Part shown: in pieces, positions 1 to 36,303 of the stretch | Layout of the letters: the number at the start of each line of letters is the position of its first letter | Position numbering within the stretch: position 1 is the first letter of the stretch | Virus genome (UHGV): UHGV-1321070 | Strand: one strand, 5' to 3' | From: a virus | DNA: 36,303 nucleotides | Notes under the pieces: generated by a model | Databases searched by the model: none | Told to the model about the DNA's origin: nothing | What the model saw: only the letters and a program-made list of their open reading frames with translations | Translations under genes and position numbers: made by a program

Positions 1-48
1 TTTAAAAAGAGATTTTATCTCTTAAGCGTAGTAATTTTAGCGGAGCCT

Positions 49-217
<169 letters not shown>

Positions 218-607
218 TTACTCTTTTTTCTCCGTATCTGCATCGGGTTCATCAGCAAATAGCTTGCCCTGCATCCGATCCAGTTCTTCTTTTCTTACCC
301 GCTTAACCACGCTGTAGACCCACTGAAGCGAAACACCAAATTTGCGGGCCAGTTCGTGGTGGTTGCGTCCGTTAAACTCCCTGAAGATTTCCCGGTCGCG
401 CTGACTGACCTTCCATACCATGCCCATCGGGAAATAAACGTTTTGCCCGCCCCAGACCTGCATCATTCGGTTCGCGACGGCCTGACCAATCTGGTCGGCA
501 ATTGCGGGCTCAATATCAATAATCTCGCGAACGGTCTCAGAGGTATGCTGTGCCAGTTCCACCAGGAGTTCCGGCCCTTTACTTCGAAACTGATTCAGGT
601 CGCTCAT
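218..607 (-). CDS. mor: Mor/C-family transcriptional activator (middle/late gene activator)
   Basis: 129 aa; pattern GGQNVYFP.G...RDREIFREFNGRN..ELARKFGVS...VY..VKRVR matches the conserved core of Mu Mor/C as I recall it; last gene of the early operon, as in Mu. Confidence 0.8.
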   Translation of the reverse strand: MSDLNQFRSKGPELLVELAQHTSETVREIIDIEPAIADQIGQAVANRMMQVWGGQNVYFPMGMVWKVSQRDREIFREFNGRNHHELARKFGVSLQWVYSVVKRVRKEELDRMQGKLFADEPDADTEKKE

Positions 608-1070
608 GTTTTACTCCCGCAGCTCTGCGCTGCCACTTCTTCAGTTTCTCAATAACACTACTTGCCTGTTCAGTATTGAGCCAGCGCAGGGCGCTGATGC
701 CCGTTTCCCGCTTGATCCACCGCGCTAATGCATTTTCTGAACGGTCACGAACAATGCCGGCAGCAGCCATTTCAAGCCATAGCGCACGGATTTTCCTGGA
801 CTGCGGATGGTTATCCAGCGGTAAACCGGAGCTGGCTTTTCCGGCAGGCTTAACGCGAAAGCCTTTCCTTTTCATGGATTCCAGCACGCAGTTTAGTTGT
901 GTGGTATCCATTCCTTTGGTTGAGGCTTTACCGGTCAGCCCCTGTAACATCTGGCGGTAGGTGTCTTCATCCATACCCAGTTCATTACGGGCAATATGAA
1001 TGAGCTGGATAAGACGTTGTTTAGTCATCATCGTTGCTCCTTTTACCTGCGCCACCGATATAATCGACAT
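579..1070 (-). CDS. gemA: GemA / Mu gp16-like regulatory protein
   Basis: 163 aa; motif LIQLIHIARNELGMDEDTYRQML...KASTKGMDTTQLN is typical of the Mu GemA (gp16) family; sits immediately upstream of mor as in Mu. Start codon uncertain (29-bp overlap with mor). Confidence 0.65.
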   Translation of the reverse strand: MSIISVAQVKGATMMTKQRLIQLIHIARNELGMDEDTYRQMLQGLTGKASTKGMDTTQLNCVLESMKRKGFRVKPAGKASSGLPLDNHPQSRKIRALWLEMAAAGIVRDRSENALARWIKRETGISALRWLNTEQASSVIEKLKKWQRRAAGVKHERPESVSK

Positions 1071-1236
1071 ATAAAGGAAGCGCCACAGGCCAGCACAGGA
1101 ACATCACCGACCAGCTAATCCAGTAGCCAGCACCACTGTAACGTGAATAAAACCCTGAACGGCGGTGCAGTTCAGCAGTACACCAACCGACAAAACAATA
1201 CCAGAACAGGGCACATACAACAGATTCAGCAGTCAT
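1021..1236 (-). CDS. Small hydrophobic protein (about 71 aa, two predicted TM helices)
   Basis: Trimmed from the 123-aa track ORF to the internal Met (MTAESVV...), which is preceded by a GGGGGG Shine-Dalgarno-like run; highly hydrophobic. Coding status uncertain. Confidence 0.3.
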   Translation of the reverse strand: MTAESVVCALFWYCFVGWCTAELHRRSGFYSRYSGAGYWISWSVMFLCWPVALPLYVDYIGGAGKRSNDDD

Positions 1237-1452
1237 TCTGAATATCCCCCCAACTGATATGAATATTACGGGCAGCAATGACAGGGTCGTTATTCCACCA
1301 TGCACCTGACATGTATTTTTCAACCTGTTCGCGTCCGGCAATAACACCAATTGTGATCCCCGGCCTGACGTTCTTAAAAAAGGCGCGGGCAAAAAGGTAT
1401 CTGGCAGATATTCGGCAGGCTTTTAATTTCCGGCTTTTACCTGATAGCGTAA

Positions 1453-2172
1453 TCATCTGGCCTCCAGTTTCTGTTGTTCCTGCCCACTGACCGGGCGGTG
1501 CAGTCTGACGTTCTGCCCTTCAAGAAACCCCGCATAGCGCGAGGCGTCGCCATTGCGGCTTCTTCCCGGTTTACGCGCTCTGGTGGTTTGCGTTTGCGGG
1601 TATTTATGTTCCAGCCACTGCTGCATCAGTTCACGTTCGTCATCGGTCAGGGCGAAGGACTGTATTTCACTGATAACGGCCAGCACCCAGCCTTCAGCAA
1701 ACTGGTCACCACGGCTGGTACGGGTGGCAGTTTTTATTCTTTTGTTCTGTGCGCTGATATATTGCTGACGCGCCTTTTTCAGCTGGCGGGCCAGCACTTC
1801 CCAGGTGTATGCAGCCAGTGCCGCACGTTCCCGGTTGCCGTAGAACCCCACAGACGGATGCGTGCCGGGGTGAATGATGGAGTTAACACCAAATACCTCG
1901 CGGATGATGTTCATCAGGCCCAGCATGTAGCGCGGTGGACGGAGACTGCCTGTCGGCCAGTAGTGACTGATGGTTTCATCAATATCACTCATAGCAATGT
2001 CGGAATGTGTGATGCCGTGAACATCCATCAGTTTACGGGCTCGGCGCAGTGCCAGAGCGGCCTCGTGCGGGTTGCCGGATGCGGCCAGCGCCAGCAACTT
2101 TTTCAGTTTCTCAATGTGTTTATTCTGGTCTGTCATTGTTCTGTATCTCCGGTATTTTTCTGCCGTTTCCAT
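1453..2172 (-). CDS. Conserved phage early protein (DUF2786-like N-terminus)
   Basis: 239 aa; N-terminal KHIEKLKKLLALAASGNPHEAALALRRARKLM resembles the DUF2786 signature found in many prophage early regions. Confidence 0.5.
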   Translation of the reverse strand: METAEKYRRYRTMTDQNKHIEKLKKLLALAASGNPHEAALALRRARKLMDVHGITHSDIAMSDIDETISHYWPTGSLRPPRYMLGLMNIIREVFGVNSIIHPGTHPSVGFYGNRERAALAAYTWEVLARQLKKARQQYISAQNKRIKTATRTSRGDQFAEGWVLAVISEIQSFALTDDERELMQQWLEHKYPQTQTTRARKPGRSRNGDASRYAGFLEGQNVRLHRPVSGQEQQKLEAR

Positions 2173-2348
2173 GCCCGGACAGCGTCGGACAGCTCTTTCA
2201 GGCTGTATGCTGCTTTAAGCTTTTCCCATAACCACTGTGTTGTTATGTGCATCAGCAGGGCAGCCAGGGCTGCCCCCGCACTGAGGCATGTCGCCAGGCC
2301 AGTAAGAATCAGTATCCATGCGGTGATTTCCCTGAGTATGTCAGCCAT
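2133..2348 (-). CDS. Small membrane protein (71 aa)
   Basis: One strongly hydrophobic segment (WILILTGLATCLSAGAALAALLM); tightly packed in the early operon. Confidence 0.35.
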   Translation of the reverse strand: MADILREITAWILILTGLATCLSAGAALAALLMHITTQWLWEKLKAAYSLKELSDAVRAWKRQKNTGDTEQ

Positions 2349-2362
2349 TGAATGCCTCCCGG

Positions 2363-2659
2363 TTACTCGTTCGTGTAAATCACGCCCAGTCGTGCAGCCA
2401 GACGTTCCAGTTTTTTCTGTTTGTGGAAGTCAATCAGCCGGTCCATCCCCTGAAGGCGCAATTGCTCTGTCATGATTTCCACGTCTGCCAGCTCTGCCGC
2501 GAGGTCGCTTTCGCTGCCCTGTCCGTTCAGATTGCGGGCAGCACTGGCCGCCAGTTCAGCGGCCTCTTCTGTCAGTTTCAGGGCCTGTGCGTCCGGCCCG
2601 AAACGCTGCAGGGCCAGACGGTAGAGGGCGGTGCGGGTGAGTATGGTGTTCCGTGTCAT
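2363..2659 (-). CDS. MazG-like nucleotide pyrophosphohydrolase (small all-alpha NTP-PPase)
   Basis: 98 aa with the paired acidic motifs EEAAEL and ELADVEIM characteristic of MazG/HisE-type pyrophosphohydrolases. Confidence 0.55.
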   Translation of the reverse strand: MTRNTILTRTALYRLALQRFGPDAQALKLTEEAAELAASAARNLNGQGSESDLAAELADVEIMTEQLRLQGMDRLIDFHKQKKLERLAARLGVIYTNE

Positions 2660-2668
2660 GCCGCGCCC

Positions 2669-2941
2669 TCAGTGCTTCCGGCTGACGGTGATGTGCAGGC
2701 CGCCTTCTGCAGTGGTTTCCATCCGGTACGGCACCTCATGCGCTGCCGTGTGGGTTAGTGTGTTCACCAGTACCTGCAGGGCAGCCGCCTTTCCGTTGGT
2801 CGCCACAATGGCTTGAGCGGTCATGCTGATTAGCGCCGTCAGGACGTGCTTCACATCGGTGAGGTCGCGGCATTCACACTCGTTGACATAGTGTTCAACA
2901 AGGGTTCGGGTGCGCTGTCGTGCTTCCTGTGGGGTAATCAT
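2669..2941 (-). CDS. Hypothetical early protein (90 aa)
   Basis: ORF in the early operon, stop overlapping the next start; no recognisable motif. Confidence 0.4.
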   Translation of the reverse strand: MITPQEARQRTRTLVEHYVNECECRDLTDVKHVLTALISMTAQAIVATNGKAAALQVLVNTLTHTAAHEVPYRMETTAEGGLHITVSRKH

Positions 2942-3132
2942 TGCGAGTCCTCCCTGTCAGGGCGGGAGAATTCCATGACGGGCACGTCTGCCGAAAAATG
3001 CTGGCTGCAGTACGGGCAGACCAGGGTGACGCGTACCGCAGGGATGTGGTATTTACCGGACATCACGGCGATGGCGCTGTGAAAACGCAGGGCTGTTATA
3101 TCCCTCTCGCACTGAATACATTTAAATATCAT
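2938..3132 (-). CDS. Zinc-ribbon protein (CxxC...CxxC), 64 aa
   Basis: Cys pairs at C5/C8 and C39/C42 (KCIQCER ... VCPYCSQ); similar in size and Cys pattern to small phage zinc fingers such as Mu Com, but no adjacent mom-like gene. Confidence 0.4.
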   Translation of the reverse strand: MIFKCIQCERDITALRFHSAIAVMSGKYHIPAVRVTLVCPYCSQHFSADVPVMEFSRPDREDSQ

Positions 3133-3229
3133 GATTTAATTCTCCTCTGTTTCCGGCGTGCAGAAGCCCGCGGCGCTGACGTCGGAATAAAAAAGAAAAT
3201 GTTTTTATTAAATAATTAACGTGGTGTGT

Positions 3230-3760
3230 TTACTGCACATCCTGCTCAAAAGGAATTATTGAAAAATCCTCAATGTCGCTTTTAATGGAAATACCGGGAA
3301 TATTTTTCACGGCCTCTTTTTCATTCAGGATAGCGTCTTTATTTATTTCCTCTTTTACACGAATAAAGCGCTCAAGCCCCAGACGTCTCAGTAATTCAAT
3401 AACATTATCCGCCCCACGGATACTGACTGATGGCGGACGGTTTCGCCACTGCACCTCGCCGGTGGTGAGGTTAGCGAACTTCACCTTCCCGTTGCCGGTC
3501 AGTTCATCACGGTGTGCCTCACACCATGTCTGAATACCGGACTGCAGTTCGGCCATGCGTTTTTTCAGGCTCTCGGTGAGCGGGGCATAACGTGCGGTGA
3601 TATCGCCAATGGCGTCATTCATTTCTGTTTCAGCCCTGACCAGTTCACGTTGTGCGTCACCGAGTAGTCTGATTCCCTCAATGACCTCTTCACGTGTCCC
3701 CGGCACCCAGAGTGCTGCTGCGGCCTTGATACGTTTTGCACCTTTTGTACTTTTTGCCAT
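3230..3760 (-). CDS. gam: Host-nuclease inhibitor Gam (DNA end-binding, Ku-like)
   Basis: 176 aa; strong similarity along the length to Mu Gam as I recall it (ETEMNDAI...WCEA.RDELT..GKVK.ANL.TG.V.WR.RPPSVSIRG...RLGL.RFIR.K.EINK.AIL...DFSIIPFEQ). Confidence 0.9.
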   Translation of the reverse strand: MAKSTKGAKRIKAAAALWVPGTREEVIEGIRLLGDAQRELVRAETEMNDAIGDITARYAPLTESLKKRMAELQSGIQTWCEAHRDELTGNGKVKFANLTTGEVQWRNRPPSVSIRGADNVIELLRRLGLERFIRVKEEINKDAILNEKEAVKNIPGISIKSDIEDFSIIPFEQDVQ

Positions 3761-3787
3761 TTTTTATGATTTCTCCAGTTGTGCTGA

Positions 3788-4057
3788 TTACCACAAAGAT
3801 TCCGGCCACACGACGCGACAGCCGTGCAGTTCGAAAACGCCCTGACGGAAATATCCCCTGTGGTCATGTCCGGTATACAGATAACAGGCCTTTCCCTGCT
3901 CAAGCATGCGCATGCAATGCGCACTCCGGGAAACGCGGATGACAGGTTTGTTACCCCTGATGGTGATGCTTTGTACATCCGTGTTCGTCGCCTTAAGCGC
4001 CATAATGGCTGACTGCACTTTGCTGATTTGCTGGTTGATACCTGTGGTGGATTTCAT
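3788..4057 (-). CDS. Hypothetical early protein (89 aa), position of kil-type genes
   Basis: ORF between B-like ATPase and gam; no motif recognised. Function inferred from position only. Confidence 0.35.
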   Translation of the reverse strand: MKSTTGINQQISKVQSAIMALKATNTDVQSITIRGNKPVIRVSRSAHCMRMLEQGKACYLYTGHDHRGYFRQGVFELHGCRVVWPESLW

Positions 4058-4059
4058 TA

Positions 4060-5226
4060 TTAAACCCCTTTGACAACGTCAGCGTTGACCTGTGGAACCC
4101 CGATTTCAGCGGCCAGATTCATGGCGGCTATTACCAGGTTACTGACGGCCAGCGGATACAGCAGGCTGACCATATTTTTACGGTGACTTCCCGGATTGCT
4201 CAGGCGGGCACGTATGGCATCCACTGCACCGGCGTCCATAATGTCCGTCAGCTGTTTACCGGCCCGTTGCAGTTTGAACGTCAGAAATTCTTCAAGGTTA
4301 TTGTCCAGAGGCAGAAGTTCGACCACCTCACAGCGCTGAACGACTTCACGGACTTCCATATTGCGTTCAGACAGTTTTGTCGCCAGTTCCGGCTGGCCAA
4401 TCAGCACGATGGACAGCAGTTTTTTGAAACCGGACTCCAGCTCAAAAAAGCGTTTGAGGTGTTTCAGTGTCGGAATGGGCAGACTGTGGGCCTCCTCAAT
4501 CACCAGAACGTGGCTGAACCCCGCCTGGCTGCTGTCTTTCAGGACGCGATGCAACTGGCGAAAACGGGCGTCCTGACTGCGTCTGATGCTTTCCAGTGGT
4601 GCGATGGTACTGATAATGGCTTCGGCAATAGCTGCTGCCTTCAGGGTTTTCCCTTTCACATCGTTGTCTTCCATAGCGATGATGTATGGCTCGATAACAA
4701 TTACCGGCGCATTCTCGCGGTTGATACGTTCAGTCAGGTCGCGGCGCAGCGTGGATTTACCCGCACCGGACTCACCGATGACGGCCATAAACCCACCATG
4801 ACGGGCTGTCTGGTACAGCGCCTCACGCACGTAGCGAATGTCCGGGGTGGTGAACACATCATCAGAACCCTGCATGGCTTCGTCGGCGAACGGGTCACGG
4901 AAAAGACCAAACGCTTTTTTGGTTGCTGGAAATAACACCTGTTTTTTGAGTAACATATTCTCTTCCTCACTGAGGCTCGTTTTATCTGTGGTACCCGCTG
5001 TACGGGGCGTGGCCGCGCCCTGTACAGCATCAAAACTCTTCGTTGTATCAATCCCCTGACTTTCCAGCCAGGACGCAAGACGCCGGCGCACTTCTCCGGG
5101 GCTGGTGCGGGGCCACGCGTTATGATTCACAATCTGGGCCAGCGTGGCCTCAGAAACATCGACAGCTCTCGCCACCACCGCCTGTGGAATACGGGCCTCT
5201 TTCAGTTGCTGCTTCAGTACCAGCAT
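4060..5226 (-). CDS. MuB-like AAA+ ATPase (transposition target-DNA activator) with N-terminal HTH
   Basis: Walker A GESGAGKST, Walker B-like HVLVIEEAH; start set at the Met preceded by GAGGAGGG (track ORF starts 39 nt upstream); immediately downstream of the transposase as in Mu A-B. Confidence 0.7.
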   Translation of the reverse strand: MLVLKQQLKEARIPQAVVARAVDVSEATLAQIVNHNAWPRTSPGEVRRRLASWLESQGIDTTKSFDAVQGAATPRTAGTTDKTSLSEEENMLLKKQVLFPATKKAFGLFRDPFADEAMQGSDDVFTTPDIRYVREALYQTARHGGFMAVIGESGAGKSTLRRDLTERINRENAPVIVIEPYIIAMEDNDVKGKTLKAAAIAEAIISTIAPLESIRRSQDARFRQLHRVLKDSSQAGFSHVLVIEEAHSLPIPTLKHLKRFFELESGFKKLLSIVLIGQPELATKLSERNMEVREVVQRCEVVELLPLDNNLEEFLTFKLQRAGKQLTDIMDAGAVDAIRARLSNPGSHRKNMVSLLYPLAVSNLVIAAMNLAAEIGVPQVNADVVKGV

Positions 5227-5236
5227 GTTTCCCTCC

Positions 5237-7006
5237 TCAGTTGCCGTTAACAATGCTGATAACACTGCTGCGGGCCGGTGTGGTCAGCGTGGCCATGACT
5301 TCATCCAGTGCGGCTTCCGGTACGCCGTCCGGGTACTGTGCCGTTAACTGGCGGTAATGTTCCGGCGTCCAGGTAAGGCCGTCGGCGCTGAACTTATCGC
5401 GCAGGGCTTTCGCGGCCTCCACATGAGTCATGGGACGTTGTTCAGTGCGCGGCCCGCGTACGTCAGAGGCCTGACCACGCTTCGGCATATAGGCCGGAAG
5501 TGTGGTGTCGTCGATATGTTTATACGGGTCAAGCCGCCCGCCGAACGGCAGCGCCTTCGCCTTGCGTGCGGCGGCTGCATCTGCGGCGTTGTCTGTACCG
5601 GTAACCAGCGCTTCGGTTTCTTTTGCCGCCATCTGTGCCGGGGTTTCCGGCAGGGCTTTGTAACTTTCGCCAAATACCGCCGCGCCTTCAGCAAAGCCAA
5701 ACTCGTTCTTTCTGACCTCTTCGACCAGGAAGAACGTCTCGTGGCCGTCCTCACCGGTCAGAACCACCTGTGCCACATCGCTGCGCCATGGGTTACGGGT
5801 AATCATCAGTTTTTCACCAACCAGTACGCCCGGTACCGTTGATACGTCAAATTCAGTGCCCCGGAACGAGACACGAAGTTTTGGCGTGACTTTGCGGAGT
5901 TCTGGTGCCGCCACAGCCAGTTCACGACATACCTCAACGGAAGGCGCTTTTTTCAGCTGCTCAGCAGTAATCTTCAGCCAGATATCCGTGCGGGTTTTAC
6001 CGTGGCGGCTGTGAACAGCCGTGGCGTTAAAGTGGCTGCGCCATTTCGCGGCCAGCGCGTTGAGTTCTTCCAGACTGTGAACCGGCCGGAACTTCAGACC
6101 CGGCTCCAGCTTGCGTTCGATAATGTCACGCGCCTTTTCCACCTGTCCGGTGGCGCGGGCGTTATGCGGCTTGTGCGCTATCAGGTCGATGCCCAGTGAG
6201 CGGCACATGTTTTTCGTCATACCCGCGGTGTTTGCCGAGCCGGGGTCGAGATAGAGTATTTTCGGCACGCCGTGCAGCACGTCTGCGCCGCCACGCTCCT
6301 GCATGGCGTTGATAAGCACAGAACACAGGTTCTCACCTGATTCCGCGCCCGTCACATACTCAACGTAAATCCAGCCGCTGGCATGGTCGGTAATCTCGTA
6401 ACTCCACACGCGGTCACTGGCGATACGGGCAAGGTTAGCGGGCTTGTTCTTGTAGAACTTCGCGCTGTCCATCACCTGCAGCCCTTTATGTCCATTGCTC
6501 AGGTAGTAAAGCGTGCAGAGTGAGGCGTCAATCTGCCAGACATGATTGGGATGCAGACTGGCCACTTCGGTATGTGGTGCAGGGGCATCCAGTTGTTCCG
6601 GGTGCAGGCCATAGTTACGCAGAGCACGGCTGATGGCATCTTCAGACAACGGGAAAAACTCACTGGTGGTTTCATCTGTTCTGCCTGCGGTGATAAAGCC
6701 GTTAGCCCGCAGGGTTTCCACTGCATCTGCGATGGAATAGAGACGCTTACCGTTCTTGCGGGTGGCCTCACGCAGTGTGGCAGATATCAGCGCGGCTTCG
6801 TCGCGGGTCAGGGCGCTGCGCCCGGCATCGGCGCGTTTTTTGCGTTTATCAGTCACAGAGACCTCCTTCAGCCTGCGCAGCAGAGTGGCGCGGGACATGC
6901 CAAGTTCAGCACAGGCAGCGTCGTATATTGCACCGCGTTTACCATGCCCCGCGTCACGTGCCGCGCGGGCGACATAAACCAGTCGTTCAGTCAGGGCAGC
7001 ATTCAT
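5237..7006 (-). CDS. MuA-like DDE transposase
   Basis: 589 aa; N-terminal HTH (GMSRATLLRRLKE), central integrase-core-like region (HVWQID ... D/E-rich), Mu-transposase-like C-terminal region; GGAGG RBS 7 nt upstream of the ATG. Confidence 0.8.
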   Translation of the reverse strand: MNAALTERLVYVARAARDAGHGKRGAIYDAACAELGMSRATLLRRLKEVSVTDKRKKRADAGRSALTRDEAALISATLREATRKNGKRLYSIADAVETLRANGFITAGRTDETTSEFFPLSEDAISRALRNYGLHPEQLDAPAPHTEVASLHPNHVWQIDASLCTLYYLSNGHKGLQVMDSAKFYKNKPANLARIASDRVWSYEITDHASGWIYVEYVTGAESGENLCSVLINAMQERGGADVLHGVPKILYLDPGSANTAGMTKNMCRSLGIDLIAHKPHNARATGQVEKARDIIERKLEPGLKFRPVHSLEELNALAAKWRSHFNATAVHSRHGKTRTDIWLKITAEQLKKAPSVEVCRELAVAAPELRKVTPKLRVSFRGTEFDVSTVPGVLVGEKLMITRNPWRSDVAQVVLTGEDGHETFFLVEEVRKNEFGFAEGAAVFGESYKALPETPAQMAAKETEALVTGTDNAADAAAARKAKALPFGGRLDPYKHIDDTTLPAYMPKRGQASDVRGPRTEQRPMTHVEAAKALRDKFSADGLTWTPEHYRQLTAQYPDGVPEAALDEVMATLTTPARSSVISIVNGN

Positions 7007-7009
7007 TGG

Positions 7010-7924
7010 TTATGCCTCCAGCCCGTTAATCTGTGGCGTCGGCTCAGTCAGCCATGAAGGCGCTGCATTGCCTGTTGGCTCGTCCGGCAGGTCAAATGTG
7101 GAGCGCAGGCTACGCGCTGTGCTTTCCAGTTGACAGACCAGGCCTGCCATGAAGTCTCTGGGGGTATCAATCATGTTTTCAGCACAATATGCGCACAGCG
7201 TCTCAAAAGCGCTGGACAGTCGGACGGCGATAGCAGATTCCGCCTCAACCGCTAATGCTGTTACTTCCGCCCGCAGCTTCTTAACCTCCTCATCAGGCTC
7301 AGGCGGCTGAATACGGGATTTCTTCTCCAGTCTGGTGGAGAGTGAATCTATTTTTTCATTTTTGTCGGCGAGTACGCGCTGTTGTGCTGCGTTGGTTTCG
7401 CGCGCTTCGCGCAGGGCCTGACGCAATTCACGTACTGACATGCGATCAACGTCGTCAAGCGTCAGGCCGGCAACTGTGCCGCCGTCGGCCAATTCATCAA
7501 GTTCTTCATTATCCAGAACCATCAGGTCGTACAGTTTGGCTTTCCCCAAAACGCTCAACGTTGAGCGTTTTGTTGGCTCATCACCTTCTCCCAAAAACTT
7601 CATACTGGCTTGCATCATGCGGCGAGCAACTTGTGGTGCAAGTCCGAGTTCATTTTCTAAAATGTTTGTAAAATCACCGTGTGGCTCATTTTCTTTTAAG
7701 ATGATCAGCCGCTTACCCGCTTCCAGCATAGATTCAGCACTCTGCGCCATATAAAAACGTGCTTCGTGAACAATGCGATCACGTTCATAAGGCAGTCCAT
7801 CACCAAACTGCTGCATAATTTCCATGCGATGCTGTGTCATAGCGTTCAAATTGACATTGATGTTATCTGACAGCGGAACCTCAACATTCAGTTCAGTGTT
7901 AACGGGTGATTTGGTGCGTCCCAT
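7010..7924 (-). CDS. Conserved early protein of unknown function (304 aa)
   Basis: Coiled-coil-rich acidic protein; stop abuts the transposase start; occupies the position between the regulators and the transposase. Confidence 0.45.
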   Translation of the reverse strand: MGRTKSPVNTELNVEVPLSDNINVNLNAMTQHRMEIMQQFGDGLPYERDRIVHEARFYMAQSAESMLEAGKRLIILKENEPHGDFTNILENELGLAPQVARRMMQASMKFLGEGDEPTKRSTLSVLGKAKLYDLMVLDNEELDELADGGTVAGLTLDDVDRMSVRELRQALREARETNAAQQRVLADKNEKIDSLSTRLEKKSRIQPPEPDEEVKKLRAEVTALAVEAESAIAVRLSSAFETLCAYCAENMIDTPRDFMAGLVCQLESTARSLRSTFDLPDEPTGNAAPSWLTEPTPQINGLEA

Positions 7925-7934
7925 TGATTACTCC

Positions 7935-8306
7935 TTACAAACGACTACCTGAAATAACTCGTTGGTTGATTTCGTTAATACGATCCTGTGCACGCGCCAT
8001 CTCGTGACTGTGAGCCATGGCGATCTGTAGTAACTGGATTCCCGGTGCGAAACGTCCGTTCTCTAATTTCATGGCCAGTCCCTCTTCAATAAGGGTATTA
8101 AGTGCTCGATTGATATTCGCCGGGGACTCCCCCAGGGCTGATGCCAGTTCACCGTTAGAAACACCGTTCAGAGCATGACCGCGTAGAGCTTTGAGTACAC
8201 GTAGGATGCGGGTCCCAGAACTGGAAATATTTACTTTACTCATGTCACATTTCCATTTTTGCAATATGTGATAACCTGTTGCATATGTGGAAAATTTATG
8301 CCGCAT
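7935..8306 (-). CDS. Winged-helix DNA-binding protein (MarR/IclR-like HTH)
   Basis: 123 aa; segment GTRILRVLKALRGHALNGVSNGELASALGESPANINRALNTLIEEGL is a typical wHTH. Overlaps the ner-like gene by 11 bp; an internal start (MSKVNISS) is possible. Confidence 0.45.
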   Translation of the reverse strand: MRHKFSTYATGYHILQKWKCDMSKVNISSSGTRILRVLKALRGHALNGVSNGELASALGESPANINRALNTLIEEGLAMKLENGRFAPGIQLLQIAMAHSHEMARAQDRINEINQRVISGSRL

Positions 8307-8484
8307 TTGACGTGGGTTTTAATCCCAGTTTTACGGCAATTTCATGGGCTTTGCCGTAACGAGCTTTGGTCTGTCCATTGAGAACACGATAGACCTCATT
8401 GCGGCTGTAGCCGTGTTCTTCGGCCCAGCGGGTAAACGTGATACCACGCTGACGGAAGAGATTTTTAACTTGTTCGGAAGTCAT
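8296..8484 (-). CDS. Ner/Cro-like small DNA-binding regulator (first gene of early operon)
   Basis: 62 aa HTH protein (RWAEEHGYSRNEVYRVLNG) at the head of the leftward early operon, divergent from the repressor gene: the position Ner occupies in Mu. Confidence 0.55.
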   Translation of the reverse strand: MTSEQVKNLFRQRGITFTRWAEEHGYSRNEVYRVLNGQTKARYGKAHEIAVKLGLKPTSNAA

Positions 8485-8534
8485 TGTTGTCTCCTTTGTT
8501 GATGCAATGATGTTTGTTTTATATGTGATAGATT

Positions 8535-8996
8535 ATGAGAACTATTGTTCTCATTGTCAATGAGGTTTATGTGAATTTTGATTCTCTTTGCGCGTCGCGG
8601 TTCAAAGCTGAGCGTTCGCGGTTATCACTCAAGCAGGCTGAAGTAGCAGCCCTTTGTGGCGTTTCAAGAGAAATGTGGGGGAAATATGAACGAGGGGTTG
8701 CTGTTCCCGGAGGTGAGTTACTTGCAGCCTTTGCAAGAATTGGGGCCAATGTACAGTTCATTCTTACCGGGGAGTCATCAGGTATAACTTTATCACGTGA
8801 TGAAATGGAGTTACTGCAGCACTACCGGCAGGCACCATTACAGGTCAAAGGTTCAGTTTTGTCGGCCTTGACTACTGGCTCCTCCAGAGAACGGGCGGAA
8901 CAGGTTATTCATGGAGATGTTCTGGGGAATGTTATCAAAGGTAACGTAACCATAGGAACAGGTGGAATAATGAACAAAAATACCAAGAGAAGATGA
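8535..8996 (+). CDS. XRE-family HTH repressor (candidate immunity repressor c)
   Basis: HTH LSLKQAEVAALCGVSREMWGKYERG; divergent from the early operon. The true start may be the GTG at 8571, which follows a GAGG RBS and would place the palindrome upstream of the gene. Confidence 0.65.
   Translation: MRTIVLIVNEVYVNFDSLCASRFKAERSRLSLKQAEVAALCGVSREMWGKYERGVAVPGGELLAAFARIGANVQFILTGESSGITLSRDEMELLQHYRQAPLQVKGSVLSALTTGSSRERAEQVIHGDVLGNVIKGNVTIGTGGIMNKNTKRR
8537..8552. promoter_or_regulatory. Candidate operator: perfect palindrome GAGAACTATTGTTCTC
   Basis: 6-bp arms GAGAAC/GTTCTC around TATT in the divergent ner-like / repressor control region. Confidence 0.45.
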
Positions 8997-9979
8997 GTAA
9001 AGAGAAGCAAACAGTTAACGGGGATGTGGGTAACGTTGTCAGCGGTGATGTTACCATTCATAACTATTCTGCTGACATACTTCCTTCGGCCCAGCAACCA
9101 ATTTCGTTGCTGCAAAAACGCGATTTACACAGATTGATGGATGAATTGGTTGATCTGGGGGAAAGTAAGCGCGAGCTATGGATGACGATCCACACGAAAC
9201 TTAATACCAAAACAGTTAATGAAATGACTGCGGCTGATTATCATGGTGCGGTTGAGATCCTTCAGAGATATGCACAACAGATCCAGAATATGAAGGACTG
9301 TAATCTTCTGGTCAGCAAAATAATGGCGCTTACTGACCCTGGGTATCGTCTTGACCGTGACAGATACTGTCTGAAGCATTTCGGTACAACCCATCTTAAA
9401 GGCCTAGACAAAGAGCAGTTGCAGGCTGTGTTTGGTTATTTTGATGATCTGCTGAATATTCGTGATGAGAGTAAAACTCTATCACCTCCATCGGAAAGCG
9501 GTGCAAAATCAGTCGCAACTGTACCAACCAGAAGCCGGAAGCCTCATGTAGTAGTGTTGGGGGGAGTGTTAGTTCTTGTAGCAATATTTTTCGTGGGAAT
9601 GATTGTGTTCGCTGGTAAATGGGGAAATGCCAAAGCAGTAGCTTCTACTGAAACCAGCGTTTTTAACATTAAAACCAACGATAAAATAATAGAAGATTCC
9701 ATCCCCGCACTGCGCAGCATGTTTCCAGGGTTAAATAAGTACTCAGATGATTTCCATTCGGTTTCAAGCTACAAGCAAAAAACGGGCTGGCATACCCTTA
9801 AATTTACTGTATCAGCAAAGGCATCCGTCCCCGAAAATTATAGTGTTAAGGGCAAGGTTTGTTACATTAACATAAGCCCTGATGGTAGTTATGCTCGGGT
9901 TTTGACTGCTCCATGTCGTTCACTGCTACTTGATCAGCAAAGCACTCCTGACAGTAAATACCGTTTTATTCTTAAATAG
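8993..9979 (+). CDS. Single-pass membrane protein of unknown function (328 aa), translationally coupled to the repressor
   Basis: Start ATG overlaps the repressor stop (ATGA). One TM helix (VVVLGGVLVLVAIFFVGMIVFAG) separates a ~185-aa N-terminal domain from a ~120-aa C-terminal domain; visibly AT-richer than the backbone. Confidence 0.55.
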   Translation: MSKEKQTVNGDVGNVVSGDVTIHNYSADILPSAQQPISLLQKRDLHRLMDELVDLGESKRELWMTIHTKLNTKTVNEMTAADYHGAVEILQRYAQQIQNMKDCNLLVSKIMALTDPGYRLDRDRYCLKHFGTTHLKGLDKEQLQAVFGYFDDLLNIRDESKTLSPPSESGAKSVATVPTRSRKPHVVVLGGVLVLVAIFFVGMIVFAGKWGNAKAVASTETSVFNIKTNDKIIEDSIPALRSMFPGLNKYSDDFHSVSSYKQKTGWHTLKFTVSAKASVPENYSVKGKVCYINISPDGSYARVLTAPCRSLLLDQQSTPDSKYRFILK

Positions 9980-10060
9980 AAAATAACAGCTGAATTACCA
10001 TGGGATCAGAAAAAAGACAAAGGCGGCATCATGCTGCGTTCTGAAATTTTAATGTAAAAG

Positions 10061-10651
10061 GTGATGAACATGGCAGGGATTCAGGTTATCGCAGGAAGTT
10101 TTCCTAAAGGGTGGGCAAGCATGGGGTTCGGTACCATCGTGTTTGCCAAAAAACCAAAACAAGGCTTTCCTGAAAATATTGTATTAAATCTGAAAGAAGA
10201 GCTTTTATCGATTGAACTTGCGGATAGTGAAGAGGAAAGCCGTATAGGTAAGGCGGCAGGCGCAGGTTTGCTTGGTGGATTAATCTTTGGTGGTGCAGGG
10301 TTGGTCATTGGAGGTTTGCTTGGTGCGGCGGACAAGACGAAAAAAACTATCACTTTTAAGGCAATGTTTACGGGAAATAGGTTACTTCTGGCTAAAACAG
10401 ATTCAAAAACTTTTGTAAAACTTCAGTCAATTGCTGCTGATAATGCCCATAACGCATCTGTAATCAACATGAAGCAAACTAACAGGGGCGATGTTTCTTC
10501 TCGTAAACAACTAACAGAAAATCCACAGCAGCAAGACTTACCTGCGCCCGCTACAACAGTAAAAATGACTGCCAAAGATAAGTTAGAATCGGCTCTTGGG
10601 CTGGGAATCATCGTTATAGCTGTTTGGGCAATAATACACTTCTTTTTTTAG
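10061..10651 (+). CDS. Glycine-zipper membrane protein of unknown function (196 aa)
   Basis: GKAAGAGLLGGLIFGGAGLVIGGLLGAA glycine-zipper segment plus a C-terminal TM anchor (LGLGIIVIAVWAIIHFFF); same strand as the repressor; followed by a terminator. Confidence 0.5.
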   Translation: MMNMAGIQVIAGSFPKGWASMGFGTIVFAKKPKQGFPENIVLNLKEELLSIELADSEEESRIGKAAGAGLLGGLIFGGAGLVIGGLLGAADKTKKTITFKAMFTGNRLLLAKTDSKTFVKLQSIAADNAHNASVINMKQTNRGDVSSRKQLTENPQQQDLPAPATTVKMTAKDKLESALGLGIIVIAVWAIIHFFF

Positions 10652-10653
10652 TG

Positions 10654-10678
10654 CAGCCCTTCAGGGCTGTTTCTGTTC
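10654..10678 (+). terminator. Rho-independent terminator-like hairpin between convergent genes
   Basis: CAGCCC-TTCA-GGGCTG stem-loop followed by TTTCTGTT; sits 3 nt after the TAG of the 196-aa gene and just past the stop of the convergent P-loop gene. Confidence 0.55.
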
Positions 10679-10688
10679 AGGAGGTATC

Positions 10689-11165
10689 TTAAGGATTATC
10701 CGGGGCGTTTTCCTGTTTGCCGTACTTCGGAGACGAACAACATTCTGTTGGCTGACCGGTGAGTTTACGTAACTCCTTCATGAGCAGCTCCTGATCGTAA
10801 ACTGTCATCAGTGCCGCAATGGTGGCATGCAGTGCATCGGGCAGTATCCAGGGTTGCCGGCCCGTGGGGCATATAACATCCAGCAGCTCATTCGTCCGAC
10901 AGATACGCTCCTCGCCGTATGACAACAGGCCCTGTCCCGTGTATTCCTCCAGCCTGATCACTGTGCCACCCCGTGGCTTCTGCCAGGTCGTCAGATCTTC
11001 GCCATTCATACGGCGCTCATTCTCCACGTCAGCAGCATCGACAATGACGCTGTTTCCGAGTTCCTGTTTCACCATCTCTTCTATCCGCGCCAGTACGTAA
11101 CTTTTACCGCTGCCCACAGGACCGGACACAGTGACAGTGATGACCGGATTCAGTGTGTGCGTCAT
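10689..11165 (-). CDS. Small P-loop NTPase of unknown function (158 aa)
   Basis: Walker A GPVGSGKS near the N-terminus and an acidic stretch (VIVDAADVE) that could be Walker B; convergent with the two preceding genes, divergent from the lysis operon. Confidence 0.5.
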   Translation of the reverse strand: MTHTLNPVITVTVSGPVGSGKSYVLARIEEMVKQELGNSVIVDAADVENERRMNGEDLTTWQKPRGGTVIRLEEYTGQGLLSYGEERICRTNELLDVICPTGRQPWILPDALHATIAALMTVYDQELLMKELRKLTGQPTECCSSPKYGKQENAPDNP

Positions 11166-11223
11166 ATCGTATTCTCCTCTGTGAATAATTCATCGTTTAT
11201 CCTGCACATCCCGTATCCCCGGC

Positions 11224-11246
11224 TCTCTTAACGCGCTTTAAAATCC
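11224..11246 (+). promoter_or_regulatory. Conserved late-promoter motif, copy 1 (upstream of lysis operon)
   Basis: CTCTCTTAACGCGCTTTAAAATC, matching the consensus CTYCTTAA-N4-CTTTAAWATC also found at 24608 and 30698; about 50 bp upstream of the 11296 start. Confidence 0.5.
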
Positions 11247-11295
11247 TTCGCGCCCTGTATTTGTGATGCTGTCTCCACCAGATAAGGAGACACAC

Positions 11296-11646
11296 ATGAA
11301 AAACCTGAAAAAATTCATTCCCCCTGTTAAAAAACCTCGCCTCAGCGGCTGGCTGCTGACCTCAGTGCTGTTGCTGGGCACCATCGCTCTGGTCTCACCA
11401 CAGCAGCTGCCTGTTGTGATCTACAAGCTGGCACTCATCACGCTGGCAGCAGTGCTGGGTTACTGGCTTGACCGTTCGCTCTTCCCCAAAGCCCGTCCCG
11501 GTCAGTACCTGAAACATGACGACAGGCTGATGGCTGAAGGGCGTTTCCCGGTACAGACCGGCCTTCACCTGGTGTTTTCTGCTGCGTTAATCCGCCGTGC
11601 ACTGATTGTTGCAGCGGTCTGCCTGGCTGTTGCGATGGGGCTTTAA
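11296..11646 (+). CDS. Putative holin / lysis membrane protein
   Basis: Start moved to the ATG preceded by AAGGAGA; about 116 aa with three hydrophobic helices; immediately precedes the endolysin. Confidence 0.45.
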   Translation: MKNLKKFIPPVKKPRLSGWLLTSVLLLGTIALVSPQQLPVVIYKLALITLAAVLGYWLDRSLFPKARPGQYLKHDDRLMAEGRFPVQTGLHLVFSAALIRRALIVAAVCLAVAMGL

Positions 11647-11648
11647 TC

Positions 11649-12389
11649 ATGAACTGGCCGCAGATCACCTGGATTGTATGCATGTCCCTGAAACTGGCTT
11701 TCGAAGCCTTTCGGGTCTTCATCAGAACCGAACGCCTGTCAGTCCGCGCCGGGACCTTTCTGGTTCATATGGCATGGGTATTCTTTGTCGCAATGTTGCT
11801 CTGGTGTGGCGGCTTTTTTAGCCAGGCATGCGCAGCACAACCTCCGCAGGCTGCGCTGCAGTATCGCGATGATGTGATCCGTAATGCCCGGCTTGAATGG
11901 GGACTGTCTGCGCCGGTGGCCGATTTCGCCGCGCAACTGCATCAGGAAAGCGGCTGGCGACCTGATGCGATCTCGCCGGCTGGCGCTCAGGGACTGGCGC
12001 AGTTCATGCCTGCCACTGCCGACTGGATAAGCCAGTTGATACCGATGCTGAGCAGTCGTGAGCCGTTTAATCCGGCATGGGCTATCCGGGCGCTGGTCAG
12101 CTATGACCGCTGGCTGTGGCAGCGTGTCAGCGCCGCCAGTGACTGCGAGCGTATGGCCATGACACTGTCGGGCTATAACGGTGGTCTGGGCTGGGTACAA
12201 CGGGACAGGCGGCTTGCATCACAGAAAGGTCTGGACAGCACCCGCTGGTTCGGACATGTCGCCACGGTGAATGCCGGACGCAATGCGGCCAGCTGGCGGG
12301 AGAACCGCCATTATCCGCAGCGCATCCTGCGCGAACTGGCACCGCGATATCTCACATGGGGAGGCAGCAGTTGTGTGGCATCTGGTTAA
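11649..12389 (+). CDS. Endolysin, lytic transglycosylase (SLT domain)
   Basis: SLT catalytic region LHQESGWRPDAISPAGAQGLAQFMPATADW with the conserved E-S and AQGL.Q motifs; N-terminal hydrophobic segment. Confidence 0.75.
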   Translation: MNWPQITWIVCMSLKLAFEAFRVFIRTERLSVRAGTFLVHMAWVFFVAMLLWCGGFFSQACAAQPPQAALQYRDDVIRNARLEWGLSAPVADFAAQLHQESGWRPDAISPAGAQGLAQFMPATADWISQLIPMLSSREPFNPAWAIRALVSYDRWLWQRVSAASDCERMAMTLSGYNGGLGWVQRDRRLASQKGLDSTRWFGHVATVNAGRNAASWRENRHYPQRILRELAPRYLTWGGSSCVASG

Positions 12390-13023
12390 AAAGCTGCCGT
12401 GGCGCGGCATTCTGCTGGCCATTCTTATCAATGCCTTTCTGGTCGGCCTGTATGCCATGGGATACAGAAGTGGTCATGACTCTGCAAAGCGTGACGGTGA
12501 TACCGCGCTCAGTCAGTTGCAGTCAGCATTTGACGCGTACAAAACGGAGCAGGCAACGCTTGAGAATGCTGCGCTGCGGACCTGGGCCAGACGGTATCAG
12601 GAGCAGGTGGCCGCCGGGCAGCGGGCTGAAGCCAGTTATCTTGAGCAGATTGCTCAACTGGAGAGCCGGAATAAACAACTACAGGGGCAAATTAACGATG
12701 TCACACAGCGCTGGATTGATGAAAAAGGTAAGAGCCATCCCATTGAGTGCGTGTTTACTCGCGGTTTCGTGCGCCAGTACAACGCCGCACTCGGATATGA
12801 CAACGCATCCGTCGACACCGGTCATTCAGACTCAGTTGCCGCCGCTGGCACCCGCTCTGGCACAGCGACCGGGCAACCTGAAACCACTGACACCCGGTTA
12901 CGCGATTCGGGTGTCTCCCAGCGTGACGTTCTCGCCAACATCATCGACAACGCAGGACAATGTCGTCGCTGGCGGAACCAGATAAACGCGTTACTGGATG
13001 AACGGGAAGGATTACAGAAATGA
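12373..13023 (+). CDS. Rz-like inner-membrane spanin (i-spanin)
   Basis: GTG start after a GGGAGG RBS; N-terminal TM (WRGILLAILINAFLVGLYAMGY) followed by a long coiled-coil-like region; contains the embedded Rz1 frame. Confidence 0.55.
   Translation: MWHLVKKLPWRGILLAILINAFLVGLYAMGYRSGHDSAKRDGDTALSQLQSAFDAYKTEQATLENAALRTWARRYQEQVAAGQRAEASYLEQIAQLESRNKQLQGQINDVTQRWIDEKGKSHPIECVFTRGFVRQYNAALGYDNASVDTGHSDSVAAAGTRSGTATGQPETTDTRLRDSGVSQRDVLANIIDNAGQCRRWRNQINALLDEREGLQK
12719..12985 (+). CDS. Rz1-like outer-membrane lipoprotein spanin (o-spanin), embedded in +1 frame of Rz
   Basis: MKKVRAIPLSACLLAVSC lipoprotein signal with lipobox LAVSC, followed by a Pro-rich periplasmic segment; fully nested inside the Rz-like ORF. 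Confidence 0.6.
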   Translation: MKKVRAIPLSACLLAVSCASTTPHSDMTTHPSTPVIQTQLPPLAPALAQRPGNLKPLTPGYAIRVSPSVTFSPTSSTTQDNVVAGGTR

Positions 13024-13346
13024 CACTGCAGGTTGAATTCTGGACGGTGGTGAGTTTTCTGCTCACCTTCATGGGGTTTGTGGGAGGGCTCGCCAAATGG
13101 TTGTTCAGTAAAACAGAAGAACGCCAGGCGGCACGATTCGCCTCCCTTGAACAGGCCCTGCAACAATCCGCCTCCAACTGGGGCGAGCTGGAAAAAGAAT
13201 TTATGCGATTTAAAGCGGATTTACCGCTGAATTATGTCCGTCGAGAGGATTATATCCGTGGCCAGACAGTCATTGAGGCCAAACTGGACGCGCTTTATAA
13301 CAAACTGGAAGTGGTACAGCAGTACCGCAATACCGGAGGTCAATAA
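13020..13346 (+). CDS. Small membrane protein (108 aa), possible lysis accessory
   Basis: N-terminal TM helix (FWTVVSFLLTFMGFVGGLAKWLF) then a helical soluble region; start overlaps the Rz stop. Confidence 0.4.
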   Translation: MTLQVEFWTVVSFLLTFMGFVGGLAKWLFSKTEERQAARFASLEQALQQSASNWGELEKEFMRFKADLPLNYVRREDYIRGQTVIEAKLDALYNKLEVVQQYRNTGGQ

Positions 13347-13657
13347 TGGTCGATATTACCCGGGTACGCCGCGAATCCCTGCGCTGGAGTCTGCTGGTTG
13401 CCCTGAACAAGACCCGCCCTTACACCGCCAGCGAGACGCTGCTGCTGGATGTGTCCCGTGCCATCTACCCGGACACCACACCGCTGGAACTGCGCCGCGA
13501 ACTGGATTATCTGGCTGACCGTAAAATGGTTGATCTGGAGAAAAAACCTTCTGGCGACTGGTTTGCTGACCTGACCCGCCTCGGCGTAGACCTGGTGGAA
13601 TACACCGTGGAATGTGGTCCGGGTATTGCCCGCCCGGAAAAGTACTGGAGTGAATAA
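13346..13657 (+). CDS. Hypothetical protein (103 aa)
   Basis: Compact ORF translationally coupled to its neighbours in the late operon. Confidence 0.4.
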   Translation: MVDITRVRRESLRWSLLVALNKTRPYTASETLLLDVSRAIYPDTTPLELRRELDYLADRKMVDLEKKPSGDWFADLTRLGVDLVEYTVECGPGIARPEKYWSE

Positions 13658-14202
13658 TGGCCAGACGCAGCACAATAGAAAAGCTGCCGGAAGATGTGCG
13701 CCGCTGGCTTGAACGGGCGCTGACTGAATCCGGCTTCAGCGGGTATAACGAGCTGGAGTCCCTGCTGCGTGAGCGGGGGTACGTCATCAGCAAATCCGCT
13801 ATCCATCGCTATGGACAGAAGATTGAGCGCCGCTATGGTGCTATCCGTGCGGCAACAGAAGCGGCCCGCATGCTGACCGAAGGCGCAGCAGACGATCAGG
13901 ATGCGCGTTCGGAGGCTGTGATAGCCCTTATTCAGACCGAGCTGTTCGAGAGTATTGTCCAGTTGCAGGAGGCGGAAGAAGGCGAAGTCGATCCTAAAGA
14001 ACGCGTGGCCCTGCTGTCGAAGGTGGCGAAGAATGTGGCTACGCTGTCCCGCGCGTCCGTCAACCTCAAAAAGTTCCAGTCTGAAGTACGGGCCAGAGCG
14101 CAGCAGGCAGCCAGCAACGCCGAGAAAATTGCCCGTAAGGGGGGACTGTCAAGCGACGCAGTACAGGCGCTTCGTCGCGAGATTCTGGGGATTGCCACAT
14201 GA
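13657..14202 (+). CDS. Mu gp27-like protein (putative small terminase subunit)
   Basis: 181 aa, N-terminal HTH-like region, immediately upstream of the large terminase; position and size match Mu gp27. Confidence 0.55.
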   Translation: MARRSTIEKLPEDVRRWLERALTESGFSGYNELESLLRERGYVISKSAIHRYGQKIERRYGAIRAATEAARMLTEGAADDQDARSEAVIALIQTELFESIVQLQEAEEGEVDPKERVALLSKVAKNVATLSRASVNLKKFQSEVRARAQQAASNAEKIARKGGLSSDAVQALRREILGIAT

Positions 14203-15794
14203 CAAAATCATCCGGAGTGATTTTAAACGCCGCTGGCGGTGGCCCCGAAGGGATGAGTCCCATGGACGGGAGGAATAACCTTGCTCCCGTTTTGCCTGAT
14301 ACCTCGGCGCTGGATGCTCCTCCCGTTCTGTTGCCTTACCAGCAGCGCTGGGTGGCAGACACCTCTCCGCTTAAGGTGATAGAAAAGAGCCGTCGTACCG
14401 GTATTACATGGGCTGAGGCATCCGATAACGTACTGACCGCCGCCTCTTCTGCGCCAGCAGGCGGGATGAATGTGTATTACATCGCTTATAACCAGGACAT
14501 GACCGTCGAATACATTCAGGCGTGTGCGATGTGGGCACGGGCATTCAACTATGCGGCCAGTGAAATTGAAGAAGGATTCTGGGAAGAGGACGACGACGAC
14601 AAACACATCAGGACTTACACCATCAAATTTCCTGACTCCGGCTTTCGTATTGTTGCGCTCTCCAGCCGCCCGTCTAACCTGCGTGGCCGTCAGGGTATTA
14701 TTGTTATCGACGAAGCGGCGTTCCATGAGCAACTGGACGAACTGCTGAAAGCGGCGCTGGCGATGCTTATCTGGGGGGGAAAGGTACGCGTTATCTCCAC
14801 CCATAACGGTGACGACAATCCGTTCAATACGCTTATCGGGGATATCCGTGCCGGACGTCAGGGAGGCAGCATACATCGCATCACTTTCCGGGAAGCCGTA
14901 TCTGAGGGGCTGTTCCGGCGCGTCTGTCTGCGCACCGGGAAGGAATGGTCGGAGGCATCCGAGCAGGCCTGGATGGCATCGGTGTACAAATTCTACGGTG
15001 CCGGCGCATCCGAAGAGCTTGACTGTATTCCGGCCAACGGTGGCGGTGCCTGGCTGTCCCGTGCCCTGATAGAGTCCCGCATGTCCGCTGATACGCCGGT
15101 ATTGCGTCTGACCTGCAAGGAAGGTTATGAACTGCTGTCTGATGAGGTTCGCTTCCGCGAGACGCAGGACTGGCTTGATGAGTATCTGAAACCCTTGCTG
15201 GAGGCACTCCCCACTGATGCCCGCTCTTTCCTGGGGCGCGACTTTGGCCGTAGCGGTGATTTGTCGGTGGACTATCCCCTGCTGCAGGAGAAGAACCTGG
15301 TACGACGCGTGCCATTCGTACTGGAGCTGCGTAACGTGCCGTTCAGACAGCAGGAGCAAATCACCTGGTATCTGATGGATGGCCTGCCCGGTCTGCTGGG
15401 TGCAGCGTTTGATGCCCGTGGTAATGGTGCCTATCTGGCTGAATACGCCATGCAGCGCTACGGCTCCAGCCGGGTTCAGCAGGTGATGCCAACCGAAGGC
15501 TGGTACCGGGAGCATATGCCTCCGGTCAAAGCTGCACTGGAAGACGGTAACCTGGTGGACTTACCAAAGGATGAAGACACACTGGATGACCTGCGGGCCG
15601 TTCAGGTGGTGAACGGTGTCCCCCGCGTACCGGAGCAACGCTCAAAAGCAAAGGCTGACGGTGGTAAACGCCACGGGGATTCAGCCATCGCACTGGCGCT
15701 GGCGTATTTCGCCAGCCGTGAAATTAACAAAGGGCCGGTGAAGGCAAGCTCACGCCGTCGTCGTCAGGCGGCCCGTATGCTGGAGGGATTCTGA
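14199..15794 (+). CDS. Terminase large subunit (Mu gp28-like)
   Basis: 531 aa; ATPase-like motifs (IIVIDEAAF), position before portal; start overlaps the previous stop. Confidence 0.75.
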   Translation: MTKSSGVILNAAGGGPEGMSPMDGRNNLAPVLPDTSALDAPPVLLPYQQRWVADTSPLKVIEKSRRTGITWAEASDNVLTAASSAPAGGMNVYYIAYNQDMTVEYIQACAMWARAFNYAASEIEEGFWEEDDDDKHIRTYTIKFPDSGFRIVALSSRPSNLRGRQGIIVIDEAAFHEQLDELLKAALAMLIWGGKVRVISTHNGDDNPFNTLIGDIRAGRQGGSIHRITFREAVSEGLFRRVCLRTGKEWSEASEQAWMASVYKFYGAGASEELDCIPANGGGAWLSRALIESRMSADTPVLRLTCKEGYELLSDEVRFRETQDWLDEYLKPLLEALPTDARSFLGRDFGRSGDLSVDYPLLQEKNLVRRVPFVLELRNVPFRQQEQITWYLMDGLPGLLGAAFDARGNGAYLAEYAMQRYGSSRVQQVMPTEGWYREHMPPVKAALEDGNLVDLPKDEDTLDDLRAVQVVNGVPRVPEQRSKAKADGGKRHGDSAIALALAYFASREINKGPVKASSRRRRQAARMLEGF

Positions 15795-17290
15795 TGGCGA
15801 GGGGTATCTGGGTTTCACCCGATGAATTTGTTGCTTTTTCTGAGCCTCAGAAATCACTGACCGCGCAGATTGCCTCCCGCAGCCGCGCGATCGACTTTTA
15901 CGGACTGGGCATGTATCTGCCCAATCCTGATCCCATTCTCAAGGCTCAGGGACGGGATATCCGTATCTACCGCGAACTGCGCACCGACCCGCTGGTCGGG
16001 GGCTGTATCCGCAGACGTAAAGCAGCGCTTAAATCGCTGGAGCGTGGACTGGAGCGTGGTCACGCCTCTGCCCGGGTCTTCCGTTTCATCCGCGACATGC
16101 TCGACGATCTGGATCTGTCCCGCATCATCGGTGAAATGAGCGATGCCGTGCTCTACGGGTATCAGCCCTGTGAAATCATGTGGGGCCGTTCGGTCAGGTC
16201 GTGGGCGGTGACGGATATTGTCGGCAAACCGCCTGAGTGGTTTCAGTTTGATACGGACAACTGCCTGCGCTTCCGGGCGCGTGATGCGGGTGTGGAGGGT
16301 GAGCTGCTGTCACCGTCAAAATTCGTGGTGCCGGCACAGGATGCCTCGTATGACAATCCTTACGGTTTCCCGGACCTGTCCATGTGCTTCTGGCCGGTCG
16401 CCTTCAAGAAAGGCGGGATGAAATTCTGGCTCCGCTTTGCCGAAAAGTTTGGCTCCCCGTGGGTGATCGGTAAGCACCCGAGGGGCGCAAATGATGCAGA
16501 GATTGAAAAACTGCTGGACTCCATGGAGCAGATGGTGGAGGACGCGGTGGCCGCCATCCCCGATGACAGCAGTATTGAGCTCAGGGCAGCGGATGGCAAG
16601 GCAGACAGCAGCGAGGTATTTCGCGAGCTGATCACACTGTCACGCAGTGAGATCTCCATTGCATTACTTGGTCAGAATCAGACCACGGAAGCGAACAGTA
16701 ACAAGGCCTCTGCACAGGCCGGGCTGGAGGTAACGGCTGATATCCGCGATGCGGATGCGGACATCATTCAGGCAGCAGTGAATCAGGTTATCAGAACGGT
16801 GGTCACCCTGAACTTCGGCGATGTGCCGTGTCCGGTCTGGGCCATGTGGGAACAGGAGACCATTGATGACACCCGCGCCACCCGCGACGAAAAACTCACC
16901 CGGGCGGGTCTGCGTCTGACCCCGCAATACTTTAAGCGTGAGTACCAACTGCAGGACGGCGATATTGACGAGACATCACCGTCGGAACGCCAGAATAACA
17001 TGCTGCCGCTGTCATTTGCCGAGGCGATTGATGCCGATATTCAGGCTCAGCAGCAGCTTGACGACGCGCTGGACATTCTGATGAACGGAGGTGTGTTAAA
17101 TGGCACGCTGGAACCCGTCCTGGCACCTCTGTTTAAGCGGGTCGAAAACGGGGTTAACCCGACTGAGCTGCTGGGCGAACTGGCGGAGCTCTACCCTCAG
17201 ATGAACACGGACGATCTGCAGGAACGGCTGGCCCGTATTCTCTTTGTGGCAAATATCCGGGGACGTCTGCATGAGCGTGACAACGGCTGA
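15794..17290 (+). CDS. Portal protein (Mu gp29-like, DUF935)
   Basis: 498 aa, follows the terminase with overlapping TGATGG junction; size and position typical of Mu-type portal. Confidence 0.75.
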   Translation: MARGIWVSPDEFVAFSEPQKSLTAQIASRSRAIDFYGLGMYLPNPDPILKAQGRDIRIYRELRTDPLVGGCIRRRKAALKSLERGLERGHASARVFRFIRDMLDDLDLSRIIGEMSDAVLYGYQPCEIMWGRSVRSWAVTDIVGKPPEWFQFDTDNCLRFRARDAGVEGELLSPSKFVVPAQDASYDNPYGFPDLSMCFWPVAFKKGGMKFWLRFAEKFGSPWVIGKHPRGANDAEIEKLLDSMEQMVEDAVAAIPDDSSIELRAADGKADSSEVFRELITLSRSEISIALLGQNQTTEANSNKASAQAGLEVTADIRDADADIIQAAVNQVIRTVVTLNFGDVPCPVWAMWEQETIDDTRATRDEKLTRAGLRLTPQYFKREYQLQDGDIDETSPSERQNNMLPLSFAEAIDADIQAQQQLDDALDILMNGGVLNGTLEPVLAPLFKRVENGVNPTELLGELAELYPQMNTDDLQERLARILFVANIRGRLHERDNG

Positions 17291-18092
17291 ACTGGCGTAC
17301 TGCATGACGCTTCCCCCGAAGCGGGCAGTCAGTTACCTGAAGTCCAAAGGGTATCAGATTACCTGGGACTGGGAAGAAATGTGGCAGGAGGCCCATGCCC
17401 GCGCCTTTACCGTTGCTAAAGTGACCCGCCTGGATATCCTGGAAGATATTCGCGGGGCACTGCAGCAGGCTGTCGATGAAGGAAAAACCGATCGCTGGTT
17501 CCGGCAGGAGCTGGAGCCGGTGCTGAAGCGTAAGGGATGGTGGGGACCACGTGACACGACTGACCCGGTAACGGGTAAGCCGGTCACCATTCAGCAGGGC
17601 AGTCCGTGGCGGCTCGATACCATCTTTCGCACCAATATGTCCGTACTCTACAGCGCCGGTCGTTGGGCGGAACAGATGGAAAACGTCGACGACAGGCCGT
17701 ACTGGATGTATACCGGCATCAACGACAGCCATACCCGCAGGAGCCATCTGGCGCTGCATGGTCTGGTGCTGCGCTGGGATGACCCGTTCTGGCAGGCATT
17801 TTACCCGCCGAACGGCTGGCGCTGCCGCTGTAGTGTGATTGCCCTGAGTGCGGCGGATGTACGTGCCCGTGGCCTGAAGGTTATCAGCTCCGGCTCTGCC
17901 ATGGGCCAGGAACTGAAACTGGTCTCAGAGAAAACCGGCGAAATGCGGAACGTGGCCACCTTTAATACCGGCACCACGAAGGTGACCACCGACGTCGGCT
18001 GGTCTTATGCACCGGGGGCAGCATACCGTCCCGACCTGGCCCGCTATCAGGGTACGCTTCAGCCACTGGCACAACAGGAACTGAGAGGATAA
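17271..18092 (+). CDS. Head morphogenesis protein (Mu F / gp30-like)
   Basis: Start set at ATG 17271 (track ORF begins earlier, inside the portal gene); follows portal as Mu F does. Confidence 0.65.
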   Translation: MSVTTAELAYCMTLPPKRAVSYLKSKGYQITWDWEEMWQEAHARAFTVAKVTRLDILEDIRGALQQAVDEGKTDRWFRQELEPVLKRKGWWGPRDTTDPVTGKPVTIQQGSPWRLDTIFRTNMSVLYSAGRWAEQMENVDDRPYWMYTGINDSHTRRSHLALHGLVLRWDDPFWQAFYPPNGWRCRCSVIALSAADVRARGLKVISSGSAMGQELKLVSEKTGEMRNVATFNTGTTKVTTDVGWSYAPGAAYRPDLARYQGTLQPLAQQELRG

Positions 18093-18094
18093 CA

Positions 18095-18553
18095 ATGGCT
18101 TCCGATAACCTGGTCAGTATCACCATTAACGATAAATCCCTGCGCCGGAGCCTCCGTGCGCTGGATCTTGCTGCCACAGACCTGGAGCCCGCGATGCGCA
18201 AAATCGCCGGAACCCTGCTGGCGGAAACACAGTTTAACTTTCTTGATGAGGGGCGTCCGGGGTGGATCCCCTCGCTGGCAGCGGAAGAACGTGACGGGCA
18301 GACACTGCAGGATACCGGGCGTCTGATGGGGTCAGTATCAACCGACCATGACGACCGGCAGGCTGTTGTGGGGACCAACGTTGTTTACGGTGCCATTCAC
18401 CAGTTCGGGGGTAAAACGGGGCGTAATGAGTCTGTTGAACTTCCGGCCCGCCCGTTCCTGCCGGTGACGGGGGATGGAGAACTACAGCCTGAAGTGGTAA
18501 TCCCCATCCTCGATACCATTGTCCGCCATCTTGAATCAGCGGCCCGTCGCTGA
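18095..18553 (+). CDS. Virion morphogenesis protein (Mu G-like)
   Basis: 152 aa, position after F-like gene; size typical of Mu G family. Confidence 0.55.
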   Translation: MASDNLVSITINDKSLRRSLRALDLAATDLEPAMRKIAGTLLAETQFNFLDEGRPGWIPSLAAEERDGQTLQDTGRLMGSVSTDHDDRQAVVGTNVVYGAIHQFGGKTGRNESVELPARPFLPVTGDGELQPEVVIPILDTIVRHLESAARR

Positions 18554-18600
18554 GTTTTCTCTCTTCAGGCGGGTGATTTATCATTGCCAGCGAATGAGGG

Positions 18601-18630
18601 GCTGTATTACCTTTATAAAGGCTTTACAGC
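18601..18630. promoter_or_regulatory. Imperfect 30-bp palindrome in the G-I intergenic gap
   Basis: GCTGTAttaCCTTTATAAAGGcttTACAGC: outer 6-bp arms plus a perfect 12-bp central palindrome CCTTTATAAAGG (18610..18621) in a 214-bp non-coding gap. Confidence 0.4.
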
Positions 18631-18767
18631 CTCTGTTTTATAACCGCCTCCGGTTCACCGCATTGCTTTCCCTGTCCTTCTCCCCTGATGTTTTCTAAAG
18701 CAGATTAAAATCGCCGGGCCTGCATTTCTCACAAACTGTCTCCGACAACATAACGCGGGACAGCAAA

Positions 18768-19883
18768 ATGTCAGCCATTCACATTTTTAAAGCCGGTACT
18801 CATACCGATATGCACGGCAAAAAACTGCCGTTCACGCCAGACGATCTTGCCGCCTGCGTGAAAGCCTATGACCCGTCCGTCCATGAAGCACCACTCGTGA
18901 TTGGTCATCCCAGAACGGAAGACCCGGCGTGGGGCTGGGTGAAAGCCCTGTCGCTCAGCGGCGTCGATCTGATGGCAGAGCCTGCCCAGCTGGACCCGCA
19001 GTTTGCTGAGATGGTCACCGACGGACGATTCAAAAAAGTGTCCGCCTCTTTCTACCTCCCGGATTCACCGTCCAATCCGAAGCCCGGCGTGCTCTACCTT
19101 CGCCATGTGGGCTTTCTCGGGGCACAGCCACCTTCCGTCAAGGGGCTGAAACAGGTGTCCTTCAGTGAGCAGGAAGAAGGTGTGGTGGAGTTCGCCGACT
19201 GGCAGGCCATCACGAATGCCTCCCTGTGGGGAAAGCTGCGCGATTTTCTGATCGCCCGCTTCAGTCTGGACGAGGCAGAAAAAGTCCTGCCGGAATGGCA
19301 GCTCAACAGTCTGCGCGAAGAGGCGTACCGCGACACACTGTCGCAGGATGCAGCAGGTGCACAATTCAGTGAGACAGGCCCGGGGCCGTCTTCCGCAAGT
19401 AACGAGGAATCATCGATGACAAAAGAAGAGATTGAAGCCCTTCAGGAGGAGAACCGCCGCCTGAAGCAGCAGGCTGCTGATCGCGATGCGCGTGATGCAC
19501 AGGTCAGACAGGAGCAACTGCATAAGGACAATGTGGCCTTTGCAGAAAAACTGGTCGCAGAGGGCCGTCTGGCTCCCCGCGCCTCCTCCGTGGTGGTTGC
19601 CCTGCTGGATGCCGTCGCCGGTGGCGACAAGCCGGTGGAGTTTGCTGAGGGGGAAAGCCGCACACCGCTGGCCACCGCCTTTCGTTCATTGCTCTCCGAC
19701 GGGGAGCCGGTGATGAATTTCGCCGAACAGGCCACAAAAGAGCGTGTCGGCGACACGGTGAAGGTGGATGTGGCAGAGTTTGCGGAAGCCGATCCTGAGC
19801 GTCTGGCCCTGCATCAGAAAGCAGTGGCCCTGTCCAAAAAAGAAGGCATCAGCTATGAGGCTGCTGTCGCACGCTGCCTGTAA
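18768..19883 (+). CDS. Head protease / scaffold protein (Mu I-like)
   Basis: 371 aa with a C-terminal coiled-coil/scaffold-like half (EEIEALQEENRRLKQQ); located between G-like gene and major capsid. Confidence 0.65.
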   Translation: MSAIHIFKAGTHTDMHGKKLPFTPDDLAACVKAYDPSVHEAPLVIGHPRTEDPAWGWVKALSLSGVDLMAEPAQLDPQFAEMVTDGRFKKVSASFYLPDSPSNPKPGVLYLRHVGFLGAQPPSVKGLKQVSFSEQEEGVVEFADWQAITNASLWGKLRDFLIARFSLDEAEKVLPEWQLNSLREEAYRDTLSQDAAGAQFSETGPGPSSASNEESSMTKEEIEALQEENRRLKQQAADRDARDAQVRQEQLHKDNVAFAEKLVAEGRLAPRASSVVVALLDAVAGGDKPVEFAEGESRTPLATAFRSLLSDGEPVMNFAEQATKERVGDTVKVDVAEFAEADPERLALHQKAVALSKKEGISYEAAVARCL

Positions 19884-19897
19884 TTTAAGGAGAGAGC

Positions 19898-20851
19898 ATG
19901 TCTGATTACTTAAAAGGTAAACGTGTCGTTGATCCGGTACTGACCAGTATCGCCCGTGGCTATAAAAATGCCGCATTCATCGGCGAACGTATTTTCCCCG
20001 TCGTGCTGACGGACAAGGAAGGCGTGCGTGTACCGACCTTCGGGAAAACCGCCTTTGTGGAATATGACACCGAGCGTGCCGTCGGGGCGGACAGCAATGT
20101 TCTGGTCCGTGAAAAAACAGGCACGCTGGACCTGGTGCTGGGTGAACACGATCTGGCTGCGCCGGTGGACTATCGCGAGCAGGCGGAGTCCATGTTTAAC
20201 GAAGAGAGCAAGGCCATCCGTCGCGCCACGAATGGCGTGAACCTGCGCCGTGAACTTATCGCTGCCCGTCTGGCTCAGGATGAAAAGGTCTACCGTACCG
20301 GGCACGTTAAAAAACTGACAGCCGGCGACCGCTGGGCCGGTGGTAAGGGGGACCCCATCGGGGTAATTGAAGCCGGTATGGAAGCGGTCCGTACGGCCAC
20401 GGGGCTGCGTCCTAACCTGATGACCATGGGGGCCGGCGTGATGGCGCTGCTGAAGTTCCACCCGGCAATTCAGGCAGCCATCGGAGCCAACGAACGCAAG
20501 CGCATCACCACGGAGATCCTGCAGGACCTCTTTCAGATCGAAGAGATCGTCATCGGTGCTCCTGTCTCCCTGCCGTCCATGAAAGCGGCAATGGATAAGG
20601 ACAGCGTGCCGACGGATATCTGGGGAGACAATCTGATGCTGCATTACGTCGGCAAGCCGCAGCCGGGGGCGGACAGCGCGGACGAGAACGAGCCGTCCTT
20701 CGGCTACACCCTGCGCCGTAAGGGGATGCCTGTTGCCGACAAGTACGACGGAGCCGGCGGCAAGGTGAAGTACTGCCGTTATACCGATATCTACAAAGTC
20801 GCCGTGGTTGGTGGCGATGCCGGGTATCTCATTACCGGTATCAGTAAATAA
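19898..20851 (+). CDS. Major capsid protein (Mu T / gp34-like)
   Basis: 317 aa, strong AGGAG RBS, position after protease/scaffold. Confidence 0.7.
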   Translation: MSDYLKGKRVVDPVLTSIARGYKNAAFIGERIFPVVLTDKEGVRVPTFGKTAFVEYDTERAVGADSNVLVREKTGTLDLVLGEHDLAAPVDYREQAESMFNEESKAIRRATNGVNLRRELIAARLAQDEKVYRTGHVKKLTAGDRWAGGKGDPIGVIEAGMEAVRTATGLRPNLMTMGAGVMALLKFHPAIQAAIGANERKRITTEILQDLFQIEEIVIGAPVSLPSMKAAMDKDSVPTDIWGDNLMLHYVGKPQPGADSADENEPSFGYTLRRKGMPVADKYDGAGGKVKYCRYTDIYKVAVVGGDAGYLITGISK

Positions 20852-20860
20852 GGAGGCGTT

Positions 20861-21199
20861 ATGGGAACCACTCAGCAGGTCATTCTGATCACAACCGTAA
20901 CGGCAGGGGCCGCACTGGCACAGCAGCGTTTTGTCGGGGCAGATAATACCCCCTGTAAAGCCGGTGCCGCAGCGCTCGGGGTTGCCGAAGTGGATGCTGT
21001 TACCGGCGACAGCACGCCGGTGAGCGTTCTGGGCATTATTGCTGTCGAGGCCGGGGCCGCTGTCAGCCGTGGTGTGGCTGTTCAGTCAGATGCTCAGGCC
21101 AGAGCCGTGCCGCAGTCCGGCGACGGTAAATCCTGTGGTATTGCACTTGATGAAGCCGGGGGTGAAGGCGACGTCATTCGTATCCTGCGCGGGGTGTGA
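20861..21199 (+). CDS. Small head-associated protein (DUF2190-like), 112 aa
   Basis: Gly/Ala/Val-rich small protein directly after the capsid gene. Confidence 0.4.
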   Translation: MGTTQQVILITTVTAGAALAQQRFVGADNTPCKAGAAALGVAEVDAVTGDSTPVSVLGIIAVEAGAAVSRGVAVQSDAQARAVPQSGDGKSCGIALDEAGGEGDVIRILRGV

Positions 21200-21200
21200 C

Positions 21201-21647
21201 ATGTACTGCACCCTGGAGGATTTGCTTGCGCAGGTGCCGGAACGAACGCTGATCGAGCTCACCAGTGAAGAGATGGACTTCGACTCGCCTGCAACAGTGA
21301 ATACCCGTGTGGTGGACAGCTGTATCCGCTATGCCGACGAGCTGATTGATGCCCATCTGCGCGGACGCTATATCCTGCCACTGGCAGAGATACCGACTGT
21401 TCTGCGGGACATTGCCATCACGCTGGTCCGTTACCGGCTCTACGCCCGCCGCCCGGAAGGTGACCTCCCGGATACGGTGAAGGATGACCACAAAGAAGCG
21501 CTGCGGCAACTCAGGGAGTTACGTGATAACAGGCTCACGCTGGGGCTGCCGTCCACTCAGAAAGATGTGCCTGAGCCTGGCGAGTTTCGTGTACGCAGCC
21601 GCCCGGCCACTTTCGGCGGTCGTGACGGTTTACTGGAGAAATACTGA
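21201..21647 (+). CDS. Head-tail joining protein (Mu gp36-like)
   Basis: Start set at ATG 21201 (MYCTLEDLLAQ...); the track ORF begins upstream in an overlapping frame. Confidence 0.5.
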   Translation: MYCTLEDLLAQVPERTLIELTSEEMDFDSPATVNTRVVDSCIRYADELIDAHLRGRYILPLAEIPTVLRDIAITLVRYRLYARRPEGDLPDTVKDDHKEALRQLRELRDNRLTLGLPSTQKDVPEPGEFRVRSRPATFGGRDGLLEKY

Positions 21648-22111
21648 TGAACGTTCTGCCCGTCCTTGATGCGGTACTGGCCCGGTTACGCGAGAAGCTG
21701 CCGCAACTGCAGGTGGAGTACTTCCCGGAGAAACCGGCTGAATATCGCCTGAACCATCCGGTTGGCGCGTTGCTGCTGAGCTATGCCGGTTCGCGCTTTG
21801 ACAGGCCGGATGATACCGGTGCGGTGATCCAGTCTCAGACTATCCAGCTCTGCGTCACGGTGGTCTTCCGCCAGCTCAACGGTAAAAAAGGGGCGATTAA
21901 TGTCCTGGATGCTGTCCGCCGCATTCTCGGCGGCCACACCCCGCCCGGCTGCCGCCGCCGTATCTGGCTGACCCGCGAGGTGTTTATCGGTGAAGTCAGG
22001 GGGCTGTGGCAATACGCCCTCGACTTCGCGACTGAAAGCGTCTTTATCGAAGACAGCGATTTACCGTCCGGCCCGCTGTTAACCGAAGTGAACTATGAGG
22101 AAAGCGAGTGA
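21647..22111 (+). CDS. Head-tail joining protein (Mu gp37-like)
   Basis: 154 aa, start overlaps previous stop. Confidence 0.5.
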   Translation: MNVLPVLDAVLARLREKLPQLQVEYFPEKPAEYRLNHPVGALLLSYAGSRFDRPDDTGAVIQSQTIQLCVTVVFRQLNGKKGAINVLDAVRRILGGHTPPGCRRRIWLTREVFIGEVRGLWQYALDFATESVFIEDSDLPSGPLLTEVNYEESE

Positions 22112-22362
22112 TGAAAGAATACCGCTATTCCGGCCCGGCCAGCGGCGTCACGCTGTCGGACGGAACCGAAATCCTGCTCTGGCCGGGGAAGACGGTTTCC
22201 CTGCCGGAGGAGCATGACTACGTGAAGGTACTGGTGGCGCTGAAGCATCTGACGCCGGTACCAGAAGATACTAAACCCGCCGTCACACCGGCTGTGCAGT
22301 CACCAAAGCGCAGAAGCAGCAGTGACAGCGAAGTGAAAACGGAGGACTCCCATGGCAGCTAA
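22108..22362 (+). CDS. Small protein preceding tail sheath (Mu gp38-like)
   Basis: 84 aa, coupled upstream of the sheath gene. Confidence 0.4.
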   Translation: MMKEYRYSGPASGVTLSDGTEILLWPGKTVSLPEEHDYVKVLVALKHLTPVPEDTKPAVTPAVQSPKRRSSSDSEVKTEDSHGS

Positions 22363-23779
22363 CTATCTGCATGGCGTCGAAACCATTGAGGTGGAAAACG
22401 GAGCCCGCCCGGTTAAAACGGTGAAATCTGCCGTTATTGGCCTGATTGGTACCGCCCCGATGGGGGATGTCAATACGCTGGTACAGTGCCTGTCTGAGAA
22501 AGACGCTGCGGCATTTGGCAGCCAGTTCACCGGCTTTACCATTCCGCAGGCGCTGGATGCGATTTATGACCATGGTGCAGGCACCGTTCTGGTCATTAAC
22601 GTACTCGATCCGTCTGTGCATAAAATCGCTGTGGTCAGTGAGAATGTGTCGTTCGACAAGGCGACAGGCAGAGCCCGGCTGGCTAATCCGGTGGTCGCGC
22701 AGCTGGTACTGAAACCGGACAGCGACGGTCAGCCTTATGTTGAAGGTCAGGACTACTCGCTTGATGCACAGACCGGGGTGATTACTAACCTGGGTAAAAG
22801 CATTGCTGCAGATGCAACGGTGAAGGCCAGCTATAACTATGCTGATCCGACCAAAGTCACCCCGGCTGATATCATCGGTACCGTTAACGCTGCAGGCAAC
22901 CGTACCGGCATGAAGCTGCTTAACGACAGTTTTAACCTGTTTGGCTACTTCGCCAAAATCCTGATTGCTCCGGTATTCTGCACCCAGAACAGCGTCTCGG
23001 TTGAGCTTATCGCCATGGCTGAGAAACTGGGAGCAGTAACCTATATTGATGCTCCGGTTGGTACCACTTTTGCGCAGGCTCTGGCGGGACGTGGCCCGGA
23101 AGGCACCATTAACTTTAATACCAGCTCTGACCGTGTCCGCCTGTGCTACCCGCATGTGAAGGTATATGACCCGGTGACGAACACGGAGCGTCTGGAGCCA
23201 CTGAGCCAGCGTGCGGCGGGCCTGCGTGCCAAAGTCGACCTGGACAAAGGGTACTGGTGGTCATCCTCCAATCAGGAAATTCTGGGGATCACCGGCGTGG
23301 AGCGCCAGCTGTCGGCAATGATTGACGATCCGCAGAGCGAGGTGAACCTGCTTAACGAACAGGGGATCACCACGGTATTCAGCAGTTACGGCAGCGGCCT
23401 TCGTCTGTGGGGTAACCGGACGGCAGCATGGCCAACGGTCACCCATATGCGTAACTTTGAGAACGTTCGCCGCACCGGTGATGTGATCAACGAGTCCATT
23501 CGTTACTTCAGCCAGCAGTACATCGACATGCCGATTACTCAGGCGCTGATTGATGCACTGACGGAGTCGGTCAACGCCTACGGTCGCAAAATGACTGGTG
23601 ATGGTGCGGTACTGGGCTTCCGTTGCTGGTTTGATCCGGCCCGCAATCCGGAGACGGAGCTGGCCGCCGGGCACCTGTTGCTGAGCTACAAATATACGCC
23701 ACCACCGCCGCTGGAGCGACTGACGTTTGAGACTGAAATCACCTCGGAATACCTGTTAACCCTGAAAGGGGGCAACTGA
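22352..23779 (+). CDS. Contractile tail sheath protein (Mu L-like)
   Basis: 475 aa, followed directly by tube gene; typical myovirus sheath size and order. Confidence 0.75.
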   Translation: MAANYLHGVETIEVENGARPVKTVKSAVIGLIGTAPMGDVNTLVQCLSEKDAAAFGSQFTGFTIPQALDAIYDHGAGTVLVINVLDPSVHKIAVVSENVSFDKATGRARLANPVVAQLVLKPDSDGQPYVEGQDYSLDAQTGVITNLGKSIAADATVKASYNYADPTKVTPADIIGTVNAAGNRTGMKLLNDSFNLFGYFAKILIAPVFCTQNSVSVELIAMAEKLGAVTYIDAPVGTTFAQALAGRGPEGTINFNTSSDRVRLCYPHVKVYDPVTNTERLEPLSQRAAGLRAKVDLDKGYWWSSSNQEILGITGVERQLSAMIDDPQSEVNLLNEQGITTVFSSYGSGLRLWGNRTAAWPTVTHMRNFENVRRTGDVINESIRYFSQQYIDMPITQALIDALTESVNAYGRKMTGDGAVLGFRCWFDPARNPETELAAGHLLLSYKYTPPPPLERLTFETEITSEYLLTLKGGN

Positions 23780-24300
23780 TGTCAAAGATTGAGATAAACC
23801 GAATCACGAATGCCAACATCTATCTGGATGGTACTAACCTGCTGGGACGGGCTGAGGAAGTTAAACTCCCCGATGTCTCCATGATTATGCAGGAGCACAA
23901 GGCACTGGGGATGGTGGGTAAGGTGGAACTCCCGGCTGGTTTTGACAAACTGGAAGGCGAAATCAAATGGAACAGCTTTTACCGCGATGCGATGTTGTCT
24001 GCCGCGAACCCGTACAAGTCGCTGGCGCTGCAGTGTCGCTCCAGCGTCCAGCGCTACAGCTCGCAGGGGCTGATCGACGAAATCCCGCTGGTCACCTTCC
24101 TGACAATTATGTTCAAGAAGAACCCGCTGGGGACGTTCAAACAGCACGAGAACGCCGAGTTCTCCAGTAGCTTCACCTGCACGTATATCAGACAGGTACT
24201 GGATGGTGAAGAGTTGCTGCAACTGGACTATCTGGCCAACATCTTCCGCGTCGGTGGCGTTGATCAACTGACTGACTATCGAATCAATATCGGGGGCTGA
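23779..24300 (+). CDS. Tail tube protein (Mu M-like)
   Basis: 173 aa immediately after the sheath. Confidence 0.7.
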   Translation: MSKIEINRITNANIYLDGTNLLGRAEEVKLPDVSMIMQEHKALGMVGKVELPAGFDKLEGEIKWNSFYRDAMLSAANPYKSLALQCRSSVQRYSSQGLIDEIPLVTFLTIMFKKNPLGTFKQHENAEFSSSFTCTYIRQVLDGEELLQLDYLANIFRVGGVDQLTDYRINIGG

Positions 24301-24302
24301 CG

Positions 24303-24584
24303 GTGAGTGTTGAACTGACTGACAAAGGAGGGCGATGTGCGTCACTGGGCATGTCAAATGGTACGTGGTTTACCCTCCTTGATATTCCGGGGGTGGAAAC
24401 CCTTTTTAATACCCGTAAAACCAATGACCCGATTGACTGCACACGTTCAAAGGCCCGCAAACTGGCGGATTTGATTGAAGCATGGGAGCCTCCCGACCAC
24501 TGGTTCTCCGGCACCGGCAAATCTGAGGGAAAGACGCTTCTCATCGCTTTCCTGCGTAACTGCAAGGGGTTTCGCACTTGCTGA
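24303..24584 (+). CDS. Hypothetical protein (93 aa, GTG start)
   Basis: ORF between tube and chaperone genes; weak start context, coding status uncertain. Confidence 0.3.
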   Translation: MSVELTDKGGRCASLGMSNGTWFTLLDIPGVETLFNTRKTNDPIDCTRSKARKLADLIEAWEPPDHWFSGTGKSEGKTLLIAFLRNCKGFRTC

Positions 24585-24607
24585 CATCACAGGGGCTCTG
24601 GCCCCTT

Positions 24608-24629
24608 CTTCTTAATCTCCTTTAATATC
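24608..24629 (+). promoter_or_regulatory. Conserved late-promoter motif, copy 2 (upstream of tail chaperone / tape measure operon)
   Basis: CTTCTTAATCTCCTTTAATATC; CATACT -10-like hexamer 19 bp downstream (24649..24654). Confidence 0.55.
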
Positions 24630-24681
24630 CGTCACGCGCTTCTCCCGACATACTGCCCTGAACTTACACAGGAGCACAATC

Positions 24682-25017
24682 ATGTCACAGACCCCATCCG
24701 ATACTTTTAAATTGTCTTATCCCTTCACCACTGCTGCAGGCACCAGAATTGAGCAGGTTGAACTGAAACGCCTGACGGTAAAAGACCTGAAGCAGGTGCG
24801 CAAAATCAGCAAAAACCCGGCAGACTGGGACGAACCGCTGATTGCCCGCAGTACTGGTCTTCTCCCGGAAGATCTCGACAATATGGATCTGGCTGATTAC
24901 CTGCAGTTACAGAAACGATTTCAGCTCATCACGGGGATGGGTGAGAGCAACCAGGGCGCTGACGCAGGCGCAGGGGCTGCTGGCGAGATGGTTCCGGTTT
25001 CAGCCGGGGGAGATTGA
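24682..25017 (+). CDS. Tail assembly chaperone (upstream frame)
   Basis: 111 aa acidic protein between tube and tape measure; overlapped by a +1-frame ORF (24842..25099). Confidence 0.55.
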   Translation: MSQTPSDTFKLSYPFTTAAGTRIEQVELKRLTVKDLKQVRKISKNPADWDEPLIARSTGLLPEDLDNMDLADYLQLQKRFQLITGMGESNQGADAGAGAAGEMVPVSAGGD

Positions 25018-25099
25018 TGCCCTCGATACTGACGATCTGGAGATGTGGCTGGAGCAGGCTGAAGAGCAAATCAAAAGCGAGTACGGCGACAAATCATAG
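24842..25099 (+). other. +1-frame ORF overlapping the chaperone 3' end (candidate frameshift extension)
   Basis: The +1 frame stays open to 25099 while the 0 frame ends at 25017; a run of five G (GCC GGG GGA) sits just before the 0-frame stop. Confidence 0.35.
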
Positions 25100-25104
25100 T
25101 ACAG

Positions 25105-25125
25105 ACAGCCGCCAGTAGCGGCTGT
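25105..25125 (+). other. Stem-loop ACAGCCGC-cagta-GCGGCTGT upstream of the tape-measure gene
   Basis: 8-bp perfect stem with 5-nt loop in the 75-bp gap before 25175; no clear U-tract. Confidence 0.35.
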
Positions 25126-25174
25126 TCTGCGTTATCCCCTCACGTCTTTTCACCTTCCCCGGAGGTTAACCACT

Positions 25175-27865
25175 ATGTCGGGACAGTTTTCAGTCGGCGT
25201 TGTTATCGGCGGGATGATTGGCAGCACATTCCGTTCTGCAATGAGCGGTACCCGCCGTGCGCTTGATTCCCTGAGCGATACCTCACGCCGCCTGCAGGAA
25301 CGTCAGAACGCTTTAACCCGTGCAACAGAACGTTATGGTCAACTGGGTTCTTCCCGGATGCAGCATCTCAACAGCGAGCTGCTGCGGGTAAGCCGCACCA
25401 TGGAGCAAATTGAGCGCCAGCAGCGCCGTCTGTCAGCGGCATCCGCTACCAGTGATGCGCTGAAAGCTAACCGCATGGCGCTGTATGGTCAGGGGATTGA
25501 AGCGTATAGCATGGCACAGACTGTTTATCATACGGTTTCCCCTGCCGTTCAGCAGTCCATGTCTTTTCAGGACAAAATGATTGATATGTCGATCACCGCA
25601 AAATATGACAATAAAACGCGGGATGCACTTGCCGGACAGATAAAAGGCTGGGCGCTTAAATACAATCAGTATCAGGATGAGCTGCAGGAGGCGGTGGGTT
25701 CACTCATCAGCGACAATATTGATAATGTGTCAGATATCGGTTTTCTGATGCCGGATATTGCCCGCGCGGCAACGGCAACACGCACGTCTGCTCAGGACTG
25801 GGCAAAAGTGGCCGCAGTCTGGCAAAACTCCCTGAAAGGTGCGGCCAGAGATTTTGGTGCCGTTCAGAATATTATGGCTTATGCCGGTGACCAGGGGTCA
25901 TTTGAAATCCCGGATCAGGTCAAGTGGATGCAGTCCCTGGCCCCAATGATGGCGGGTATTGCCAGTGGAAAAGAGGCTGTTGCTGAAATCGGGGCCAGTC
26001 TCCAGATAGCAAAAATCGGTGCAGGTTCCACCGACGAGGCAGCCAATAATTTTAAAAACTTTCTTACCAAAATTTTTGCCCGCGATACTCAGAAACAGTT
26101 TGCTGATCTGGGTATTGATTTGCAGGGATCTATTGCGAGTTATAAGGCTGCGGGGATCTCTCCGATTGAAGGGATGTTGAGTGTTATAGAACGTTACCTC
26201 AATGCCAAAAGCCCCGAAGCGCTGGCCGACTTCAAATCCGCCATGAAAATAAAGAATGATACGGCAAGAGATGAGGCACTTCAGGCTCTGGCGAAAAACT
26301 TTGGTCTGGGTGATATGTTCGCGGATATGCAGGTCATGGCATTTATCCGCCCGATGCTGGCCAACATGGACAGATATCGCGAGATCCGCGCCGGTGCTCT
26401 CAGGGCTGCGGATAACGATTTGCTTGCCAGTGCTTATGATCAGCGGCTGAAATCTCCCCTTGAAGCCACTAAAGCACTTATGGTCAGCAGTCACGATCTG
26501 GCAATTACGCTGGGCGATCAATTAGCTCCATCTTTTATTTCTCTGACTCAGGACTTGCTCCCACTCATTCAGGGGACAAAACACTGGGTAGCGACTCACC
26601 CGCAATTTGTCAGTGGGGCTTTTAAGCTCATCAGTGCGCTCCTTGCGATTAAGATAGCGACTATTGGTCTCAAACTGGGGCTGAATCTCCTTATTTCCCC
26701 CTTTGTAAGTGTCTGGAAAAATGCTGTTTTACTTCGGGCCAACTGGCTTCGTCTGTCGCTCGCACTGGGGCAAGGCGGTAAGCTCCGCTGGCTGGTGACC
26801 GGATTTAGCGCCGTCGCCAGAGGAGCCAGAACACTGAGTGGCGTGCTCTCCGGGGGGCTGGTTCGCGGAATTATGCTCGCCGGACGTGCTGTTCTCTGGA
26901 TTGGACGTGCGCTGATGATGAATCCCATCGGTCTCGTTATCACCGCTGTCGCGGCAGCAGCTTACCTTATCTACCGCAACTGGGGGGCAGTCAGTGGCTG
27001 GTTTAAACAGCGCTGGGCTGACATTCAGGAAGCCTTTAACGGCGGCATTGTGGGAATTGGTAAGTTGCTGATTAACTGGTCGCCGGCAGGCCTGCTCTAT
27101 AAAGCCTTTGCGGCTGCGCTGAAATATTTCGGCGTTGCTCTGCCGGCAAAGTTCACCGACTTCGGTGGTCATCTTATCGACGGTCTGATTAACGGTATCA
27201 AAAACAAATGGGAGTCGCTCAAATCCAGTGTAACCGGAATGGGTGACAGCATCAGTGGCTGGTTCAGCGAAAAGCTGGGCATTCATTCGCCGAGCCGCGT
27301 GTTTATGGGCTTTGGTGACAATATCGCGCAGGGGGCCGCCATTGGCCTGCAGCGGACCACTCCGCTTGCAGCTCTGGCCGGGCAGCGAATGGCCAGTGAA
27401 CTGCTCCCCAAAATGCCCGTGAGCATTCAGGGGCCAGAAATACGGGATAACACTTCAGGTGTTCGCTTCAGTATGCCGTTGCCCGATATCAATGGGTTTA
27501 TGTCGTCTGCTAAAAATGCGATCGGAGCCGTAATCAATAGTTTGTCTTCCATGCCCGCTATTCCGCTCTCCACCCGGGCATCGATTTTACCAGGGCAACG
27601 TCTGGCAAATGAGATGACACCGGATGTTCCCCGTATCCCCTCGCCTGAAATCCTGGCTGCCGGATATTCAGGCCGTGGTGCAGCTGCAACCGGCGGTGGA
27701 ACGTCTGGTGGTATCCAGGTCAGCTTTAATCCTCAGTTTTTCCTCAATGGCAGGGAAACCACAGCGCCTGCCGGACTGACTGGCGCCCTGAATATGAGCC
27801 TGCATGAGCTGGAAAAAATGCTGGAGCGTCTGCTGGCTCAGAAACAACGTAAGGAGTACCGCTGA
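25175..27865 (+). CDS. Tail tape measure protein
   Basis: 896 aa, helical N-terminal half and hydrophobic central segments, located after the tail chaperone. Confidence 0.8.
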   Translation: MSGQFSVGVVIGGMIGSTFRSAMSGTRRALDSLSDTSRRLQERQNALTRATERYGQLGSSRMQHLNSELLRVSRTMEQIERQQRRLSAASATSDALKANRMALYGQGIEAYSMAQTVYHTVSPAVQQSMSFQDKMIDMSITAKYDNKTRDALAGQIKGWALKYNQYQDELQEAVGSLISDNIDNVSDIGFLMPDIARAATATRTSAQDWAKVAAVWQNSLKGAARDFGAVQNIMAYAGDQGSFEIPDQVKWMQSLAPMMAGIASGKEAVAEIGASLQIAKIGAGSTDEAANNFKNFLTKIFARDTQKQFADLGIDLQGSIASYKAAGISPIEGMLSVIERYLNAKSPEALADFKSAMKIKNDTARDEALQALAKNFGLGDMFADMQVMAFIRPMLANMDRYREIRAGALRAADNDLLASAYDQRLKSPLEATKALMVSSHDLAITLGDQLAPSFISLTQDLLPLIQGTKHWVATHPQFVSGAFKLISALLAIKIATIGLKLGLNLLISPFVSVWKNAVLLRANWLRLSLALGQGGKLRWLVTGFSAVARGARTLSGVLSGGLVRGIMLAGRAVLWIGRALMMNPIGLVITAVAAAAYLIYRNWGAVSGWFKQRWADIQEAFNGGIVGIGKLLINWSPAGLLYKAFAAALKYFGVALPAKFTDFGGHLIDGLINGIKNKWESLKSSVTGMGDSISGWFSEKLGIHSPSRVFMGFGDNIAQGAAIGLQRTTPLAALAGQRMASELLPKMPVSIQGPEIRDNTSGVRFSMPLPDINGFMSSAKNAIGAVINSLSSMPAIPLSTRASILPGQRLANEMTPDVPRIPSPEILAAGYSGRGAAATGGGTSGGIQVSFNPQFFLNGRETTAPAGLTGALNMSLHELEKMLERLLAQKQRKEYR

Positions 27866-28749
27866 TGTTTGCCGTACTGGGTGATATTGAGTTTGAGCTG
27901 ATTACCTACTGGGACGGCTTCGAGGCCACGTTCGGCGTCGATTATGCGGAGCATGCCCGCATCGGGGGTAAGCCTGGCCTGCAGTTCGTCGGCGACAGGC
28001 TGGACGAAATCCAGATAACTCTGGTTTTCCATCAGCATTATTGTGTACCCGATGTGGAGCTGGCGAGACTGCGAACAGCCATGAAAGCCCATCAGGCACT
28101 GGCGCTGGTCTTCGGCAACGGTGACTATCGTGGCTGGTTCGTGATTACCGATGTGACCGCAACCAGCGAGCAGACAGACAGCACCGGTAACGTGCTGGCT
28201 GTCAGTGCCACCGTGTCTCTCCGGGAATACACCGGTGATCCGAAAAATCCTCTGCAACCACCGGCAATACGCACGAAGCTCCCGGGTGTCGGGGCGGTCT
28301 CCGGTGCCATTCCTTCACCTTCAGGGGTGGCGCAGTTCATCCGCAACGGCGTCAACTATGCGAAACAGGCGCAGTCTGTACTCCAGACCACTATCAGCGC
28401 CGTTCGGGTGACACAGAAAATGAAGGATAACCCCGTTGTCGCACTGACCCGTGTGCCGGGGCTGATGAGCGGACTGGGTAATATCTCCGGGGCTCTGGGG
28501 AAAAGTGTTCCGGCGTTTAACGCACTCTCTGAATCCATGCCCGATGCCATCAGTCTGGCCAGAACAGCCAGCGAAGCAGCCACGTATGTACAGCAGGCAC
28601 AGTCTGCGCTGAGTGGTGTGGACAAAAGAAATATTGCAGGTGCTCTGGATACCGTTTCCGGGCAGCTTAACGCCGCCGGCACAGCATTCAACCGCATGTC
28701 TCCGGGATTAAGTGCAATGGCCGCCAGAATACTGACGAGGAGTGTGTGA
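27865..28749 (+). CDS. Tail protein, P2 gpU / Mu N (DNA circularisation)-like
   Basis: 294 aa; N-terminal region (GDIEFEL ... GKPGLQFVGDRLDEIQITLVF ... GWFVITDVT) resembles the gpU-type fold; position after the tape measure. Confidence 0.55.
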   Translation: MFAVLGDIEFELITYWDGFEATFGVDYAEHARIGGKPGLQFVGDRLDEIQITLVFHQHYCVPDVELARLRTAMKAHQALALVFGNGDYRGWFVITDVTATSEQTDSTGNVLAVSATVSLREYTGDPKNPLQPPAIRTKLPGVGAVSGAIPSPSGVAQFIRNGVNYAKQAQSVLQTTISAVRVTQKMKDNPVVALTRVPGLMSGLGNISGALGKSVPAFNALSESMPDAISLARTASEAATYVQQAQSALSGVDKRNIAGALDTVSGQLNAAGTAFNRMSPGLSAMAARILTRSV

Positions 28750-28961
28750 TGTTTCTTGAACATGTTACCCGTGACGGAGAGCGCTGGGATTCGCTGGCAT
28801 GGCAGTACTACGGTGACCCGCTGGGCTATCCCCGGATTATTGCCGCCAATCCGCACGTGGCCATCACGCCGGTGCTGCCCTCCGGGCTGTTGTTACTGAT
28901 CCCGGTGATTGAGACTGAAGAAGCCCGTACAGAAGAGGATATTGCCCCATGGCTGAGATAA
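28746..28961 (+). CDS. Tail protein X-like (P2 gpX family)
   Basis: 71 aa (GERWDSLAWQYYGDP ... IIAANP) resembling the small LysM-like tail protein X. Confidence 0.5.
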   Translation: MMFLEHVTRDGERWDSLAWQYYGDPLGYPRIIAANPHVAITPVLPSGLLLLIPVIETEEARTEEDIAPWLR

Positions 28962-30103
28962 ACAGCACTGCGCAAGTCACATCAGCGTTAACCGGCGTCA
29001 GCGATGTGCTGACACCGGTGTTCACTCTGTGGTATCTGCAGAAAAACATCACCTCTGATATCGCGCCTTATGTCACCCGTGTGACCTGGAGCGATAACAT
29101 CAAAAATGAGTCCGATACCATTGAGGTGGAGCTGGACGACACCGATGGCCGCTGGCTGGATAAGTGGTATCCGGGCAAGGGTGACACGCTGACGCTGAAA
29201 ATGGGCTATCAGGGCGAGAAGCTGCTGTCCTGCGGTACGTTCTCTATAGACGAGATCGAAGTGAGTTCGCCCGCTTCCGTTGTTTCTATCCGTGGGGTGG
29301 CCACCTCGGTTAATAGTGCTCTGCGGACTAAATCCAGCCGTGGTTTTGAGAACACCACGCTGGCAGCTGTTGCGGGGCGGATTGCCAGAAAGCACCGGCT
29401 GAAACTGGTGGGCAGCATTGAGTCCATCAGAATCGACCGGGTGACCCAGTATGCTGAAACCGACGTGGGTTTTCTGCGCCGGCTGGCCAGCGAGTATGGT
29501 TATGCAGTGAAAGTGGTCAGTGACCAGCTGATTTTTTCTCATCTGGCCACACTGCGCAGTCAGGAGACGGTCAGGCAGTTAAAACCGCAGGATGTGGCCC
29601 GCTTTTCCCTGCGTGACACCATCAACCGGGTCTATAAATCTGCAAAGGTAAAACACCAGAAAAGCAGCAGTAAAAAACTGATCGTCCACGAAGCTGATGG
29701 TGGTACCCGTGAAAGCGACAAAAAGCTCAAAGGTGGTAAGGTTACCAGCGCTGACTCACTTAAAGTTAACAGCCGCGTCAGCGACCCGGACAGTGCCCGG
29801 ATTAAAGCGGATTCAGCACTGGCCAGACATAACGAATACCAGCAGAACGGCTCCCTGACGCTGACGGGAACACCTCAACTGACAGCAGGCAACAAAATTG
29901 AACTGGTGGGTTTTGGGCAGTTATCCGGGCCATGGCTCATAACCACTGCCCGCCATGCGTTTGACCGTAACAGCGGCTACACCACAGAGCTGGAAGTGGC
30001 ACGGGGGCCAGTCACAAGAGGGAAAAAACAAAAAACTCAGAAACTCACGGTTTATCACCCGGATGGCAGTACATCGACGGTGATTAAGGAGAAGAAAAAA
30101 TGA
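28949..30103 (+). CDS. Baseplate hub protein (P2 gpD / Mu P-like)
   Basis: 384 aa; position and size match the gpD-type hub that follows gpU/gpX. Confidence 0.65.
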   Translation: MAEINSTAQVTSALTGVSDVLTPVFTLWYLQKNITSDIAPYVTRVTWSDNIKNESDTIEVELDDTDGRWLDKWYPGKGDTLTLKMGYQGEKLLSCGTFSIDEIEVSSPASVVSIRGVATSVNSALRTKSSRGFENTTLAAVAGRIARKHRLKLVGSIESIRIDRVTQYAETDVGFLRRLASEYGYAVKVVSDQLIFSHLATLRSQETVRQLKPQDVARFSLRDTINRVYKSAKVKHQKSSSKKLIVHEADGGTRESDKKLKGGKVTSADSLKVNSRVSDPDSARIKADSALARHNEYQQNGSLTLTGTPQLTAGNKIELVGFGQLSGPWLITTARHAFDRNSGYTTELEVARGPVTRGKKQKTQKLTVYHPDGSTSTVIKEKKK

Positions 30104-30696
30104 CTGGTGTCACTCGTCAGGTCGGTACGGTCAGTGCCGTTGATGCCGACAGGGTTCAGGCCCGCGTTCGTCTGCCTGAATGCGATAACCTGCGCACAAA
30201 CTGGCTTAACGTGCTGCAGCGCAATACCCAGGATAACAAAGATTACTGGCTCCCTGACGTGGGGGAGCAGGTTGAGGTGCTGCTCGATGCCAACGGCGAG
30301 GATGGTGTTATTCTGGGCGCGGTGTATTCAGACGTCGATAAACCACCGTTCAGTGACAAAAATATCCGGGGAACCCGGTTTGCTGATGGTGCAGAGTACA
30401 GCTACAACCGGAAGACGCACACTCTGACCATCCGGGGCGGCATTGAGCATATTGTCATTGAGTGTGGTGCTGATGTGGTATTGAAAACACAGAAAGCCAC
30501 GATTGACGCACCGGAAACCGAACTTACCGGAGATCTGCGTGTCAGGGGAAAGCTGATTTACGAAGGAGGCATGGCGGGTTCTGGTGGTAAAGGTGTTACC
30601 GCGACCATCCATGGCAATATCGAGATTAAAGGGAATGCCCATGCCACGGGCAGTATGCTGTCTGATGGCGAAAACTCCAGCCACCACTCCCACTGA
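30100..30696 (+). CDS. Baseplate spike protein (P2 gpV-like)
   Basis: 198 aa with the gpV-type N-terminal OB-fold-like region and C-terminal beta-strand spike repeats. Confidence 0.65.
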   Translation: MTGVTRQVGTVSAVDADRVQARVRLPECDNLRTNWLNVLQRNTQDNKDYWLPDVGEQVEVLLDANGEDGVILGAVYSDVDKPPFSDKNIRGTRFADGAEYSYNRKTHTLTIRGGIEHIVIECGADVVLKTQKATIDAPETELTGDLRVRGKLIYEGGMAGSGGKGVTATIHGNIEIKGNAHATGSMLSDGENSSHHSH

Positions 30697-30697
30697 G

Positions 30698-30719
30698 CTT
30701 CTTAAACGCCTTTAATATC
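30698..30719 (+). promoter_or_regulatory. Conserved late-promoter motif, copy 3 (upstream of baseplate/fibre operon)
   Basis: CTTCTTAAACGCCTTTAATATC; AATACT -10-like hexamer 19 bp downstream (30739..30744), the same spacing as copy 2. Confidence 0.55.
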
Positions 30720-30750
30720 AGCGTTCCCGCACGGGGGCAATACTGCCCCC

Positions 30751-31098
30751 ATGAAAACGACCTCAGTATTCTGGCAACCAGCCCTGCAGGCTCCCGGCGA
30801 AATTGTCCGGGGGCTGGATGATATCCGGCAGGCGATTCAAATTATCCTGCGGACTCCCCGCGGCAGCGACCCGCATCGCCCGGAGTTCGGCAGCAATCTG
30901 CATCTTTATATCGACTGGCCTGTAGACCGGGCCATTCCGCATGTGGTGCGCGAATCCGTCGATGCCATCCGGCGCTGGGAGCCCCGCTGCCAGCTTATGT
31001 CAGTTAAACCCGCCGTCGACGGCGAACATCTTACGCTCCGGGTGAGCTGGAAAGGCTCAGACGGACAGACCCGGACTCAGGAACTGCTATGGCGCTGA
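30751..31098 (+). CDS. Baseplate wedge protein (P2 gpW / T4 gp25-like)
   Basis: 115 aa with the GPW/gp25 signature region (IRQAIQIILRTPRGSDPHRPEFGSNLHLYIDWPVD). Confidence 0.7.
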   Translation: MKTTSVFWQPALQAPGEIVRGLDDIRQAIQIILRTPRGSDPHRPEFGSNLHLYIDWPVDRAIPHVVRESVDAIRRWEPRCQLMSVKPAVDGEHLTLRVSWKGSDGQTRTQELLWR

Positions 31099-32192
31099 CA
31101 GAACCCGATTTTATTGAACGCGATGCCGACAAAATCACGGCAGAAATGATTGCGAAGTATGAAGCGGATACCGGCAAAACGCTGTACCCGGCACAGGCAG
31201 AACGTCTGCTGATTGATCTGTGGGCCTATCGCGAAATGCTGGTCAGGGTTGCGGTACAGGAGGCAGCAAAGCAGAATCTGGTCGCCTTTGCCCGTGAGCC
31301 GATGATTGATTACCTCGGTGAACTGGTCGGTGTATACCGTCTTGCCGCGCAGCCTGCCACCACCACGCTCCAGTTCTCCGTAGATGAGGCACTGGCCATT
31401 GATGTGCTGATCCCGGCAGGCACCCGCGTCAGCGCTTCCGACAGCGTTATTTTCGCCACCGATACAGATGTGGTACTGAAGGCCGGATTGCTGCTGGTCA
31501 ATGTCACGTCCACCTGTACCGAACCCGGTACCGCTGGTAACGGCTGGCAACCTGCGCAGGTCAGTCAGTTACTCGATGAGATTGATAACGTCGACCTGCT
31601 GGTGAGCAATCTGACGGCTAGTTCCGGCGGTTCAGAACAGGAAGACGATGACAGGCTCCGGGAGCGTATCAGGCTGGCCCCGGAGTCATTCACCAATGCC
31701 GGAAGCCGTGGCGCATACCGCTTTCATGCCATGCAGGCCCATCCCAACATTGTCGATGTTGCTGTGCTTTCCCCGGTTCCCGGGACCGTAGATCTGTATC
31801 CGCTGCTCAGTACCGGTCTGCCGGACGGCGGTGTTCTCACGCTGGTAGAGAGTTTCTGCTCTGATGAGAAAGTCAGGCCACTCACTGATACAGTGCGGGC
31901 TAAAACACCAGTGAAGGTGGATTACACCATTGAAGCCAGGATTACGATCTATCGTGATCAGGATGCCAGGTCTGTAAAAGATGCCGCTAACAGCGCCATA
32001 CAGAACTGGGTGGCATCACATGCCGCCACGCTGGGGCGTGATATTGTCCCCAGCCAGATTATCAGTGCATTGTCCGTTTCCGGGGTGTACCAGGTTGAAC
32101 TGGTGACACCGGCACTGAGGGTGGTGGCAGAAAACGAATGGGCAAACTGTACGGCGATCACACTTAACATGAGTGGAGTGTCTGATGACTGA
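31089..32192 (+). CDS. Baseplate protein J-like
   Basis: 367 aa following the gp25-like gene; order W-J-I is conserved in P2/Mu-type baseplates. Confidence 0.65.
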   Translation: MALTEPDFIERDADKITAEMIAKYEADTGKTLYPAQAERLLIDLWAYREMLVRVAVQEAAKQNLVAFAREPMIDYLGELVGVYRLAAQPATTTLQFSVDEALAIDVLIPAGTRVSASDSVIFATDTDVVLKAGLLLVNVTSTCTEPGTAGNGWQPAQVSQLLDEIDNVDLLVSNLTASSGGSEQEDDDRLRERIRLAPESFTNAGSRGAYRFHAMQAHPNIVDVAVLSPVPGTVDLYPLLSTGLPDGGVLTLVESFCSDEKVRPLTDTVRAKTPVKVDYTIEARITIYRDQDARSVKDAANSAIQNWVASHAATLGRDIVPSQIISALSVSGVYQVELVTPALRVVAENEWANCTAITLNMSGVSDD

Positions 32193-32763
32193 GCCATTAC
32201 AACTCCCGCCACCGCTTGAGGGTGATATCAGTCTCAGGACGCTGGGAAGACTGGCAGGGCGGCTGGATAACATCGACCTGAGCGTACTGATGGTCTTTCT
32301 CGTCGATATCGTCGACAGTTCTGCGCTGCCATGGCTGGGCGAGCAGTTCTCACTGTCTGGCGATGGCTGGGAGCTGGCGGAATCGGACGATGTTCGCCGC
32401 ATGCTTATAAAAGCAGCCATCGAACTACACCGGTATAAAGGGACGCCGTGGTCAATCCGGGAAGTTATCCGCCGTTTTGGCTTTGGTGAAGTGGATCTGA
32501 TTGAAGGCACAGGTCGTCTCAGTTACGACGGCAATCGCAGCTATAACGGACTGTTTGTTCATGGAGATGCAGCCGCCTGGGCGGTTTATCGCGTTATTCT
32601 GAAACAGCCCATTACTAACGATCAGGCCGCGATGCTGCGTCAGACGCTCGCTGCATTTGCACCGGCCCGCTGCCATCTGGCCAGCCTGGAGTATCAGTCT
32701 GTGGCCATTCGCTATAACAATACCGCCATCCATGATGGCAGTTATAACCACGGGAGCAGTTGA
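32173..32763 (+). CDS. Tail protein I-like (baseplate component)
   Basis: 196 aa, between J-like and tail fibre genes. Confidence 0.55.
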   Translation: MECLMTEPLQLPPPLEGDISLRTLGRLAGRLDNIDLSVLMVFLVDIVDSSALPWLGEQFSLSGDGWELAESDDVRRMLIKAAIELHRYKGTPWSIREVIRRFGFGEVDLIEGTGRLSYDGNRSYNGLFVHGDAAAWAVYRVILKQPITNDQAAMLRQTLAAFAPARCHLASLEYQSVAIRYNNTAIHDGSYNHGSS

Positions 32764-34397
32764 TTATGGGAAACCTGAATGAAACAGAAAAGTGGGAAGA
32801 AAATATCTATCAACTGGAGACATCAGATCCGGTTCTGGGTGGTGCTGACGGGATATCAAATCGAGCCCCCCGGCAACTGGCAAACAGGACGAAATGGCTG
32901 AAGAAAAAAACGGAGGAAGCCGCACAGTCACTGGCTGAACACGTACGTTCCCGTAACCACCCGGACGCGACACTGACAGCTAAGGGGTTCACCCAACTGA
33001 GCAGTGCCACCAACAGCACCTCTGAAACGCTGGCCGCCACACCAAAAGCCGTCAAGGCTGCATACGACCTTGCAGCCGGCAAGGCACCCGTCAGTCACAC
33101 TCACCCGTGGAGTCAGATAACGGGAGTGCCTGCTGCCTCGCTGACGGCAAAAGGCACCGTACAACTGAGCAGTGCCACGGACAGTCAATCAGAAACTGAG
33201 GCTGCCACGCCGAAGGCTGTGAAAATCGCGTATGATCTGGCCCGGGGAAAATACACAGCCCAGGATGCAACAACGACCCGTAAAGGGATCGTACAACTGA
33301 GCAGTGCCACCAACAGCACCTCTGAAACGCTGGCCGCCACACCAAAGGCCGTCAAGGCTGCATATGACCTGGCTGCCGGCAAGGCCCCCGTCAGCCACAC
33401 TCACCCGTGGAGTCAGATAACGGGAGTGCCTGCTGCCTCGCTGACGGCAAAAGGCACCGTACAACTGAGCAGCGCCACGGACAGTCAATCAGAAACTGAG
33501 GCTGCCACGCCGAAGGCGGTCAAGGCTGCATACGACCTTGCAGCCGGCAAGGCGCCCGTCAGCCACACTCACCCGTGGAGTCAGATAACGGGAGTGCCTG
33601 CTGCCTCGCTGACGGCAAAAGGCACCGTACAATTGAGCAGTGCCATCAACAGCACGTCTGAAATACTGGCCGCCACACCGAAAGCGGTCAAGGCTGCATA
33701 CGATCTGGCAAACGGAAAACAACCGGCAGATGCCACGCTCACTGCTCTGGCAGGACTTGCCACTGCAGCAGATCGGTTGCCTTATTTTACCGGAGCAGAC
33801 CGCGCAGCGCTGGCAACCCTTACAGCTATTGGTCGCGCGATTATCGCTAAGGGCAGTATAAAAGATGTCCTCAATTACCTTGGTTTGGGGGAAGGCTCTG
33901 CATTGCCTGTTGGTGTACCGGTTCCATGGCCCACCGCCACACCGCCAGCAGGCTGGTTACAGTGCAACGGAGCTACGTTCACCAAAGAACAATATCCTGT
34001 TCTGGCCAGAGTCTACCCGACCCTCCGTCTTCCCGATTTACGCGGTGAGTTTATCCGTGGATGGGACGACGGGCGCAAAGTTGATACAGGACGTAAGTTG
34101 CTGTCCGCACAAGGGGCAACGCTGTTAAGAACAGCAATGCTGGATTATTATAACCAGGACACTACGGGAACCTCGGGGATAGTCGGCATGGGATTCAACA
34201 ATGAAGATTCCATTACAGACCTTCGTGAGGGCAGCTTTAAAATGCCGGACGGGACAACATTCAGCGATCCTGTCATGGCAATGTCAGACAATGGTATGCA
34301 GGCTACTATTCTGACCTCTATCAGAAGCGGGTATGCGAAGGGTATCACTGTCAGACCCCGTAGCATTGCACTTAATTACATTGTGAGGGCAGTTTAA
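32760..34397 (+). CDS. Tail fibre protein (constant N-terminus, repeat region, invertible C-terminus; current orientation)
   Basis: 545 aa; five copies of the phage-fibre repeat (QLSSATNSTSETLAATPKAVKAAYDLA); the 3' third lies inside the invertible segment, whose left recombination site is at 33868..33893. Confidence 0.8.
   Translation: MIMGNLNETEKWEENIYQLETSDPVLGGADGISNRAPRQLANRTKWLKKKTEEAAQSLAEHVRSRNHPDATLTAKGFTQLSSATNSTSETLAATPKAVKAAYDLAAGKAPVSHTHPWSQITGVPAASLTAKGTVQLSSATDSQSETEAATPKAVKIAYDLARGKYTAQDATTTRKGIVQLSSATNSTSETLAATPKAVKAAYDLAAGKAPVSHTHPWSQITGVPAASLTAKGTVQLSSATDSQSETEAATPKAVKAAYDLAAGKAPVSHTHPWSQITGVPAASLTAKGTVQLSSAINSTSEILAATPKAVKAAYDLANGKQPADATLTALAGLATAADRLPYFTGADRAALATLTAIGRAIIAKGSIKDVLNYLGLGEGSALPVGVPVPWPTATPPAGWLQCNGATFTKEQYPVLARVYPTLRLPDLRGEFIRGWDDGRKVDTGRKLLSAQGATLLRTAMLDYYNQDTTGTSGIVGMGFNNEDSITDLREGSFKMPDGTTFSDPVMAMSDNGMQATILTSIRSGYAKGITVRPRSIALNYIVRAV
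32981..33700 (+). repeat. Tandem direct repeats inside the tail-fibre gene (300-bp unit, about 2.4 copies)
   Basis: Sequence at 33001..33230 recurs nearly base-for-base at 33301..33530 (exact 300-bp offset), with a third partial copy to about 33700. Confidence 0.8.
33868..33893. other. Gin/Hin-type recombination site, left (within fibre gene)
   Basis: On the bottom strand reads TTCCCCCAAACC-AA-GGTAATTGAGGA, comparable to hix/gix sites (for example TTCTTGAAAACC-AA-GGTTTTTGATAA); sits at the outer edge of the 199-bp inverted repeat. Confidence 0.7.
33880..34078. repeat. Inverted repeat, left arm (199 bp, perfect)
   Basis: Reverse complement of 35298..35496 is identical over 199 bp by manual comparison; encodes GEGSALPVGVPVPWPTATPPAGWLQCNGATFTKEQYPVLARVYPTLRLPDLRGEFIRGWDDGRK in both fibre variants. 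Confidence 0.85.
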
Positions 34398-35011
34398 TGA
34401 GTAACACTGCAGTTCTGGATGAAAACGGTATCGCCACTGTAGCGGGCGATATCACTGTATATCACTATGACGAGGAAACCCGGGAATACACCTCATCCTC
34501 TGTGGAGTATCTCGCCCTTGGGGTGGGTACTCCGGCACATTCGTGCGCCGATGCACCGCCGGAGGCAATTTCGGGTTACGTGGTTTGTCGGACTGCCACG
34601 CTGAACGGGTGGGAGCATGTGCCTGATCACCGCGGCGAGACGGTATACAGCACGGAGAACGGTAACCCCGTTCTGATTACCCAACCGGGTGATTACCCGG
34701 CGGACACCACCACAAAACAGCCAGCCACGCCATGGGATACCTGGAACGGTGAGGCGTGGGTAACCGATACTGAACGGCAGCGAGCCGCAGAACTGGAGGT
34801 TGCCAGACAGCAACGCCAGCAACGAGTGAAACAGGCGATGGCGTCCGTCGATCTTATCAACCTCAAACTGCGTGCTGGTCGCAGTCTGACACCAGAAGAA
34901 ACGGCAAAACTGAACGCCGTGCTGGATTATATCGACGAGCTGAACGCACTGGATATCAGCACGGCACCTGAAATCAGCTGGCCGGAAGCGCCACTGGCAC
35001 TTGCCAGTTGA
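34397..35011 (+). CDS. Tail fibre assembly chaperone (Tfa / Mu U-like)
   Basis: 204 aa; start overlaps the fibre stop (TAATG); typical Tfa-like N-terminus (LDENGIATVAGDITVYHYDEETREY); lies inside the invertible segment. Confidence 0.7.
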   Translation: MSNTAVLDENGIATVAGDITVYHYDEETREYTSSSVEYLALGVGTPAHSCADAPPEAISGYVVCRTATLNGWEHVPDHRGETVYSTENGNPVLITQPGDYPADTTTKQPATPWDTWNGEAWVTDTERQRAAELEVARQQRQQRVKQAMASVDLINLKLRAGRSLTPEETAKLNAVLDYIDELNALDISTAPEISWPEAPLALAS

Positions 35012-35017
35012 ACGGTA

Positions 35018-35491
35018 TCACGCCGCCCTCACGATATAGTTAAACGCGATATTGCGGGGGCGGGTTATGTTAAAGAATGCTCCGTTTAATTCGGCTTTTG
35101 CGCGACTGTTTGTTCCACCCAGCATTGCGTACCACAAATAATCGCTACGGTAATTCCCCGCAAACACCTTATCGCCGCCATAGTCAATATTATTTCCGTT
35201 ACTCATGTACGAGATATCAAGCGAAGAATCGTTATCGTCATGACCGCCGACCAGTGTACCTTTCTGCCATGAAAGCAACTTACGCCCCTCGTCAATCTTG
35301 CGCCCGTCGTCCCATCCACGGATAAACTCACCGCGTAAATCGGGAAGACGGAGGGTCGGGTAGACTCTGGCCAGAACAGGATATTGTTCTTTGGTGAACG
35401 TAGCTCCGTTGCACTGTAACCAGCCTGCTGGCGGTGTGGCGGTGGGCCATGGAACCGGTACACCAACAGGCAATGCAGAGCCTTCCCCCAA
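35018..35491 (-). CDS. Alternative tail-fibre C-terminal cassette (promoterless; fused to the fibre gene after inversion)
   Basis: Minus-strand ORF whose first ~65 aa are encoded by the right inverted repeat and are identical to the fibre segment; it then diverges to a different tip ending RPRNIAFNYIVRAA (current tip ends RPRSIALNYIVRAV). Confidence 0.7.
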   Translation of the reverse strand: MGEGSALPVGVPVPWPTATPPAGWLQCNGATFTKEQYPVLARVYPTLRLPDLRGEFIRGWDDGRKIDEGRKLLSWQKGTLVGGHDDNDSSLDISYMSNGNNIDYGGDKVFAGNYRSDYLWYAMLGGTNSRAKAELNGAFFNITRPRNIAFNYIVRAA

Positions 35492-35496
35492 ACCAA
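35298..35496. repeat. Inverted repeat, right arm (199 bp, perfect)
   Basis: Exact reverse complement of 33880..34078. Confidence 0.85.
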
Positions 35497-35508
35497 CGTT
35501 TATCTCTC
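35483..35508. other. Gin/Hin-type recombination site, right
   Basis: TTCCCCCAAACC-AA-CGTTTATCTCTC; the inner half-site and core are shared with the left site, the outer half-site is unique; lies 55 bp upstream of the invertase start. Confidence 0.7.
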
Positions 35509-35562
35509 AAATCCTCCCCACATTATCTCAGTACTTTAACCACTCAAAAGGGAGTATTTTTA

Positions 35563-36135
35563 ATGCTGATTGGCTACATACGTGTGTCAACAAATGACCA
35601 AAACACAGATTTGCAACGCAATGCATTAATGTGCGCAGGATGTGAACAGATTTTTGAGGACAAAATGAGCGGAACCAAGTCGGAACGACCAGGCCTGAAA
35701 CGCGCTTTAAAGTGCCTTAAAAGAGGGGATACATTGGTGGTCTGGAAGCTGGATCGGTTGGGTAGAAGAATGAAACACCTCATTGCTCTCACAGAAGAGC
35801 TACGCGCAAAAGGTGTCAATTTTCGCAGTCTGACGGATTCAATCGATACCAGCACTCCGATGGGAAGGTTCTTTTTTCATATGATGGGTGCACTGGCAGA
35901 AATGGAGCGTGAACTGATAGTTGAGCGCACGCTGGCAGGACTGGCTGCTGCGCGAGCACAAGGGAGAGTTGGAGGACGTCGCCCGAAACTGACGAAGGAG
36001 CAGCATGAGCAGATCGCAAGATTGCTCCAGAAAGGGTATGACAGAAAGCGGCTGGCAATTATCTATGATATTGGACTGTCAACGATCTACCGCTATCACC
36101 CTGTTGGGACTGTCATAACGCAACCTGAAATGTAA
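35563..36135 (+). CDS. Serine DNA invertase of the Gin/Cin/Pin/Hin family
   Basis: Start at the ATG after AAAAGGGAG (track ORF begins 129 nt upstream); MLIGYIRVSTNDQNTDLQRNAL ... VVWKLDRLGR ... SLTDSIDTSTPMGRFFFHMMGALAEMERELIVERT is near-identical to the invertase family, with a C-terminal HTH. Confidence 0.9.
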   Translation: MLIGYIRVSTNDQNTDLQRNALMCAGCEQIFEDKMSGTKSERPGLKRALKCLKRGDTLVVWKLDRLGRRMKHLIALTEELRAKGVNFRSLTDSIDTSTPMGRFFFHMMGALAEMERELIVERTLAGLAAARAQGRVGGRRPKLTKEQHEQIARLLQKGYDRKRLAIIYDIGLSTIYRYHPVGTVITQPEM

Positions 36136-36213
36136 TTCTTTTTCAAATAATGAAACGCCGCGTGGATGCCATTTATCGCACAAGATAGAGTGCATTTATC
36201 GCGCGGCGCATCA
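36136..36213. promoter_or_regulatory. Prophage right terminal region with putative transposase-binding repeats
   Basis: ATGAAACGCCGCG ... CCATTTATCGCA ... GCATTTATCGCGCGGCGCATCA resembles the Mu right end as I recall it (ATTTATCGTGAAACGC ... GCGCCGCTTCA); ends in CA. Confidence 0.65.
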
Positions 36214-36219
36214 GCCAGT
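36214..36219. repeat. Right copy of flanking direct repeat GCCAGT (candidate target-site duplication)
   Basis: Identical to 49..54, immediately outside the right terminus. Confidence 0.55.
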
Positions 36220-36303
36220 TTCAGCTTACGCTTTTACTCTCATTTACTCTGCTGAGGCTGGTATATGTTGCATTTTTAGTTTAGAGTTTACTTAATTTAG
36301 AAA

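Follow-up and report, generated by a model that had tools for sequence, protein, structure and literature searches.

A BcepMu-type transposable prophage of Escherichia coli with an inverted early module and a single Mor protein predicted to act directly on late promoters

The genome of BcepMu (NC_005882 / AY539836, genus Bcepmuvirus) has been described as organised in two gene clusters (PMC2771037, there citing Summer et al. 2004). From its left end, the bottom strand encodes gp01 (Mor/C), gemA, an ExeA-like ATPase, an rve (Tn552-like) transposase, gp10, gp12 and the HTH protein gp16, while the top strand encodes the gp17 repressor, a membrane protein, a holin-SLT-Rz lysis cassette, a Mu-like head and P2-like tail genes. 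Mu, by comparison, encodes a pair of Mor/C paralogues and also has a middle operon. The window analyzed here, which is the whole 36,303-nucleotide stretch of virus genome UHGV-1321070, follows BcepMu gene for gene in the same two-cluster layout. Comparison with the Mu annotation places the immunity and early module of Mu facing the opposite way, the module in the window running leftward to the left terminus, just as the earlier note had described it. That note had also pointed to a similar layout in BcepMu-like prophages, which is borne out by collinear genes on the same strands. Its implication that the layout is new does not hold, because a leftward early operon with a single Mor gene is the published, normal architecture of the BcepMu group (PMC2771037); the arrangement is real but ordinary.

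Gene identities were taken from Pfam and PHROG profile assignments. The early operon extends leftward for ~8.3 kb; it begins at a strong sigma-70 promoter (8560-8532), and its last gene is mor (607-218). This candidate early promoter, Pe (8532..8560, minus strand), consists of TTGACA, 17 nt and CATAAT, with 11/12 matches, and overlaps the start of the repressor gene. The first early gene (8296..8484, minus), in the position of Ner/Cro, encodes a 62-aa HTH protein (HTH_31, E=4e-5) that belongs to PHROG 925 (E=1e-32), shows a weak match to PHROG 769 of Mu Ner (E=1.4e-4) and is 45% identical to BcepMu gp16. An IclR-type winged-helix (wHTH) regulator (7935-8306, minus) and a DUF3102 protein (7010-7924, minus) follow, both recognized by Pfam/PHROG; their BcepMu orthologues are the gp10/gp12 pair, and Mu has no counterpart. 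Next are the DDE (rve) transposase (5237..7006, minus; rve E=9.8e-9), the functional counterpart of Mu A and 68% identical to BcepMu gp09, and a B-like transposition ATPase, an AAA+ protein of the ExeA family (4060..5265, minus; AAA_22 E=3.8e-20), 59% identical to BcepMu gp08. The host-nuclease inhibitor gene gam (3230..3760, minus; PF07352 E=1e-40) has a product 61.5% identical to Mu/D108 Gam and is without counterpart in BcepMu and KP12. A set of small early genes (1021..3132, minus), for which the gene calls agree with PGAP, includes those for the Cys4 zinc-ribbon-like orf64 (2938-3132, minus) and a DUF2786/DUF7168 protein (1453-2172, minus). The gemA homologue (579..1070, minus; PF06252 E=1.3e-40; phmmer against Mu GemA 1.8e-23) and mor complete the operon. 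A distance of 163 bp separates the mor stop codon from position 55, where the element has its left end, and directly 3' of the stop codon is a stable hairpin (150..205, minus; RNA fold of 140-225 on the minus strand, -29.2 kcal/mol, z = -4.3) that may serve as the early-operon terminator, although a simple terminator scan did not call it. The order ner-like, A, B, gam, gemA, mor thus stands as first read, except that two extra genes separate the ner-like gene from A. The repressor, Ner, A and B of Mu have no pairwise similarity to the corresponding proteins of the window, but the transposase and ATPase share PHROG families with Mu A (PHROG 310) and Mu B (PHROG 296), as the ner-like protein does weakly with Ner.

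Divergent from the early operon is a Cro/CI-type HTH repressor gene (8535..8996, plus; HTH_31 and HTH_3), its product 38.5% identical to BcepMu gp17. It is followed by orf328 and orf196, also on the plus strand, with a terminator at 10653-10670 closing the unit, and then by orf158 (10689-11165, minus). The stretch from 8993 to 11165, within 218-11646, is low-GC cargo (0.43-0.47 versus 0.55-0.60 elsewhere) and belongs to neither the early nor the late genes. The cargo genes fall in PHROGs without known function and gave no PADLOC match, and the region differs in PhiKM and KP12. The first late gene encodes the holin (11296..11646, plus; PF13272 E=1.5e-41). PGAP places its start at ATG 11296, which suits the predicted transcription start better than the alternative, GTG 11263. 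The SLT endolysin, Mu gp27 and other late genes come after the holin on the plus strand. The repressor, lysis, head and tail genes do all run rightward, as proposed, although orf158 and an alternative tail-fibre fragment (35018-35491), both to the right of the repressor, are on the minus strand.

The last early gene, mor (218..607, minus; PF08765 E=1.3e-43), encodes a protein 54% identical to BcepMu gp01 and ~32% identical to the Mor proteins of Mu and D108. Its recognition helix is not obviously closer to that of Mu Mor than to that of Mu C. Six-frame phmmer and hmmsearch searches, in which Mu Mor, Mu C, BcepMu gp01 and also a joint HMM served as queries, covering stop-to-stop segments of at least 25 aa at E-values up to 10, matched 218-607 and no second Mor/C gene in the window, the next best E-value being about 0.8. 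PGAP likewise names one Mor gene in a prophage 100% identical over window positions 55-12000, and the reading of a single Mor/C activator is upheld. In a set of 87 phage records that contain a Mor homologue, the count gave 14 extra matching places, and the two-copy records, among those listed, all belong to Mu's group (Mu, D108, SfMu, Yersinia Mu-likes and PhiR68_1).

A 16-bp dyad, nnTAA-N6-TTAAW, followed at 22 nt by a -10-like hexamer, is found ahead of each of four late operons, those for lysis, head, tail and baseplate, all four being predicted late promoters on the plus strand. P-lys (11227..11270) has the box CTTAA-CGCGCT-TTAAA (11227-11242), 22 nt and GATGCT (11265-11270), and has a conserved equivalent in the orthologous position of KP12, BcepMu and YO107_2. 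P-I, for the head protease/scaffold operon (18694..18737; TCTAA-AGCAGA-TTAAA, 22 nt, CAAACT), is the best PWM match, scoring 22.8 against a shuffle maximum of 18.1 with a matrix built from non-enteric relatives only. The predicted promoter of the tail-assembly/tape-measure operon (24611..24654; CTTAA-TCTCCT-TTAAT, 22 nt, CATACT) stands directly downstream of a terminator at 24591-24606 and scores 11.5 with the distant-relatives-only matrix; of the four sites, only P-I is above every shuffle. That of the baseplate operon (gpW-J-I-H) is at 30701..30744 (CTTAA-ACGCCT-TTAAT, 22 nt, AATACT), and its predicted start coincides with the ATG of the W gene. The holin, I, tail-assembly and W genes are each preceded by an 18-bp motif, which is conserved in the orthologous positions of KP12, BcepMu, Ralstonia YO107_2 and Pseudomonas Komp_PAO1_1, where the flanks have diverged. 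Terminators stand before the box sites, and no sigma-70 consensus promoter was called at any of the four.

The pattern TAA-N6-TTAAW-N22-NANNNT, derived from the window's own four sites, has exactly four matches in the window, namely those sites, with 0.00 expected. Similar-scoring matches do occur within coding sequence, at 35706 (the invertase gene) and 13209 (orf108). Mu was not part of the training, and the pattern matches it once in 36.7 kb, at 9175-9216. This match is the experimentally mapped Mor site of the middle promoter Pm, AGTAA-AGCCGG-TTAAT, which spans -51 to -36 (PMC4390567; coordinates via primer JM1). D108 is matched once, at the place equivalent to Mu Pm. The box geometry in the window is that of the Mor box at Pm. 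The strict pattern is found at two of the four places in BcepMu, and JBD25, which has the inverted layout and a single Mor, shows no Pm-type boxes by the same pattern, indicating that the box is not universal. Direct activation of the late promoters by the one Mor protein, as the earlier note had reasoned, is well supported in silico by these four predicted Pm-type boxes.

We propose, with a probability of roughly 0.75 for the reading as a whole, that this is a BcepMu-type prophage with an inverted early module in which a single Mor directly switches on the late operons through the boxes. The sigma-70 promoter at 8560-8532 would drive the ~8.3 kb leftward operon, ending about 160 bp from the left end, while the repressor and two cargo genes would form a divergent rightward unit that stops at the terminator at 10653-10670. 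Mor, once made, would bind the four 16-bp boxes and thereby turn on the four late operons. On the model of Mu Pm, the boxes would have their centres near -43.5 of promoters with a -10-like hexamer and no -35. Since Mor would act on the late operons directly, the cascade would have two tiers (early to late) rather than the three of Mu (early, Mor, C, late).

An alternative is a hidden middle tier, in which Mor activates a non-homologous regulator that recognizes the late motif in its stead. The element does encode several uncharacterized DNA-binding or zinc-ribbon-like early proteins that could fill such a role, for instance the IclR-type wHTH protein, the DUF2786/DUF7168 protein and the Cys4 protein orf64. 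P2 has a small zinc-finger activator, Ogr, and the tail genes here are P2-like. Nevertheless, the candidate regulators are all encoded by early-operon genes that come before mor, with no Mor box or gap ahead of them; orf64 has no Ogr/Delta Pfam match; an informal look at the four gaps noticed no P2 late-promoter element of the TGT-N12-ACA type; and the late motif agrees with the mapped Mu Pm site in its half-sites, in the length of the spacer and in how far it lies from the -10. We consider this tier unlikely. Much less probable still is that an equivalent of Mu C has been lost or degraded, leaving a prophage defective in late transcription. Prophages commonly decay and a C gene is indeed absent from the window, but the six-frame search, over segments of at least 25 aa and at E-values up to 10, gave no Mor/C remnant, the structural genes are all intact and collinear, and every BcepMu-type record examined has one Mor match, including the plaque-forming or induced BcepMu, phiE255, PhiKM and KP12.

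The window contains one intact transposon at 55-36213, with ends TGAT...ATCA. The left end (55..100, plus) begins TGATTAG and carries GAGATAAATG-type repeats, putative transposase-binding sites, that are the inverted counterparts of those at the right end (36170..36213, plus), where two CATTTATCGC repeats 23 bp apart precede the terminus ...GCGCATCA. BcepMu ends have the same TGA...TCA termini and GCGCGATAWAT repeats. The element is flanked by a 6-bp target-site duplication, GCCAGT, the left copy (49..54) being host DNA and identical to the right copy (36214..36219). Alignments with phage PhiKM and with prophages located elsewhere in the chromosome begin at 54-55. The empty site, in which the flanks are joined with one copy of the hexamer, occurs without interruption in 5417 of the 5426 complete E. 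coli genomes, and 128 complete E. coli genomes carry the same prophage at different sites. The element is thus a complete BcepMu-type (Bcepmuvirus-like) transposable prophage that transposed into an E. coli intergenic site. That the inverted layout is an artefact, whether an assembly chimera of two elements, as the earlier note had considered, or a Mu-oriented phage inverted by misassembly, finds support solely in the fall in GC at 8-11 kb, which is a known variable cargo slot differing among relatives, and is ruled out by the precise ends, the duplication, the intact empty site, the same junctions in the 128 independently assembled genomes as well as in the records of phages PhiKM and KP12, and the identical order and orientation in BcepMu, phiE255-type phages and Komp_PAO1_1.

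The nearest relatives are the E. coli prophages (e.g. those of M9682-C1 and IAI39), which together with Escherichia phage PhiKM (PQ738613, classified in Bcepmuvirus, 96-98% on its own) have 96-100% nucleotide identity to the window across the backbone, and Klebsiella phage KP12, at about 86-89%. All of them have the window's gene order, single mor and four Mor boxes. PhiKM and KP12 encode a Dam methylase between the ner-like gene and the holin in place of the window's repressor/orf328/orf196 set, and this group also differs in tape-measure length and in the tail-fibre segment. BcepMu likewise has a single Mor/C gene and the late-promoter motif at the same places, and its proteins are collinear with those of the window across early and late genes, at only 33-77% identity. 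Features that set the window apart from BcepMu are a gam of the Mu type, an invertible tail-fibre segment with its Gin-like invertase, and other cargo genes; BcepMu in turn has SSB, HU, DUF3164 and acyltransferase genes and no inversion system (also PMC2771037). Pseudomonas B3-like siphophage JBD25 (NC_027992) reprises the inverted early module, with its single mor leftmost on the bottom strand and, after it, the genes for GemA, DUF2786, ATPase, rve transposase and an HTH protein of the BcepMu gp16 family, but has a siphovirus tail module in addition to lacking the Pm-type box by the pattern used. In Pasteurella phage AFS-2018a (MH238466), one Mor match, 45% identical, goes with a P2-like tail and zero-mismatch Mor boxes upstream of the lysis, head-protease, tail-assembly and baseplate operons, whereas its early operon is oriented as in Mu, the transposase arrangement being of the Mu type, and a second gene annotated 'transcriptional regulator' (ORF12) lies directly downstream of mor. 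Mu itself differs from the window in its lysis and tail modules and in its late promoters, which have C boxes unmatched by the Mor-box pattern. Mu and D108 (Muvirus) nevertheless share with the window the early order of Ner-type regulator, transposase, ATPase, gam, gemA and mor, true homologues in gam, gemA, mor and gin (76% identical), Mu-like terminase, portal, F and G genes, and the Mor-box architecture of Pm.

The window contains a single, complete mobile element (55-36213), whose regulatory and transposition genes lie at its left and read leftward. Pfam assigns to the minus strand, from the left end, mor (218-607, PF08765, E=1.3e-43), gemA (579-1070), a DUF2786/DUF7168 protein (1453-2172), gam (3230-3760), an AAA_22 ATPase (4060-5265), an rve transposase (5237-7006), a DUF3102 protein (7010-7924), an IclR-type winged-helix protein (7935-8306) and, in the position of ner, a 62-residue HTH protein (8296-8484). 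Just 5' of this last gene, the first of the early module, a near-consensus sigma-70 promoter (TTGACA, 17 nt, CATAAT) points left at 8560-8532 and is our candidate early promoter, Pe. On the plus strand, the Cro/CI-type repressor (8535-8996) is followed by the holin (11263/11296-11646), the SLT endolysin (11649-12389) and Mu gp27 (13657-14202); the head and tail genes farther rightward take their names from the PGAP annotation of a prophage with 100% identity across window 55-12000. Promoter and Pfam strands therefore bear out the order ner-like, A, B, gam, gemA, mor and the inversion relative to Mu, whose module faces the opposite way, as described in an earlier note, except that two genes without Mu counterparts separate the Ner-position gene from the transposase. 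The repressor and the late genes run rightward, as that note states; two genes to the right of the repressor, orf158 (10689-11165) and an alternative tail-fibre fragment (35018-35491), read from the minus strand.

The product of mor scores 147.8 bits against its family model (cut-off 24.9) and covers profile positions 1-107. Aligned with Mu Mor and C, it retains both the linker of the form GG-x-x-Y-x-P, here WGGQNVYFP, and the C-terminal HTH block.

A shared motif, consisting of a 16-bp dyad followed after 22 nt by a -10-like hexamer, precedes the holin, head protease I, the tail-assembly gene and baseplate W. The predicted boxes, all on the plus strand, are CTTAA-CGCGCT-TTAAA with GATGCT for lysis (11227-11242), TCTAA-AGCAGA-TTAAA with CAAACT for head (18694-18709), CTTAA-TCTCCT-TTAAT with CATACT for tail assembly (24611-24626) and CTTAA-ACGCCT-TTAAT with AATACT for baseplate (30701-30716). 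The motif is kept at the orthologous places in Klebsiella phage KP12, BcepMu, Ralstonia YO107_2 and Pseudomonas Komp_PAO1_1, where the surrounding intergenic DNA has diverged. Searching the window with TAA-N6-TTAAW-N22-NANNNT returns exactly four matches, all on the late strand (0.00 expected from shuffles), a count that is circular by itself because the pattern was derived from these same sites. With a matrix built solely from non-enteric relatives, the site at 18694 ranks first (22.8, against a shuffle maximum of 18.1) and those at 11227 and 30701 are also among the top four, the site at 24611 scoring only 11.5. Terminator-like hairpins occur upstream of late boxes at 10653-10670 and at 24591-24606, the latter abutting the tail box.

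The motif matches a mapped Mor site. Ma and Howe (PMC4390567) state that the target of Mor is a pair of 5-bp inverted repeats around a G/C-rich hexanucleotide, 16 bp in all, which has its centre at -43.5 of the Mu middle promoter Pm and extends from -51 to -36; their primer JM1, which spans -87 to -48, fixes the numbering. Placed on the Mu sequence, the site reads AGTAA-AGCCGG-TTAAT, 22 nt, TATCCT (-13 to -8), and the window boxes are like it in half-sites, spacer length and spacing. The BcepMu box of the head protease operon (CGTAA-AGCCGA-TTAAA) equals the Pm site at 13 of 16 positions. Applied to the whole Mu genome, the window-derived pattern has a single match, at 9175-9216, which is Pm itself (0.10 expected), and leaves the C-dependent late promoters unmatched; in D108 the single match lies at the equivalent place. 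Promoters that depend on Mor or C lack a -35 but possess a -10 hexamer and, at -43.5, a dyad (PMC2582627), and all four window sites have this form by sequence, with 5-6-5 dyads at 22-nt spacing. A sigma-70 consensus scan called nothing at any of the four, which is consistent with promoters of this -10-only class. The Pasteurella phage AFS-2018a is Mu-oriented, with one Mor match (45% identical), and zero-mismatch boxes precede its operons for lysis, protease, tail assembly and baseplate. No credible match was obtained in the B3-like phage JBD25, so the Mor box is not a general trait of phages with the inverted layout.

From this architecture we infer that Mor binds the four boxes, and we put at roughly 70% the probability that it would activate the four late promoters directly. 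Transcription from Pe would yield an early RNA some 8.3 kb long with mor as its last gene, a position that would provide a built-in delay; Mor would then act on the four Pm-type promoters with no need for a middle operon or a C step. The proposal in the earlier note that the one activator acts directly on the late promoters is thus upheld in silico, as a prediction. An unrelated early regulator, itself under Mor, might instead stand between Mor and the late genes. Such an intermediate is unlikely, because no candidate possesses a box or promoter gap of its own and because the late boxes match the mapped Mor site.

The earlier note saw no second Mor/C gene, and the searches likewise show none. 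When all six-frame, stop-to-stop segments of at least 25 aa were searched (--max, E up to 10) with phmmer, using Mu Mor, Mu C, BcepMu gp01 and the window Mor as queries, and with an HMM of the four sequences, 218-607 was the sole match; the runner-up, at E about 0.8, was the HTH of the Ner-position gene, and a second paralogue is rejected. Of 50,697 phage records surveyed by tblastn, 87 have a Mor homologue. Among the 60 of these that were listed, two Mor places occur only in Mu's own group (D108, SfMu, Mu_3F6, PhiR68_1 and the Yersinia Mu-likes), while all BcepMu-like, Pseudomonas, Pasteurella, Vibrio, Stenotrophomonas and Faecalibacterium records have one. As far as sequence matches tell, among the records listed the single activator is the common state and the Mu pair the exception.

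Assembly of the window from two elements, which the earlier note had raised as a way to overturn this arrangement, and misassembly are both ruled out: the element has precise ends and a target duplication, its empty site is known, and it recurs in other genomes. The element starts with TGATTAG at 55 and finishes with GCGCATCA at 36213, and GCCAGT flanks it on both sides (49-54 and 36214-36219) as a 6-bp target duplication. At the right end are two CATTTATCGC repeats, 23 bp apart, with inverted counterparts at the left end; the two ends of BcepMu have the same appearance. The empty site, 138 bp in which the flanks are joined by a single GCCAGT, is an unannotated intergenic sequence that 5417 of 5426 complete E. 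coli genomes carry uninterrupted. From base 54-55 onward, the element's first 12 kb is also present in 128 complete genomes, at varied chromosomal positions, inside gspL in the case of M9682-C1. Transposon-type ends (TG...CA with terminal repeats, here TGAT...ATCA) and varied insertion sites with target duplication are features of Bcepmuvirus, a genus also marked by replicative transposition and by virion DNA packaged with random host sequence at either end.

Several further observations concern the boxes. At W, the predicted -10 (AATACT, within 30739-30753) ends 6 nt before the ATG, so that the transcript would have little or no leader; this geometry of -10, 6-7 nt and ATG is also found in KP12, BcepMu and Komp_PAO1_1. 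The lysis box is nearly palindromic, and its minus-strand reading (11242-11225) is followed after 22 nt by CAGGAT (within 11199-11244), beyond which come the ribosome-binding site GAGGAG and, at 11165, the start of orf158; the box (11225-11244) may accordingly fire both ways and also drive this cargo gene as divergent late transcription. Box-like matches inside coding sequence, at 35706-35723 in the invertase gene, where the conserved stretch LKRALKCLKEG is encoded, and at 13209-13226 in orf108, have no -10-like hexamer at the proper spacing and probably reflect chance or coding, a sign that the motif is of limited specificity. Similar motifs lie 5' of the Dam methylase gene in the records of Escherichia phage PhiKM (30843-30860, minus strand, with CATCAT at 22-nt spacing) and KP12 (24958-24975), an arrangement reminiscent of Mu mom, whose expression is late and activator-dependent. 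About 80 bp upstream of the box of the head protease operon, the gap between G and I holds a hairpin or palindrome (18597-18635, core CCTTTATAAAGG at 18610-18621), of which the core TTTATAAAGGCTT is kept in KP12, BcepMu, Ralstonia YO107_2 and Pseudomonas Komp_PAO1_1. Its minus strand is a near Mor box (TGTAA-AGCCTT-TATAA, 18611-18628), and it sits near the centre of the genome, the region that in Mu holds, between G and I, the strong gyrase site.

Between the repressor and lysis genes is a low-GC cargo stretch (0.43-0.47 in 8993-11165). The start of orf328, a membrane protein gene, overlaps the repressor stop, and lysogens probably transcribe orf328 and orf196 together with the repressor, the unit ending at the terminator-like hairpin 10653-10670. 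The third cargo gene, orf158, encodes a small P-loop protein. All three fall in PHROGs without known function, and PADLOC matched nothing of note among them, so we rejected a defence system. PhiKM and KP12 differ in this slot, where they have a Dam methylase among other genes. At the other end of the early operon, a hairpin directly 3' of the mor stop, between it and the left-end repeats (140-225, minus strand), folds at -29.2 kcal/mol (z = -4.3) with a weak U tail. A simple intrinsic-terminator scan called none downstream of mor, and it is thus only possible that this hairpin is the early-operon terminator, halting transcription before host DNA. The small early gene orf64 has Cys4 spacing and was considered as an Ogr/Delta-like zinc-finger activator, which we rejected as Pfam gives only weak, sub-threshold zinc-ribbon matches.

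The resemblance to BcepMu-like prophages, which the earlier note mentioned, is confirmed by synteny, the proteins of the window matching those of BcepMu collinearly. The bottom strand of BcepMu carries from the left end gp01 (Mor/C), gp02 (GemA), gp08 (ATPase), gp09 (transposase), gp10, gp12 and gp16 (HTH), and the top strand carries the gp17 repressor, a membrane protein, holin-SLT-Rz, a Mu-like head and a P2-like tail, which is the plan of the window. The Tn552/IS1604-type rve transposase and the ExeA-like ATPase match gp09 and gp08 over their full length (68% and 59% identity), Mor is 54% identical, the gp16 homologue 45%, the repressor 38.5% and the sheath 77%; by tblastn the head and tail genes follow gp27-gp52 in order at 31-77%, in agreement with the PGAP names. 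Lavigne et al. (PMC2771037) described exactly such a two-cluster organisation, in which lysogeny is controlled from where the strands switch, and noted a Tn552-type transposase. The nearest records are PhiKM (96-98%, classified in Bcepmuvirus), Phi06_2974 B and KP12, and a leftward early module ending in mor is also found in Komp_PAO1_1 and the siphophage JBD25. The inverted layout is thus the established norm of a widespread phage group, already described for BcepMu-like phages. The tape-measure gene (25175-27865), broken by a sequencing gap in PhiKM, is 2691 nt long as against 2952 nt in the otherwise near-identical M9682-C1 prophage, a length polymorphism of the tail-length ruler.

Inverted module and single Mor being textbook BcepMu organisation, in a prophage already in public records, their discovery value is small. 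Open-access full texts contained no Mor-box regulon for the BcepMu group, the original BcepMu (Summer 2004) and B3 papers lying outside that search. The predicted Pm-type regulon may therefore be the one mildly new item, and an earlier description is possible. What is gained is a clean annotation of ends, target duplication, Pe, repressor unit and four predicted late promoters, together with a testable two-tier picture of Mor control that could help to predict induction timing and late-gene control for a prophage present in about 2% of complete E. coli genomes.

Kinship with Mu is of another kind. The early operon that in Muvirus runs rightward from the left end beside a leftward c is here reversed, and one Mor/C match stands in place of two paralogues split by a middle operon. 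Compared pairwise by phmmer and tblastn, the transposase, ATPase, Ner-position protein and repressor gave no match with Mu A, B, Ner or c at E<1, and pairwise homology is rejected; the first two share only the PHROG profile families of Mu A and B, and the third matches the Mu Ner PHROG weakly (E=1.4e-4). Three other proteins, Gam (phmmer, 1.8e-65), GemA (1.8e-23) and Mor (2.8e-13), are truly homologous to their Mu counterparts. BcepMu and KP12 lack an equivalent of the gam gene, which is 61.5% identical to that of Mu and D108; the presence of this Mu-type gene within a BcepMu-type early operon suggests that the two phage groups have undergone mosaic exchange in enterobacteria. Within 33877-36135, a serine invertase with 76% identity to Mu Gin adjoins an invertible tail-fibre segment, whose inverted arms (33877-34105 and 35271-35499; 229 nt, 96% complementary) flank a tail-fibre assembly gene and the alternative, Collar-domain fibre fragment; BcepMu, unlike the window, was reported without an inversion system, and the fibre genes of M9682-C1 are arranged differently. 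Tentatively, and at somewhat less than even odds, the Mor box may be the shared late signal of a broad single-activator set, comprising BcepMu-likes of Escherichia, Klebsiella, Burkholderia, Ralstonia and Pseudomonas and Mu-oriented Pasteurella phages, with the Mu C tier having arisen by duplication in that lineage alone and gained a new box afterwards. The two-tier picture would in this way suggest an origin for the Mor-then-C cascade of Mu.

Follow-up and report, generated by a model that had tools for sequence, protein, structure and literature searches.

Matched terminal motifs on a prophage repressor and its membrane-anchored Flk_N-domain neighbor suggest a coupling that may set repressor activity

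The C-terminus of an immunity-repressor-like protein from a BcepMu-like prophage of Escherichia coli and the N-terminus of the membrane-anchored protein encoded by the next gene carry the same short glycine-, asparagine- and valine-rich motif, and across related loci the two motifs change type together. Both genes lie in a virus genome of 36,303 nucleotides (UHGV-1321070), the whole of which is called the window below. Judged from sequence comparison, the two motifs probably bind like-with-like, which would couple the repressor to its membrane partner and set repressor activity.

BLASTP aligns the repressor tail with the partner head over 21 columns, of which 11 are identical and 17 score positive (pairwise E=3e-4). 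The local alignment of the 45-aa tail with the 60-aa head scores 55, compared to a mean of 20.6 (sd 4.1) and a maximum of 53 in 20,000 composition-preserving shuffles (p ≤ 5e-5). This bears out a first, sequence-only reading of this DNA, which had described one motif on either side of the overlapping stop and start codons; the range it gave, 8909–9070, corresponds to repressor H126 through partner S26, except that its start is one base off. The same reading placed the likeness at the protein level, not in a simple DNA duplicate, and the aligned codons are indeed only 60% identical in nucleotides, with the same codon used at 4 of the 11 identical residues. A regular-expression and Smith-Waterman search of all six frames found no third copy of the motif in the whole 36-kb window.

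The repressor matches HTH_31 (Pfam, E=4.7e-7) and belongs to the phrog_8 transcriptional regulators. Its true start is probably the GTG at 8571 and not the annotated ATG at 8535, since homologues begin MNFDSLC. The AF2 model consists of an HTH domain (res. 1–64), two helices (res. 74–100), and a tail of 39 disordered residues that contains the motif (pLDDT about 40–50) and ends ...RAEQVIHGDVLGNVIKGNVTIGTGGIMNKNTKRR*. No Peptidase_S24 match was found in the repressor (Pfam, E ≤ 0.1), and by domain it is therefore not an autocleaving repressor of the LexA/CI type. The codons of its basic C-terminal end hold a purine-rich stretch directly upstream of the next start codon, a putative ribosome-binding site of the downstream gene. 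The type-A motif, with G[DN]Vxx three times over, resembles a pentapeptide repeat by our own observation. A pentapeptide-repeat protein (A[D/N]LXX β-helix) was considered and rejected: there is no Pfam pentapeptide match at E ≤ 0.1, and the other motif types have no periodicity.

The 328-aa partner begins KQTVNGDVGNVVSGDVTIHNY, from an ORF that starts MSKEKQTVNGDVGNVVSGDVTIHNYS. The earlier description of this product as a membrane protein is correct and can be extended to a membrane-anchored protein with an Flk_N domain. Precomputed PF27202 matches fall on the protein and its homologues, and hhalign aligns it to E. coli Flk aa 21–150 with 97.9% probability (E=4e-13). The NCBIfam match to Flk (PRK10715, E=2.9e-12) is partial, covering profile positions 14–143 of 339 in NF007987/PRK10715 at 46.6 bits, below the curated cut-off of 353; NCBIfam partial matches to Flk range from E=3e-12 to 4e-16. 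The Flk_N domain is modeled with a pLDDT above 90 (AF2). Hydropathy reaches its maximum of 3.0 at residue 186, and AF2 places a helix at residues 190–205. Positive charges lie ahead of the transmembrane segment and a signal peptide is absent, which points to an N-in topology that would place the motif-bearing N-terminus in the cytoplasm together with the repressor. A further 118 aa follow the transmembrane segment (about 186–210); most relatives end at this anchor and thus lack the C-terminal α/β domain (aa 225–328), for which a fold search returned no significant match.

The N-terminal motif is the best-conserved segment of the partner family. It is almost invariant in 21 homologues of the 328-aa protein, down to 44% overall identity, and G10, G13, N14, V15, V16, S17, G18, V20, T21, and I22 are each present in at least 90% of the family. 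On the repressor side, QVIHGDVLGNVIKGNVTIGTGG is kept in type-A homologues, so that the motif is conserved on both sides of the junction. Predicted alone, each protein has a low-confidence or disordered motif (pLDDT about 44 for the partner) next to well-folded domains. Such disorder in AF2 monomers is neutral on β-arch formation.

Table 1. Features of the repressor locus and its surroundings in the window.
Feature	Position	Strand	Basis or remark
ner/cro-like small HTH gene	8296..8484	-	phrog_925, E=1e-32; IAI39 prophage annotation
Near-consensus sigma-70 promoter TTGACA-17-CATAAT facing the ner-like gene	8532..8560	-	consensus match only
XRE-family (HTH_31/HTH_3) immunity-repressor-like gene	8535..8996	+	Pfam, phrog_8
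Repressor C-terminal motif QVIHGDVLGNVIKGNVTIGTGG	8901..8966	+	three G[DN]Vxx units; short hydrophobic stretches split by glycines
Repressor basic C-terminal end IMNKNTKRR	8967..8993	+	K/R-rich end after the motif in most tail types
ATGA stop/start overlap of repressor and 328-aa protein genes	8993..8996	+	sequence
328-aa membrane protein	8993..9979	+	phrog_10002; WP_000031883.1, annotated 'hypothetical protein'
N-terminal motif of the 328-aa protein, QTVNGDVGNVVSGDVTIHNY	9008..9067	+	homologue alignment, AF2
Flk_N helical domain (PF27202), cytoplasmic, about aa 30-160	9080..9472	+	PF27202, PRK10715, hhalign, AF2
Single transmembrane segment, about aa 186-210, preceded by RSRKPH	9548..9622	+	hydropathy, AF2
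C-terminal alpha/beta domain, aa 225-328, presumably periplasmic	9665..9976	+	AF2 pLDDT above 90
196-aa membrane protein, function unassigned; third gene of the repressor transcription unit	10061..10651	+	phrog_12025
Terminator-like hairpin closing the repressor operon	10653..10670	+	sequence

The repressor and partner genes run in the same direction, no terminator separates them, and their ATGA overlap implies translational coupling. No terminator-like site lies ahead of the gene for the 196-aa protein. On the other side, the repressor gene is divergent to the ner-like gene and the transposase module, the ner/cro-like gene being the first of an early operon (HTH, DUF3102, transposase, MuB-like). 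The promoter match facing this operon is the putative early lytic promoter region that the repressor would control.

Comparison across loci sorted the repressor tails into eight or more sequence types and revealed that the N-terminus of the downstream membrane protein carries the same type as the tail. Tail/head pairs include QIFNGDISGQFAGNQIIN / QEFNGTAQGQFSSRDIIN, GNRVAGRDFNENK / QNRVAGRDFNENK, IGKVGQIVQADNI / IGKVGQLIQTENI, HRFALGDYHE / HRIALGDYYE, and HGGQF..INNY / HGGQF..INNY. Cognate pairs score higher than non-cognate pairs in 53 non-redundant loci (permutation p ≤ 5e-5), and also inside the largest class alone (p=0.003), p-values that overstate independence because the loci are phylogenetically related and the two motifs closely linked in DNA; locus L030, whose high score is a repeat or overlap artefact, was left out. 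Motif-bearing tails and matching heads co-occur (28/6/6/38, Fisher p=7e-10) when tails are called motif-type by a crude composition filter. For 6 of the 34 motif-type tails no downstream head matches; some lie at contig ends, and the tail of L025/L026 is followed by an unrelated protein. Repressors of this HTH family that lack the tail or carry an S24 peptidase domain served as negative controls, and the genes downstream of them are unrelated.

As predicted beforehand, a reciprocal scan starting from Flk_N proteins found a matching upstream ORF in 39 of 40 non-redundant viral loci, with a length of 127–155 aa, or 203 aa in two cases. A second prediction also held: upstream of each of the Flk_N proteins P0176 and P0177 lies an HTH gene whose tail matches. 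The middle domain of the partner varies (Flk_N or a zinc ribbon), and the N-terminal motif and one transmembrane segment are constant. Spacing between the two genes ranges from -1 to +44 nt, and rises to about 2 kb in Edwardsiella, where tail and head still match despite a 2-kb RnlAB toxin-antitoxin cassette between them. The module is present in three kinds of temperate element. In a second locus class (Lonsdalea, Pseudomonas), a G/N-rich motif lies inside the membrane protein and the repressor ends in a motif-free helical domain, which implies that a repressor copy of the motif is not always needed. Among phage GenBank records, the window has no DNA match, and the only protein match is to Escherichia phage 520873, in which the partner gene is broken.

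We propose that these matched, disordered, G/N/V-rich end-motifs of ~20 aa, one at the repressor C-terminus and one at the cytoplasmic N-terminus of the Flk_N membrane protein, would come together on two proteins made from one transcript by translational coupling. The motifs would bind each other via β-strand stacking of similar sequences, physically joining the repressor to the membrane protein. This coupling would set or switch how much repressor is active, whether by recruitment to the membrane, by sequestration, or by co-assembly, and would give lysogeny maintenance or induction a RecA-independent input. The amount of active repressor is the most likely target because the repressor has no LexA-type autocleavage domain. 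We infer direct binding, a β-type geometry, the N-in topology, and an output on repressor activity, the last by analogy and because the motif takes the place that S24 has in paralogues. The idea of a shared interaction or oligomerization motif, raised by the sequence-only reading, thus gains strong though indirect support from the near-invariant head and the co-variation of types.

The proposed pair has parallels in amyloid signaling. Bacterial BASS1–11 motifs occur in Bell/NLR pairs, with HET-S/NWD2 as the fungal counterpart; the Bab/Agp amyloid signaling pair of E. coli ECOR25 lies in a prophage; the published BASS-type bias is an enrichment of Q, N, G, V, and I and a depletion of K, P, and L; and in known pairs the effector motif is C-terminal and the sensor motif N-terminal (bioRxiv 10.1101/2020.01.06.895854, 10.1101/2024.11.07.622273). 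Likened by published description and by composition, our pair shares with BASS/FASS systems one motif of ~20–25 aa that is C-terminal in one protein and N-terminal in the protein encoded by the adjacent collinear gene, adjacent genes that often overlap, glycines that part short β-prone stretches, many sequence families each with cognate matching, and, as in Bab/Agp, a prophage location. Relative to the rest of the proteins, the motifs are enriched in N (3.1x), G (2.3x), V (1.6x), Q (1.4x), and I (1.3x) and depleted in L (0.08x) and P (0.10x); unlike in the published systems, lysine is only mildly depleted (0.81x). The partners also differ: an XRE HTH repressor and a single-TM Flk_N protein stand in place of an NLR or TPR-GreAB-PIN sensor with a Bell, HeLo, TIR, or CHAT effector, and no NLR-like/TGP sensor or cell-death effector partner was found by Pfam, NCBIfam, or PADLOC, which gave HTH_31/HTH_3 and Flk_N instead. 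The presumed output here is gene regulation, as opposed to cell killing.

A more specific version, which we regard as possible but doubtful, is an amyloid-type switch for prophage induction with prion-like templating, in which the membrane-anchored Flk_N protein acts as the sensor. A membrane or envelope signal would cause the N-terminal motifs of the Flk_N protein to cluster and nucleate a cross-β fold; this fold would template the repressor tail, polymerizing and inactivating the repressor, and the transposable prophage would be derepressed without RecA.

Similar sequences can act as the same recognition signal, and both motifs might instead bind a common third partner, which could be a protease, a chaperone, or a different protein of the phage; alternatively, each might only self-associate. 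In Mu-type and LexA-type repressors, inactivation inputs arrive at the C-terminus (compare the S24 paralogues), and the second locus class, with its motif on the membrane protein and no repressor copy, would suit such an arrangement. We nevertheless consider it unlikely, because the eight or more motif types occur in closely related host backgrounds on repressors with a conserved HTH, which makes a conserved host factor an improbable reader; the prophage holds no third copy; and cognate matching is fine-scale even within one class.

Control may also be reversed. The membrane protein would then be an effector (superinfection exclusion, abortive infection, or lysis-related) held inactive or activated by the repressor tail, and the motif pair would signal to the membrane what state the repressor is in rather than control it. 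Exclusion or defence genes are often found behind prophage repressors, lambda rexAB being an example, the small membrane-targeting protein is the effector in known amyloid pairs, and the holin and endolysin genes lie just downstream. Against this, PADLOC returned no defence-system match for the 328-aa protein or its relatives (only generic HTH hits), the closest relative, Flk, is a regulator and no killer, and the C-terminal position of known effector motifs, with sensor motifs N-terminal, would make the repressor the controlled partner here. We therefore view reversed control as decidedly unlikely.

The pair could also be a relic of evolution that no longer serves any matching, left by a junction duplication, by an ancestral fusion or split, or by gene conversion that recurred; this is highly unlikely. 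In its favor, the copies sit no more than about 110 nt apart and are passed on together, the ATGA overlap reflects tight packing, and the downstream gene's frame stays open from 8945 onward, so that a -1 slip would fuse the proteins. However, the overlap contains no canonical slippery heptamer, a point that the sequence-only reading had proposed to check, and with gene spacing this variable no frameshift fusion could be conserved. The search for a fused protein came up empty: a profile search for an 'all-in-one' HTH-Flk_N protein gave close relatives only, and a 559-aa ORF in L036 that looked like a fusion is an artefact of masked bases. Only 41% of 277 identical aligned residues in 28 pairs share a codon, which makes recent gene conversion unlikely, and gene conversion was discarded on this codon usage. 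The head motif stays almost invariant while the rest of the protein falls to 44% identity, and the match survives the inserted cassette; the trace of an ancestral fusion or split envisaged by the sequence-only reading thus finds little room. Chance resemblance of two short, compositionally biased, glycine-rich termini has a negligible probability given the shuffles, the conservation in homologues, and the type-specific co-variation in many lineages.

Beyond amyloid signaling, three known systems invite comparison. Flk (RflH, 'Fluke') is a regulator of the flagellar type-3 secretion switch in Salmonella and E. coli, a cytoplasm-facing inner-membrane protein with one TM segment (PMC13344023). 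The cytoplasmic helical domain of the 328-aa protein is homologous to Flk residues 21–150, and, like Flk, the 328-aa protein is predicted to face the cytoplasm from a single TM anchor in the inner membrane. By eye, Flk has two Flk_N-like repeats, whereas the 328-aa protein has one, and the proline/glycine-rich N-terminus of Flk has no such motif. The 328-aa protein, in turn, has the N-terminal motif and an extra 100-aa domain past the membrane, and is prophage-borne and paired with a repressor, with no flagellar context. LexA/CI-type repressors share the HTH family: the paralogues P0092, P0093, and P0102, in the same kind of Mu-like locus, have S24 where the motif tail sits here. They differ in that the window repressor has no S24 and the S24 paralogues no motif-bearing partner downstream. 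Finally, regulators can be sequestered at the membrane, as with Mlc by PtsG and with anti-sigma factors, and Qtip of phage VP882 aggregates a phage repressor. The concept, a membrane-bound or aggregating partner that controls the free pool of a DNA-binding regulator, is similar, but those systems use folded domain interfaces as opposed to a shared short terminal motif.

A literature search found no published description of such a repressor/membrane-protein motif pair or of an Flk-like phage module. Repressors with no LexA-type cleavage domain occur in a large number of temperate phages, among them Mu-like and P2-like prophages of E. coli, Salmonella, Serratia, Pectobacterium, Pseudomonas, and Pasteurellaceae. 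A conserved, co-evolving motif link provides a genetically testable hypothesis for how such repressors are switched, and it places the phage-borne relatives of Flk, a flagellar regulator that is itself poorly understood, in a functional context for the first time. If cross-β stacking is true, this would be the first amyloid-type signaling on a transcription factor and, after Bab/Agp, its second functional context in bacteria. Matched terminal motif pairs would then serve as a wiring device well beyond the NLR/effector paradigm. A templating switch, if true, would extend amyloid signaling from cell-death effectors to the transcriptional control of lysogeny and would explain the induction of S24-less repressors in many Mu-like and P2-like prophages.

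The repressor tail, RAEQVIHGDVLGNVIKGNVTI, and the head of the 328-aa protein encoded by the next gene, KEKQTVNGDV-GNVVSGDVTI, align in BLASTP with 11 identical and 17 positive residues out of 21. These are the peptides that the sequence-only reading had described at both ends of the gene junction. None of 20,000 shuffles that left the composition of each terminus intact reached their local score of 55 (mean 20.6, sd 4.1, maximum 53); chance similarity of tail and head is refuted. The aligned codons are 60% identical, with the same codon in only 4 of the 11 identical residues. The likeness therefore lies at the protein level, and the DNA is, as had been stated, no simple duplicate. No third copy of the motif was found in the other ORFs or in any frame of the window.

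A complete BcepMu-like transposable prophage makes up the 36-kb window; over the query region, its sequence is shared at 100% identity by prophages of E. coli IAI39, CE10, and about 100 other complete genomes. The IAI39 annotation places a ner-like DNA-binding protein, an HTH protein, a DUF3102 protein, an integrase-catalytic-domain transposase, an ExeA/MuB-like protein, and Gam on one strand. The opposite strand encodes a 'helix-turn-helix domain-containing protein' (WP_001259268.1) and two hypothetical proteins, followed by holin and transglycosylase. The matched-motif genes are the first two of this repressor-side arm, on the opposite strand from the transposase module, and their ORFs overlap via ATGA. 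Because no terminator-like site occurs from the repressor through the 196-aa ORF until a single hairpin, the three genes look like one operon. The annotated repressor ATG overlaps an opposite-strand near-consensus sigma-70 promoter that points towards the ner-like gene. Homologues begin MNFDSLC, so the true repressor start is probably a downstream GTG. Between the lysis genes and the repressor operon lies a 158-aa ORF that RefSeq calls 'ABC transporter ATPase'; its sole recognisable feature is a P-loop-like N-terminus (GPVGSGKS), and it gave no convincing family match. In an adjacent-pair scan, a tandem repeat inside a 545-aa ORF, probably a tail fibre, produced spurious high scores among antisense ORFs.

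Features of the repressor-side arm and of the repeat-bearing ORF
Feature	Coordinates	Details
XRE-family HTH protein, immunity-repressor position	8535..8996	Pfam HTH_31, E=4.7e-7
Near-consensus sigma-70 promoter, opposite strand	8560 to 8532	TTGACA-17-CATAAT
GAGG preceding GTG	8562-8565	
Probable repressor start, GTG	8571	
328-aa protein	8993..9979	phrog_10002
Third ORF of repressor operon, 196 aa	within 10061-10670	phrog_12025; glycine-rich hydrophobic segment and C-terminal TM
Terminator-like hairpin	10653-10670	after 196-aa ORF; region's only such site
158-aa ORF	10689-11165 (-)	
545-aa ORF	32760-34397	
168-nt tandem repeat	33282-33710	2.6 copies, 85% identity

The alignment of homologues that had been proposed as a check shows that the motif is kept in the 328-aa family, where KQTVNGDVGNVVSGDVTIHNY is the best-conserved segment among 21 homologues from Escherichia, Salmonella, Morganella, Yersinia, Serratia, and metagenomes, down to 44% identity. 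Repressor homologues retain the HTH and the two next helices, and discrete types can be told apart at their C-terminal ends: the window's own QVIHGDVLGNVIKGNVTIGxGG, QIFNGDVSGQFAGNQIINNG, the commonest INVSGxGNRVAGRDYxExKK, QxFHGxVGQVxxGD...VTFNVGG, and several more. Some homologues are tail-less, others end in a helical domain, and a few have a Peptidase_S24 domain.

We compared the repressor tail with the start of the next ORF at 37 genomic loci and 75 viral ones that surround repressor homologues. A motif-type tail is almost always followed by a protein that starts with the same type, and the tail/head match holds for each of at least eight distinct motif types. Cognate pairs score higher than non-cognate ones (mean 39.2 vs 22.5; 53 non-redundant loci; permutation p<=5e-5), also within the large NRVAGRDY class alone (p=0.003), and motif-type tail and matching head co-occur (2x2 counts 28/6/6/38 at 78 non-redundant loci; Fisher p=7e-10); these p-values overstate independence, because the loci are interrelated and the two motifs closely linked. 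Of the six 'head-match only' cases, five are genuine NRVAGRDY tails overlooked by a crude composition filter and one, locus L030, is an artefact. In 28 cognate pairs, 277 aligned residues are identical, and only 41% of these use the same codon; the likeness thus does not stem from recent gene conversion.

Matching repressor tails and downstream heads at individual loci
Locus	Source	Tail	Head
L002	Pectobacterium	QIFNGDISGQFAGNQIIN	QEFNGTAQGQFSSRDIIN
L006	Izhakiella	GNRVAGRDFNENK	QNRVAGRDFNENK
L012	Pseudomonas	VGQYIHGSVNQSGVTFNV	VGQVAEGDINNYGININL
L095	viral contig	HGGQFSTGTINNY	HGGQFGQVINNY
L099	viral contig	IGKVGQIVQADNI	IGKVGQLIQTENI
L080	viral contig	HRFALGDYHE	HRIALGDYYE
L066	viral contig	GQVSAENIYNI	GQVAANNIYNI
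L029	Acidovorax	NSGMGAIQIG	NSGSGAVQMG
	Edwardsiella	SDQRIAGRDYHEHKD	GRRNRVGGRDFYERS
L120		AHGGQAAGGKI	GGGHAAGRDI

Starting instead from the membrane proteins, a reciprocal scan gave an upstream match at 39 of 40 non-redundant viral loci; the matching ORFs are 127-155 aa long except for two of 203 aa. Two Flk_N proteins from a profile search (P0176 and P0177) both have, in their contigs, an upstream HTH gene with a head-matching tail. S24 repressor paralogues occupy the same kind of Mu-like locus, and the genes that follow them encode small, unrelated membrane or secreted proteins that lack the motif. At the Edwardsiella locus L118 (CP011516.2, 114-3094), an RnlA/RnlB cassette of about 2 kb separates the repressor and Flk_N genes and the match is retained, which argues against adjacency-dependent explanations such as frameshift fusion or local conversion. 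RnlA/RnlB is a toxin-antitoxin (anti-phage) cassette, so the junction can take defence-gene insertions. Motif conservation, codon usage, variable spacing, and this split locus disfavour a relic of duplication, fusion, or conversion, including the fusion or split origin offered by the sequence-only reading. A common third partner that recognises both motifs is likewise disfavoured, by the diversity of motif types and the lack of a third copy.

A second class of modules, in Lonsdalea (L007-L011) and Pseudomonas (L016-L019 and L078) at about 4001-4950 of these loci, has a repressor that ends in a helical domain (...VLKLVINR) without a G/N motif. Its downstream TM protein has an initial helix, DxELxxKLxxRL..NLP, and then an internal IKIKGDHGNINLGTQ-type motif. 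This class may be a different docking solution, and it shows that the repressor-side motif copy is not universal.

With each protein predicted alone by AlphaFold2, both motifs are disordered. The repressor has a confident HTH (1-64), two helices (74-100), and a disordered tail (pLDDT about 40-50). In the 328-aa protein, disordered residues 1-29 (pLDDT about 44) precede a confident helical domain (30-160), a hydrophobic helix at about 190-205, and a confident alpha/beta domain (225-328). Judged by profile matches, the helical domain is a Flk_N domain: PF27202 (named Flk_N) is precomputed on the protein, the NCBIfam Flk model matches it and three relatives (E=3e-12 to 4e-16, with scores far under the family cut-off), and the family profile aligns with E. 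coli K-12 Flk residues 21-150 at 97.9% probability. Flk regulates the flagellar secretion-specificity switch and faces the cytoplasm, anchored in the membrane at its C-terminus (PMC13344023). Chromosomal flk of E. coli K-12 (L117, NC_000913.3 2437950-2438945) has two apparent tandem Flk_N-like repeats, PLSSQQRTSLESL... and PLLPAEHNALKQL..., whereas the phage proteins have one, which raises the question of whether flk came from a prophage gene.

An exhaustive search yielded 54 cluster representatives of the phage-type family, each with some N-terminal G/N-rich motif and most 180-270 aa long with a TM segment at the very end. At some loci a zinc ribbon takes the place of Flk_N in the middle, so what stays constant is the membrane anchor together with the N-terminal motif. 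The 328-aa protein lacks an N-terminal signal peptide and has positive charges ahead of its TM segment; the head motif should therefore be cytoplasmic, in the same compartment as the repressor.

Temperate elements of three kinds carry the module: BcepMu-like transposable prophages, a prophage with a MuA-type transposase, and integrase-bearing P2-like elements. Only one of the isolated phages in GenBank has a relative, with a broken partner gene. In this P2-like Escherichia phage 520873 (L114, NC_049344.1, 1819-2896), repressor gp04 ends LNISGGNNRIAGRDYNETKGR and the matching downstream Flk_N gene is split into a 55-aa and a 115-aa ORF, both unannotated. IMG/VR E. coli prophages commonly carry it intact, as a 216-aa version (L153-L197).

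The motifs are enriched in N (3.1x), G (2.3x), V (1.6x), Q (1.4x), and I (1.3x) and depleted in L (0.08x) and P (0.10x). They agree with published accounts of bacterial amyloid signalling sequences in their composition, length, glycine-separated short strands, terminal positions, and a collinear or overlapping gene pair. One sequence, in its many variants, is retained by two different proteins at flexible ends within a single compartment. Like-with-like association is the simplest reading, because stacked similar beta-strands favour identical residues on both partners. We propose that tail and head bind each other, coupling the repressor to the membrane-anchored Flk_N protein; the resulting assembly might be either a discrete complex or an amyloid-like polymer. 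In known amyloid signalling pairs, the C-terminal motif belongs to the controlled partner and the N-terminal motif to the sensor, and by this analogy the repressor would be the controlled target. We also considered control in the reverse direction, where the membrane protein would be an effector of exclusion or abortive infection; the lack of a PADLOC match speaks against it.

Basic repression does not require the motif, since there are tail-less repressors. Because of these versions, and because S24 paralogues carry an inactivation domain in the same position, we suggest that the coupling of repressor and Flk_N protein would be an accessory regulatory input on repressor activity. Full-text searches of open-access papers and preprints turned up the amyloid-signalling literature, and returned no work on repressor/membrane-protein motif pairs, prophage Flk-like proteins, or this gene pair. 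Pairs of matched terminal motifs are known from amyloid signalling; what is new is the domain context of this pair and its presumed output.

Follow-up and report, generated by a model that had tools for sequence, protein, structure and literature searches.

The window analysed here, i.e., the whole stretch of 36,303 nucleotides, is a BcepMu-like transposable prophage of E. coli. For one of its ORFs, a preliminary description reported a 196-aa product with a glycine zipper of 28 residues and a hydrophobic anchor at the C-terminus. As glycine zippers can form membrane channels, a toxic or exclusion effector was proposed there, and a family assignment was regarded as impossible from sequence alone. 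The locus raises the question of what this protein is, how it is placed at the membrane, and which role it could have for the prophage.

The ORF, 10061-10651 on the plus strand, was confirmed in the window, but its start was revised. The true start is most likely the ATG at 10070, giving a product of 193 aa plus stop (10070-10651, +), and not the GTG at 10061, which gives 196 aa. The ATG is preferred because the GTG falls within a Shine-Dalgarno-like sequence, AAAGGTGA (10057-10064, +), read 5 nt 5' of the ATG, and because RefSeq WP_000907412.1, i.e., 'hypothetical protein', uses the same start. It is also preferred because the PHROG profile alignment opens at residue 4 of the 196-aa form and because the N-terminus 'MA.I.V.AGDF' is conserved across the family. 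Against the Citrobacter-type orthologue (71% identical), dN/dS of the whole gene was 0.11; this is a genuine gene that evolves under purifying selection. Two nucleotides 3' of the stop codon, an intrinsic-terminator-like hairpin, GCAGCCC-TTCA-GGGCTG followed by TTTCTGTT, was found at 10653-10680 (+). It is the sole terminator-like site within 8200-11400.

The protein matched phrog_12025 over its full length (E=2.4e-128; residues 4-196 of the longer form against profile positions 1-193 of 193). Precomputed matches to PF27000.1, PH_gly_zipper, were found on the homologues P0002 and P0003 (97% identical), P0012 (96%, N-terminal fragment), P0008 (71%, marked 'weak') and P0009 (66%). By the matches of the near-identical homologues among these, the window protein can be assigned to PF27000, together with PHROG 12025, and the statement that no family could be named proved wrong. 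In an exhaustive HMM search, 221 relatives, counted as representative clusters, shared a domain of approximately 120 aa that includes the zipper. As a member of these families (PF27000, PHROG 12025 and 20920), the window protein has a PH-like fold with an inserted glycine zipper, and its enterobacterial subfamily is further equipped with a variable linker and, C-terminally, a tail-anchor helix. Roughly one family member in three has a similar TM segment at the C-terminus, and another third or so have no tail at all, i.e., PH and zipper alone; a stand-alone member of 116 aa is known. The fusions found were SHOCT (12 of 139 members), Zn ribbons and one FtsK-gamma, with no toxin or enzyme fusions among the members. 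The literature search returned nothing on this family or its proteins, and the papers on glycine zippers and abortive infection, judged by title and abstract, did not concern it.

Other profile searches were mostly negative. The preliminary description had called for profile searches of glycine-zipper families. PF27000 was found on the homologues, whereas the 2TM/SlyB-like families, i.e., Rick_17kDa_Anti, Gly-zipper_Omp, Gly-zipper_YMGG and Gly-zipper_OmpA, gave no Pfam match at E<=1. In that Pfam scan, C19orf12 (PF20721) was the sole match. C19orf12-like proteins resemble the window protein in having a zipper segment beside a soluble domain, but the weak local match (14.8 bits, E=0.025) lies below the 30-bit cut-off and covers 24 low-complexity residues (66-89), so the protein is not a member. 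No match was obtained to NCBIfam or, at sequence level, to the bPH families of Pfam, and PDB sequences searched with a profile yielded no match at E<0.3.

The zipper run, GKAAGAGLLGGLIFGGAGLVIGGLLGAA, covers residues 60-87 when the 193-aa product is numbered (nt 10247-10330), as had been described. It contains 10 Gly in 28 residues and five overlapping GxxxG motifs. Composition by itself is weakly unusual, as five motifs were reached in 920 of 20,000 shuffles, and the run was judged to be beyond chance because of its conservation. In an alignment of 73 sequences, with members down to approximately 22% identity, G69 and G81 were invariant and G61, G64, G66, G74, G77, G85, and G86 were at least 90% conserved. 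The central Pro was at least 90% conserved in the family, whereas the enterobacterial subfamily has Gly at this position, i.e., G-G instead of G-P. Charged flanks enclose the run, which spans 27-28 residues and has a conserved central G-P/G-G. The charged residues D10, E53, D102, and R104 are conserved as well. Against the Citrobacter-type orthologue, dN/dS was 0.07 in the zipper and approximately 0.05 over the PH and zipper module, compared with 0.37 for the linker and TM segment. Within the zipper, a 14-bp direct repeat, AGGTTTGCTTGGTG, is present in two copies 48 bp apart, at 10264 and 10312 (10264-10325, +). The copies coincide with the ends of a 16-aa in-frame deletion in a variant from a public contig (P0007).

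An AF2 model was built on the 73-sequence alignment; a 6-sequence alignment gave a pLDDT of 35 only. The mean pLDDT of the model was 75.5, and 75 residues, nearly all in the PH core, reached at least 90. The model showed a PH-like beta-sandwich in which strands 5 and 6 are separated by the zipper, all within a single folded domain. The N-terminal half, residues 1-53 (10070-10228, +), comprises strands 1-5 and includes the conserved AG(D/S)F motif. The N-terminus, MAGIQVIAGSFPKG, is a conserved beta-strand, i.e., strand 1 of the fold, and neither a hydrophobic signal segment nor a lipobox cysteine was found in it by sequence reading and hydropathy. The C-terminal half was delimited by AF2 and the alignment to residues 93-143 (10346-10498, +). 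It comprises strands 6-7 and a capping helix, with VTF, DGR, and TD.KT as conserved motifs, and residues 91-130 form a block with pLDDT of 90-95. A BFVD fold search gave no significant match. Behind this domain, a polar, low-confidence linker (approximately residues 144-173, 10499-10588, +; pLDDT 52-61) differs among orthologues. The hydrophobic tail-anchor helix follows at residues 174-193 (10589-10648, +) and runs to the C-terminus. Its final 19-20 residues have a mean Kyte-Doolittle value of 2.5, and AF2 placed a helix at 168-192. Hydropathy and the AF2 layout supported the first description of a glycine-zipper protein that is associated with the membrane and anchored at its C-terminus.

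The insertion between strands 5 and 6, residues 54-92 (10229-10345, +), contains the zipper, with acidic SEEESR leading into it and basic DKTKKT at its exit. It is predicted to be a re-entrant helical hairpin, and the pLDDT of the zipper part was approximately 50. The geometry of this putative hairpin was deduced from the topology of the fold together with the conserved G-P/G-G at its centre, and its depth in the membrane is likewise tentative. Because the zipper is inserted inside the PH-like fold, both of its ends should lie on one side of the membrane. The two arms, of approximately 12-13 residues each, are too short to be bilayer-spanning helices. An N-out/C-out two-pass topology, considered from the acidic N-flank and the basic C-flank, was rejected since AF2 puts both flanks in one PH-like domain. 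We infer a monotopic topology at the cytoplasmic face. In bacterial and eukaryotic PH domains the membrane is contacted by a basic lipid-binding loop, whereas here a hydrophobic inserted hairpin would make the contact.

This layout bears directly on the idea of a toxic effector. In such an abortive-infection scheme, the PH-like domain would sense a phage, and the zippers together with the C-terminal helix would form a depolarising pore that kills the cell before phage release. Glycine zippers are known in pore formers and membrane-damaging toxins, e.g., a reported S. suis T7SS effector. A single-gene architecture is compatible with a self-contained sensor-effector, and the C-terminal TM helix of about one third of the members would suit it. 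Some members are also located in defence-rich islands, beside Dnd-like genes or GmrSD, and the place 3' of a repressor parallels lambda cI-rexA-rexB. However, both zipper ends belong to one cytoplasmic domain with arms too short for a helical pore, and the members with PH and zipper only have no further TM segment. The restriction of the fusions to SHOCT, Zn ribbons and one FtsK-gamma also argues against it. No antitoxin-like conserved neighbour was found by neighbour clustering over 129 loci, and the gene lies in an operon that is probably expressed in the lysogen, with no conserved antidote partner. Among the PADLOC defence models, RexB and Abi models included, 0 families matched at E<=1, and no holin family of Pfam matched. 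Toxin-antitoxin, holin, RexB, and known-defence identities were therefore rejected, there being no matches in Pfam, PADLOC, or NCBIfam. An MscS-type channel, the annotation of a homologue in Geobacillus phage phiOH2, was rejected as well, since MS_channel of Pfam matched neither the window protein nor ten diverse family members and that homologue has merely 115 aa. A killing pore is regarded as unlikely. Of the proposed effector, the exclusion role fits the genomic setting, i.e., the repressor cassette, the moron sites and the position shared with HK97 gp15, whereas the channel or toxin part received no direct support.

Short glycine-zipper helical hairpins combined with a beta-sandwich domain are also found in SlyB and YfgH. 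SlyB forms 11-mer rings around lipid nanodomains, as stated in a preprint (bioRxiv 10.64898/2025.12.22.696046, citing Janssens et al.). It is conceivable that the window protein is a lysogenic-conversion factor of this kind, i.e., one whose rings would corral lipid or protein nanodomains in the cytoplasmic leaflet through their zipper hairpins and raise tolerance to envelope stress, with no direct anti-phage role. The shared architecture is consistent with this, as are the SHOCT fusions in the absence of enzymatic partners, the members next to housekeeping genes or in other non-phage chromosomal contexts, and the occurrence in diderm and monoderm phyla alike. However, SlyB and YfgH are outer-membrane lipoproteins in which the zipper precedes the beta-sandwich. 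The window protein has the zipper inside the sandwich, has no lipobox or signal peptide, and is predicted to be at the cytoplasmic face of the inner membrane. Its sequence showed no kinship to the glycine-zipper 2TM lipoprotein families (Pfam, E<=1) or to solved structures, the ring idea is an analogy, and the marked concentration in phage genomes and at moron sites suggests a phage-related advantage. A membrane organiser of this kind is considered rather unlikely.

In the window, the gene belongs to a low-GC exchangeable cassette, 8536-10700, which was delimited by GC content and homology breakpoints. The cassette consists of a repressor gene, a gene for a 328-aa protein, the PH_gly_zipper gene and the terminator. 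Its GC content is 40-47%, against 55-60% in the prophage backbone, and homology to other BcepMu-like prophages ends at approximately 8536 on the left and restarts at approximately 10700-10701 on the right. The first gene (8535-8996, +) encodes a 153-aa HTH repressor-like protein of Cro/CI type (HTH_31, E=4.7e-07; HTH_3) and is divergent from ner-like and IclR-HTH early genes. The second gene (8993-9979, +), whose start overlaps the repressor stop, encodes the 328-aa protein, in which a Flk-like region at the N-terminus is combined with a single TM helix and a domain at the C-terminus. It matched phrog_10002 and NF007987 Flk, the latter at E=2.9e-12 and under the cut-off. A two-gene system with this protein was rejected, since the Citrobacter-type prophage retains the PH_gly_zipper gene while the 328-aa gene is missing, and no universal partner family was found by clustering the neighbours of 129 loci. 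On the right, the cassette junction truncates the 3' end of a P-loop gene (10689-11165, -; 158 aa), of whose product 157 of 158 aa align to a 242-aa protein of Escherichia phage PhiKM.

The cassette was found as a single copy in 102 of 5,426 complete E. coli genomes (~2%), and the carriers of the window-type copy include ST131 and O25b clinical isolates. E. coli IAI39 (ECIAI39_RS09795-09805) and AR_0015 are examples of lysogens. It is not present in PhiKM or in most of the 605 E. coli genomes having the same flanks. The PH_gly_zipper gene is thus an extra gene of deviant base composition at a place where related phages have two directly adjoining genes, as is typical of a moron. No convincing promoter for the plus-strand operon was found. 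Gene order and the single terminator suggest that the gene is co-transcribed with the repressor, and it is probably driven by the repressor-operon promoter. As the last gene of the repressor cassette, it is most likely expressed in the lysogen along with the repressor.

A Holin_2-3 holin gene (11263-11646; Pfam, E=1.5e-41) lies to the right of the cassette, and it is reasonable to consider a role in lysis of the prophage itself, be it as antiholin, as accessory to the holin, or in the timing of lysis. Copies in Mu-like phages stand just upstream of the lysis genes, here as well as in a 40.7-kb BcepMu-like contig. An Acinetobacter prophage copy lies directly 5' of a GH108 endolysin gene, the phiOH2 copy follows holin and amidase genes at the genome end, and one GH108 and one GTA-holin neighbour were counted in the IMG/VR set. 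However, the terminator and an opposite-strand gene separate the window copy from the holin gene, and the prophage already has a canonical holin. Most family neighbourhoods are not lysis cassettes, and the protein shows no likeness to the holin families. Participation in lysis therefore appears very unlikely.

The relatives were distributed over many phyla, both diderm and monoderm, mostly in phage genomes, including 148 IMG/VR contigs. Their moron sites were located 3' of CI-type repressors, at the chaperone/tape-measure junction, or at the prophage end. The Citrobacter-type gene stands directly 3' of a different, CI-like repressor. In a lambdoid phage, the order is a leftward Cro gene followed by rightward genes for CI (S24), a 130-aa protein, and PH_gly_zipper, and an HTH+S24 repressor was at most two genes upstream in 8 of 64 non-redundant IMG/VR loci. 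Among 50,697 isolated-phage records, phiOH2 was the sole match, and a tblastn search with the window protein yielded no match in isolated phages or plasmids. Such rarity fits an accessory gene of temperate phages. Judged by these gene neighbourhoods, the family appears to be a widespread single-gene phage moron that is carried by temperate phages.

The junction sites suggest another possibility, i.e., that the protein is a tail or ejection component acting with the tape-measure protein as virion part, assembly factor or DNA-delivery helper, the window copy being a displaced paralogue. A tape-measure gene was at most two genes away in 30 of 129 non-redundant loci and directly adjoined PH_gly_zipper in 15 of the 64 IMG/VR loci, in addition to the eight with a repressor. 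In many genera of Bacillota, the order sheath, tube, XkdN-like chaperone, PH_gly_zipper, tape measure, and LysM recurs. However, at five loci the gene lay between chaperone and tape-measure genes on the strand opposite to the tail operon, and four of the 15 adjoining IMG/VR loci showed this antisense arrangement. In two PBSX-like tail operons (L153 and L151), terminator-like hairpins were found on either side of the gene. A structural tail protein is unlikely because of these antisense and terminator-flanked copies. Moreover, other copies lie within repressor operons, and the window copy is 14.5 kb from its own chaperone and tape-measure genes (24682-27865), between which nothing is inserted. 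A tail component is accordingly given a very small chance, the smallest of the readings considered here.

The position between tail chaperone and tape-measure genes is also that of the moron gp15 of phage HK97 (PMC3594210). HK97 gp15 is a small inner-membrane protein of the YebO-family type that is expressed from the prophage and blocks genome entry in a tail-dependent manner (PMC3594210). Like gp15, the window protein is a small, presumably inner-membrane product of a temperate-phage moron, and many PH_gly_zipper genes occupy the same slot, some of them in antisense or with terminators of their own. By description, the two differ in that gp15 is of the YebO-family type, whereas the window protein has a PH-like fold with an inserted zipper. 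The window copy also lies in a repressor cassette and not in the tail operon, and exclusion would here be argued by analogy.

In lambda, rexA and rexB lie downstream of the cI repressor gene. In the Pseudomonas transposable phage Fc02, a small exclusion gene is reported to be carried on the repressor transcript (PMC9936078). As in these phages, the window gene encodes a membrane protein and is linked to a prophage repressor, here by gene order. The window protein matched neither RexA nor RexB of PADLOC, its gene forms a unit by itself beside which no partner is conserved, and its predicted topology differs from a polytopic channel.

The reading preferred here is that of an inner-membrane exclusion factor like HK97 gp15, expressed in the lysogen and with a zipper hairpin at the cytoplasmic face, to which we give a tentative probability of approximately 0.4. 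The product would be made along with the repressor. Its PH-like beta-sandwich would stay cytoplasmic, the hairpin between strands 5 and 6 would reach into the inner membrane at its cytoplasmic leaflet, and the linker and tail-anchor helix would come after the PH-zipper domain. The protein may then self-associate through the glycine zipper at the inner face of the membrane. Superinfecting phages would be stopped at the inner-membrane step, by disturbed DNA entry or disturbed tape-measure-dependent channel formation. We infer both the oligomerisation and the anti-phage role. Several points speak against exclusion. A cytoplasmic-face protein is not obviously placed to act on an injection step at the periplasmic side, and the regular place in PBSX-like tail modules of Bacillota could indicate a tail-related role instead. 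In addition, some members have housekeeping genes as neighbours, neither the PADLOC models nor NCBIfam gave a match, and a convincing promoter of the plus-strand operon was not found.

A bolder version of exclusion would extend to the whole family as a pan-bacterial single-gene system, in which SlyB-like rings in the cytoplasmic leaflet block or cap the DNA conduit that incoming tape-measure or ejection proteins form. The recurrent insertion at the chaperone/tape-measure junction would then mirror a functional link to tape-measure proteins, and the occasional tails, i.e., DNA-binding FtsK-gamma and Zn ribbon, would hold the incoming DNA. This version is considered quite improbable.

If exclusion is not borne out, the gene would encode an ordinary hypothetical membrane protein of a prophage, better annotated than before. 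If it is true, the gene would represent a new compact single-gene anti-phage module that is not included in PADLOC-DB v2.0.0 (2023). The PH-like fold with a loop-inserted membrane hairpin could also show how monotopic proteins at the cytoplasmic face hinder the entry of phage DNA.

The ORF at 10061-10651 (+) was found in the window as reported in the preliminary description, but its proposed GTG start did not stand. The GTG at 10061 falls within a Shine-Dalgarno-like stretch, AAAGGTGA, and ATG 10070 is the likely start, as backed by RefSeq (WP_000907412.1, 193 aa, labelled 'hypothetical protein'), the PHROG profile alignment, and the conserved family N-terminus. The glycine-zipper run and the C-terminal hydrophobic anchor noticed earlier were both confirmed. 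The run, GKAAGAGLLGGLIFGGAGLVIGGLLGAA, occupies residues 60-87. Glycine makes up 10 of its 28 positions, and it contains five GxxxG motifs that overlap. The protein ends in a strongly hydrophobic stretch of 20 residues. Five GxxxG motifs were reached in 4.6% of shuffles, i.e., the composition by itself is mildly unusual, and the zipper is significant because of its conservation. The zipper glycines were invariant or at least 90% conserved in a 73-sequence alignment with members down to approximately 22% identity. Compared with a 71%-identical orthologue, dN/dS was 0.07 in the zipper and 0.05 over residues 1-130, versus 0.37 for the linker and anchor. The DNA encoding the zipper contains a 14-bp direct repeat (10264-10277 and 10312-10325, 48 bp apart). 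In public contigs, the zipper carries in-frame deletions in two homologues, P0007 (minus 16 aa) and P0006 (minus 11 aa), which may have arisen by slippage or through misassembly.

The protein showed no significant match in Pfam (a set without the PF27000 model), NCBIfam, or PADLOC, and Pfam gave nothing beyond a sub-threshold match to C19orf12 across the zipper. In PHROGs, phrog_12025, annotated as unknown function, was matched over the full length (E=2.4e-128), and near-identical homologues in a large protein index carry a precomputed Pfam match to PF27000.1, named 'PH_gly_zipper'. By these matches the protein belongs to PHROG 12025 and probably to PF27000, although family assignment from sequence alone had been considered impossible. 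Both entries are already catalogued and carry no assigned function. Profiles of the glycine-zipper 2TM lipoprotein families, the kind of search proposed earlier, did not match the protein. It was also compared with C19orf12, holin, MscS, and Rex, and belonged to none of them.

Searching 1.84 billion cluster representatives exhaustively with an HMM (E<=1e-3) gave 221 relatives. The common module is approximately 120 aa, zipper included, with the rough consensus M..IKVHAGDF.KG ... E.ATEE.VK..GGT.GWG.AGA.LLGP.GLLAGLLLGGK.KEVTF.A.F.DGRK.LATTDSKT...Q.A.F. About one third of members consist of the module alone, and about one third, like the window protein, add a C-terminal hydrophobic helix. A SHOCT motif is appended in 12 of 139 members and zinc ribbons in a few, and no enzymatic or toxin domain fusions were found among family members. 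One member, P0050 (205 aa), joins the module to an FtsK-gamma winged-helix DNA-binding domain (E=3.6e-19), which hints that some members bring DNA to the membrane or bind DNA there.

The AlphaFold2 model from the 73-sequence alignment had a mean pLDDT of 75.5, and 75 residues, nearly all in the PH core, reached at least 90. Five strands (residues 2-9, 14-19, 22-25, 37-40, and 45-50) precede the zipper region (residues 54-92, pLDDT approximately 50), which is followed by two strands (93-100 and 104-111) and a long helix from residue 112. In this model, the two ends of the zipper would be on the same membrane side. This side would be the cytoplasm, because the N-terminus is a conserved beta-strand with no hydrophobic signal-like segment. 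The zipper has 27-28 residues with an acidic lead-in, a basic exit, and a conserved central helix-breaking G-P (G-G in the window protein). This length, the charged flanks, and the central motif favour a hairpin that dips into one leaflet, built of two helices of approximately 12-13 residues each, over a pair of spanning helices. General knowledge of membrane-protein topology was used alongside the model for the zipper ends, the side, and the hairpin. In the window protein, the variable polar linker and tail-anchor helix are predicted to add a second membrane attachment.

The toxic-effector idea of the preliminary description, taken here as an abortive-infection pore or toxin, is unlikely, because the modelled zipper is short-armed with both ends on the same side, members of PH and zipper alone exist, a conserved antidote neighbour is absent, and Rex and other defence models were unmatched. 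A SlyB-like membrane-organising role has an analogous design in its favour, as SlyB and YfgH combine a glycine-zipper hairpin with a beta-sandwich, and SlyB-type proteins are described in a preprint as forming rings around lipid nanodomains (bioRxiv 10.64898/2025.12.22.696046). However, there is no sequence relationship, and the bias to phages favours a phage-related benefit, so this role is quite improbable.

The window is an Escherichia coli BcepMu-like prophage, i.e., Mu-like and transposable. The minus strand carries the Mor, Gam, ExeA-like, rve transposase, DUF3102, IclR-HTH, and ner-like genes; the plus strand carries the lysis genes (Holin_2-3 holin, SLT endolysin, and spanin-like genes) together with the Mu-type portal, F, sheath, tube, tail-chaperone, and tape-measure genes. 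The sole isolated phage with DNA common to the region was Escherichia phage PhiKM, a Bcepmuvirus. In E. coli AR_0015 (locus L001, 1-820), the Mor end of the prophage adjoins grxA and ybjM, placing the left end of the window near the prophage-chromosome junction.

The target gene is the third and final gene of a plus-strand block, after an HTH repressor-like gene (8535-8996) and a gene for a 328-aa single-pass membrane protein (8993-9979), whose start overlaps the repressor stop (ATGA) and is translationally coupled. A terminator-like hairpin (10653-10680), the only one in 8200-11400, begins 2 nt past the target stop. GC content was 40-47% in the block versus 55-60% in the backbone, and homology to other BcepMu-like prophages ends at approximately 8536 and returns at approximately 10701. 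On the minus strand, a P-loop gene (10689-11165; RefSeq 'ABC transporter ATPase') is a 3'-truncated copy of 158 aa, of which 157 align to a 242-aa PhiKM protein (phrog_3787), and its break coincides with the right cassette junction at approximately 10700. Of 5,426 complete E. coli genomes, 605 had the flanking DNA. In 102 of these 605 the target gene was present, always single-copy and chromosomal, and was at least 99% identical in 97. The same slot holds other cargo, e.g., a Dam-type methylase, in PhiKM and a Citrobacter-type prophage.

The 328-aa protein has a Flk-like N-terminal region (NF007987, E=2.9e-12, far below cut-off), one TM helix (approximately residues 186-210), and a C-terminal domain of approximately 115 aa. 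It matches phrog_10002 and is related to phrog_6521 'membrane protein, moron'. It could be another, independent membrane factor expressed in the lysogen. Among sigma-70-like promoter matches in the region, the best (TTGACA-17-CATAAT, 11/12, 8532-8560, minus strand) is directed leftwards, toward the ner-like early gene. This match covers the opening codons of the repressor ORF as annotated. The start at 8535 may therefore be misplaced, or an operator region may be formed where the two units overlap.

The 71%-identical Citrobacter/Enterobacteriaceae orthologue (364 contig-index blocks) is also in a BcepMu-like prophage, directly after a different, CI-like repressor, and the 328-aa gene is absent. 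DNA homology to the window covers 10056-10452 and the backbone flanks only; thus, the target gene was retained while the repressor and neighbour were exchanged. A lambdoid phage showed the order Cro (leftward), CI (HTH+S24), a 130-aa gene, and PH_gly_zipper, and in two further Mu-like elements the gene closes a plus-strand block upstream of the lysis genes. In some phage contigs the gene stands alone on the opposite strand, and other copies belong to islands that also contain Dnd-like genes, recombinases, integrases, and GmrSD. In two JGI metagenome contigs (L012 and L013), a stand-alone 116-aa member is a lone opposite-strand gene beside a Dnd-like module (PAPS_reduct, SMC_N/AAA_23, dnd-associated protein, and SNF2 helicase), with recombinase genes on the other side in L012. 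This setting is defence island-like.

Scanning IMG/VR for the family pattern yielded 148 viral contigs with a member. Among 64 non-redundant IMG/VR loci, an HTH+Peptidase_S24 repressor was at most two genes upstream in eight, the gene was immediately upstream of the tape-measure gene in another 11, and in four more it was antisense between the tape-measure and tail-chaperone genes. By scanning one genome per species, the family was found in Proteobacteria, Campylobacterota, Planctomycetota, Chloroflexota, Acidobacteriota, Gemmatimonadota, Bacillota, and candidate phyla. Many Bacillota carry it at a constant place in a PBSX-like tail module, i.e., sheath, tube, XkdN-like chaperone, PH_gly_zipper, tape measure, and LysM protein. 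Two PBSX-like loci have terminator-like hairpins directly past the gene and ahead of the tape-measure gene, and one of them has an extra hairpin after the chaperone gene. Over 129 non-redundant loci, a tape-measure gene was at most two genes away in 30 (five antisense), and no universal partner family was found. The PBSX-like synteny would fit a structural tail role, but antisense and terminator-flanked copies contradict it, as does the 14.5 kb that separates the window copy from the chaperone and tape-measure genes of its own prophage, which makes this role the most doubtful.

Among 50,697 genomes of isolated phages, only Geobacillus phage phiOH2 had a member (L181, AB823818.1, 355-702), a 115-aa protein encoded after a holin and an amidase at the genome end. 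Its GenBank label, 'small-conductance mechanosensitive channel', was probably assigned in error because of the glycine-rich segment; scans of the window protein and ten diverse members turned up no MscS domain, and the phiOH2 protein has only 115 aa. Lysis genes nearby in Mu-like phages and phiOH2 would suit a role in lysis timing. This role is very unlikely, because the terminator and the opposite-strand gene insulate the window copy from the holin and most family contexts are unrelated to lysis.

The positions of the family, i.e., in a repressor operon, at the chaperone/tape-measure junction, at a prophage end, and beside integrases, are classical phage-moron sites. The junction copies occur in either orientation with their own terminator. 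HK97 gene 15, the first described moron, is at this junction. The prophage expresses its product, an inner-membrane protein that stops superinfecting phages from delivering their genomes, with an effect that depends on the tail (PMC3594210). A further precedent is the transposable Pseudomonas phage Fc02, whose repressor transcript is described as also carrying an exclusion gene (PMC9936078). From these positions and precedents, the window gene is read as a lysogen-expressed, single-gene accessory membrane protein, the product of which would be made in the lysogen at the inner membrane. Superinfection exclusion at the inner membrane is the top-ranked role by position and analogy, with a probability of roughly 0.4. 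The mode of action would be like that of HK97 gp15-type exclusion morons, whereas gp15 is described as a YebO-like small membrane protein and the window protein has a PH-like fold with an inserted zipper.

The window protein is classed as a predicted prophage moron-encoded inner-membrane protein. No study of any family member was found in the searchable literature. Nothing in the findings is strongly surprising, and the role is putative. Modest follow-up is merited because the family is broad, compact, structurally unusual, and not in PADLOC-DB v2.0.0 (2023).

Follow-up and report, generated by a model that had tools for sequence, protein, structure and literature searches.

The gene at 10689..11165 on the minus strand of the virus genome UHGV-1321070 (36,303 nucleotides; this whole stretch is referred to here as the window) encodes a 158-aa protein that consists of an N-terminal P-loop domain of about 75 residues followed by a single helical module, the minimal architecture of a family in which the same N-terminal domain is combined with shuffled C-terminal modules. 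The gene is real, arose from a longer allele by deletion, is dispensable for the phage and does not belong to the repressor/membrane operon that faces it. The N-terminal domain most likely binds nucleotide, probably as an oligomer or together with a partner, and the protein may act late in the lytic cycle, in a conflict between the phage and its host or another phage. The features discussed below are the following (window coordinates).

10689..11165, minus strand: P-loop gene, 158 aa, N-C architecture, WP_000149906.1, PHROG 3787 (open reading frame, profile match, dN/dS)
10941..11165, minus strand: N-terminal mini P-loop domain, residues 1-75 (profile search, alignments, AF2 pLDDT 87-93 for residues 11-70)
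11100..11123, minus strand: Walker A motif GPVGSGKS, residues 15-22 (alignments)
10944..10964, minus strand: putative Walker-B-like strand TVIRLEE, residues 68-74 (alignments)
10755..10922, minus strand: helical "cap" module C, residues 82-137, SYGEERICRTNELL...PDALHATIAALMTVYDQELLMKELRK (relatives and AF2 helices)
10689..10715, minus strand: deletion junction and by-product tail, ..QENAPDNP* (16-nt microhomology, alignment with locus L003)
10653..10670, plus strand: terminator-like hairpin that closes the convergent repressor/membrane operon, and right edge of a swapped-in low-GC cassette (hairpin and T-run)
11166..11295, no strand assigned: divergent intergenic region shared with the holin gene, holding the Shine-Dalgarno (SD) sequence of the P-loop gene (promoter scan, six-locus conservation)

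The open reading frame starts with ATG, and an SD sequence, GAGGAG, can be read at 11174..11179 (minus strand), 8 nt 5' of the start codon. The first-pass annotation had placed a 158-aa Walker A protein on the opposite strand, between the terminator hairpin and the first late promoter, and the positions of the reading frame, motif, hairpin and holin gene confirm this layout. We consider this frame a real gene rather than a chance one because the protein is 100% identical across many Escherichia coli chromosomes, matches PHROG 3787 (E = 2.1e-107, 359 bits; protein residues 1-157 against profile positions 1-157 of 242), and evolves with a dN/dS of 0.23-0.31 (Nei-Gojobori, against three alleles with 73-92% protein identity), values that hold for the N-terminal part as well as for residues 76-135. 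The same annotation called the protein an orphan, which does not hold: the gene is carried by 583 of 5426 complete E. coli genomes (570 of these with at least 80% coverage), and there are hundreds of relatives in Salmonella. In RefSeq, the protein is named "ABC transporter ATPase", a name for which the Walker A motif is the sole basis. A literature search with the family accessions, the PHROG number and minimal P-loops in phages as queries returned no experiment on any family member and nothing else of relevance. No Rfam family was matched within 8000..12000 of the window.

The window is a BcepMu-like transposable prophage (genus Bcepmuvirus), not Mu. Its minus-strand genes include those for the Mor activator, GemA, Gam, an ExeA-like AAA_22 ATPase and an rve transposase; its regulators are a ner-like and IclR-like pair; and the plus strand encodes holin, SLT, a Mu-gp27-like small terminase subunit (TerS), the large subunit TerL and a Mu portal protein. 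The nearest deposited phage is Escherichia phage PhiKM, of the same genus. The P-loop protein showed no similarity to the AAA_22/ExeA-like ATPase encoded by the same phage. The holin/SLT lysis cassette begins at 11296, divergent from the P-loop gene, and is present in 636 complete E. coli genomes at 80% coverage or more. In BcepMu-like elements, the region from the immunity genes to the lysis cassette is an accessory ("moron") region: the same slot, flanked by the repressor/ner-like switch on one side and by the holin gene on the other, accommodates highly variable contents, including Dam methylase, repressor variants, membrane proteins and DUF2441. Of all genes in this slot, the P-loop gene is the one that occurs most constantly in the E. 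coli and Salmonella relatives, always at the holin-side edge and always back to back with the holin gene, in agreement with the accessory or moron-like placement proposed earlier. In BcepMu itself, by contrast, no homolog of the P-loop gene was found, and the slot between repressor and holin is filled by three unrelated plus-strand genes (gp18-gp20). The earlier remark that canonical Mu has no gene at this position thus used the wrong reference, BcepMu being the relevant one and carrying gp18-gp20 there. The locus in the window is ordinary for its prophage lineage.

The P-loop gene is dispensable for the phage, because it is missing both from BcepMu and from the corresponding locus of E. coli 503025 (L023). 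In L023, the genes for the repressor-like HTH protein and the 328-aa membrane protein are present, and homology to the window does not restart until 11229, 67 bp before the holin gene begins.

The suggestion that the protein is a partner or antagonist of the adjacent membrane module did not survive comparison with other genomes. The P-loop gene is not a partner of the module at 8535..10651, and the cassette lies outside the gene's own system, because the gene has other neighbors elsewhere and part of the module occurs alone. Neither co-occurrence nor shared history unites them in a two- or three-gene system: the full membrane module was detected in 97 complete E. coli genomes versus 583 for the P-loop gene, so that no obligatory pairing with the two membrane genes is seen in other prophages. 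Downstream of the most frequent allele (242/247 aa; about 450 genomes, ST131 EC958 among them), a 71-aa gene and then a Dam methylase gene lie on the same strand; a 141-aa allele has yet other neighbors; and the genes downstream of a diverged 158-aa allele (83% identity) encode a 126-aa protein, Dam, a 175-aa protein and a repressor, with membrane genes absent. L023 presents the converse case. Base composition differs as well, with 54-57% GC in the P-loop gene, like the phage backbone, versus 40-46% in the membrane cassette. The low-GC cassette spans 8537..10669 and comprises the genes for a 153-aa HTH protein and for the 328-aa and 196-aa membrane proteins, together with a terminator. This terminator, the hairpin at 10653..10670, ends the operon 8535..10651, is followed by a T-run on the plus strand and lies 18 nt past the stop codon of the P-loop gene; read on the minus strand, the strand of the P-loop gene, it has no U-tract. 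Between 13000 and 10701, the window and PhiKM share 98.3% identity; leftward of this stretch, the similarity breaks off, and it resumes at 8536 with 82%. For practical purposes, the P-loop gene of the window should not be analyzed within the neighboring membrane module.

The 158-aa allele is an approximately 855-bp deletion derivative of a 247-aa allele, as the window matches two separate parts of locus L003 that overlap in a microhomology: the 247-aa allele down to 10700, and the 3' end of the downstream 71-aa gene plus the bases beyond it over 10715..10670. The overlap of 16 nt reads CAGGAA.A..CCCGG in the window and CAGAAAATCGCCCCGG in L003. The deletion removed one C-terminal module and the 71-aa gene, and the junction joins approximately codon 153 of the 247-aa allele to the 3' end of the 71-aa gene, which is read in another frame and provides the last six residues. 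The same junction and the next 19 bases are present in L025, which diverges from the window at 10670, so the low-GC cassette landed beside an already shortened allele. Recombination has also occurred between the N-terminal domain and module C, given that the DNA of codons 76-135 is identical to that of PhiKM, whereas codons 1-75 differ with a dS of 0.22. Having lost a module, the copy in the window could be partly disabled.

Among 1.84 billion representative proteins, searched exhaustively with a profile, 65 were matched at E <= 0.001. Nearly all matches from outside E. coli align over positions 1-75 only; these are either proteins of 200-364 aa with unrelated C-terminal parts or stand-alone phage proteins of 71-90 aa. 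A second, indexed search retrieved 253 relatives, mostly Salmonella "hypothetical proteins" of 182-370 aa, and three of 50,697 deposited phage genomes encode a detectable homolog; P0068 had no match in viral contigs. All family members found belong to phages or prophages. PHROG 3787, a phage family with no function attached, matches the window protein over its full length and the distant stand-alone members through the N-terminal domain; its profile corresponds to the 242/247-aa allele, and owing to the deletion, the final ~85 profile positions have no counterpart in the window protein. In the family alignments (window numbering), G20 and K21 are invariant, and G15, S22, I28, L32, E50 (together with R51), P64, T68, L72 and E74 are nearly so, with G15, S22 and E74 conserved in at least 90% of the diverse members. 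D43 of the IVDAAD motif is not conserved, and the stand-alone members stop directly after the TVIRLEE-type motif. The strand TVIRLEE, ending at E74, is therefore proposed as a better Walker B candidate than IVDAAD.

Behind the N-terminal domain, the family is modular. The architectures were described with ten reference modules, N in first place and A to I shuffled behind it, and at least 64 architectures were distinguished among 162 proteins from Salmonella and E. coli prophages, with N invariably first. The window protein has the minimal architecture, N-C, the same as the intact 141-aa alleles, and many Salmonella relatives likewise end with module C. None of the modules could be assigned to a Pfam family or a defense model, and some match other PHROGs that themselves have no function. 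In a BcepMu-like phage (L022), the N domain is a separate 88-aa open reading frame that overlaps, at the corresponding genomic position, the start of a 161-aa frame with modules A, B and C, a split that ties the N domain functionally to the modules and shows that it folds independently.

At the level of motifs, the protein is a P-loop NTPase: it contains the Walker A motif (GxxxxGK[ST] between a beta-strand and an alpha-helix), and a Walker B motif is plausible, with E74 of TVIRLEE predicted from the sequence as its glutamate. At the level of families, it could not be assigned. With an alignment of 12 sequences, AF2 modeling yielded a pLDDT of 50 and an unusable model; with 73 sequences, residues 11-70 were modeled at pLDDT 87-93 and the C-terminal part at 55-74. 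The helix following Walker A (residues 21-39) is present in both models, whereas the strand preceding it (residues 8-14) appears only in the first, low-confidence model, DSSP assigning none in the confident one. DSSP detected no sheet in the AF2 monomer model, and the three-layer alpha/beta/alpha fold with a mostly parallel sheet of at least five strands was not found. In the C-terminal part, helices were predicted at residues 83-98, 110-122 and 125-136, so that residues 82-137 would form a three-helix cap module. Comparison of the AF2 model with solved structures matched no P-loop protein or fold; the sole structural neighbor of the model was an 82-aa viral homolog in BFVD. Searches of Pfam, NCBIfam and PADLOC with the window protein, the PhiKM allele and long relatives yielded matches at the level of Walker A, none of which passed a threshold, and a PDB sequence search with the single protein and with a profile of the N-terminal domain matched only strand 1, the P-loop and helix 1. 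The weak profile matches to many P-loop families span the same ~30-45 residues.

We propose that residues 1-75 form a strand, the GxxGxGKS loop, a helix, a second strand, a loop with E50-R51, W61 and P64, and a strand ending with the Walker-B-like Glu74. Such a unit would share with the P-loop NTPase superfamily the hydrophobic strand, GxxGxGKS, the amphipathic helix and, farther along, a hydrophobic strand with Glu at its end, whereas known members of the superfamily have at least five strands and more than 130 residues, compared with about three strands and ~70-75 residues here. The domain most likely binds, and may hydrolyze, nucleoside triphosphate; because 70-75 residues are too few for a complete P-loop fold, with its sheet of at least five strands, its function probably depends on oligomerization or on a partner. 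Among the better PDB sequence matches of the N-domain profile are two engineered proteins, the "phosphate-loop protein" 6c2u (E = 0.0019) and the "De Novo Designed ATPase PL2x4_2" 9jix (E = 0.0007), which are similarly small and have the same arrangement of strand, P-loop and helix. Both are artificial, and their likeness to the N domain covers ~40 residues at weak E-values, from sequence comparison. Prototypes of the 6c2u type reportedly bind phosphate ligands as oligomers.

The first-pass annotation had judged the protein too small for a typical AAA+ or ABC ATPase and more like a kinase-type P-loop. The former is borne out, this being a very small Walker A protein that fits neither family; the latter is not, considering that kinase matches are at noise level and that D43, on which a reading of IVDAAD as a kinase DxD or Walker B motif would depend, is not conserved. 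The homology search against kinase and NTPase families and against structures, which had been put forward as a check, gave no confident match. Several specific identities can be rejected. An ABC domain comprises ~200 aa with a Q-loop, LSGGQ, Walker B and an H-loop. ABC_tran is absent from the seven Pfam matches of the full 158-aa protein at E <= 0.1; against the 82-residue N domain, it reaches E = 0.033 and 15.2 bits, compared with a cut-off of 25, over residues 4-49 only; the ABC models of NCBIfam, whose cut-offs are 266-875, give 14-15 bits; and direct reading of the sequence reveals no LSGGQ. Guanylate kinase (12.9 bits against a cut-off of 263; a PDB guanylate kinase at E = 0.5) and uridine kinase (12.5 bits against 180) fare similarly. 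Nucleoside or nucleotide monophosphate (NMP) kinases are ~180-220 aa long, and neither the LID nor the NMP-binding region is present here. For KAP NTPases, which are defined by a P-loop domain with inserted transmembrane helices and by the Pfam KAP_NTPase threshold, the match scores 14.6 bits against a cut-off of 20, over residues 4-43 only, and the sequence has no hydrophobic insert. The idea that the phage carries a housekeeping-type enzyme, an ABC transporter ATPase or a nucleotide kinase, is suggested by the database names of family members ("ABC transporter ATPase", "KAP family NTPase" for fragments, "uridine kinase", "thymidylate/uridylate kinase") and by sub-threshold matches to ABC_tran, guanylate kinase and cytidylate kinase. 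It is already contradicted by the data and scarcely deserves credence: these matches cover ~30-45 residues at scores far under the curated cut-offs, the signature elements of ABC proteins and kinases are missing, the conserved domain has only 75 residues, and the family is confined to phages.

The 130-bp intergenic region between the P-loop and holin genes contains blocks that are conserved across six diverged loci: ATCCTGC at 11199..11205, the quasi-palindrome TTAACGCGCTTTAAAA at 11228..11243, and the arms of GTCTCC-N9-GGAGAC at 11271..11291, which lies over the holin SD. A consensus scan of this region detected no sigma-70-like promoter. In L023, the quasi-palindrome and everything to its right are retained in the absence of the P-loop gene; therefore, this block belongs to the late lysis promoter. 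The site is located about midway between the start codons of the P-loop and holin genes, so a shared, activator-dependent divergent promoter is plausible. With no sigma-70-type promoter and a position beside the late operon, the P-loop gene is probably expressed during lytic growth, and late expression is suggested by this position. The quasi-palindrome is not a mark of several late promoters: its additional matches at 13285 and 35697 fall inside coding sequence, one of them within a GLKRALK motif of a resolvase, so the apparent enrichment is no evidence. An SOS-controlled antirepressor was also considered and discarded, since no LexA box of the form CTG-N10-CAG was seen by eye in the intergenic region.

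Outside BcepMu-like elements, the genomic contexts of the family are diverse. In HK97-like and P22-like phages of Yersinia and Acinetobacter and from metagenomes, the stand-alone form lies zero to two genes from the small terminase subunit and adjoins an HNH endonuclease. In large phages, homologs are found among early or DNA-metabolism genes: in Vibrio phage 1.101.O, between thymidylate synthase and DHFR; in L018, adjoining an NAD-dependent DNA ligase and near genes for Acb2/Tad1-like and Sequestin-like proteins; and in others, beside DUF7941 genes. The homologs in large, probably lytic phages argue for a role in the lytic cycle. The neighborhoods (terminase and HNH, thymidylate synthase and DHFR, DNA ligase, Dam methylase) differ, and no single process is singled out.

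Our preferred, if tentative, reading is that the gene encodes a dispensable accessory protein of the lytic cycle, in which the mini P-loop domain binds nucleotide and the shuffled modules bind targets in phage-host conflict. The helical modules inserted or appended in relatives would be the target-binding parts, and the gene, located at the hypervariable accessory edge and back to back with the late lysis/packaging operon, would be expressed in the lytic phase. Most likely, the protein acts in conflicts with the host or with other phages, for instance in counter-defense, rather than in the core life cycle. A conflict gene would be expected to look like this, with a constant domain, shuffled modules and a place at the edge of a prophage accessory region; modular shuffling is also compatible with other roles. 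A bolder version, which we regard as somewhat unlikely, is that the ~70-residue N domain is a natural free-standing Walker A/Walker B unit, smaller than any characterized P-loop NTPase, with a site completed by an oligomer or partner, that phages use as the unchanging motor of a family whose cassettes are shuffled (at least 64 architectures) and which is caught in an arms race with host defenses. In such an arms race, the protein might sequester or hydrolyze a nucleotide signal or lock a defense protein in a nucleotide-dependent manner.

The contexts listed above could instead point to a late-phase accessory in DNA handling, a small nucleotide-binding subunit that aids packaging, HNH-assisted terminase cleavage, or DNA or nucleotide metabolism. 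Proximity of stand-alone homologs to the small terminase subunit and HNH in several unrelated phage types speaks for such a role, as do the location of the BcepMu-like gene, which abuts an operon running from lysis to TerS/TerL, the thymidylate synthase/DHFR and DNA ligase neighbors in Vibrio phage 1.101.O and L018, and the Dam methylase gene that follows the common allele on the same strand. The stretch between lysis or HNH genes and TerS, however, is a common site of accessory genes; L023, which looks functional, and BcepMu do without the P-loop gene; and a protein docking on conserved packaging machinery would not usually have such extremely shuffled C-terminal modules. We consider this role unlikely. 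That the deletion simply disabled the protein, leaving a decaying remnant whose frame persists because it is young or flanks a late promoter, is an improbable explanation. The tail is indeed an out-of-frame by-product of the ~855-bp deletion, and other damaged forms exist, namely numerous short fragments and an allele of 182 aa from which residues ~51-124 have been deleted internally. Yet the breakpoint falls in the linker after module C, so that the N-C architecture of the intact 141-aa alleles, the common core of many Salmonella proteins, is kept; 158-aa alleles at 83-97% identity occur in different prophage backgrounds, implying that this form persisted and spread; and dN/dS is 0.23-0.31, although mostly along lineages that include full-length alleles.

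Even less probable is a component of prophage defense or superinfection exclusion that acts with or against the adjacent HTH and membrane module. The P-loop gene does converge on an operon of lysogen type, with a repressor-like gene and two membrane proteins; a constant N-terminal domain combined with variable C-terminal modules recalls fused sensor-effector defense proteins; and PADLOC returned weak matches, at the level of Walker A, to mad8, SngB and HerA. These matches are far from significant, however, and the absence of obligatory co-occurrence (97 versus 583 genomes), the alleles and modules found apart from each other, the GC contrast, the boundary at 10670 where the cassette arrived beside an already deleted allele, and the homologs in large, probably lytic phages all count against a joint function.

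If the domain of 70-75 residues binds or hydrolyzes nucleotides, no smaller natural P-loop unit would be known, and the domain would be a natural counterpart to the engineered minimal P-loop proteins that model the origin of the fold. Domain size and modularity are the unusual aspects of this family, which has no Pfam entry and no studied member and is represented in databases under the misleading names "ABC transporter ATPase" and "KAP NTPase". Given the conflict-gene pattern, the family is a reasonable candidate for counter-defense screens. It is also common, being present in roughly one in 10 complete E. coli genomes, including ST131, and in very many Salmonella genomes.

Comparison with the Escherichia phage PhiKM, the closest deposited phage, shows the P-loop gene (10689..11165) to be a mosaic within its own reading frame. 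Its DNA matches that of PhiKM exactly over codons 76-135, whereas 21 positions differ in codons 1-75 (dS 0.22), so recombination also takes place at the boundary between the N- and C-terminal domains. Other loci that bear on the family are as follows.

L022 (BcepMu-like phage), 6001..6749: split family member, whose N-domain ORF (88 aa) overlaps a 161-aa ORF (ATGA)
L049 (Vibrio phage 1.101.O, MG592473), 2983..3231: 82-aa stand-alone homolog
L003, 6720..7121, and L024, 3857..4261 (EC958 WP_000972294.1), strand opposite to the P-loop gene: called ORF of 133-134 aa

The L022 pair is a natural domain split, with the helical modules carried by the longer ORF and the N-domain by the shorter one, and should be useful in co-folding or interaction tests. 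The Vibrio phage homolog is flanked by genes for thymidylate synthase and dihydrofolate reductase, with gaps of 10 nt, and a DNA adenine methyltransferase is encoded 2 kb upstream; as the sole context pointing that way, this locus hints at a link to nucleotide metabolism. In prophages with the 247-aa allele, the putative opposite-strand ORF shares about 25 bases with the 3' end of the P-loop gene, and the stretch deleted from the window allele takes in this ORF.

Four further features belong to the window itself.

8537..10669: low-GC cassette (GC 40-46%), swapped in relative to PhiKM
11228..11243: quasi-palindrome TTAACGCGCTTTAAAA, roughly equidistant from the two divergent start codons
11271..11291: inverted repeat GTCTCC-N9-GGAGAC, overlapping the holin gene's Shine-Dalgarno sequence
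35434..36135: ORF near the right end, whose translation contains a Gin/Hin-like serine invertase motif (..RPGLKRALKCLKRGDTLVVWKLDRLGR..)

The cassette encodes a repressor-like HTH protein (153 aa), a single-pass membrane protein (328 aa, PHROG 10002), and a Gly-zipper membrane protein (196 aa, PHROG 12025), and contains a terminator. Similarity to the flagellar regulator Flk is seen at the N-terminus of the 328-aa protein (NCBIfam match below the cut-off, E = 2.9e-12). In the E. coli 503025 locus, a 203-aa gene and a DUF2441 gene replace the 196-aa gene. The cassette is probably expressed in the lysogen along with the repressor and is thus a candidate for superinfection exclusion.

The quasi-palindrome is conserved in all of six diverged BcepMu-like loci and is retained in the E. 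coli 503025 locus, which lacks the P-loop gene. The Mor-family activator, whose gene lies at 218..607, may bind here. Further matches to the quasi-palindrome in the window lie inside coding sequence and lend this reading no support. The inverted repeat has conserved arms and a variable loop across six diverged BcepMu-like loci and may serve as an operator or form a hairpin that acts on translation. A guessed -10 element would place most of its 5' arm upstream of the transcript.

At the right end, the invertase motif suggests that the element carries an invertible tail-fibre segment, as Mu does.

Follow-up and report, generated by a model that had tools for sequence, protein, structure and literature searches.

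Four candidate late promoters sharing a TTAA-N6-TTAA box, and a single Mor-type activator, in a BcepMu-like prophage of Escherichia coli

The prophage and its four intergenic sites

The window, that is, the whole 36,303-nucleotide stretch of virus genome UHGV-1321070 analysed here, is a BcepMu-like transposable prophage of E. coli, and approximately 12% of the complete genomes of this species (646/5,426) carry the family. The gene order is that of BcepMu, gene for gene, with 54% identity to BcepMu in Mor and 46% in the capsid protein. The layout is Bcepmuvirus-like: a divergent early operon includes a DDE transposase, a B-like ATPase, GemA, and Mor, and the late part joins Mu-like head genes to a P2-like contractile tail. 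Relatives of the prophage occur in Klebsiella, Photorhabdus, Pectobacterium, Burkholderia, Ralstonia, Pseudomonas, and Pasteurella, and their hosts include pathogens of plants and insects. The leftward early operon closes with a gene (218..607, minus strand) whose product is annotated in RefSeq as a Mor family protein; this product matches the full Pfam Mor profile (PF08765, E = 1.3e-43) and has relatives in the PDB among structures of both Mor (1rr7) and C (9l0x and 9vw8). An earlier note on this DNA had taken it for the only Mor/C-family activator of the phage, and tblastn with Mu Mor, Mu C, and BcepMu gp01 agrees, finding no second Mor/C copy in the window.

The same note had described a 22-bp motif, CTYCTTAA-N4-CTTTAAWATC, upstream of three late operons. 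The motif is present exactly at 24608-24629 and 30698-30719 and with two mismatches at 11224-11245, while shuffled sequences give 0.00 exact matches and 0.04 matches at three or fewer mismatches. The second and third copies are identical at 20/22 positions, as had been claimed, and the three sites do lie upstream of operon starts, 32-53 bp from the annotated start codons at 11296, 24682, and 30751. The number of promoters has to be raised from three to four, however, since a site at 18695-18712 (CTAAAGCAGATTAAAATC) had been missed, and although the motif is real, its informative core is a dyad with a -10 at a fixed distance, not the 22-mer as first written. The pattern YTAA-N6-TTAAWATC has exactly four matches in the window, all on the plus strand, against 0.01 expected, and adding A-N2-CTG at a fixed distance retains the identical four. 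All four sites share one layout: YTAA-N6-TTAAWATC, 19 nt, a -10-like hexamer, then G. An element ATACT had been placed 19 bp downstream of the second and third copies; the distance is indeed equal in both, but 19 nt is the distance to the hexamers CATACT and AATACT, and ATACT itself begins at 20 nt. With a weight matrix built from 52 sites, all of them in distant lineages, the four sites score 34-39 bits and the next independent match scores 7 bits. All four boxes are in intergenic gaps at operon starts, and only on the late strand. A fifth TTAA-N6-TTAA at 35707 is inside invertase codons (A-L-K-C-L-K) with no -10 at the right distance and was therefore treated as chance. The left half-site is weak in some copies, being CTAA in the P_I promoter of the window and TTAG and CTGA in BcepMu.

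The candidate site of the first promoter, P_lys, is box 1 (TTAACGCGCTTTAAAATC, 11228..11245), which precedes the holin/lysis and head operon; its hexamer GATGCT (11265..11270), 19 nt from the box, is a poor -10, and the predicted start at approximately 11277 is followed by the holin ATG at 11296. Box 2 of P_I (CTAAAGCAGATTAAAATC, 18695..18712) has the best matrix score, 38.9 bits, and lies within a 215-bp gap ahead of the head protease/scaffold gene (ATG 18768), with the hexamer CAAACT at 18732..18737 and a predicted start at approximately 18744. Upstream of box 2 is a palindromic hairpin (CCTTTATAAAGGCTTTACAGCC) followed by CTGTTTTAT (18610..18641), which contains a terminator-like site (18619-18632) and is probably the terminator of the lysis/head unit, judging from its sequence and position; an exact 18-mer of the hairpin is conserved in 14 loci, and BcepMu has a variant. 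Box 3 (TTAATCTCCTTTAATATC, 24612..24629), another candidate site, precedes the tail assembly chaperone and tape measure genes, with the hexamer CATACT at 24649..24654, a predicted start at approximately 24661, and the ATG at 24682. Just 5' of this box, an intrinsic-terminator-like hairpin (AGGGGCTCTGGCCCCT, then a T-rich run; 24591..24606) ends the upstream transcription unit; it is first among the terminator-like sites listed, and equivalents with a T run precede the box in BcepMu and in enteric relatives. Because such hairpins precede the second and third promoters, the late region is proposed to consist of separate activator-dependent units. Box 4 (TTAAACGCCTTTAATATC, 30702..30719) is a candidate site between the baseplate genes V and W. 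Its hexamer, AATACT (30739..30744), predicts a start at 30751, which is the A of the W start codon, so the W mRNA would be leaderless. The distance of 6-7 nt from the W hexamer to the ATG is kept in enteric, Burkholderia, Ralstonia, Pseudomonas, and Pasteurella relatives. All of these boxes, hexamers, and hairpins are on the plus strand.

Conservation of the box and of the Mor recognition helix

A scan of the whole element and of related prophages, as the earlier note had proposed, gives the four sites here and the box at matching operon starts across genera: the same box is ahead of the lysis, head, tail-chaperone, and baseplate operons of the relatives, while the spacers diverge. Homologues of holin, head protease, tail chaperone, and W are preceded by sites in more than 40 loci, and in 882 kb of related loci 77/86 plus-strand matches are no more than 140 bp upstream of a holin, I, tail-chaperone, or W homologue. 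The box is found before the holin gene in 16 unique relatives, and box 2 likewise recurs ahead of head protease (I) homologues. Among 74 unique sites, columns that took no part in site selection are nearly invariant (A at +5, hexamer A2, and hexamer T6, each in 72/74), and the 19-nt spacer carries at most 0.4 bit per column; these conservation statistics overstate significance, because the sequences are related and so not independently sampled. Ralstonia YO107_2 and Pseudomonas Komp_PAO1_1, with 63-64% G+C, have exactly four boxes each, which in Komp_PAO1_1 are at the same four operon starts and in the unannotated YO107_2 are on the late strand with matching spacing. Pasteurella AFS-2018a has one box at each of the four operon starts.

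Phages that carry the box have a common Mor recognition helix, VS(L/M)Q(W/F)(V/I)Y. The Mor helix of phage JBD25 is LTPSSIY, and the lysis, head-protease (I), and tape-measure (TMP) promoters of this phage have a different box, CTTCCAAAAGAC; the helices and boxes of Mu Mor and Mu C differ as well. The link between helix type and box type is drawn from few lineages, which also share ancestry.

Proposed activation by the Mor-type protein and alternatives

The motif most likely marks four late promoters that would be activated by the single Mor-type activator of the phage, which is phage control of the expected kind. A probability of about 0.8 is assigned to the reading that a dimer of this protein activates all four from the TTAA-N6-TTAA boxes. 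The lytic program would then be a two-step cascade, in which the leftward early operon ends in the sole Mor/C-family gene (218-607) and the Mor dimer would bind an imperfect dyad, T-n-TTAA-N6-TTAA-W-A, centred approximately 43 bp upstream of four rightward starts with a weak -10 (nAnnCT) and no -35. Binding adjoining the -35 position would allow host sigma-70 RNA polymerase to start at approximately 11277, 18744, 24661, and 30751, and the targets would be the lysis and head-packaging genes, the head protease and capsid genes, the tail chaperone and tape measure genes, and the baseplate and fibre genes. We observe the motif itself, with its statistics and fixed geometry, find it conserved at homologous positions, and see it together with one type of Mor helix; we infer Mor binding, activation, and the exact starts. 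The searchable literature yielded no start site, footprint, or activation assay for this phage group and no description of the recognition box, although it did not cover the 2004 BcepMu genome paper, so the box may have been described before.

The boxes could be genuine late-promoter elements that are recognised not by the Mor-family protein but by another factor, such as the GemA-like gp16, an early HTH protein, host IHF or Fis, or the C-terminal domain of the RNA polymerase alpha subunit in the manner of an UP element. The box is A/T-rich and placed like UP elements and class II activator sites, the early region encodes several further HTH proteins, and the assignment of the box to Mor was made from sequence only. 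However, the box follows the type of Mor helix and not the host: E. coli, Burkholderia, Pseudomonas, and Pasteurella phages share it, while the Pseudomonas phage JBD25 combines a different Mor helix with a different box at the corresponding places. In its dyad form and its place near -43 the box also fits Mor/C sites, and Mor is the only regulator of a known late-activator type in the element, which together make another factor unlikely.

Ordinary constitutive sigma-70 promoters are less probable than that. TTAAAA or TTAATA would serve as the -35-like hexamer, and TTAAAA does match TTGACA at 4/6 positions with a -10-like hexamer following, but the spacer of 21 nt is outside the range of 16-18 nt, and none of the four sites gave a -35/-10 pair in a consensus promoter scan. 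Constitutive expression of holin and tail genes would kill the lysogen, and the starts that dRNA-seq reported for an uninduced BcepMu lysogen include those of gp53 and gp20, while the four predicted late positions have none (PMC4603805 Table S3). The least probable reading, to which hardly any weight is given, is that the repeats are not transcriptional at all, being either remnants of a duplicated intergenic cassette or sites that serve transposition enhancement, gyrase action, packaging, nucleoid organisation, or a similar DNA transaction. The element is transposable, and the gyrase site of Mu is between G and I, a gap that here holds one box; nevertheless, all copies are on the late strand with the hexamer at a fixed 19 nt and, in most, a start codon 39-66 nt away, and in every lineage the boxes coincide with operon starts. 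Flanks and spacer diverge, and conservation is confined to the box and the hexamer, the pattern of footprint-like selection and not of descent from a shared cassette.

If the Mor-type protein is the activator of the four promoters, the result is a testable map of the late regulon, with one activator, four boxes, and four predicted starts. Operons and start codons could be annotated better; W, for example, would be marked as leaderless, and BcepMu gene 32 would receive its probable true start. The activator and its promoter would also form a compact pair whose orthogonal box could make it useful for synthetic circuits or for reporting prophage induction. The TTAA-N6-TTAA box and the JBD25-type box would be second and third recognition codes in a family whose studied sites had so far been those of Mu Mor and Mu C only, and the helix-to-DNA code of the family can now be approached because the Mor and C transcription complexes have been solved.

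Inverted repeats over the promoters and comparison with known systems

Each promoter is also overlapped by an inverted repeat on the plus strand. At P_lys (11263..11297), TGTCTCC in the -10/discriminator pairs with the Shine-Dalgarno and AUG of the holin gene (GGAGACA..CAU). This fold has -12.3 kcal/mol (z = -2.35) against -0.5 for RNA from the predicted start, the pairing is possible only in RNA begun upstream of the promoter, and the 7-bp stem is kept in 12 relatives. The repeat CTGTC.CCG / CGGGACAG (18736..18763) spans the P_I start region and leader, with a fold of -10.7 kcal/mol (z = -3.65) against -1.8 from the predicted start; its arms vary by lineage, for example CTGCCTCTATTA/TAATAGAGGCAG in Photorhabdus. 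At the box-3 promoter (24654..24676), TGCCCTG pairs with CAGGAGCA, the Shine-Dalgarno of the chaperone gene, and the fold is -8.3 kcal/mol (z = -2.62) against 0. At W, the loop of the hairpin GGGGGCA-ATAC-TGCCCCC (30733..30750; -15.1 kcal/mol, z = -3.16) holds most of the -10 hexamer and its stem abuts the ATG, an arrangement found with other stems in BcepMu (GCGGC-aacatg-GCCGC) and Pasteurella (CCCTG-taatat-CAGGG). A tentative proposal, given slightly less than even odds, is that all late operons of the phage family would be doubly gated, by a Mor-type activator at TTAA-N6-TTAA and by an anti-Shine-Dalgarno inverted repeat at each promoter. We infer such a role for the promoter-embedded hairpins: RNA reading in from the host, the early region, or the preceding operon would be translationally silent, and only RNA from the activated promoter would be translated, as leaderless RNA at W and, in G+C-rich relatives, also at the head protease gene. 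If true, the lethal late genes of a prophage that inserts at random would be insulated throughout the family, in a form that covaries with lineage.

The nearest precedents for such gating are the T4 late genes e, soc, 49, and I-TevI and the fold-back inhibition of IS10, in which read-through RNA hides the ribosome binding site and transcripts that start inside the hairpin are translatable. Here too the -10/discriminator is complementary to the downstream Shine-Dalgarno/AUG region, and the folds, which are predicted only, have -8 to -15 kcal/mol for read-through RNA and 0 to -2 for RNA from the predicted start. Unlike these cases, the gating would cover all late operons of a temperate transposable phage, and the hairpin at W, like that in G+C-rich relatives, has the -10 within it and ends against an AUG predicted to be leaderless.

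P2-like genes (V, W, J, I, D, U, X) encode the tail and baseplate, but the control is not that of P2. The P2/186 late promoters PP, PO, PV, and PF are likewise four, activator-dependent, and without a -35, but they are activated by Ogr/B; the P2 box TGT-N12-ACA, which in P2 lies near -55, is absent from -120 to +60 of all four sites, no Ogr-type zinc-finger gene is annotated in the element, and the baseplate promoter here is between V and W while that of P2 is upstream of V.

The closest likeness is to the late promoters of Mu, and the analogy drawn in the earlier note holds for every feature that sequence can test (dyad, -10, no -35, operon starts). The dyad to which Mu C binds has its centre at -43.5 and overlaps the position of an absent -35, and a -10 is present (PMC2582627). 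In the prophage, the centre of the imperfect TTAA-N6-TTAA dyad is 30.5 bp upstream of the first hexamer base at 4/4 sites, against 31.5 bp in Mu Pmom, and would be at approximately -42.5 to -43.5 if transcription, whose starts are predicted and not mapped, begins 7-8 nt after the hexamer. Both systems have a small dimeric Mor/C-family activator, four late promoters with a recognisable -10 and no -35, and two 4-bp arms 6 bp apart (TTAT-N6-ATAA in Pmom), and two of the four in Mu also precede the lysis genes and the head protease gene I. The third and fourth, however, precede the tail chaperone and baseplate W genes here but P and mom in Mu, the box is TTAA-N6-TTAA-W-A, the recognition helix is VSLQWVY and not LSQPQIY, the protein identity to C is approximately 37% over part of the length, and early and late regions are divergent where those of Mu are colinear. 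One activator also replaces the Mor-then-C relay of Mu, so no middle promoter is expected. In some respects the protein more closely resembles Mor: its best PDB match is Mor (1rr7, E = 1.1e-09), its gene is at the distal end of the early operon adjoining gemA, and Mor too binds a dyad immediately 5' of a poor -35, at the Mu middle promoter Pm. Mu Mor, however, serves one promoter that drives a second activator, while the protein described here, judged by its predicted sites, appears to act directly on the structural and lysis operons, as C does in Mu.

Late-operon sites in the window

Four sites in the window, each upstream of a late operon, are likely, with a probability of roughly four in five as judged from sequence, to be activator-dependent late promoters bound by a Mor-type protein. 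When aligned on the right-hand TTAA, they read (T/C)TAA-N6-TTAAWATC, followed by 19 nt, a -10-like hexamer and a G. Because TTAA is self-complementary, the core of this box is a dyad, TTAA-N6-TTAA; the dyad flanks are partly symmetric (T-n-TTAA ... TTAA-W-A), and the box of a Pasteurella phage is a perfect 16-bp palindrome (TTTAAAGC/GCTTTAAA). The hexamer begins 30.5 bp downstream of the dyad centre, which places the centre at -42.5 to -43.5, given a predicted start 7-8 nt past the hexamer.

The lysis promoter P_lys, before the holin gene, has its box at 11228-11245, the hexamer GATGCT at 11265-11270 and a predicted start at 11277, leaving a 19-nt leader before the start codon at 11296. P_I, which precedes the head protease/scaffold gene (I), has its box (CTAAAGCAGATTAAAATC) at 18695-18712, within a 215-bp gap ahead of the start codon at 18768, and the hexamer CAAACT at 18732-18737; from the predicted start at 18744 the leader would be 24 nt. 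At the tail-chaperone promoter the box is at 24612-24629, the hexamer CATACT at 24649-24654, the predicted start at 24661 and the start codon at 24682 (leader 21 nt), while at the baseplate W promoter the box is at 30702-30719, the hexamer AATACT at 30739-30744, and predicted start and start codon coincide at 30751 (leader 0 nt). A terminator-like hairpin (24591-24606), first in the list from the terminator scan, lies directly upstream of the chaperone box, and a conserved palindromic hairpin with a T run (18610-18641) is found ahead of the P_I box. Its palindromic element (18610-18627, CCTTTATAAAGGCTTTAC), in the gap that separates the G-like from the I-like gene, recurs exactly in 14 of the compared loci, has a variant in BcepMu, and looks like a terminator. 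The same place in Mu holds a strong gyrase site.

An earlier note had reported a 22-mer, CTYCTTAA-N4-CTTTAAWATC, at three late operons. The 22-mer is exact at 24608 and 30698 and has two mismatches at 11224 (chance expectation from shuffles, 0.00 for exact copies and 0.04 for up to three mismatches), and the second and third copies agree at 20 of 22 positions, as described. The note also placed ATACT 19 bp downstream of these two copies; the distance is indeed the same at both, but the gap to ATACT is 20 nt, and is 19 nt only to CATACT or AATACT. All three reported sites are present, but the set was incomplete, a fourth copy, the P_I box, having been overlooked. The + strand of the window holds exactly four copies of TTAAWATC, and YTAA-N6-TTAAWATC has four matches against 0.01 expected.

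A consensus scan predicted a -35/-10 pair at none of the four sites; TTAAAA, if taken as a -35 element, would leave an overlong spacer of 21 nt to the -10. A Mu C-type box (TTAT-N6-ATAA) and a P2-type Ogr box (TGT-N12-ACA) were both sought at the four sites and are absent. A fifth TTAA-N6-TTAAAA (35707-35724) was rejected as a promoter; it lies inside the DNA invertase gene, where it forms A-L-K-C-L-K codons, and has no -10-like hexamer at the required spacing. Phage KP12, a relative, also carries a TTAA-N6-TTAA of this type in its invertase gene, presumably from conserved A-L-K-x-L-K codons, and the copy at 35707 is probably a by-product of coding sequence.

Conservation and the candidate activator

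The comparison drew on 40 loci, each surrounding a capsid homologue in a species-representative genome, and on the complete genomes of BcepMu, KP12, Ralstonia YO107_2, Pseudomonas Komp_PAO1_1, Pasteurella AFS-2018a, JBD25, and Mu. The motif scan of related prophages that the earlier note had proposed found the box at equivalent operon starts across genera: it recurs before the holin, I, chaperone, and W homologues in Klebsiella, Mixta, Pantoea, Erwinia, Photorhabdus, Xenorhabdus, Pectobacterium, Brenneria, Burkholderia, Eikenella, and Gallibacterium, with box flanks and 19-nt spacer that differ between these genera. In 882 kb the strict pattern matches the + strand 86 times, and 77 of these matches are no more than 140 bp upstream of a homologue of one of these four genes. 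The unannotated record of Ralstonia YO107_2 (64% G+C) has exactly four matches, on the late strand only and with spacing like that of the window; in Komp_PAO1_1 (63% G+C) the lysis, head protease, chaperone, and W genes are each preceded by a near-identical box (CTTTAAACCCGATTAAAAGC), exactly four in all; and Pasteurella AFS-2018a, with a genome colinear as in Mu, has TCTTTAAAGCnCTTTAAAATC at those four places. The box is absent from the loci of distant capsid relatives in Melioribacteraceae, Sphingomonas, and Sphingobium, so not all phages with this capsid have it.

Among 74 unique sites, columns that were left out of site selection are nearly invariant (A at +5, A at hexamer position 2, and T at hexamer position 6, each in 72 of 74); hexamer position 5 is C in 61 and the next base G in 61, while spacer columns carry at most 0.4 bit each. 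A weight matrix trained on distant lineages only picks out precisely the four sites of the window, with scores of 34-39 bits, and the site overlooked in the earlier note scores highest. Related sequences share ancestry, and site counts are not independent trials; the contrast of box and hexamer columns with spacer columns is nevertheless, as read from the alignment, the pattern of a selected promoter.

Only one Mor/C homologue is found in the window (218-607, minus strand). The recognition helix region, the second helix of the helix-turn-helix, was set against the late-promoter box of each phage. The helix is VSLQWVY in the window, VSLQWIY in BcepMu, VSLQWVY in Ralstonia YO107_2, VSLQFVY in Komp_PAO1_1, and VSMQWIY in Pasteurella AFS-2018a, all with boxes of the TTAA-N6-TTAA type. 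The Pseudomonas phage JBD25 has the helix LTPSSIY and the box GCyCCTTCCAAAAGAC at its lysis, head protease (I), and tape-measure promoters (approximately 13330, 21745, and 27265), the last with a terminator hairpin just before it; Mu Mor (VTFNTVY) and Mu C (LSQPQIY) each have their own site. Together with the dyad shape and a location close to -43, this co-variation leads us to infer that the box is linked to the Mor-type protein.

Differential RNA-seq of the uninduced BcepMu lysogen Burkholderia cenocepacia J2315 lists starts for gp53, for gp20, and inside the early region, and none of the four predicted BcepMu late starts (chromosome 3: 598421, 591094, 585374, and 579132) is in that list (PMC4603805, Table S3). 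Their absence fits promoters that are silent without activator, and says nothing about where they fire. The same lysogen data contain a very strong start antisense to the B-like transposition gene gp08, at BcepMu approximately 4367 (+), or J2315 chromosome 3 605588 (PMC4603805), which suggests abundant antisense RNA within the BcepMu early operon during lysogeny; the counterpart region in the window is 4060-5265.

Leaderless W and promoter-embedded inverted repeats

The W start codon is 6 nt past the -10-like hexamer (window 30739-30753) and has no Shine-Dalgarno sequence; the W mRNA is therefore predicted to be leaderless. This geometry is kept in Burkholderia, Ralstonia, Pseudomonas, and Pasteurella relatives, and the BcepMu sequence suggests that gene 32 may start at 18862, not at the annotated 18850.

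Every late promoter is embedded in an inverted repeat (11263-11297, 18736-18763, 24654-24676, and 30733-30750) whose -10/discriminator part can pair with the Shine-Dalgarno or AUG region further downstream. Read-through RNAs, modelled as starting 8 nt upstream of the hexamer, fold stably, while RNAs from the predicted starts of holin, I, and chaperone do not: -12.3 kcal/mol (z -2.35) against -0.5 for holin, -10.7 (z -3.65) against -1.8 for I, and -8.3 (z -2.62) against 0 for chaperone. For W the read-through RNA has -15.1 kcal/mol (z -3.16); the W hairpin holds the -10 in its loop and ends its stem at the AUG. Similar hairpins occur at some promoters of G+C-rich phages (lysis and head protease genes of BcepMu, YO107_2, and Komp_PAO1_1). 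Most of 58 unique relatives have the same inverted-repeat arrangement with lineage-specific arms, for example CTGCCTCTATTA/TAATAGAGGCAG in Photorhabdus and ACTCCAGTTAT/ATAACTGGAGT in Pasteurella, and the median duplex energy is -12.45 kcal/mol for cognate arms versus -8.0 for mismatched partners. RNAalifold gave no consensus structure for mixed-lineage head protease leaders, because hairpin registers differ between lineages, and for holin leaders a 7-bp stem with one double change only; support for the hairpins accordingly comes from per-sequence energies and the mismatched-partner control, not from column-wise covariation.

T4 e, soc, and 49 and IS10 fold-back inhibition provide precedents for silent read-through RNA. 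By analogy, the hypothesis is that read-through RNA would be translationally silent and that only RNA begun at the activated promoter would be translated. If true, this would be independent support for the predicted start sites.

The prophage and its likeness to Mu

Between hycI and ascB, E. coli MS20677 carries a prophage with 99.9% identity to the late half of the window; among 5,426 complete E. coli genomes, 578 contain most of it and 646 contain part of it. Judged by the RefSeq annotation of the MS20677 copy and comparison with Burkholderia phage BcepMu, the window is a BcepMu-like transposable phage. Its leftward early operon encodes a Ner-like HTH protein, a DDE transposase (5237-7006), a B-like ATPase, Gam, and GemA, with the Mor-family gene last; the rightward late region opens with the holin gene and continues with head genes of Mu type and a contractile tail of P2 type. 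Pfam matches include Mor (E = 1.3e-43), GemA, holin, tail chaperone, and gpW, and an Rfam scan of the whole window matched no family.

The tape measure gene (25175-27865) has 2,691 bp against 2,952 bp in the otherwise 99.9% identical MS20677 prophage, a difference of 261 bp that makes the tail-length ruler polymorphic in length. A low-G+C block (8993-11165; 0.43-0.47 against 0.55-0.60 elsewhere) separates the repressor gene from the lysis promoter and holds three genes of unknown function, including a leftward AAA/ABC-ATPase-like gene (10689-11165); its gene content is unlike that at the same position in KP12 and BcepMu, and it looks like accessory cargo. A Gin-like serine invertase gene (35563-36135) adjoins an oppositely oriented tail-fibre fragment (35018-35491, minus strand), which by analogy with the Mu G segment indicates a putative invertible host-range segment.

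Activator-dependent late promoters of the Mor/C type are already a known kind, and a specialist would expect them here. No description of the box was found in literature on BcepMu-like phages and Mor late promoters, a scope outside which the 2004 BcepMu genome paper falls. What is new and testable is the defined box, the single-activator cascade, a possible translational insulation, and the predicted leaderless W mRNA.

In Mu, late promoters lack a -35 although a -10 is present, and the binding site of C is an imperfect dyad of 16 bp with its centre at -43.5 (PMC2582627); the Mu sequence puts the centre of the Pmom dyad, TTAT-N6-ATAA, 31.5 bp from its hexamer. The analogy with Mu late promoters drawn in the earlier note is supported by sequence geometry and comparative genomics: arm length, spacer, and dyad-hexamer distance (within 1 bp) are alike, and both phages would have promoters ahead of the lysis genes and of the head protease gene I. 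The window differs from Mu in box sequence and recognition helix, in where the two tail promoters stand, in its divergent genome layout, and in having one activator where Mu has the Mor-then-C relay.

Follow-up and report, generated by a model that had tools for sequence, protein, structure and literature searches.

[quoted passage not shown] The locus lies in a viral genome, UHGV-1321070, of which we analysed one strand of 36,303 nucleotides, hereafter called the window. The two-product chaperone is among the most conserved recoding events of tailed phages; the known cases are overwhelmingly -1 shifts, with the -2 shift of Mu as the classic exception. The original prediction for this locus proposed a shift in the +1 (or -2) direction at a run of five G residues just before the stop codon of the 0-frame ORF. 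We compared the locus with its relatives, with particular attention to where the 0-frame ends, where the +1 frame is under selection, and which short sequence is shared by all of the loci.

A chaperone gene with two frames in a P2-type tail module

Pfam matches identify the tail of this prophage as a P2-type contractile module, with the gene order sheath, tube, chaperone, tape measure, gpU, gpX and gpD (Table 1). Over positions 24300-25200 the window shares 99% identity with Escherichia phage PhiKM (genus Bcepmuvirus), which has been isolated, and the module is therefore able to build virions. Of 5426 complete E. coli genomes, 641 carry the prophage, in most cases with at least 99% identity. 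The chaperone gene had been predicted to occupy the position of the two-product chaperone between the tube and tape-measure genes, and the matches to PF04985, PF10109 and PF10145 bear this out; one small ORF (24303-24584) also intervenes.

The chaperone ORF starts with the ATG at 24682 and stops with the TGA at 25015-25017. Its residues 8-81 match the PF10109 'E/41/14' tail assembly chaperone family with a score of 78.7 bits, against a curated cut-off of 25, and the ORF also matches phrog_166, 'tail protein' (E=3e-33). Residues 1-80 make up the conserved PF10109 domain, and residues 81-111 form an unconstrained tail rich in Gly and Ala. The +1 frame is open from 24842, directly after a TGA at 24839-24841, to the TAG at 25097-25099, so that the two frames overlap by 176 nt, in good agreement with the approximately 175 nt claimed originally.

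The long product that we predict would consist of the first 80 residues of the chaperone followed by 58 residues from the +1 frame (reading SSSRGW...GDKS), for a total of 138 aa. This extension is longer than the approximately 28 aa that had been proposed; the peptide quoted for that proposal is itself 31 aa as written in the +1 frame. PF06528 (Phage_P2_GpE) matched residues 100-132 of the fused protein with E=0.0016 and 18.3 bits (14.7-18.3 bits across the scans), which is below the Pfam gathering cut-off of 23, and the extension matched phrog_8286 with E=3e-34. Neither the chaperone ORF nor the extension gave a match in a scan of NCBIfam, and a sequence search of the PDB with a profile of the fused product yielded no meaningful match.

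Table 1. Features of the chaperone locus and its neighbours in the window
Feature	Position	Strand	Basis or remark
Sheath gene	22352-23779		Pfam
Tail tube gene (P2 FII-like), upstream neighbour	23779-24300	+	PF04985, E=2e-53
93-aa ORF between tube and chaperone genes	24303-24584		weak DUF7739
Shine-Dalgarno-like AGGAG of the chaperone gene	24670-24674	+	7 nt upstream of ATG 24682; sequence reading
0-frame tail assembly chaperone ORF, gpE-like short product, 111 aa	24682-25017	+	PF10109, E=3.5e-22
5' part of the open +1 frame, probably untranslated	24842-24922	+	no selection in +1 frame
Predicted +1 shift site CGA_UUU_C (R79, F80, first base of Q81)	24916-24922	+	comparison of relatives
+1-frame segment, predicted 58-aa E'-like extension SSSRGWVRATRALTQAQGLLARWFRFQPGEIDALDTDDLEMWLEQAEEQIKSEYGDKS and stop TAG 25097-25099	24923-25099	+	
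GGGGG run	25005-25009	+	within +1 codons CCG GGG GAG (P-G-E of the conserved QPGEID motif); not a conserved shift site
Tape measure protein gene, downstream neighbour	25175-27865	+	PF10145, E=1e-20; annotated tape measure in PhiKM and RefSeq E. coli
gpU, gpX and gpD homologues	downstream of tape measure		Pfam

Conservation of the +1 arrangement among relatives

Relatives were gathered by protein search, from bacterial contigs at one genome per species, and from IMG/VR viral contigs and annotated phages. HMMs located the chaperone domain together with the E'-like domain in 292 loci, and in 288 of these the latter lies in the +1 frame. The exceptions are three or four loci in which the two domains are in frame, most likely assembly errors or mutants, and one locus from a Pasteurella phage in which the E'-like domain is in the -1 frame, as in P2. 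A second scan of viral contigs, with an alignment of E', recovered the same close relatives only. The +1 arrangement extends to relatives with 31% chaperone identity (BcepMu and relatives from Pseudomonas, Ralstonia and Crenobacter), and to about the same distance the +1 frame retains a conserved peptide, ...AQGLLARWFRFQP(G/S)E(I/L)D...W...QIK.E, which in BcepMu is annotated as gp42. The prediction that the direction is +1 (or -2) rather than the usual -1 is thus upheld. The locus also does not fit a canonical -1 heptamer (X_XXY_YYZ) leading into the -1 frame, which carries no conserved domain and is either closed or unconserved.

The relatives comprise 161 distinct sequences, grouping into 16 clusters at 70% amino acid identity and 51 at 90%, and they are to be read as kin rather than as 161 independent samples. 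The position of the 0-frame stop varies among them, from +21 to +108 nt after the UUU codon of F80. Many relatives of approximately 85% identity end the 0-frame with ...GEVV and a stop, 15 nt upstream of the position of the G-run, and in some others it ends 21-45 nt after codon F80. In two loci (L068 and L069) a CAG located 27 nt after codon Q81 has become TAG, a change that is nonsense in frame 0 and synonymous in frame +1. The start of the open +1 frame varies as well, from 8 to more than 140 nt upstream of UUU depending on the relative.

Selection across the overlap

A sliding analysis of pN/pS was run on 87 distinct gap-free sequences. Frame 0 has pN/pS values of 0.1-0.4 up to codon 80 (alignment column 36), and upstream of the same column the +1 frame has values of about 1 or higher. 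Over columns 37-60 the two frames are equal, with pN/pS near 0.55. From about column 64 the +1 frame is constrained; its values across the coding segment are 0.03-0.5 and reach their lowest, 0.03-0.10, over LLARWFRFQP. Frame 0 has values of at least 1 from about codon 89, and of more than 4 at the +1-frame codons directly upstream of the G-run. Purifying selection on AQGLLARWFRFQP, the +1-frame peptide that precedes the run, is strong (pN/pS 0.03-0.1), over a stretch where frame 0 looks neutral. Taken alone, these values place the frame switch within columns 37-64, a resolution of about 25 nt. Both runs of G in the overlap, at columns 91-94 (24973-24976) and columns 124-128 (25005-25009), lie inside the zone that is selected in the +1 frame.

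Because the +1 arrangement is kept in 288 of the 292 loci, and because the substitution patterns in the +1 frame are those of coding sequence, the overlap is, as judged from these comparisons, more than would be expected by chance. A +1 frameshift product very probably exists, and the programmed frameshift that had been suggested for this locus is the best explanation of the overlap and is well supported by comparison.

A predicted shift site at UUU_C

For each locus we defined a permissible window as the stretch in which the +1 frame is open and the 0-frame has not yet terminated, and we then intersected these stretches, an operation that assumes one site in all lineages. What remains begins 8 nt upstream of the UUU codon of F80 and ends 21 nt downstream of it, approximately 30 nt in all, and the tightest single-locus window is 29 nt, as in AGC GAC TCC TTT CGC AGC ATG GTG GAC AAC TGA. 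In all 161 of the distinct sequences the permissible window has a single in-frame TTT_C, and no motif other than UUU_C is common to all of the windows. In the window the site reads CGA_UUU_CAG (24916-24924), with UUU at 24919-24921, about 85 bases upstream of the G-run.

Because F80 never varies within the chaperone domain, protein constraint explains part of the conservation of UUU; the independent evidence is limited to the choice of codon, UUU and not UUC, and to the C that follows. As to the former, TTT makes up 0.53 of the Phe codons in the neighbouring genes of low-GC loci and 0.25 in those of high-GC loci, and it is always the codon used at the site. If a shift product is made, it is quite probable, given this pattern among relatives, that UUU_C at 24919-24922 is where the shift would take place.

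The flanks of the tetranucleotide differ between branches. On the enterobacterial branch, to which the window belongs, the site conforms to CG(A/G)_UUU_C(A/U/G)N. The preceding Arg codon is mostly CGA and now and then CGG, with no case of CGU or CGC; the A-site codon is CAG in the window, a codon that is not rare in E. coli, and CAG, CAA, CAU, CGC or CUG in the enterobacterial relatives. The BcepMu clade (loci L217-L295) has NNN_UUU_CG(C/G/U) without exception, and BcepMu itself has UCC_UUU_CGC. Because the +1 frame upstream of the shift cannot explain the bias toward CGA and CGG, the CGA that precedes UUU may be part of the signal, and we speculate that it helps from the E site.

We also looked for the elements that stimulate other shift sites. 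No Shine-Dalgarno-like element was seen in the sequence upstream of the site (UUACAGAAACGA), and the site does not resemble a prfB-type +1 signal, its A-site codon being CAG. The predicted fold of positions 24900-25020 was not significant (z=-1.56), and no conserved non-coding signal was seen in the aligned site contexts. The lack of a Shine-Dalgarno-like element or structure fits a site of low efficiency that works unstimulated, such as that of influenza A PA-X.

Comparison with P2 and other named systems

The closest named system is P2. We built a profile from 17 products joined at UUU_C and aligned it by hhalign with P2 gpE+E'; the two align end to end, over 122 columns, with a probability of 94% and E=1.4e-7. 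F80 falls opposite F86 of P2, which is the first codon read after the verified P2 -1 shift at GGU_UUU_UUG, so that the predicted junction is at the homologous position and, as in P2, on a Phe UUU codon. The gene order here is that of the P2 FETUD tail operon (sheath FI, tube FII, E, E', T, U, D), the chaperones belong to the same PF10109 family, the long products are homologous over their whole length, and their sizes are similar (138 aa here and 142 aa in P2). There are, however, differences as well: the predicted shift is +1 here and the known one -1 at U_UUU_UUG in P2, the site is the tetranucleotide UUU_C here and a tandem-slippage heptamer in P2, the 0-frame runs 31 codons past the site here and 6 in P2, and the sequences share an identity of only about 22%. 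With a junction at the G-run, for comparison, the long product would lose the first half of this homologous extension and carry the unconstrained Gly/Ala-rich tail of the 0-frame in its place. The positions of the 0-frame stops, selection, the permissible window and the homology with P2 thus converge in placing the site outside the G-run, and we consider it likely from these comparisons that the locus encodes a two-product chaperone pair of the P2 type by way of a +1 shift at UUU_C.

Mu shares with the window a myovirus chaperone gene situated between tube and tape measure, an extension in the +1 register, and a gp41 that is distantly of the same superfamily (PF10109, E=2.5e-5). The Mu site, CGG_GGG_CGA, differs in being a G-run with the rare codon CGA in the A site, located near the end of the gene, at which a -2 shift occurs with an efficiency of about 2%; we read the site in the Mu sequence and took its direction and the remaining Mu details from secondary sources. 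The conserved site here, in contrast, is UUU_C, the G-run is not conserved, and the extension of Mu is not GpE-like. The proposal of a shift at the G-run resembles this real Mu site, and was a reasonable lead.

Lambda G/GT is likewise a pair of products with one start and a fixed ratio, encoded between the major tail gene and the tape-measure gene, and it is the source of the functions that we propose below for each part of the chaperone. It differs in that it belongs to a siphovirus, shifts by -1 on G_GGA_AAG, and has no detectable sequence similarity to the locus studied here.

UUU_C is also the +1 site of influenza A PA-X (UCC_UUU_CGU), as shown by protein sequencing (PMC3498833). The authors of that study pointed out that UUC is the better-paired codon of the single tRNA-Phe, and predicted that UUU_C sites would form a wider class (PMC3498833); a +1 site proposed for the amalgaviruses is UUU_CGN (PMC5052127). 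Both share with the window a proposed slip of the P-site tRNA-Phe from UUU to UUC and no evident RNA stimulator, and the site of BcepMu, UCC_UUU_CGC, is similar to that of influenza A as a whole. They differ in that they are used by eukaryotic ribosomes and RNA viruses, that the A-site codon of the window is CAG and not CGN, and that the conserved flank in the enterobacterial branch is the preceding CGA and not the codon that follows. A 2025 preprint on an E. coli cell-free system lists TTT_C as one of the tetramers that are frequent at its most efficient +1 sites (bioRxiv 10.1101/2025.10.02.679949).

The same locus is present in BcepMu, the type phage of the genus, as gp41, gp42 and gp43. Its annotators already suspected ribosomal slippage in this region, but put it between gp42 and gp43 and started gp42 independently. 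Our comparison indicates that the pair would instead be gp41 (the chaperone) and gp42 (the E'-like segment in the +1 frame), joined at UCC_UUU_CGC.

Alternative explanations

Sites elsewhere in the overlap would also yield an extended chaperone, and as a +1 shift at any of them would produce 138 aa, the candidate sites do not differ in the size of the long form. The GGGGG run at 25005-25009 was correctly described as lying just before the 0-frame stop, a typical position for a shift site; perfect re-pairing is possible there, either +1 (tRNA-Gly, GGG to GGG) or -2 (GGA to GGG), which would add approximately 29 aa (GEIDALD...GDKS), and the proven -2 site of Mu is likewise a G-run. Assemblies with a one-base change in the run encode in-frame proteins of 138 aa (for example P0004, in 12 contigs, L015 and L130). 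These changes show that polymerases or sequencers, at least, make errors at the run; the 138-aa database proteins come from noisy assemblies with junctions at various homopolymers, and we took them as sequencing errors and not as evidence of a site. The overlap has been kept among relatives but the run has not: G5 occurs within 15 nt of the 0-frame stop in only 20 of the 161 distinct sequences and is missing from the other 141, and relatives in Brenneria, Photorhabdus and Xenorhabdus read QPSE without a G-run. Where the 0-frame ends in GEVV, it has already stopped before the run is reached. Moreover, a shift at the run would leave untranslated LLARWFRFQ, the most constrained part of the +1 frame, which makes up the opening half of the GpE-like domain aligned with P2 E'. 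Nor is it a Mu-type -2 site, with a conserved G-run and a rare codon, since the run lies inside +1-selected codons and is followed by GAU, which is not a slow A-site codon. We consider a shift at this run very improbable. In favour of a +1 (or -2) shift at GGG_G (24973-24976), or of diffuse low-level slippage at several sites, the selection statistics by themselves place the switch no more closely than columns 37-64, and GGG_G offers perfect +1 re-pairing and is well conserved in the enterobacterial relatives. It had first been considered because the Pfam GpE match begins just after it. However, GGG_G is well inside the zone selected in the +1 frame, its conservation is accounted for by the +1 codons for Q-G-L, and it lies downstream of the 0-frame stop in Symbiopectobacterium (stop at +45), Crenobacter (+21), L068 and L069, and many loci of the BcepMu clade; UUU_C, in comparison, is the sole motif common to all permissible windows. 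We regard such a site, too, as highly unlikely. Transcriptional slippage was rejected as well, as no homopolymer is long enough (T3, G5).

It is also conceivable that there is no frameshift, and that the +1 ORF is translated alone as a small 'GpE family' protein. The GTG at 24941 would give 52 aa and has GGGGA 4-8 nt upstream of it, RefSeq annotates exactly this 52-aa piece as a 'GpE family phage tail protein' (WP_001202894.1) in a genome in which the upstream gene is deleted, and PHROGs keeps the segment as the separate family phrog_8286. Yet this GTG is not conserved, close relatives reading GCA. In 35 of 159 distinct loci the +1 ORF lacks any ATG, GTG or TTG ahead of the core domain, and where the permissible window is tightest the +1 frame becomes open just 8 nt before UUU and offers no start codon. 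A near-invariant Trp of the +1 frame (W86) is encoded upstream of the only candidate start in the window, and the homologous E' segment of P2 is made only as a fusion. (A start at TTG 24842 was rejected because it is not conserved.) Independent translation is, in our judgement, quite unlikely. The remaining explanation is that the overlap is a decaying relic, the long form being no longer needed or no longer made in this prophage lineage. Many of the copies are indeed prophages of unknown activity, and a few loci have in-frame fusions or nonsense changes, but the purifying selection on the +1 frame is strong across 16 divergent clusters, the same arrangement is found in the isolated phages PhiKM and BcepMu, and the prophage is present, mostly at an identity of at least 99%, in the 641 complete E. 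coli genomes counted above. Decay of this kind therefore seems extremely improbable.

Proposed mechanism

Under the preferred reading, a +1 shift at UUU_C, the locus would encode a pair of tail assembly chaperones of the P2 gpE / gpE+E' type. Most ribosomes would translate 24682-25017 and produce the 111-aa short chaperone. A minority would slip by +1 with the UUU of F80 (24919-24921) in the P site, where the single tRNA-Phe (anticodon GAA) would re-pair from UUU to UUC (24920-24922), its better-bound codon; decoding would then restart at AGC 24923 and end at 25097-25099, giving the 138-aa long form with its 80 N-terminal residues and 58-aa extension. Out-of-frame binding in the A site at UUC is an alternative route that would produce the same protein. 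A -2 re-pairing is impossible at CGA_UUU_C, and the exclusion of -2 is on grounds of pairing only. By analogy with lambda G/GT and P2 E/E+E', the N-terminal domain may coat the tape-measure protein and the extension may recruit the tube protein.

Since no stimulator is visible, the efficiency of the shift is probably low, about 1-5%. A low rate of shifting is also consistent with the low ratio of lambda GT and with the approximately 2% of Mu.

Implications for annotation and for +1 recoding

This kind of system is already known: the programmed chaperone frameshift is conserved across the tailed phages, with -1, -2 and +1 shifts on record at the chaperone gene (PMC5009743). Our literature search did not find UUU_C described as the chaperone shift site of BcepMu-like phages. 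The more than 160 distinct UUU_C sequences come from Enterobacterales, Burkholderia, Pseudomonas, Ralstonia and others.

Current annotation omits the predicted shift or puts it in the wrong place. Among 14 listed E. coli records in RefSeq with an intact locus, the short chaperone alone is annotated, and PHROGs assigns the extension to a separate family of unknown function. A join placed between UUU and C in ...CGA UUU C... would correct the entries in RefSeq and PHROGs and also the BcepMu record, in which slippage is put one gene too far downstream.

We tentatively suggest a broader reading, in which UUU_C would be a minimal, stimulator-free +1 signal that also works on bacterial ribosomes and would serve as the programmed site throughout the BcepMu-like / P2-tail chaperone family. 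The CGA in the E site of the enterobacterial branch, a rare codon read by I:A wobble, may act as a modulator that takes the place of the CGN found in the A site of the other branch, and the direction of the shift may have flipped at the Phe codon of P2. If this is true, the site arose at the very Phe codon that P2 uses for its -1 shift, and evolution would have reversed the direction of the frameshift at a homologous codon. It would also link this phage system to the mechanism of influenza PA-X and the amalgaviruses, and would provide a genetically tractable E. coli model for stimulator-free +1 slippage, which is poorly understood.

Natural variants and in-frame fusions of the chaperone locus

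Two E. coli prophage copies of the locus (L068, IMG/VR UViG_2654587728_000014, and L069, IMG/VR UViG_2585427766_000008) carry a C-to-T change at the position equivalent to 24949 of the window. The change converts a 0-frame CAG codon to TAG, 27 nt after codon Q81; in the +1 frame it leaves the amino acid unchanged (ACC to ACU). These copies represent a natural variant in which, as read from the sequence, the 0-frame tail is absent from the predicted short product of the chaperone gene.

In a further set of relatives the PF10109 chaperone and its E'-like extension are joined in a single reading frame. Such fusions were found at four loci (L015, Erwinia tracheiphila; L130, IMG/VR; L038, Apirhabdus apintestini; L250, a metagenome) and in three proteins from the protein search (P0004, P0025 and P0059). 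The place of the junction varies, falling in the G-run, upstream of the UUU, or elsewhere, and the sources are mostly long-read or noisy assemblies. Homopolymer errors are probably responsible for the fusions, although some of these entries may be real mutants that make the fusion constitutively.

Annotation of related loci

The sequence deposited as "Arthrobacter sp. GMC3" (NZ_PJIO01000028.1) is an 8.2-kb contig with coverage of about 7, its chaperone locus has 100% amino-acid identity to that of the E. coli prophage, and the same 8,241-bp contig recurs as an IMG/VR entry (L051). This contig almost certainly entered an actinobacterial assembly as contamination from E. coli. Klebsiella phage KP12 clone KP12_2 (OM835952.1) is filed under Vequintavirinae, and this 35-kb "clone" contains a BcepMu-like tail module whose identity to the window is approximately 87%. 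The "clone" probably represents a co-assembled prophage and does not belong to KP12.

In the reference annotation of BcepMu (NC_005882.1, 24602-25363), gp42 and gp43 are described as the slippage pair resembling lambda G/T. By homology, the pair is predicted to comprise gp41, which is the PF10109 protein, and gp42, whose E'-like ORF lies in the +1 frame, with a predicted join at UCC_UUU_CGC. No domain was recognisable in the gp43 ORF.

Pasteurella phage AFS-2018a (MH238466.1) encodes a chaperone of the same family, and its E'-like domain (VAWWFGWNVSEIEQ...) lies in the -1 frame, preceded by ...AUG CAA AAA GGG AAA UAA. Therefore, both shift directions coexist within PF10109 relatives.

Features flanking the chaperone gene

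Features flanking the chaperone gene in the window
Feature	Coordinates	Sequence or location
93-aa ORF	24303-24584	Inserted between tube and chaperone genes
Terminator-like hairpin	24591-24606	AGGGGCUCUGGCCCCU, then UCUUCUUAAU
GC-rich hairpin	25105-25125	ACAGCCGC-CAGTA-GCGGCUGU, then UCUGCGUU

In P2 the position of the 93-aa ORF is empty. The ORF has conserved counterparts in PhiKM, KP12 and the E. coli prophages. It matches phrog_1239, a family of unknown function, strongly (E = 3e-48), and DUF7739 weakly (E = 2e-5, below the cut-off). The terminator-like hairpin lies within the tail operon, with this ORF on one side and the chaperone gene on the other.

The GC-rich hairpin is directly 3' of the E' stop and 50 nt 5' of the tape-measure start. 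Its weak U-tract explains why a simple terminator scan missed it. Most enterobacterial relatives keep a hairpin at the equivalent position with differing stem sequences, such as GCAGCCGG... and ACAGUAGCC...GGCUGCUGU. The ratio of chaperone to tape measure could be set by this hairpin, acting either as a partial terminator or through an effect on mRNA stability.

What the first reader, a model, noticed from the sequence alone, without database searches (positions are those of the whole stretch)
33868..35508. Gin-type invertible tail-fibre segment with perfect 199-bp inverted repeats and only one chaperone gene
Two hix/gix-like sites flank a 1.6-kb segment whose ends are perfect 199-bp inverted repeats lying inside the fibre coding sequence. 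Inversion would swap the fibre tip (current tip ends RPRSIALNYIVRAV; alternative ends RPRNIAFNYIVRAA). Mu and P1 carry a chaperone for each orientation, but here only one Tfa-like gene (34397..35011) is present, and it would become antisense after inversion. The perfect repeat identity argues the switch is active.
Basis: partly seen in the sequence, partly recalled or inferred. Interest (0 to 1): 0.7.

Follow-up and report, generated by a model that had tools for sequence, protein, structure and literature searches.

The report
Known invertible phage tail-fibre tip switch
This is a DNA-flipping switch in a Mu-like prophage of E. coli that swaps the tip of the phage tail fibre; it is real and active but already described, and having only one helper (chaperone) gene is the usual layout for this type of fibre tip.

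Summary
Two 26-bp hix/gix-like sites (33868-33893, 35483-35508) bound a 1.6-kb segment. Its ends are a perfect 199-bp inverted repeat (229 nt at 96%). The segment holds tip B, one Caudo_TAP chaperone gene (tfa) and a reverse-strand tip C. A Gin-like serine invertase gene (72.6% identical to Mu Gin) follows.

The switch is active in nature. 313 complete E. coli genomes carry the window orientation and 303 carry the flipped one. Sister isolates Esc30 and Esc31 differ only by an exact inversion, with the crossover at the central TT.

The same element family, with an identical invertase protein and matching outer half-sites, was reported as EC958 prophage Phi2 in 2014. Both orientations were seen there in PacBio reads.

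No second chaperone gene exists anywhere in the prophage. This is not peculiar to the window: related arrays with 2, 3, 6 and 10 collar-type tip cassettes all carry exactly one tfa. The tfa-less tip C is under purifying selection (pN/pS 0.19).

How fibres fold when tfa is antisense is unresolved, and I found no discussion of it in the papers I could read.

Verdict: a known system in its minimal two-cassette form, with low-to-moderate interest.

The parts
55..36213 (+). Context: a complete BcepMu-like transposable prophage with TG...CA ends and a 6-bp target-site duplication, GCCAGT.
   Evidence: The right end is shared with L001-L006, and the flanks diverge immediately after ...GCATCA. It encodes an rve transposase, an AAA ATPase and a Mu-type portal. 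The relative PhiKM is classed as Bcepmuvirus.
32766..33879 (+). Constant 5' part of the tail-fibre gene (Sc). It lies outside the invertible segment.
   Evidence: ORF 32760-34397. The ATG start is placed by analogy with the PGAP annotation of L001. It contains five Phage_fiber_2 repeats.
33868..33893 (+). Left 26-bp crossover site, TCCTCAATTACC-TT-GGTTTGGGGGAA.
   Evidence: The outer half-site is the same as the EC958 Phi2 5' site (PMC4134206, Table 3). In Esc30/Esc31 the outer half stays in place and the inner half moves with the cassette.
33877..34105 (.). Left arm of the inverted repeat (perfect core 33880-34078). It encodes the conserved collar part of tip B.
33881..34397 (+). Tip cassette B, currently fused to Sc. 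It is a collar domain with a roughly 105-aa variable insert.
   Evidence: In every relative examined it lies directly upstream of tfa.
34397..35011 (+). The only tail-fibre assembly (Tfa) gene, 204 aa. Its start overlaps the tip B stop codon (TAATG).
   Evidence: Caudo_TAP at E=3.5e-28 and phrog_105 at 3e-88. It is the only Tfa-like sequence in the window.
35018..35495 (-). Silent tip cassette C, which is fused to Sc after inversion. It is a collar domain with a roughly 92-aa variable insert.
   Evidence: It resembles the T4 gp37 tip, 2xgf. Its variable region has pN/pS 0.19 against the L010 homologue.
35271..35499 (.). Right arm of the inverted repeat (perfect core 35298-35496).
35483..35508 (+). 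Right 26-bp crossover site, TTCCCCCAAACC-AA-CGTTTATCTCTC.
   Evidence: It is the reverse complement of the EC958 Phi2 3' site (PMC4134206, Table 3).
35563..36135 (+). Serine DNA invertase gene (Gin/Cin/Pin/Min family), 190 aa. It lies outside the segment.
   Evidence: Resolvase plus HTH_7 domains. E=2e-93 to Mu Gin structures 4m6f and 3uj3, with Ser9 present. 72.6% identical to Mu Gin. 100% identical to the invertase of EC958 Phi2, Esc30 and Esc31.

Best explanation
The locus is the host-range switch of a BcepMu-like transposable prophage.

Shown: the Gin-family serine invertase encoded just to the right (35563-36135) recombines the two inverted 26-bp sites at their central TT/AA dinucleotide. 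This flips the 1.6-kb segment. The constant fibre part Sc is then joined in frame either to tip B (the present state, with tfa co-transcribed downstream) or to tip C (the flipped state, with tfa antisense). Both tips are T4-gp37-like collar domains carrying a variable receptor-binding insert.

The locus is the minimal two-cassette form of a cassette array. Relatives hold 3, 6 or 10 tips, one site per tip, and always a single tfa at the centre of the array.

Inferred: the single Tfa is a generic helper for the whole collar-tip family, not a private partner of tip B. In states where tfa is antisense, I think the fibre most likely receives Tfa activity from somewhere other than the late operon. 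Candidates are related tfa genes of co-resident prophages or plasmids, or weak orientation-independent transcription.

Confidence in the switch itself is about 0.9. Confidence in this chaperone sub-claim is about 0.4.
For: Anatomy:
- Sites, repeats and ORFs are as described.
- The invertase is 72.6% identical to Mu Gin and has the catalytic Ser9.

Activity:
- The window orientation covers at least 80% of a 2-kb query in 313 complete E. coli genomes. The in-silico flipped version does so in 303.
- Esc30 and Esc31 carry the prophage at the same malE site. Their flanks are identical (3181/3181 and 3719/3719), and the 1615 bp between the central dinucleotides is an exact reverse complement.
- In that pair the polymorphic inner half-sites (GGTTTAGGAGAA versus GGTTTGGGGGAA) moved with the cassettes while the outer half-sites stayed. 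This places the crossover at the site core.
- EC958 Phi2 has the same invertase protein and the same outer half-sites. Both orientations were seen in PacBio reads of one culture (PMC4134206).

Flipped product: in-frame fibres carrying tip C are annotated in genomes in the flipped state, for example a 530-aa protein in L002.

Tip C is functional: pN/pS is 0.19 in its variable region against a 77%-identical homologue, with synonymous sites saturated.

Single tfa as the rule: one tfa accompanies 2, 3, 6 and 10 collar cassettes, with one site per cassette.

Tfa looks generic:
- Cassettes next to tfa and cassettes without it form one sequence continuum, 30-49% identical across the two groups.
- The whole length of Tfa, including the N-terminal half, diverges uniformly and does not track the neighbouring cassette. 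The N-terminal part is the fibre-binding, variable domain in Mu Tfa and Pam3 gp25 (PMC9608196).
- A 38%-identical tip in a Klebsiella P2-like phage is followed by a Tfa of the same family.
Against: - No reads from the source strain were available, so inversion in this very copy is inferred from identical or near-identical copies.
- The recombinational enhancer expected in the 5' part of the invertase gene could not be recognised with a simple Fis-consensus search.
- Nothing shows tfa expression in the flipped state. The sigma-70 scan found no promoter-like site in 32600-36303 on either strand, although it also found none upstream of the invertase gene, so it is probably insensitive.
- A 22-nt motif shared by two tail-operon intergenic regions is absent from the segment.
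- Stand-alone collar proteins with no Tfa nearby exist in Yersinia, Photorhabdus and Xenorhabdus. Some collar tips may therefore fold without Tfa, which favours the first rival.
- Mirrored collar arrays with two tfa genes also exist (L021, L063, L076).
Confidence: 0.85

Rival explanations
1. The switch is the same, but tip C (and the other cassettes without tfa) folds without any Tfa. On this reading Tfa serves only its cis-linked tip B, either as a private chaperone or as a retained adhesin-like subunit. The two states would then differ in both the tip and the presence of Tfa on the fibre.
For: - In the two-cassette form, tip C can never be co-oriented with tfa. Yet tip C is under purifying selection, and this form is common in E. 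coli genomes.
- tfa is always translationally coupled to one particular cassette.
- Orphan collar-domain proteins with no Tfa within 8 kb exist in several genera.
- Mu Tfa stays bound to the mature fibre tip (summarised in PMC9608196).
Against: - Cassettes next to tfa and cassettes without it are not separable by sequence. Tip C is 42% identical to tfa-adjacent cassettes in L015 and L019, and tip X is 49% identical to a tfa-adjacent one in L045.
- Tfa does not co-vary with its neighbouring cassette.
- The purifying selection could have acted in arrays of three or more cassettes, where tip C can be expressed while tfa is in sense.
- From established knowledge: T4 gp37-type tips require gp38-type or Tfa-type helpers.
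Confidence: 0.35
2. The flipped state is a non-productive OFF state. Tip C would be a remnant left after loss of its own chaperone gene, so particles made in that state lack working fibres.
For: The canonical Mu layout and some collar arrays have one tfa per orientation. Loss of one copy would produce the layout seen here.
Against: - Tip C is intact in every copy examined and shows pN/pS 0.19.
- The single-tfa layout recurs in arrays of 2 to 10 cassettes, in unrelated phage backbones: a BcepMu-like prophage and P1-like plasmids.
- A switch that yields dead particles half of the time should not be this widespread.
Confidence: 0.08
3. Inversion occurs by RecA-dependent homologous recombination between the 199-229-bp inverted repeats, not by the invertase.
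For: Perfect 199-bp inverted repeats are adequate substrates for homologous recombination. The homogenised repeat suggests that homologous exchange does occur between the arms.
Against: - In Esc30/Esc31 the crossover lies within the few bases around the central TT. SNPs 6 and 8 nt inside the site moved, while the outer half-site did not. A homologous crossover would fall anywhere in about 200 bp.
- Three-site arrays show the same pattern at every site.
- An intact Gin-like invertase and canonical sites are present.
Confidence: 0.04

Closest known systems
EC958 prophage Phi2 tail-fibre allele switch (Forde et al. 2014, PLoS One, PMC4134206)
   Same: It is the same prophage family. The invertase protein is identical (WP_000904922.1). 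The outer half-sites are the same, the inverted repeat is about 227 bp, and tip B and the Tfa are the same (99-100% identical). Both orientations were seen in PacBio reads of one culture.
   Different: Phi2 has a 2067-bp segment with three cassettes (B, Y, X) and three sites. The window has two cassettes (B, C) in 1641 bp. The paper describes the alternates generically as a mirror image with a 'cognate minor tail fibre gene' and does not note that Phi2 has a single tfa.
Phage Mu G segment / Gin
   Same: An invertase 72.6% identical to Gin lies just right of the segment, which is bounded by 26-bp inverted sites. A constant Sc is fused to alternative Sv parts, and the element sits at the right end of a transposable phage.
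   Different: The Mu G segment is 3 kb with 34-bp repeats and the mirrored layout Sv-U / U'-S'v, giving one chaperone per orientation. The window's tips matched T4 gp37 and gp12 structures, and neither the alternative tip nor the Tfa hit the Mu fibre-Tfa structure by sequence. The window has one tfa, and the phage backbone is BcepMu-like with its early genes inverted.
Min multiple-inversion system of plasmid p15B and P1-like phage-plasmids (Sandmeier et al. 1990, 1992; recalled from memory, papers not readable here)
   Same: These arrays use the same kind of collar-type tip cassettes, each headed by a crossover site, with a Gin-family invertase. A P1-like plasmid, L015, carries 10 collar cassettes and a single tfa of the same family. 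Another, L016, carries the very same tip C and an identical Tfa protein, and its record ends before the rest of the array.
   Different: The window has only two sites and two cassettes, so it has two states instead of many permutations. It also sits in a transposable prophage, not a P1-like plasmid. Whether the original p15B papers discussed the single chaperone could not be checked.
P1 C segment / Cin and e14 P segment / Pin
   Same: They use the same recombinase family and the same logic of swapping the fibre 3' end (established knowledge).
   Different: From my own knowledge, both have a tfa (U or tfa) gene for each orientation. This was not tested here.
FRphi tail-fibre 'shufflon' of an Enterobacter temperate phage (Nat Microbiol 2026, PMC13418256)
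   Same: It is a gin-dependent array giving three alternative fibre C-termini. The isoforms were quantified by long reads, and phase-locked strains showed isoform-specific infectivity.
   Different: It is a different phage and host. I did not compare the sequences, and the paper does not mention a chaperone.
T4 gp37 tip with gp38, and lambda Tfa
   Same: The tips match the gp37 collar and C-terminal strand (2xgf, E=2.5e-15...NIAFNYIVR). The helper belongs to the Caudo_TAP family named after lambda gpK/Tfa.
   Different: The variable insert is much shorter and lacks the long His-rich needle. There is no DNA inversion in T4.

Membership tests
Gin/Cin/Pin/Min (Din) invertible tail-fibre segments | A serine recombinase of the DNA-invertase subfamily (resolvase catalytic domain with an active-site Ser near position 9, plus a C-terminal HTH), encoded next to the segment. 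| tested here: met
   PF00239 at E=8e-51 and PF02796. E=2e-93 to Gin structures, with the RVSTNDQ motif conserved. 72.6% identical to Mu Gin.
Gin/Cin/Pin/Min (Din) invertible tail-fibre segments | Two 26-bp crossover sites in inverted orientation, each made of 12-bp half-sites around an identical 2-bp core. | tested here: met
   Sites at 33868-33893 and 35483-35508, with core TT/AA. The half-site TTCCCCCAAACC fits the published consensus quoted in PMC4134206, Table 3.
Gin/Cin/Pin/Min (Din) invertible tail-fibre segments | A recombinational enhancer with Fis sites in cis, usually inside the 5' part of the invertase gene. | tested here: inconclusive
   A simple Fis-consensus regex found no convincing pair of sites in either the window or Mu. 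The first 300 nt of the gene are 60-83% identical to Mu gin in 30-nt windows.
Gin/Cin/Pin/Min (Din) invertible tail-fibre segments | Both orientations occur in vivo, with strand exchange at the site core. | tested here: met
   313 versus 303 complete E. coli genomes. An exact inversion separates Esc30 and Esc31, and the half-sites were exchanged. PacBio evidence exists for EC958 Phi2 (PMC4134206). This was not tested on reads from the window's own strain.
Gin/Cin/Pin/Min (Din) invertible tail-fibre segments | Inversion joins a constant fibre 5' part in frame to alternative 3' parts. | tested here: met
   The in-silico flip gives a 532-aa ORF. The corresponding full-length proteins are annotated in flipped genomes.
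Mu/P1/e14-type mirrored layout (Sv-U / U'-S'v) | One tail-fibre assembly gene for each orientation. | tested here: not met
   The window has a single Tfa. Mu has both U and U'.
Min-type multiple-inversion cassette array | Three or more crossover sites giving overlapping invertible segments. | tested here: not met
   The window has only two sites. Close relatives have 3 sites, and others carry 6 or 10 cassettes. The window is the minimal form.
Min-type multiple-inversion cassette array | Collar-domain tip cassettes that share a conserved 5' part (the repeat), with a single central tfa. | tested here: met
Caudo_TAP tail-fibre assembly proteins (lambda Tfa, Mu U, P2 G) | Sequence membership, and a position immediately downstream of a fibre tip. 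| tested here: met
   PF02413 at 98.8 bits against a cutoff of 22.1. phrog_105. The start codon overlaps the tip B stop. Chaperone activity itself cannot be tested with these tools.

The most novel reading that the evidence does not exclude
In collar-type cassette arrays a single Tfa gene flips with every inversion and is antisense in half of all states. It would then either serve up to ten interchangeable tips or be dispensable for them. This would imply one of two undescribed things: an orientation-independent way of supplying the chaperone (its own promoter, or supply in trans from other prophages), or a class of gp37-like tips that trimerise without a dedicated chaperone. In the second case the switch would toggle both the tip and the presence of a Tfa subunit on the fibre.
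Probability: 0.3. Interest if true: 0.5.

Novelty: already known. Interest (0 to 1): 0.27.

Why it matters
Tail-fibre inversion switches set the host range of temperate phages and phage-plasmids. They are also being used as tools and in engineering phage host range. This family is very common: at least 600 of 5,426 complete E. coli genomes carry it, including ST131 strains.

The practical value here has three parts. The annotation is clarified: silent cassettes are not separate 'phage tail proteins', and assemblies freeze an arbitrary state. The two-cassette form is linked to the multi-cassette arrays. And a simple question is now defined and testable: is the single Tfa needed by all cassettes, and if so, how is it supplied when antisense? 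The answer would matter to anyone swapping such tips into engineered phages or tailocins.

Tried and rejected
- **Promoter for tfa.** The sigma-70 and terminator scan of 32600-36303 found no promoter-like site on either strand. It also found none upstream of the invertase gene, so this negative result is weak.
- **Phage-specific late-promoter motif.** I found a 22-nt motif at 24608 and 30698. It is absent from the segment.
- **Fis/enhancer search by regex.** This was uninformative.
- **Word-indexed protein search with the tip C variable part.** It returned only the same element from E. coli and S. Typhi, so it gave no independent non-invertible context.
- **tblastn of tip C against phage records.** It gave only 14 records. 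The Klebsiella hit was still useful.
- **Same-site test at ascB.** This failed because only one genome has that insertion. The test was replaced by the Esc30/Esc31 pair.
- **Original p15B Min papers.** PMID 1534556 / PMC206102 and PMC53420 are not held. Statements about p15B therefore rest on memory plus the P1-like plasmids examined here.
- **Literature on a single shared chaperone.** I found nothing explicit in the searchable library.
- **Structure prediction.** I did not use it. Monomer models of an intertwined trimeric tip, or of Tfa alone, would not address chaperone dependence, and complexes cannot be submitted.
- **Rejected idea: a hidden second chaperone.** I considered the antisense strand of tfa and sites elsewhere in the prophage. 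There was no hit.
Full report
**1. The observation**

The repeat finder reports inverted arms at 33877-34105 and 35271-35499, 229 nt long and 96% complementary. A base-by-base comparison gives a perfect core of 199 nt, 33880-34078 paired with 35298-35496.

The left site is TCCTCAATTACC-TT-GGTTTGGGGGAA (33868-33893). The right site is TTCCCCCAAACC-AA-CGTTTATCTCTC (35483-35508). They are inverted relative to each other and share the same central dinucleotide. The right site is unique in the window, against 0.00 expected by chance.

- The fibre gene ends at 34397 with ...RPRSIALNYIVRAV.
- A 204-aa gene at 34397-35011 has a start that overlaps the fibre stop.
- Six bases later comes the stop codon of a reverse-strand 157-aa ORF (35018-35491), which ends ...RPRNIAFNYIVRAA.
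- A recombinase gene lies at 35563-36135.

Pfam and PHROGs assign these as follows. The fibre has five Phage_fiber_2 repeats and a Collar domain. The middle gene is Caudo_TAP (E=3.5e-28; phrog_105). The reverse ORF has a Collar domain. The last gene has Resolvase and HTH_7 domains (phrog_125, DNA invertase).

Inverting the segment in silico joins the constant part in frame to the reverse tip and gives a 532-aa ORF.

**2. Context**

The window is essentially one prophage, spanning 55-36213. It has TG...CA ends and a 6-bp target duplication, GCCAGT. It encodes an rve-type transposase, an AAA ATPase and a Mu-type portal. Its baseplate genes are P2/Mu-like. A close relative, phage PhiKM, is classified as Bcepmuvirus.

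In other E. coli genomes the same right end abuts ascB, idi, irp2, malE, the aroA region and many other genes. The phage therefore transposes. The invertase gene is the last gene before the right end, as gin nearly is in Mu.

**3. Is the switch active?**

A 2-kb query in the window orientation is covered to at least 80% in 313 of 5,426 complete E. coli genomes. The in-silico flipped query is covered in 303.

Two sister isolates, Esc30 and Esc31, carry the prophage at the same malE position. Their left and right flanks are identical (3181/3181 and 3719/3719). The 1615 bp between the central dinucleotides of two sites is an exact reverse complement. In this pair the polymorphic inner half-sites (GGTTTAGGAGAA versus GGTTTGGGGGAA) moved with the cassettes while the outer half-sites stayed in place. 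This puts the crossover at the site core. It is what a serine invertase does, and it is not what homologous recombination across a 200-bp repeat would give.

The invertase is 72.6% identical to Mu Gin, has Ser9, and matches the Gin crystal structures at E=2e-93. Its protein sequence is identical to that in Esc30, Esc31 and EC958.

**4. It has been described**

Forde et al. 2014 (PMC4134206) reported that PacBio assembly of E. coli EC958 produced alternative contigs for three prophage tail-fibre regions. For prophage Phi2 they list the crossover sites TCCTCAATTACCTT-GGTTTAGGAGAA and GAGAGATAAACGTT-GGTTTGGGGGAA, a 227-bp inverted repeat at 96%, and a 2067-bp invertible segment.

These are the window's outer half-sites. 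The EC958 locus has the same invertase protein, the same tip B and a 99% identical Tfa. The switch family is therefore published, with direct evidence of inversion within one culture.

The paper describes the alternative alleles generically as a mirror image with a 'cognate minor tail fibre gene'. That does not hold for Phi2, which has three tips and one tfa.

**5. The single chaperone**

There is no second Tfa. tblastn of the whole window with two different Tfa types finds only 34397-35011. The antisense and alternative-frame ORFs in the segment match no PHROG family at E<=1.

This is not special to the window. Every relative examined has exactly one tfa:

| Cassettes | Loci |
|---|---|
| 2 | Window, L001, L002 |
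| 3 | L003, EC958 Phi2, Esc30, Esc31; three sites |
| 6 | One E. coli assembly; other isolates show different permutations |
| 10 | P1-like plasmid L015 |

A second P1-like plasmid, L016, carries the same tip C fused to its fibre and an identical Tfa protein; its record ends before the rest of the array.

In every array tfa sits at the centre, between convergent cassettes, and is fused to one particular cassette. Every inversion recombines a left site with a right site, so every inversion flips tfa. This follows directly from the anatomy.

Mu, by contrast, has both U and U'. A Klebsiella P2-like phage has a collar tip with a Tfa of this family, plus a non-collar alternative tip with its own different Tfa. 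A survey of 80 loci from other species found all of these layouts:
- Mirrored collar arrays with two tfa genes (L021, L063, L076).
- Two-collar arrays with one tfa (L019, L048).
- Ordinary collar-tfa pairs.
- Stand-alone collar proteins with no Tfa nearby.

**6. Is the tfa-less tip functional, and does it need Tfa?**

Tip C has a 77%-identical homologue in the six-cassette array. In the variable region there are 47 synonymous differences against 32 non-synonymous ones. pS is 0.755 (saturated), pN is 0.145, and pN/pS is 0.19. Tip C has therefore been maintained as a protein.

All tips resemble the T4 gp37 tip: a collar, a variable insert, and a C-terminal ...NIAFNYIVR strand that returns to the collar. 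Cassettes next to tfa and cassettes without it form one sequence continuum, 30-49% identical across the two groups.

Tfa diverges evenly along its length and does not follow the type of its neighbouring cassette. In Mu Tfa and Pam3 gp25 the N-terminal domain is the variable, fibre-binding part (PMC9608196). Together these points suggest a generic helper for collar tips, not a private partner of tip B. This is an inference.

I found no evidence for how Tfa would be made when antisense. The scan found no sigma-70-like site, although it is insensitive. A 22-nt motif shared by two tail-operon intergenic regions is absent from the segment.

My estimates for the unresolved step are:
- About 0.4 that Tfa is generic and supplied by another route.
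- About 0.35 that the tfa-less tips fold without it.
- About 0.08 that the flipped state is non-productive.

**7. The perfect repeat**

In L001 the repeat is 194/220 with a longest perfect run of 95. In EC958 it is 96%. Only the window and L002 have the 199-nt perfect run. In the window the constant part of tip B carries the tip-C version (WLQCNGATFT instead of WLKCDGRAFT), which suggests gene conversion between the arms. The repeat exists because both tips encode the same collar domain. Its perfection is not evidence of invertase activity.

**8. Verdict**

The finding is a correctly recognised, active Gin-family tail-fibre switch. It is the minimal two-cassette form of a cassette array that is widespread in E. 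coli prophages and P1-like plasmids. The same prophage family's switch was published in 2014.

The single chaperone is real, but it is the norm for this cassette class. The open point worth an experiment is how collar tips are folded when the only tfa is antisense. I could not find that discussed in the literature available to me, and the original p15B papers could not be read.

Noticed in passing
window 55-36213 (ends), 49-54 and 36214-36219 (GCCAGT): The window is a complete BcepMu-like transposable prophage with TG...CA ends and a 6-bp target-site duplication. The same right end abuts a different host gene in almost every E. coli genome examined (ascB, idi, irp2, malE, yehY, upaG and others).
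   Followed up: partly
window 24608-24629 and 30698-30719 (+): A 22-nt motif, CTTCTTAAnCnCCTTTAATATC, occurs in two intergenic gaps of the tail operon, against 0.01 expected by chance. Each copy lies next to a GC-rich hairpin. It may be a late promoter or a processing signal. It is absent from the invertible segment.
   Followed up: partly
window 32960-33709: There are three long direct repeats (282 nt, 79-89% identical) inside the constant fibre part, corresponding to the Phage_fiber_2 repeats. Relatives have fibres of different lengths (530-664 aa), which suggests expansion and contraction of the repeats.
   Followed up: no
L016 (NZ_CP032875.1, P1-like plasmid) 3630-6098: The same tip C, fused to this plasmid's own fibre, and a Tfa protein identical to the window's (WP_000072166.1) sit in a P1-like phage-plasmid. 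The tip and chaperone appear to be exchanged between phage-plasmids and transposable prophages.
   Followed up: partly
L010 (GCA_016103345.1) 4915-9641; L011-L013: This is a six-cassette array with one tfa. Short contigs from other assemblies show different cassette orders, which indicates active shuffling. Assemblies often break at the repeats.
   Followed up: partly
L015 (NZ_CP141766.1, p1-HYM1) 7001-12971: This P1-like plasmid array has ten collar cassettes (three forward, seven reverse), one tfa and a Gin-family invertase.
   Followed up: partly
L005 (phage PhiKM, PQ738613.1) about 4309-4466: The deposited 'partial genome' has its fibre ORF truncated inside the inverted repeat and then jumps to early genes. 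This is probably an assembly break caused by mixed orientations in the sequenced DNA.
   Followed up: no
L014 (LT904852.1) 5252-9223: This related array is degenerate. Cassettes are fused or frameshifted, and the Tfa has an altered C-terminus. The switch appears to be decaying. The closest named tip homologues (P0009, P0014) are from S. Typhi.
   Followed up: no
L037, L039, L042, L054, L055, L058, L072, L084 (around position 8001 in each): Yersinia, Photorhabdus and Xenorhabdus carry stand-alone collar-domain proteins of 170-330 aa that end ...RPRNIAFNYIVRAA. They sit in non-phage neighbourhoods with no Tfa gene within 8 kb.
   Followed up: partly
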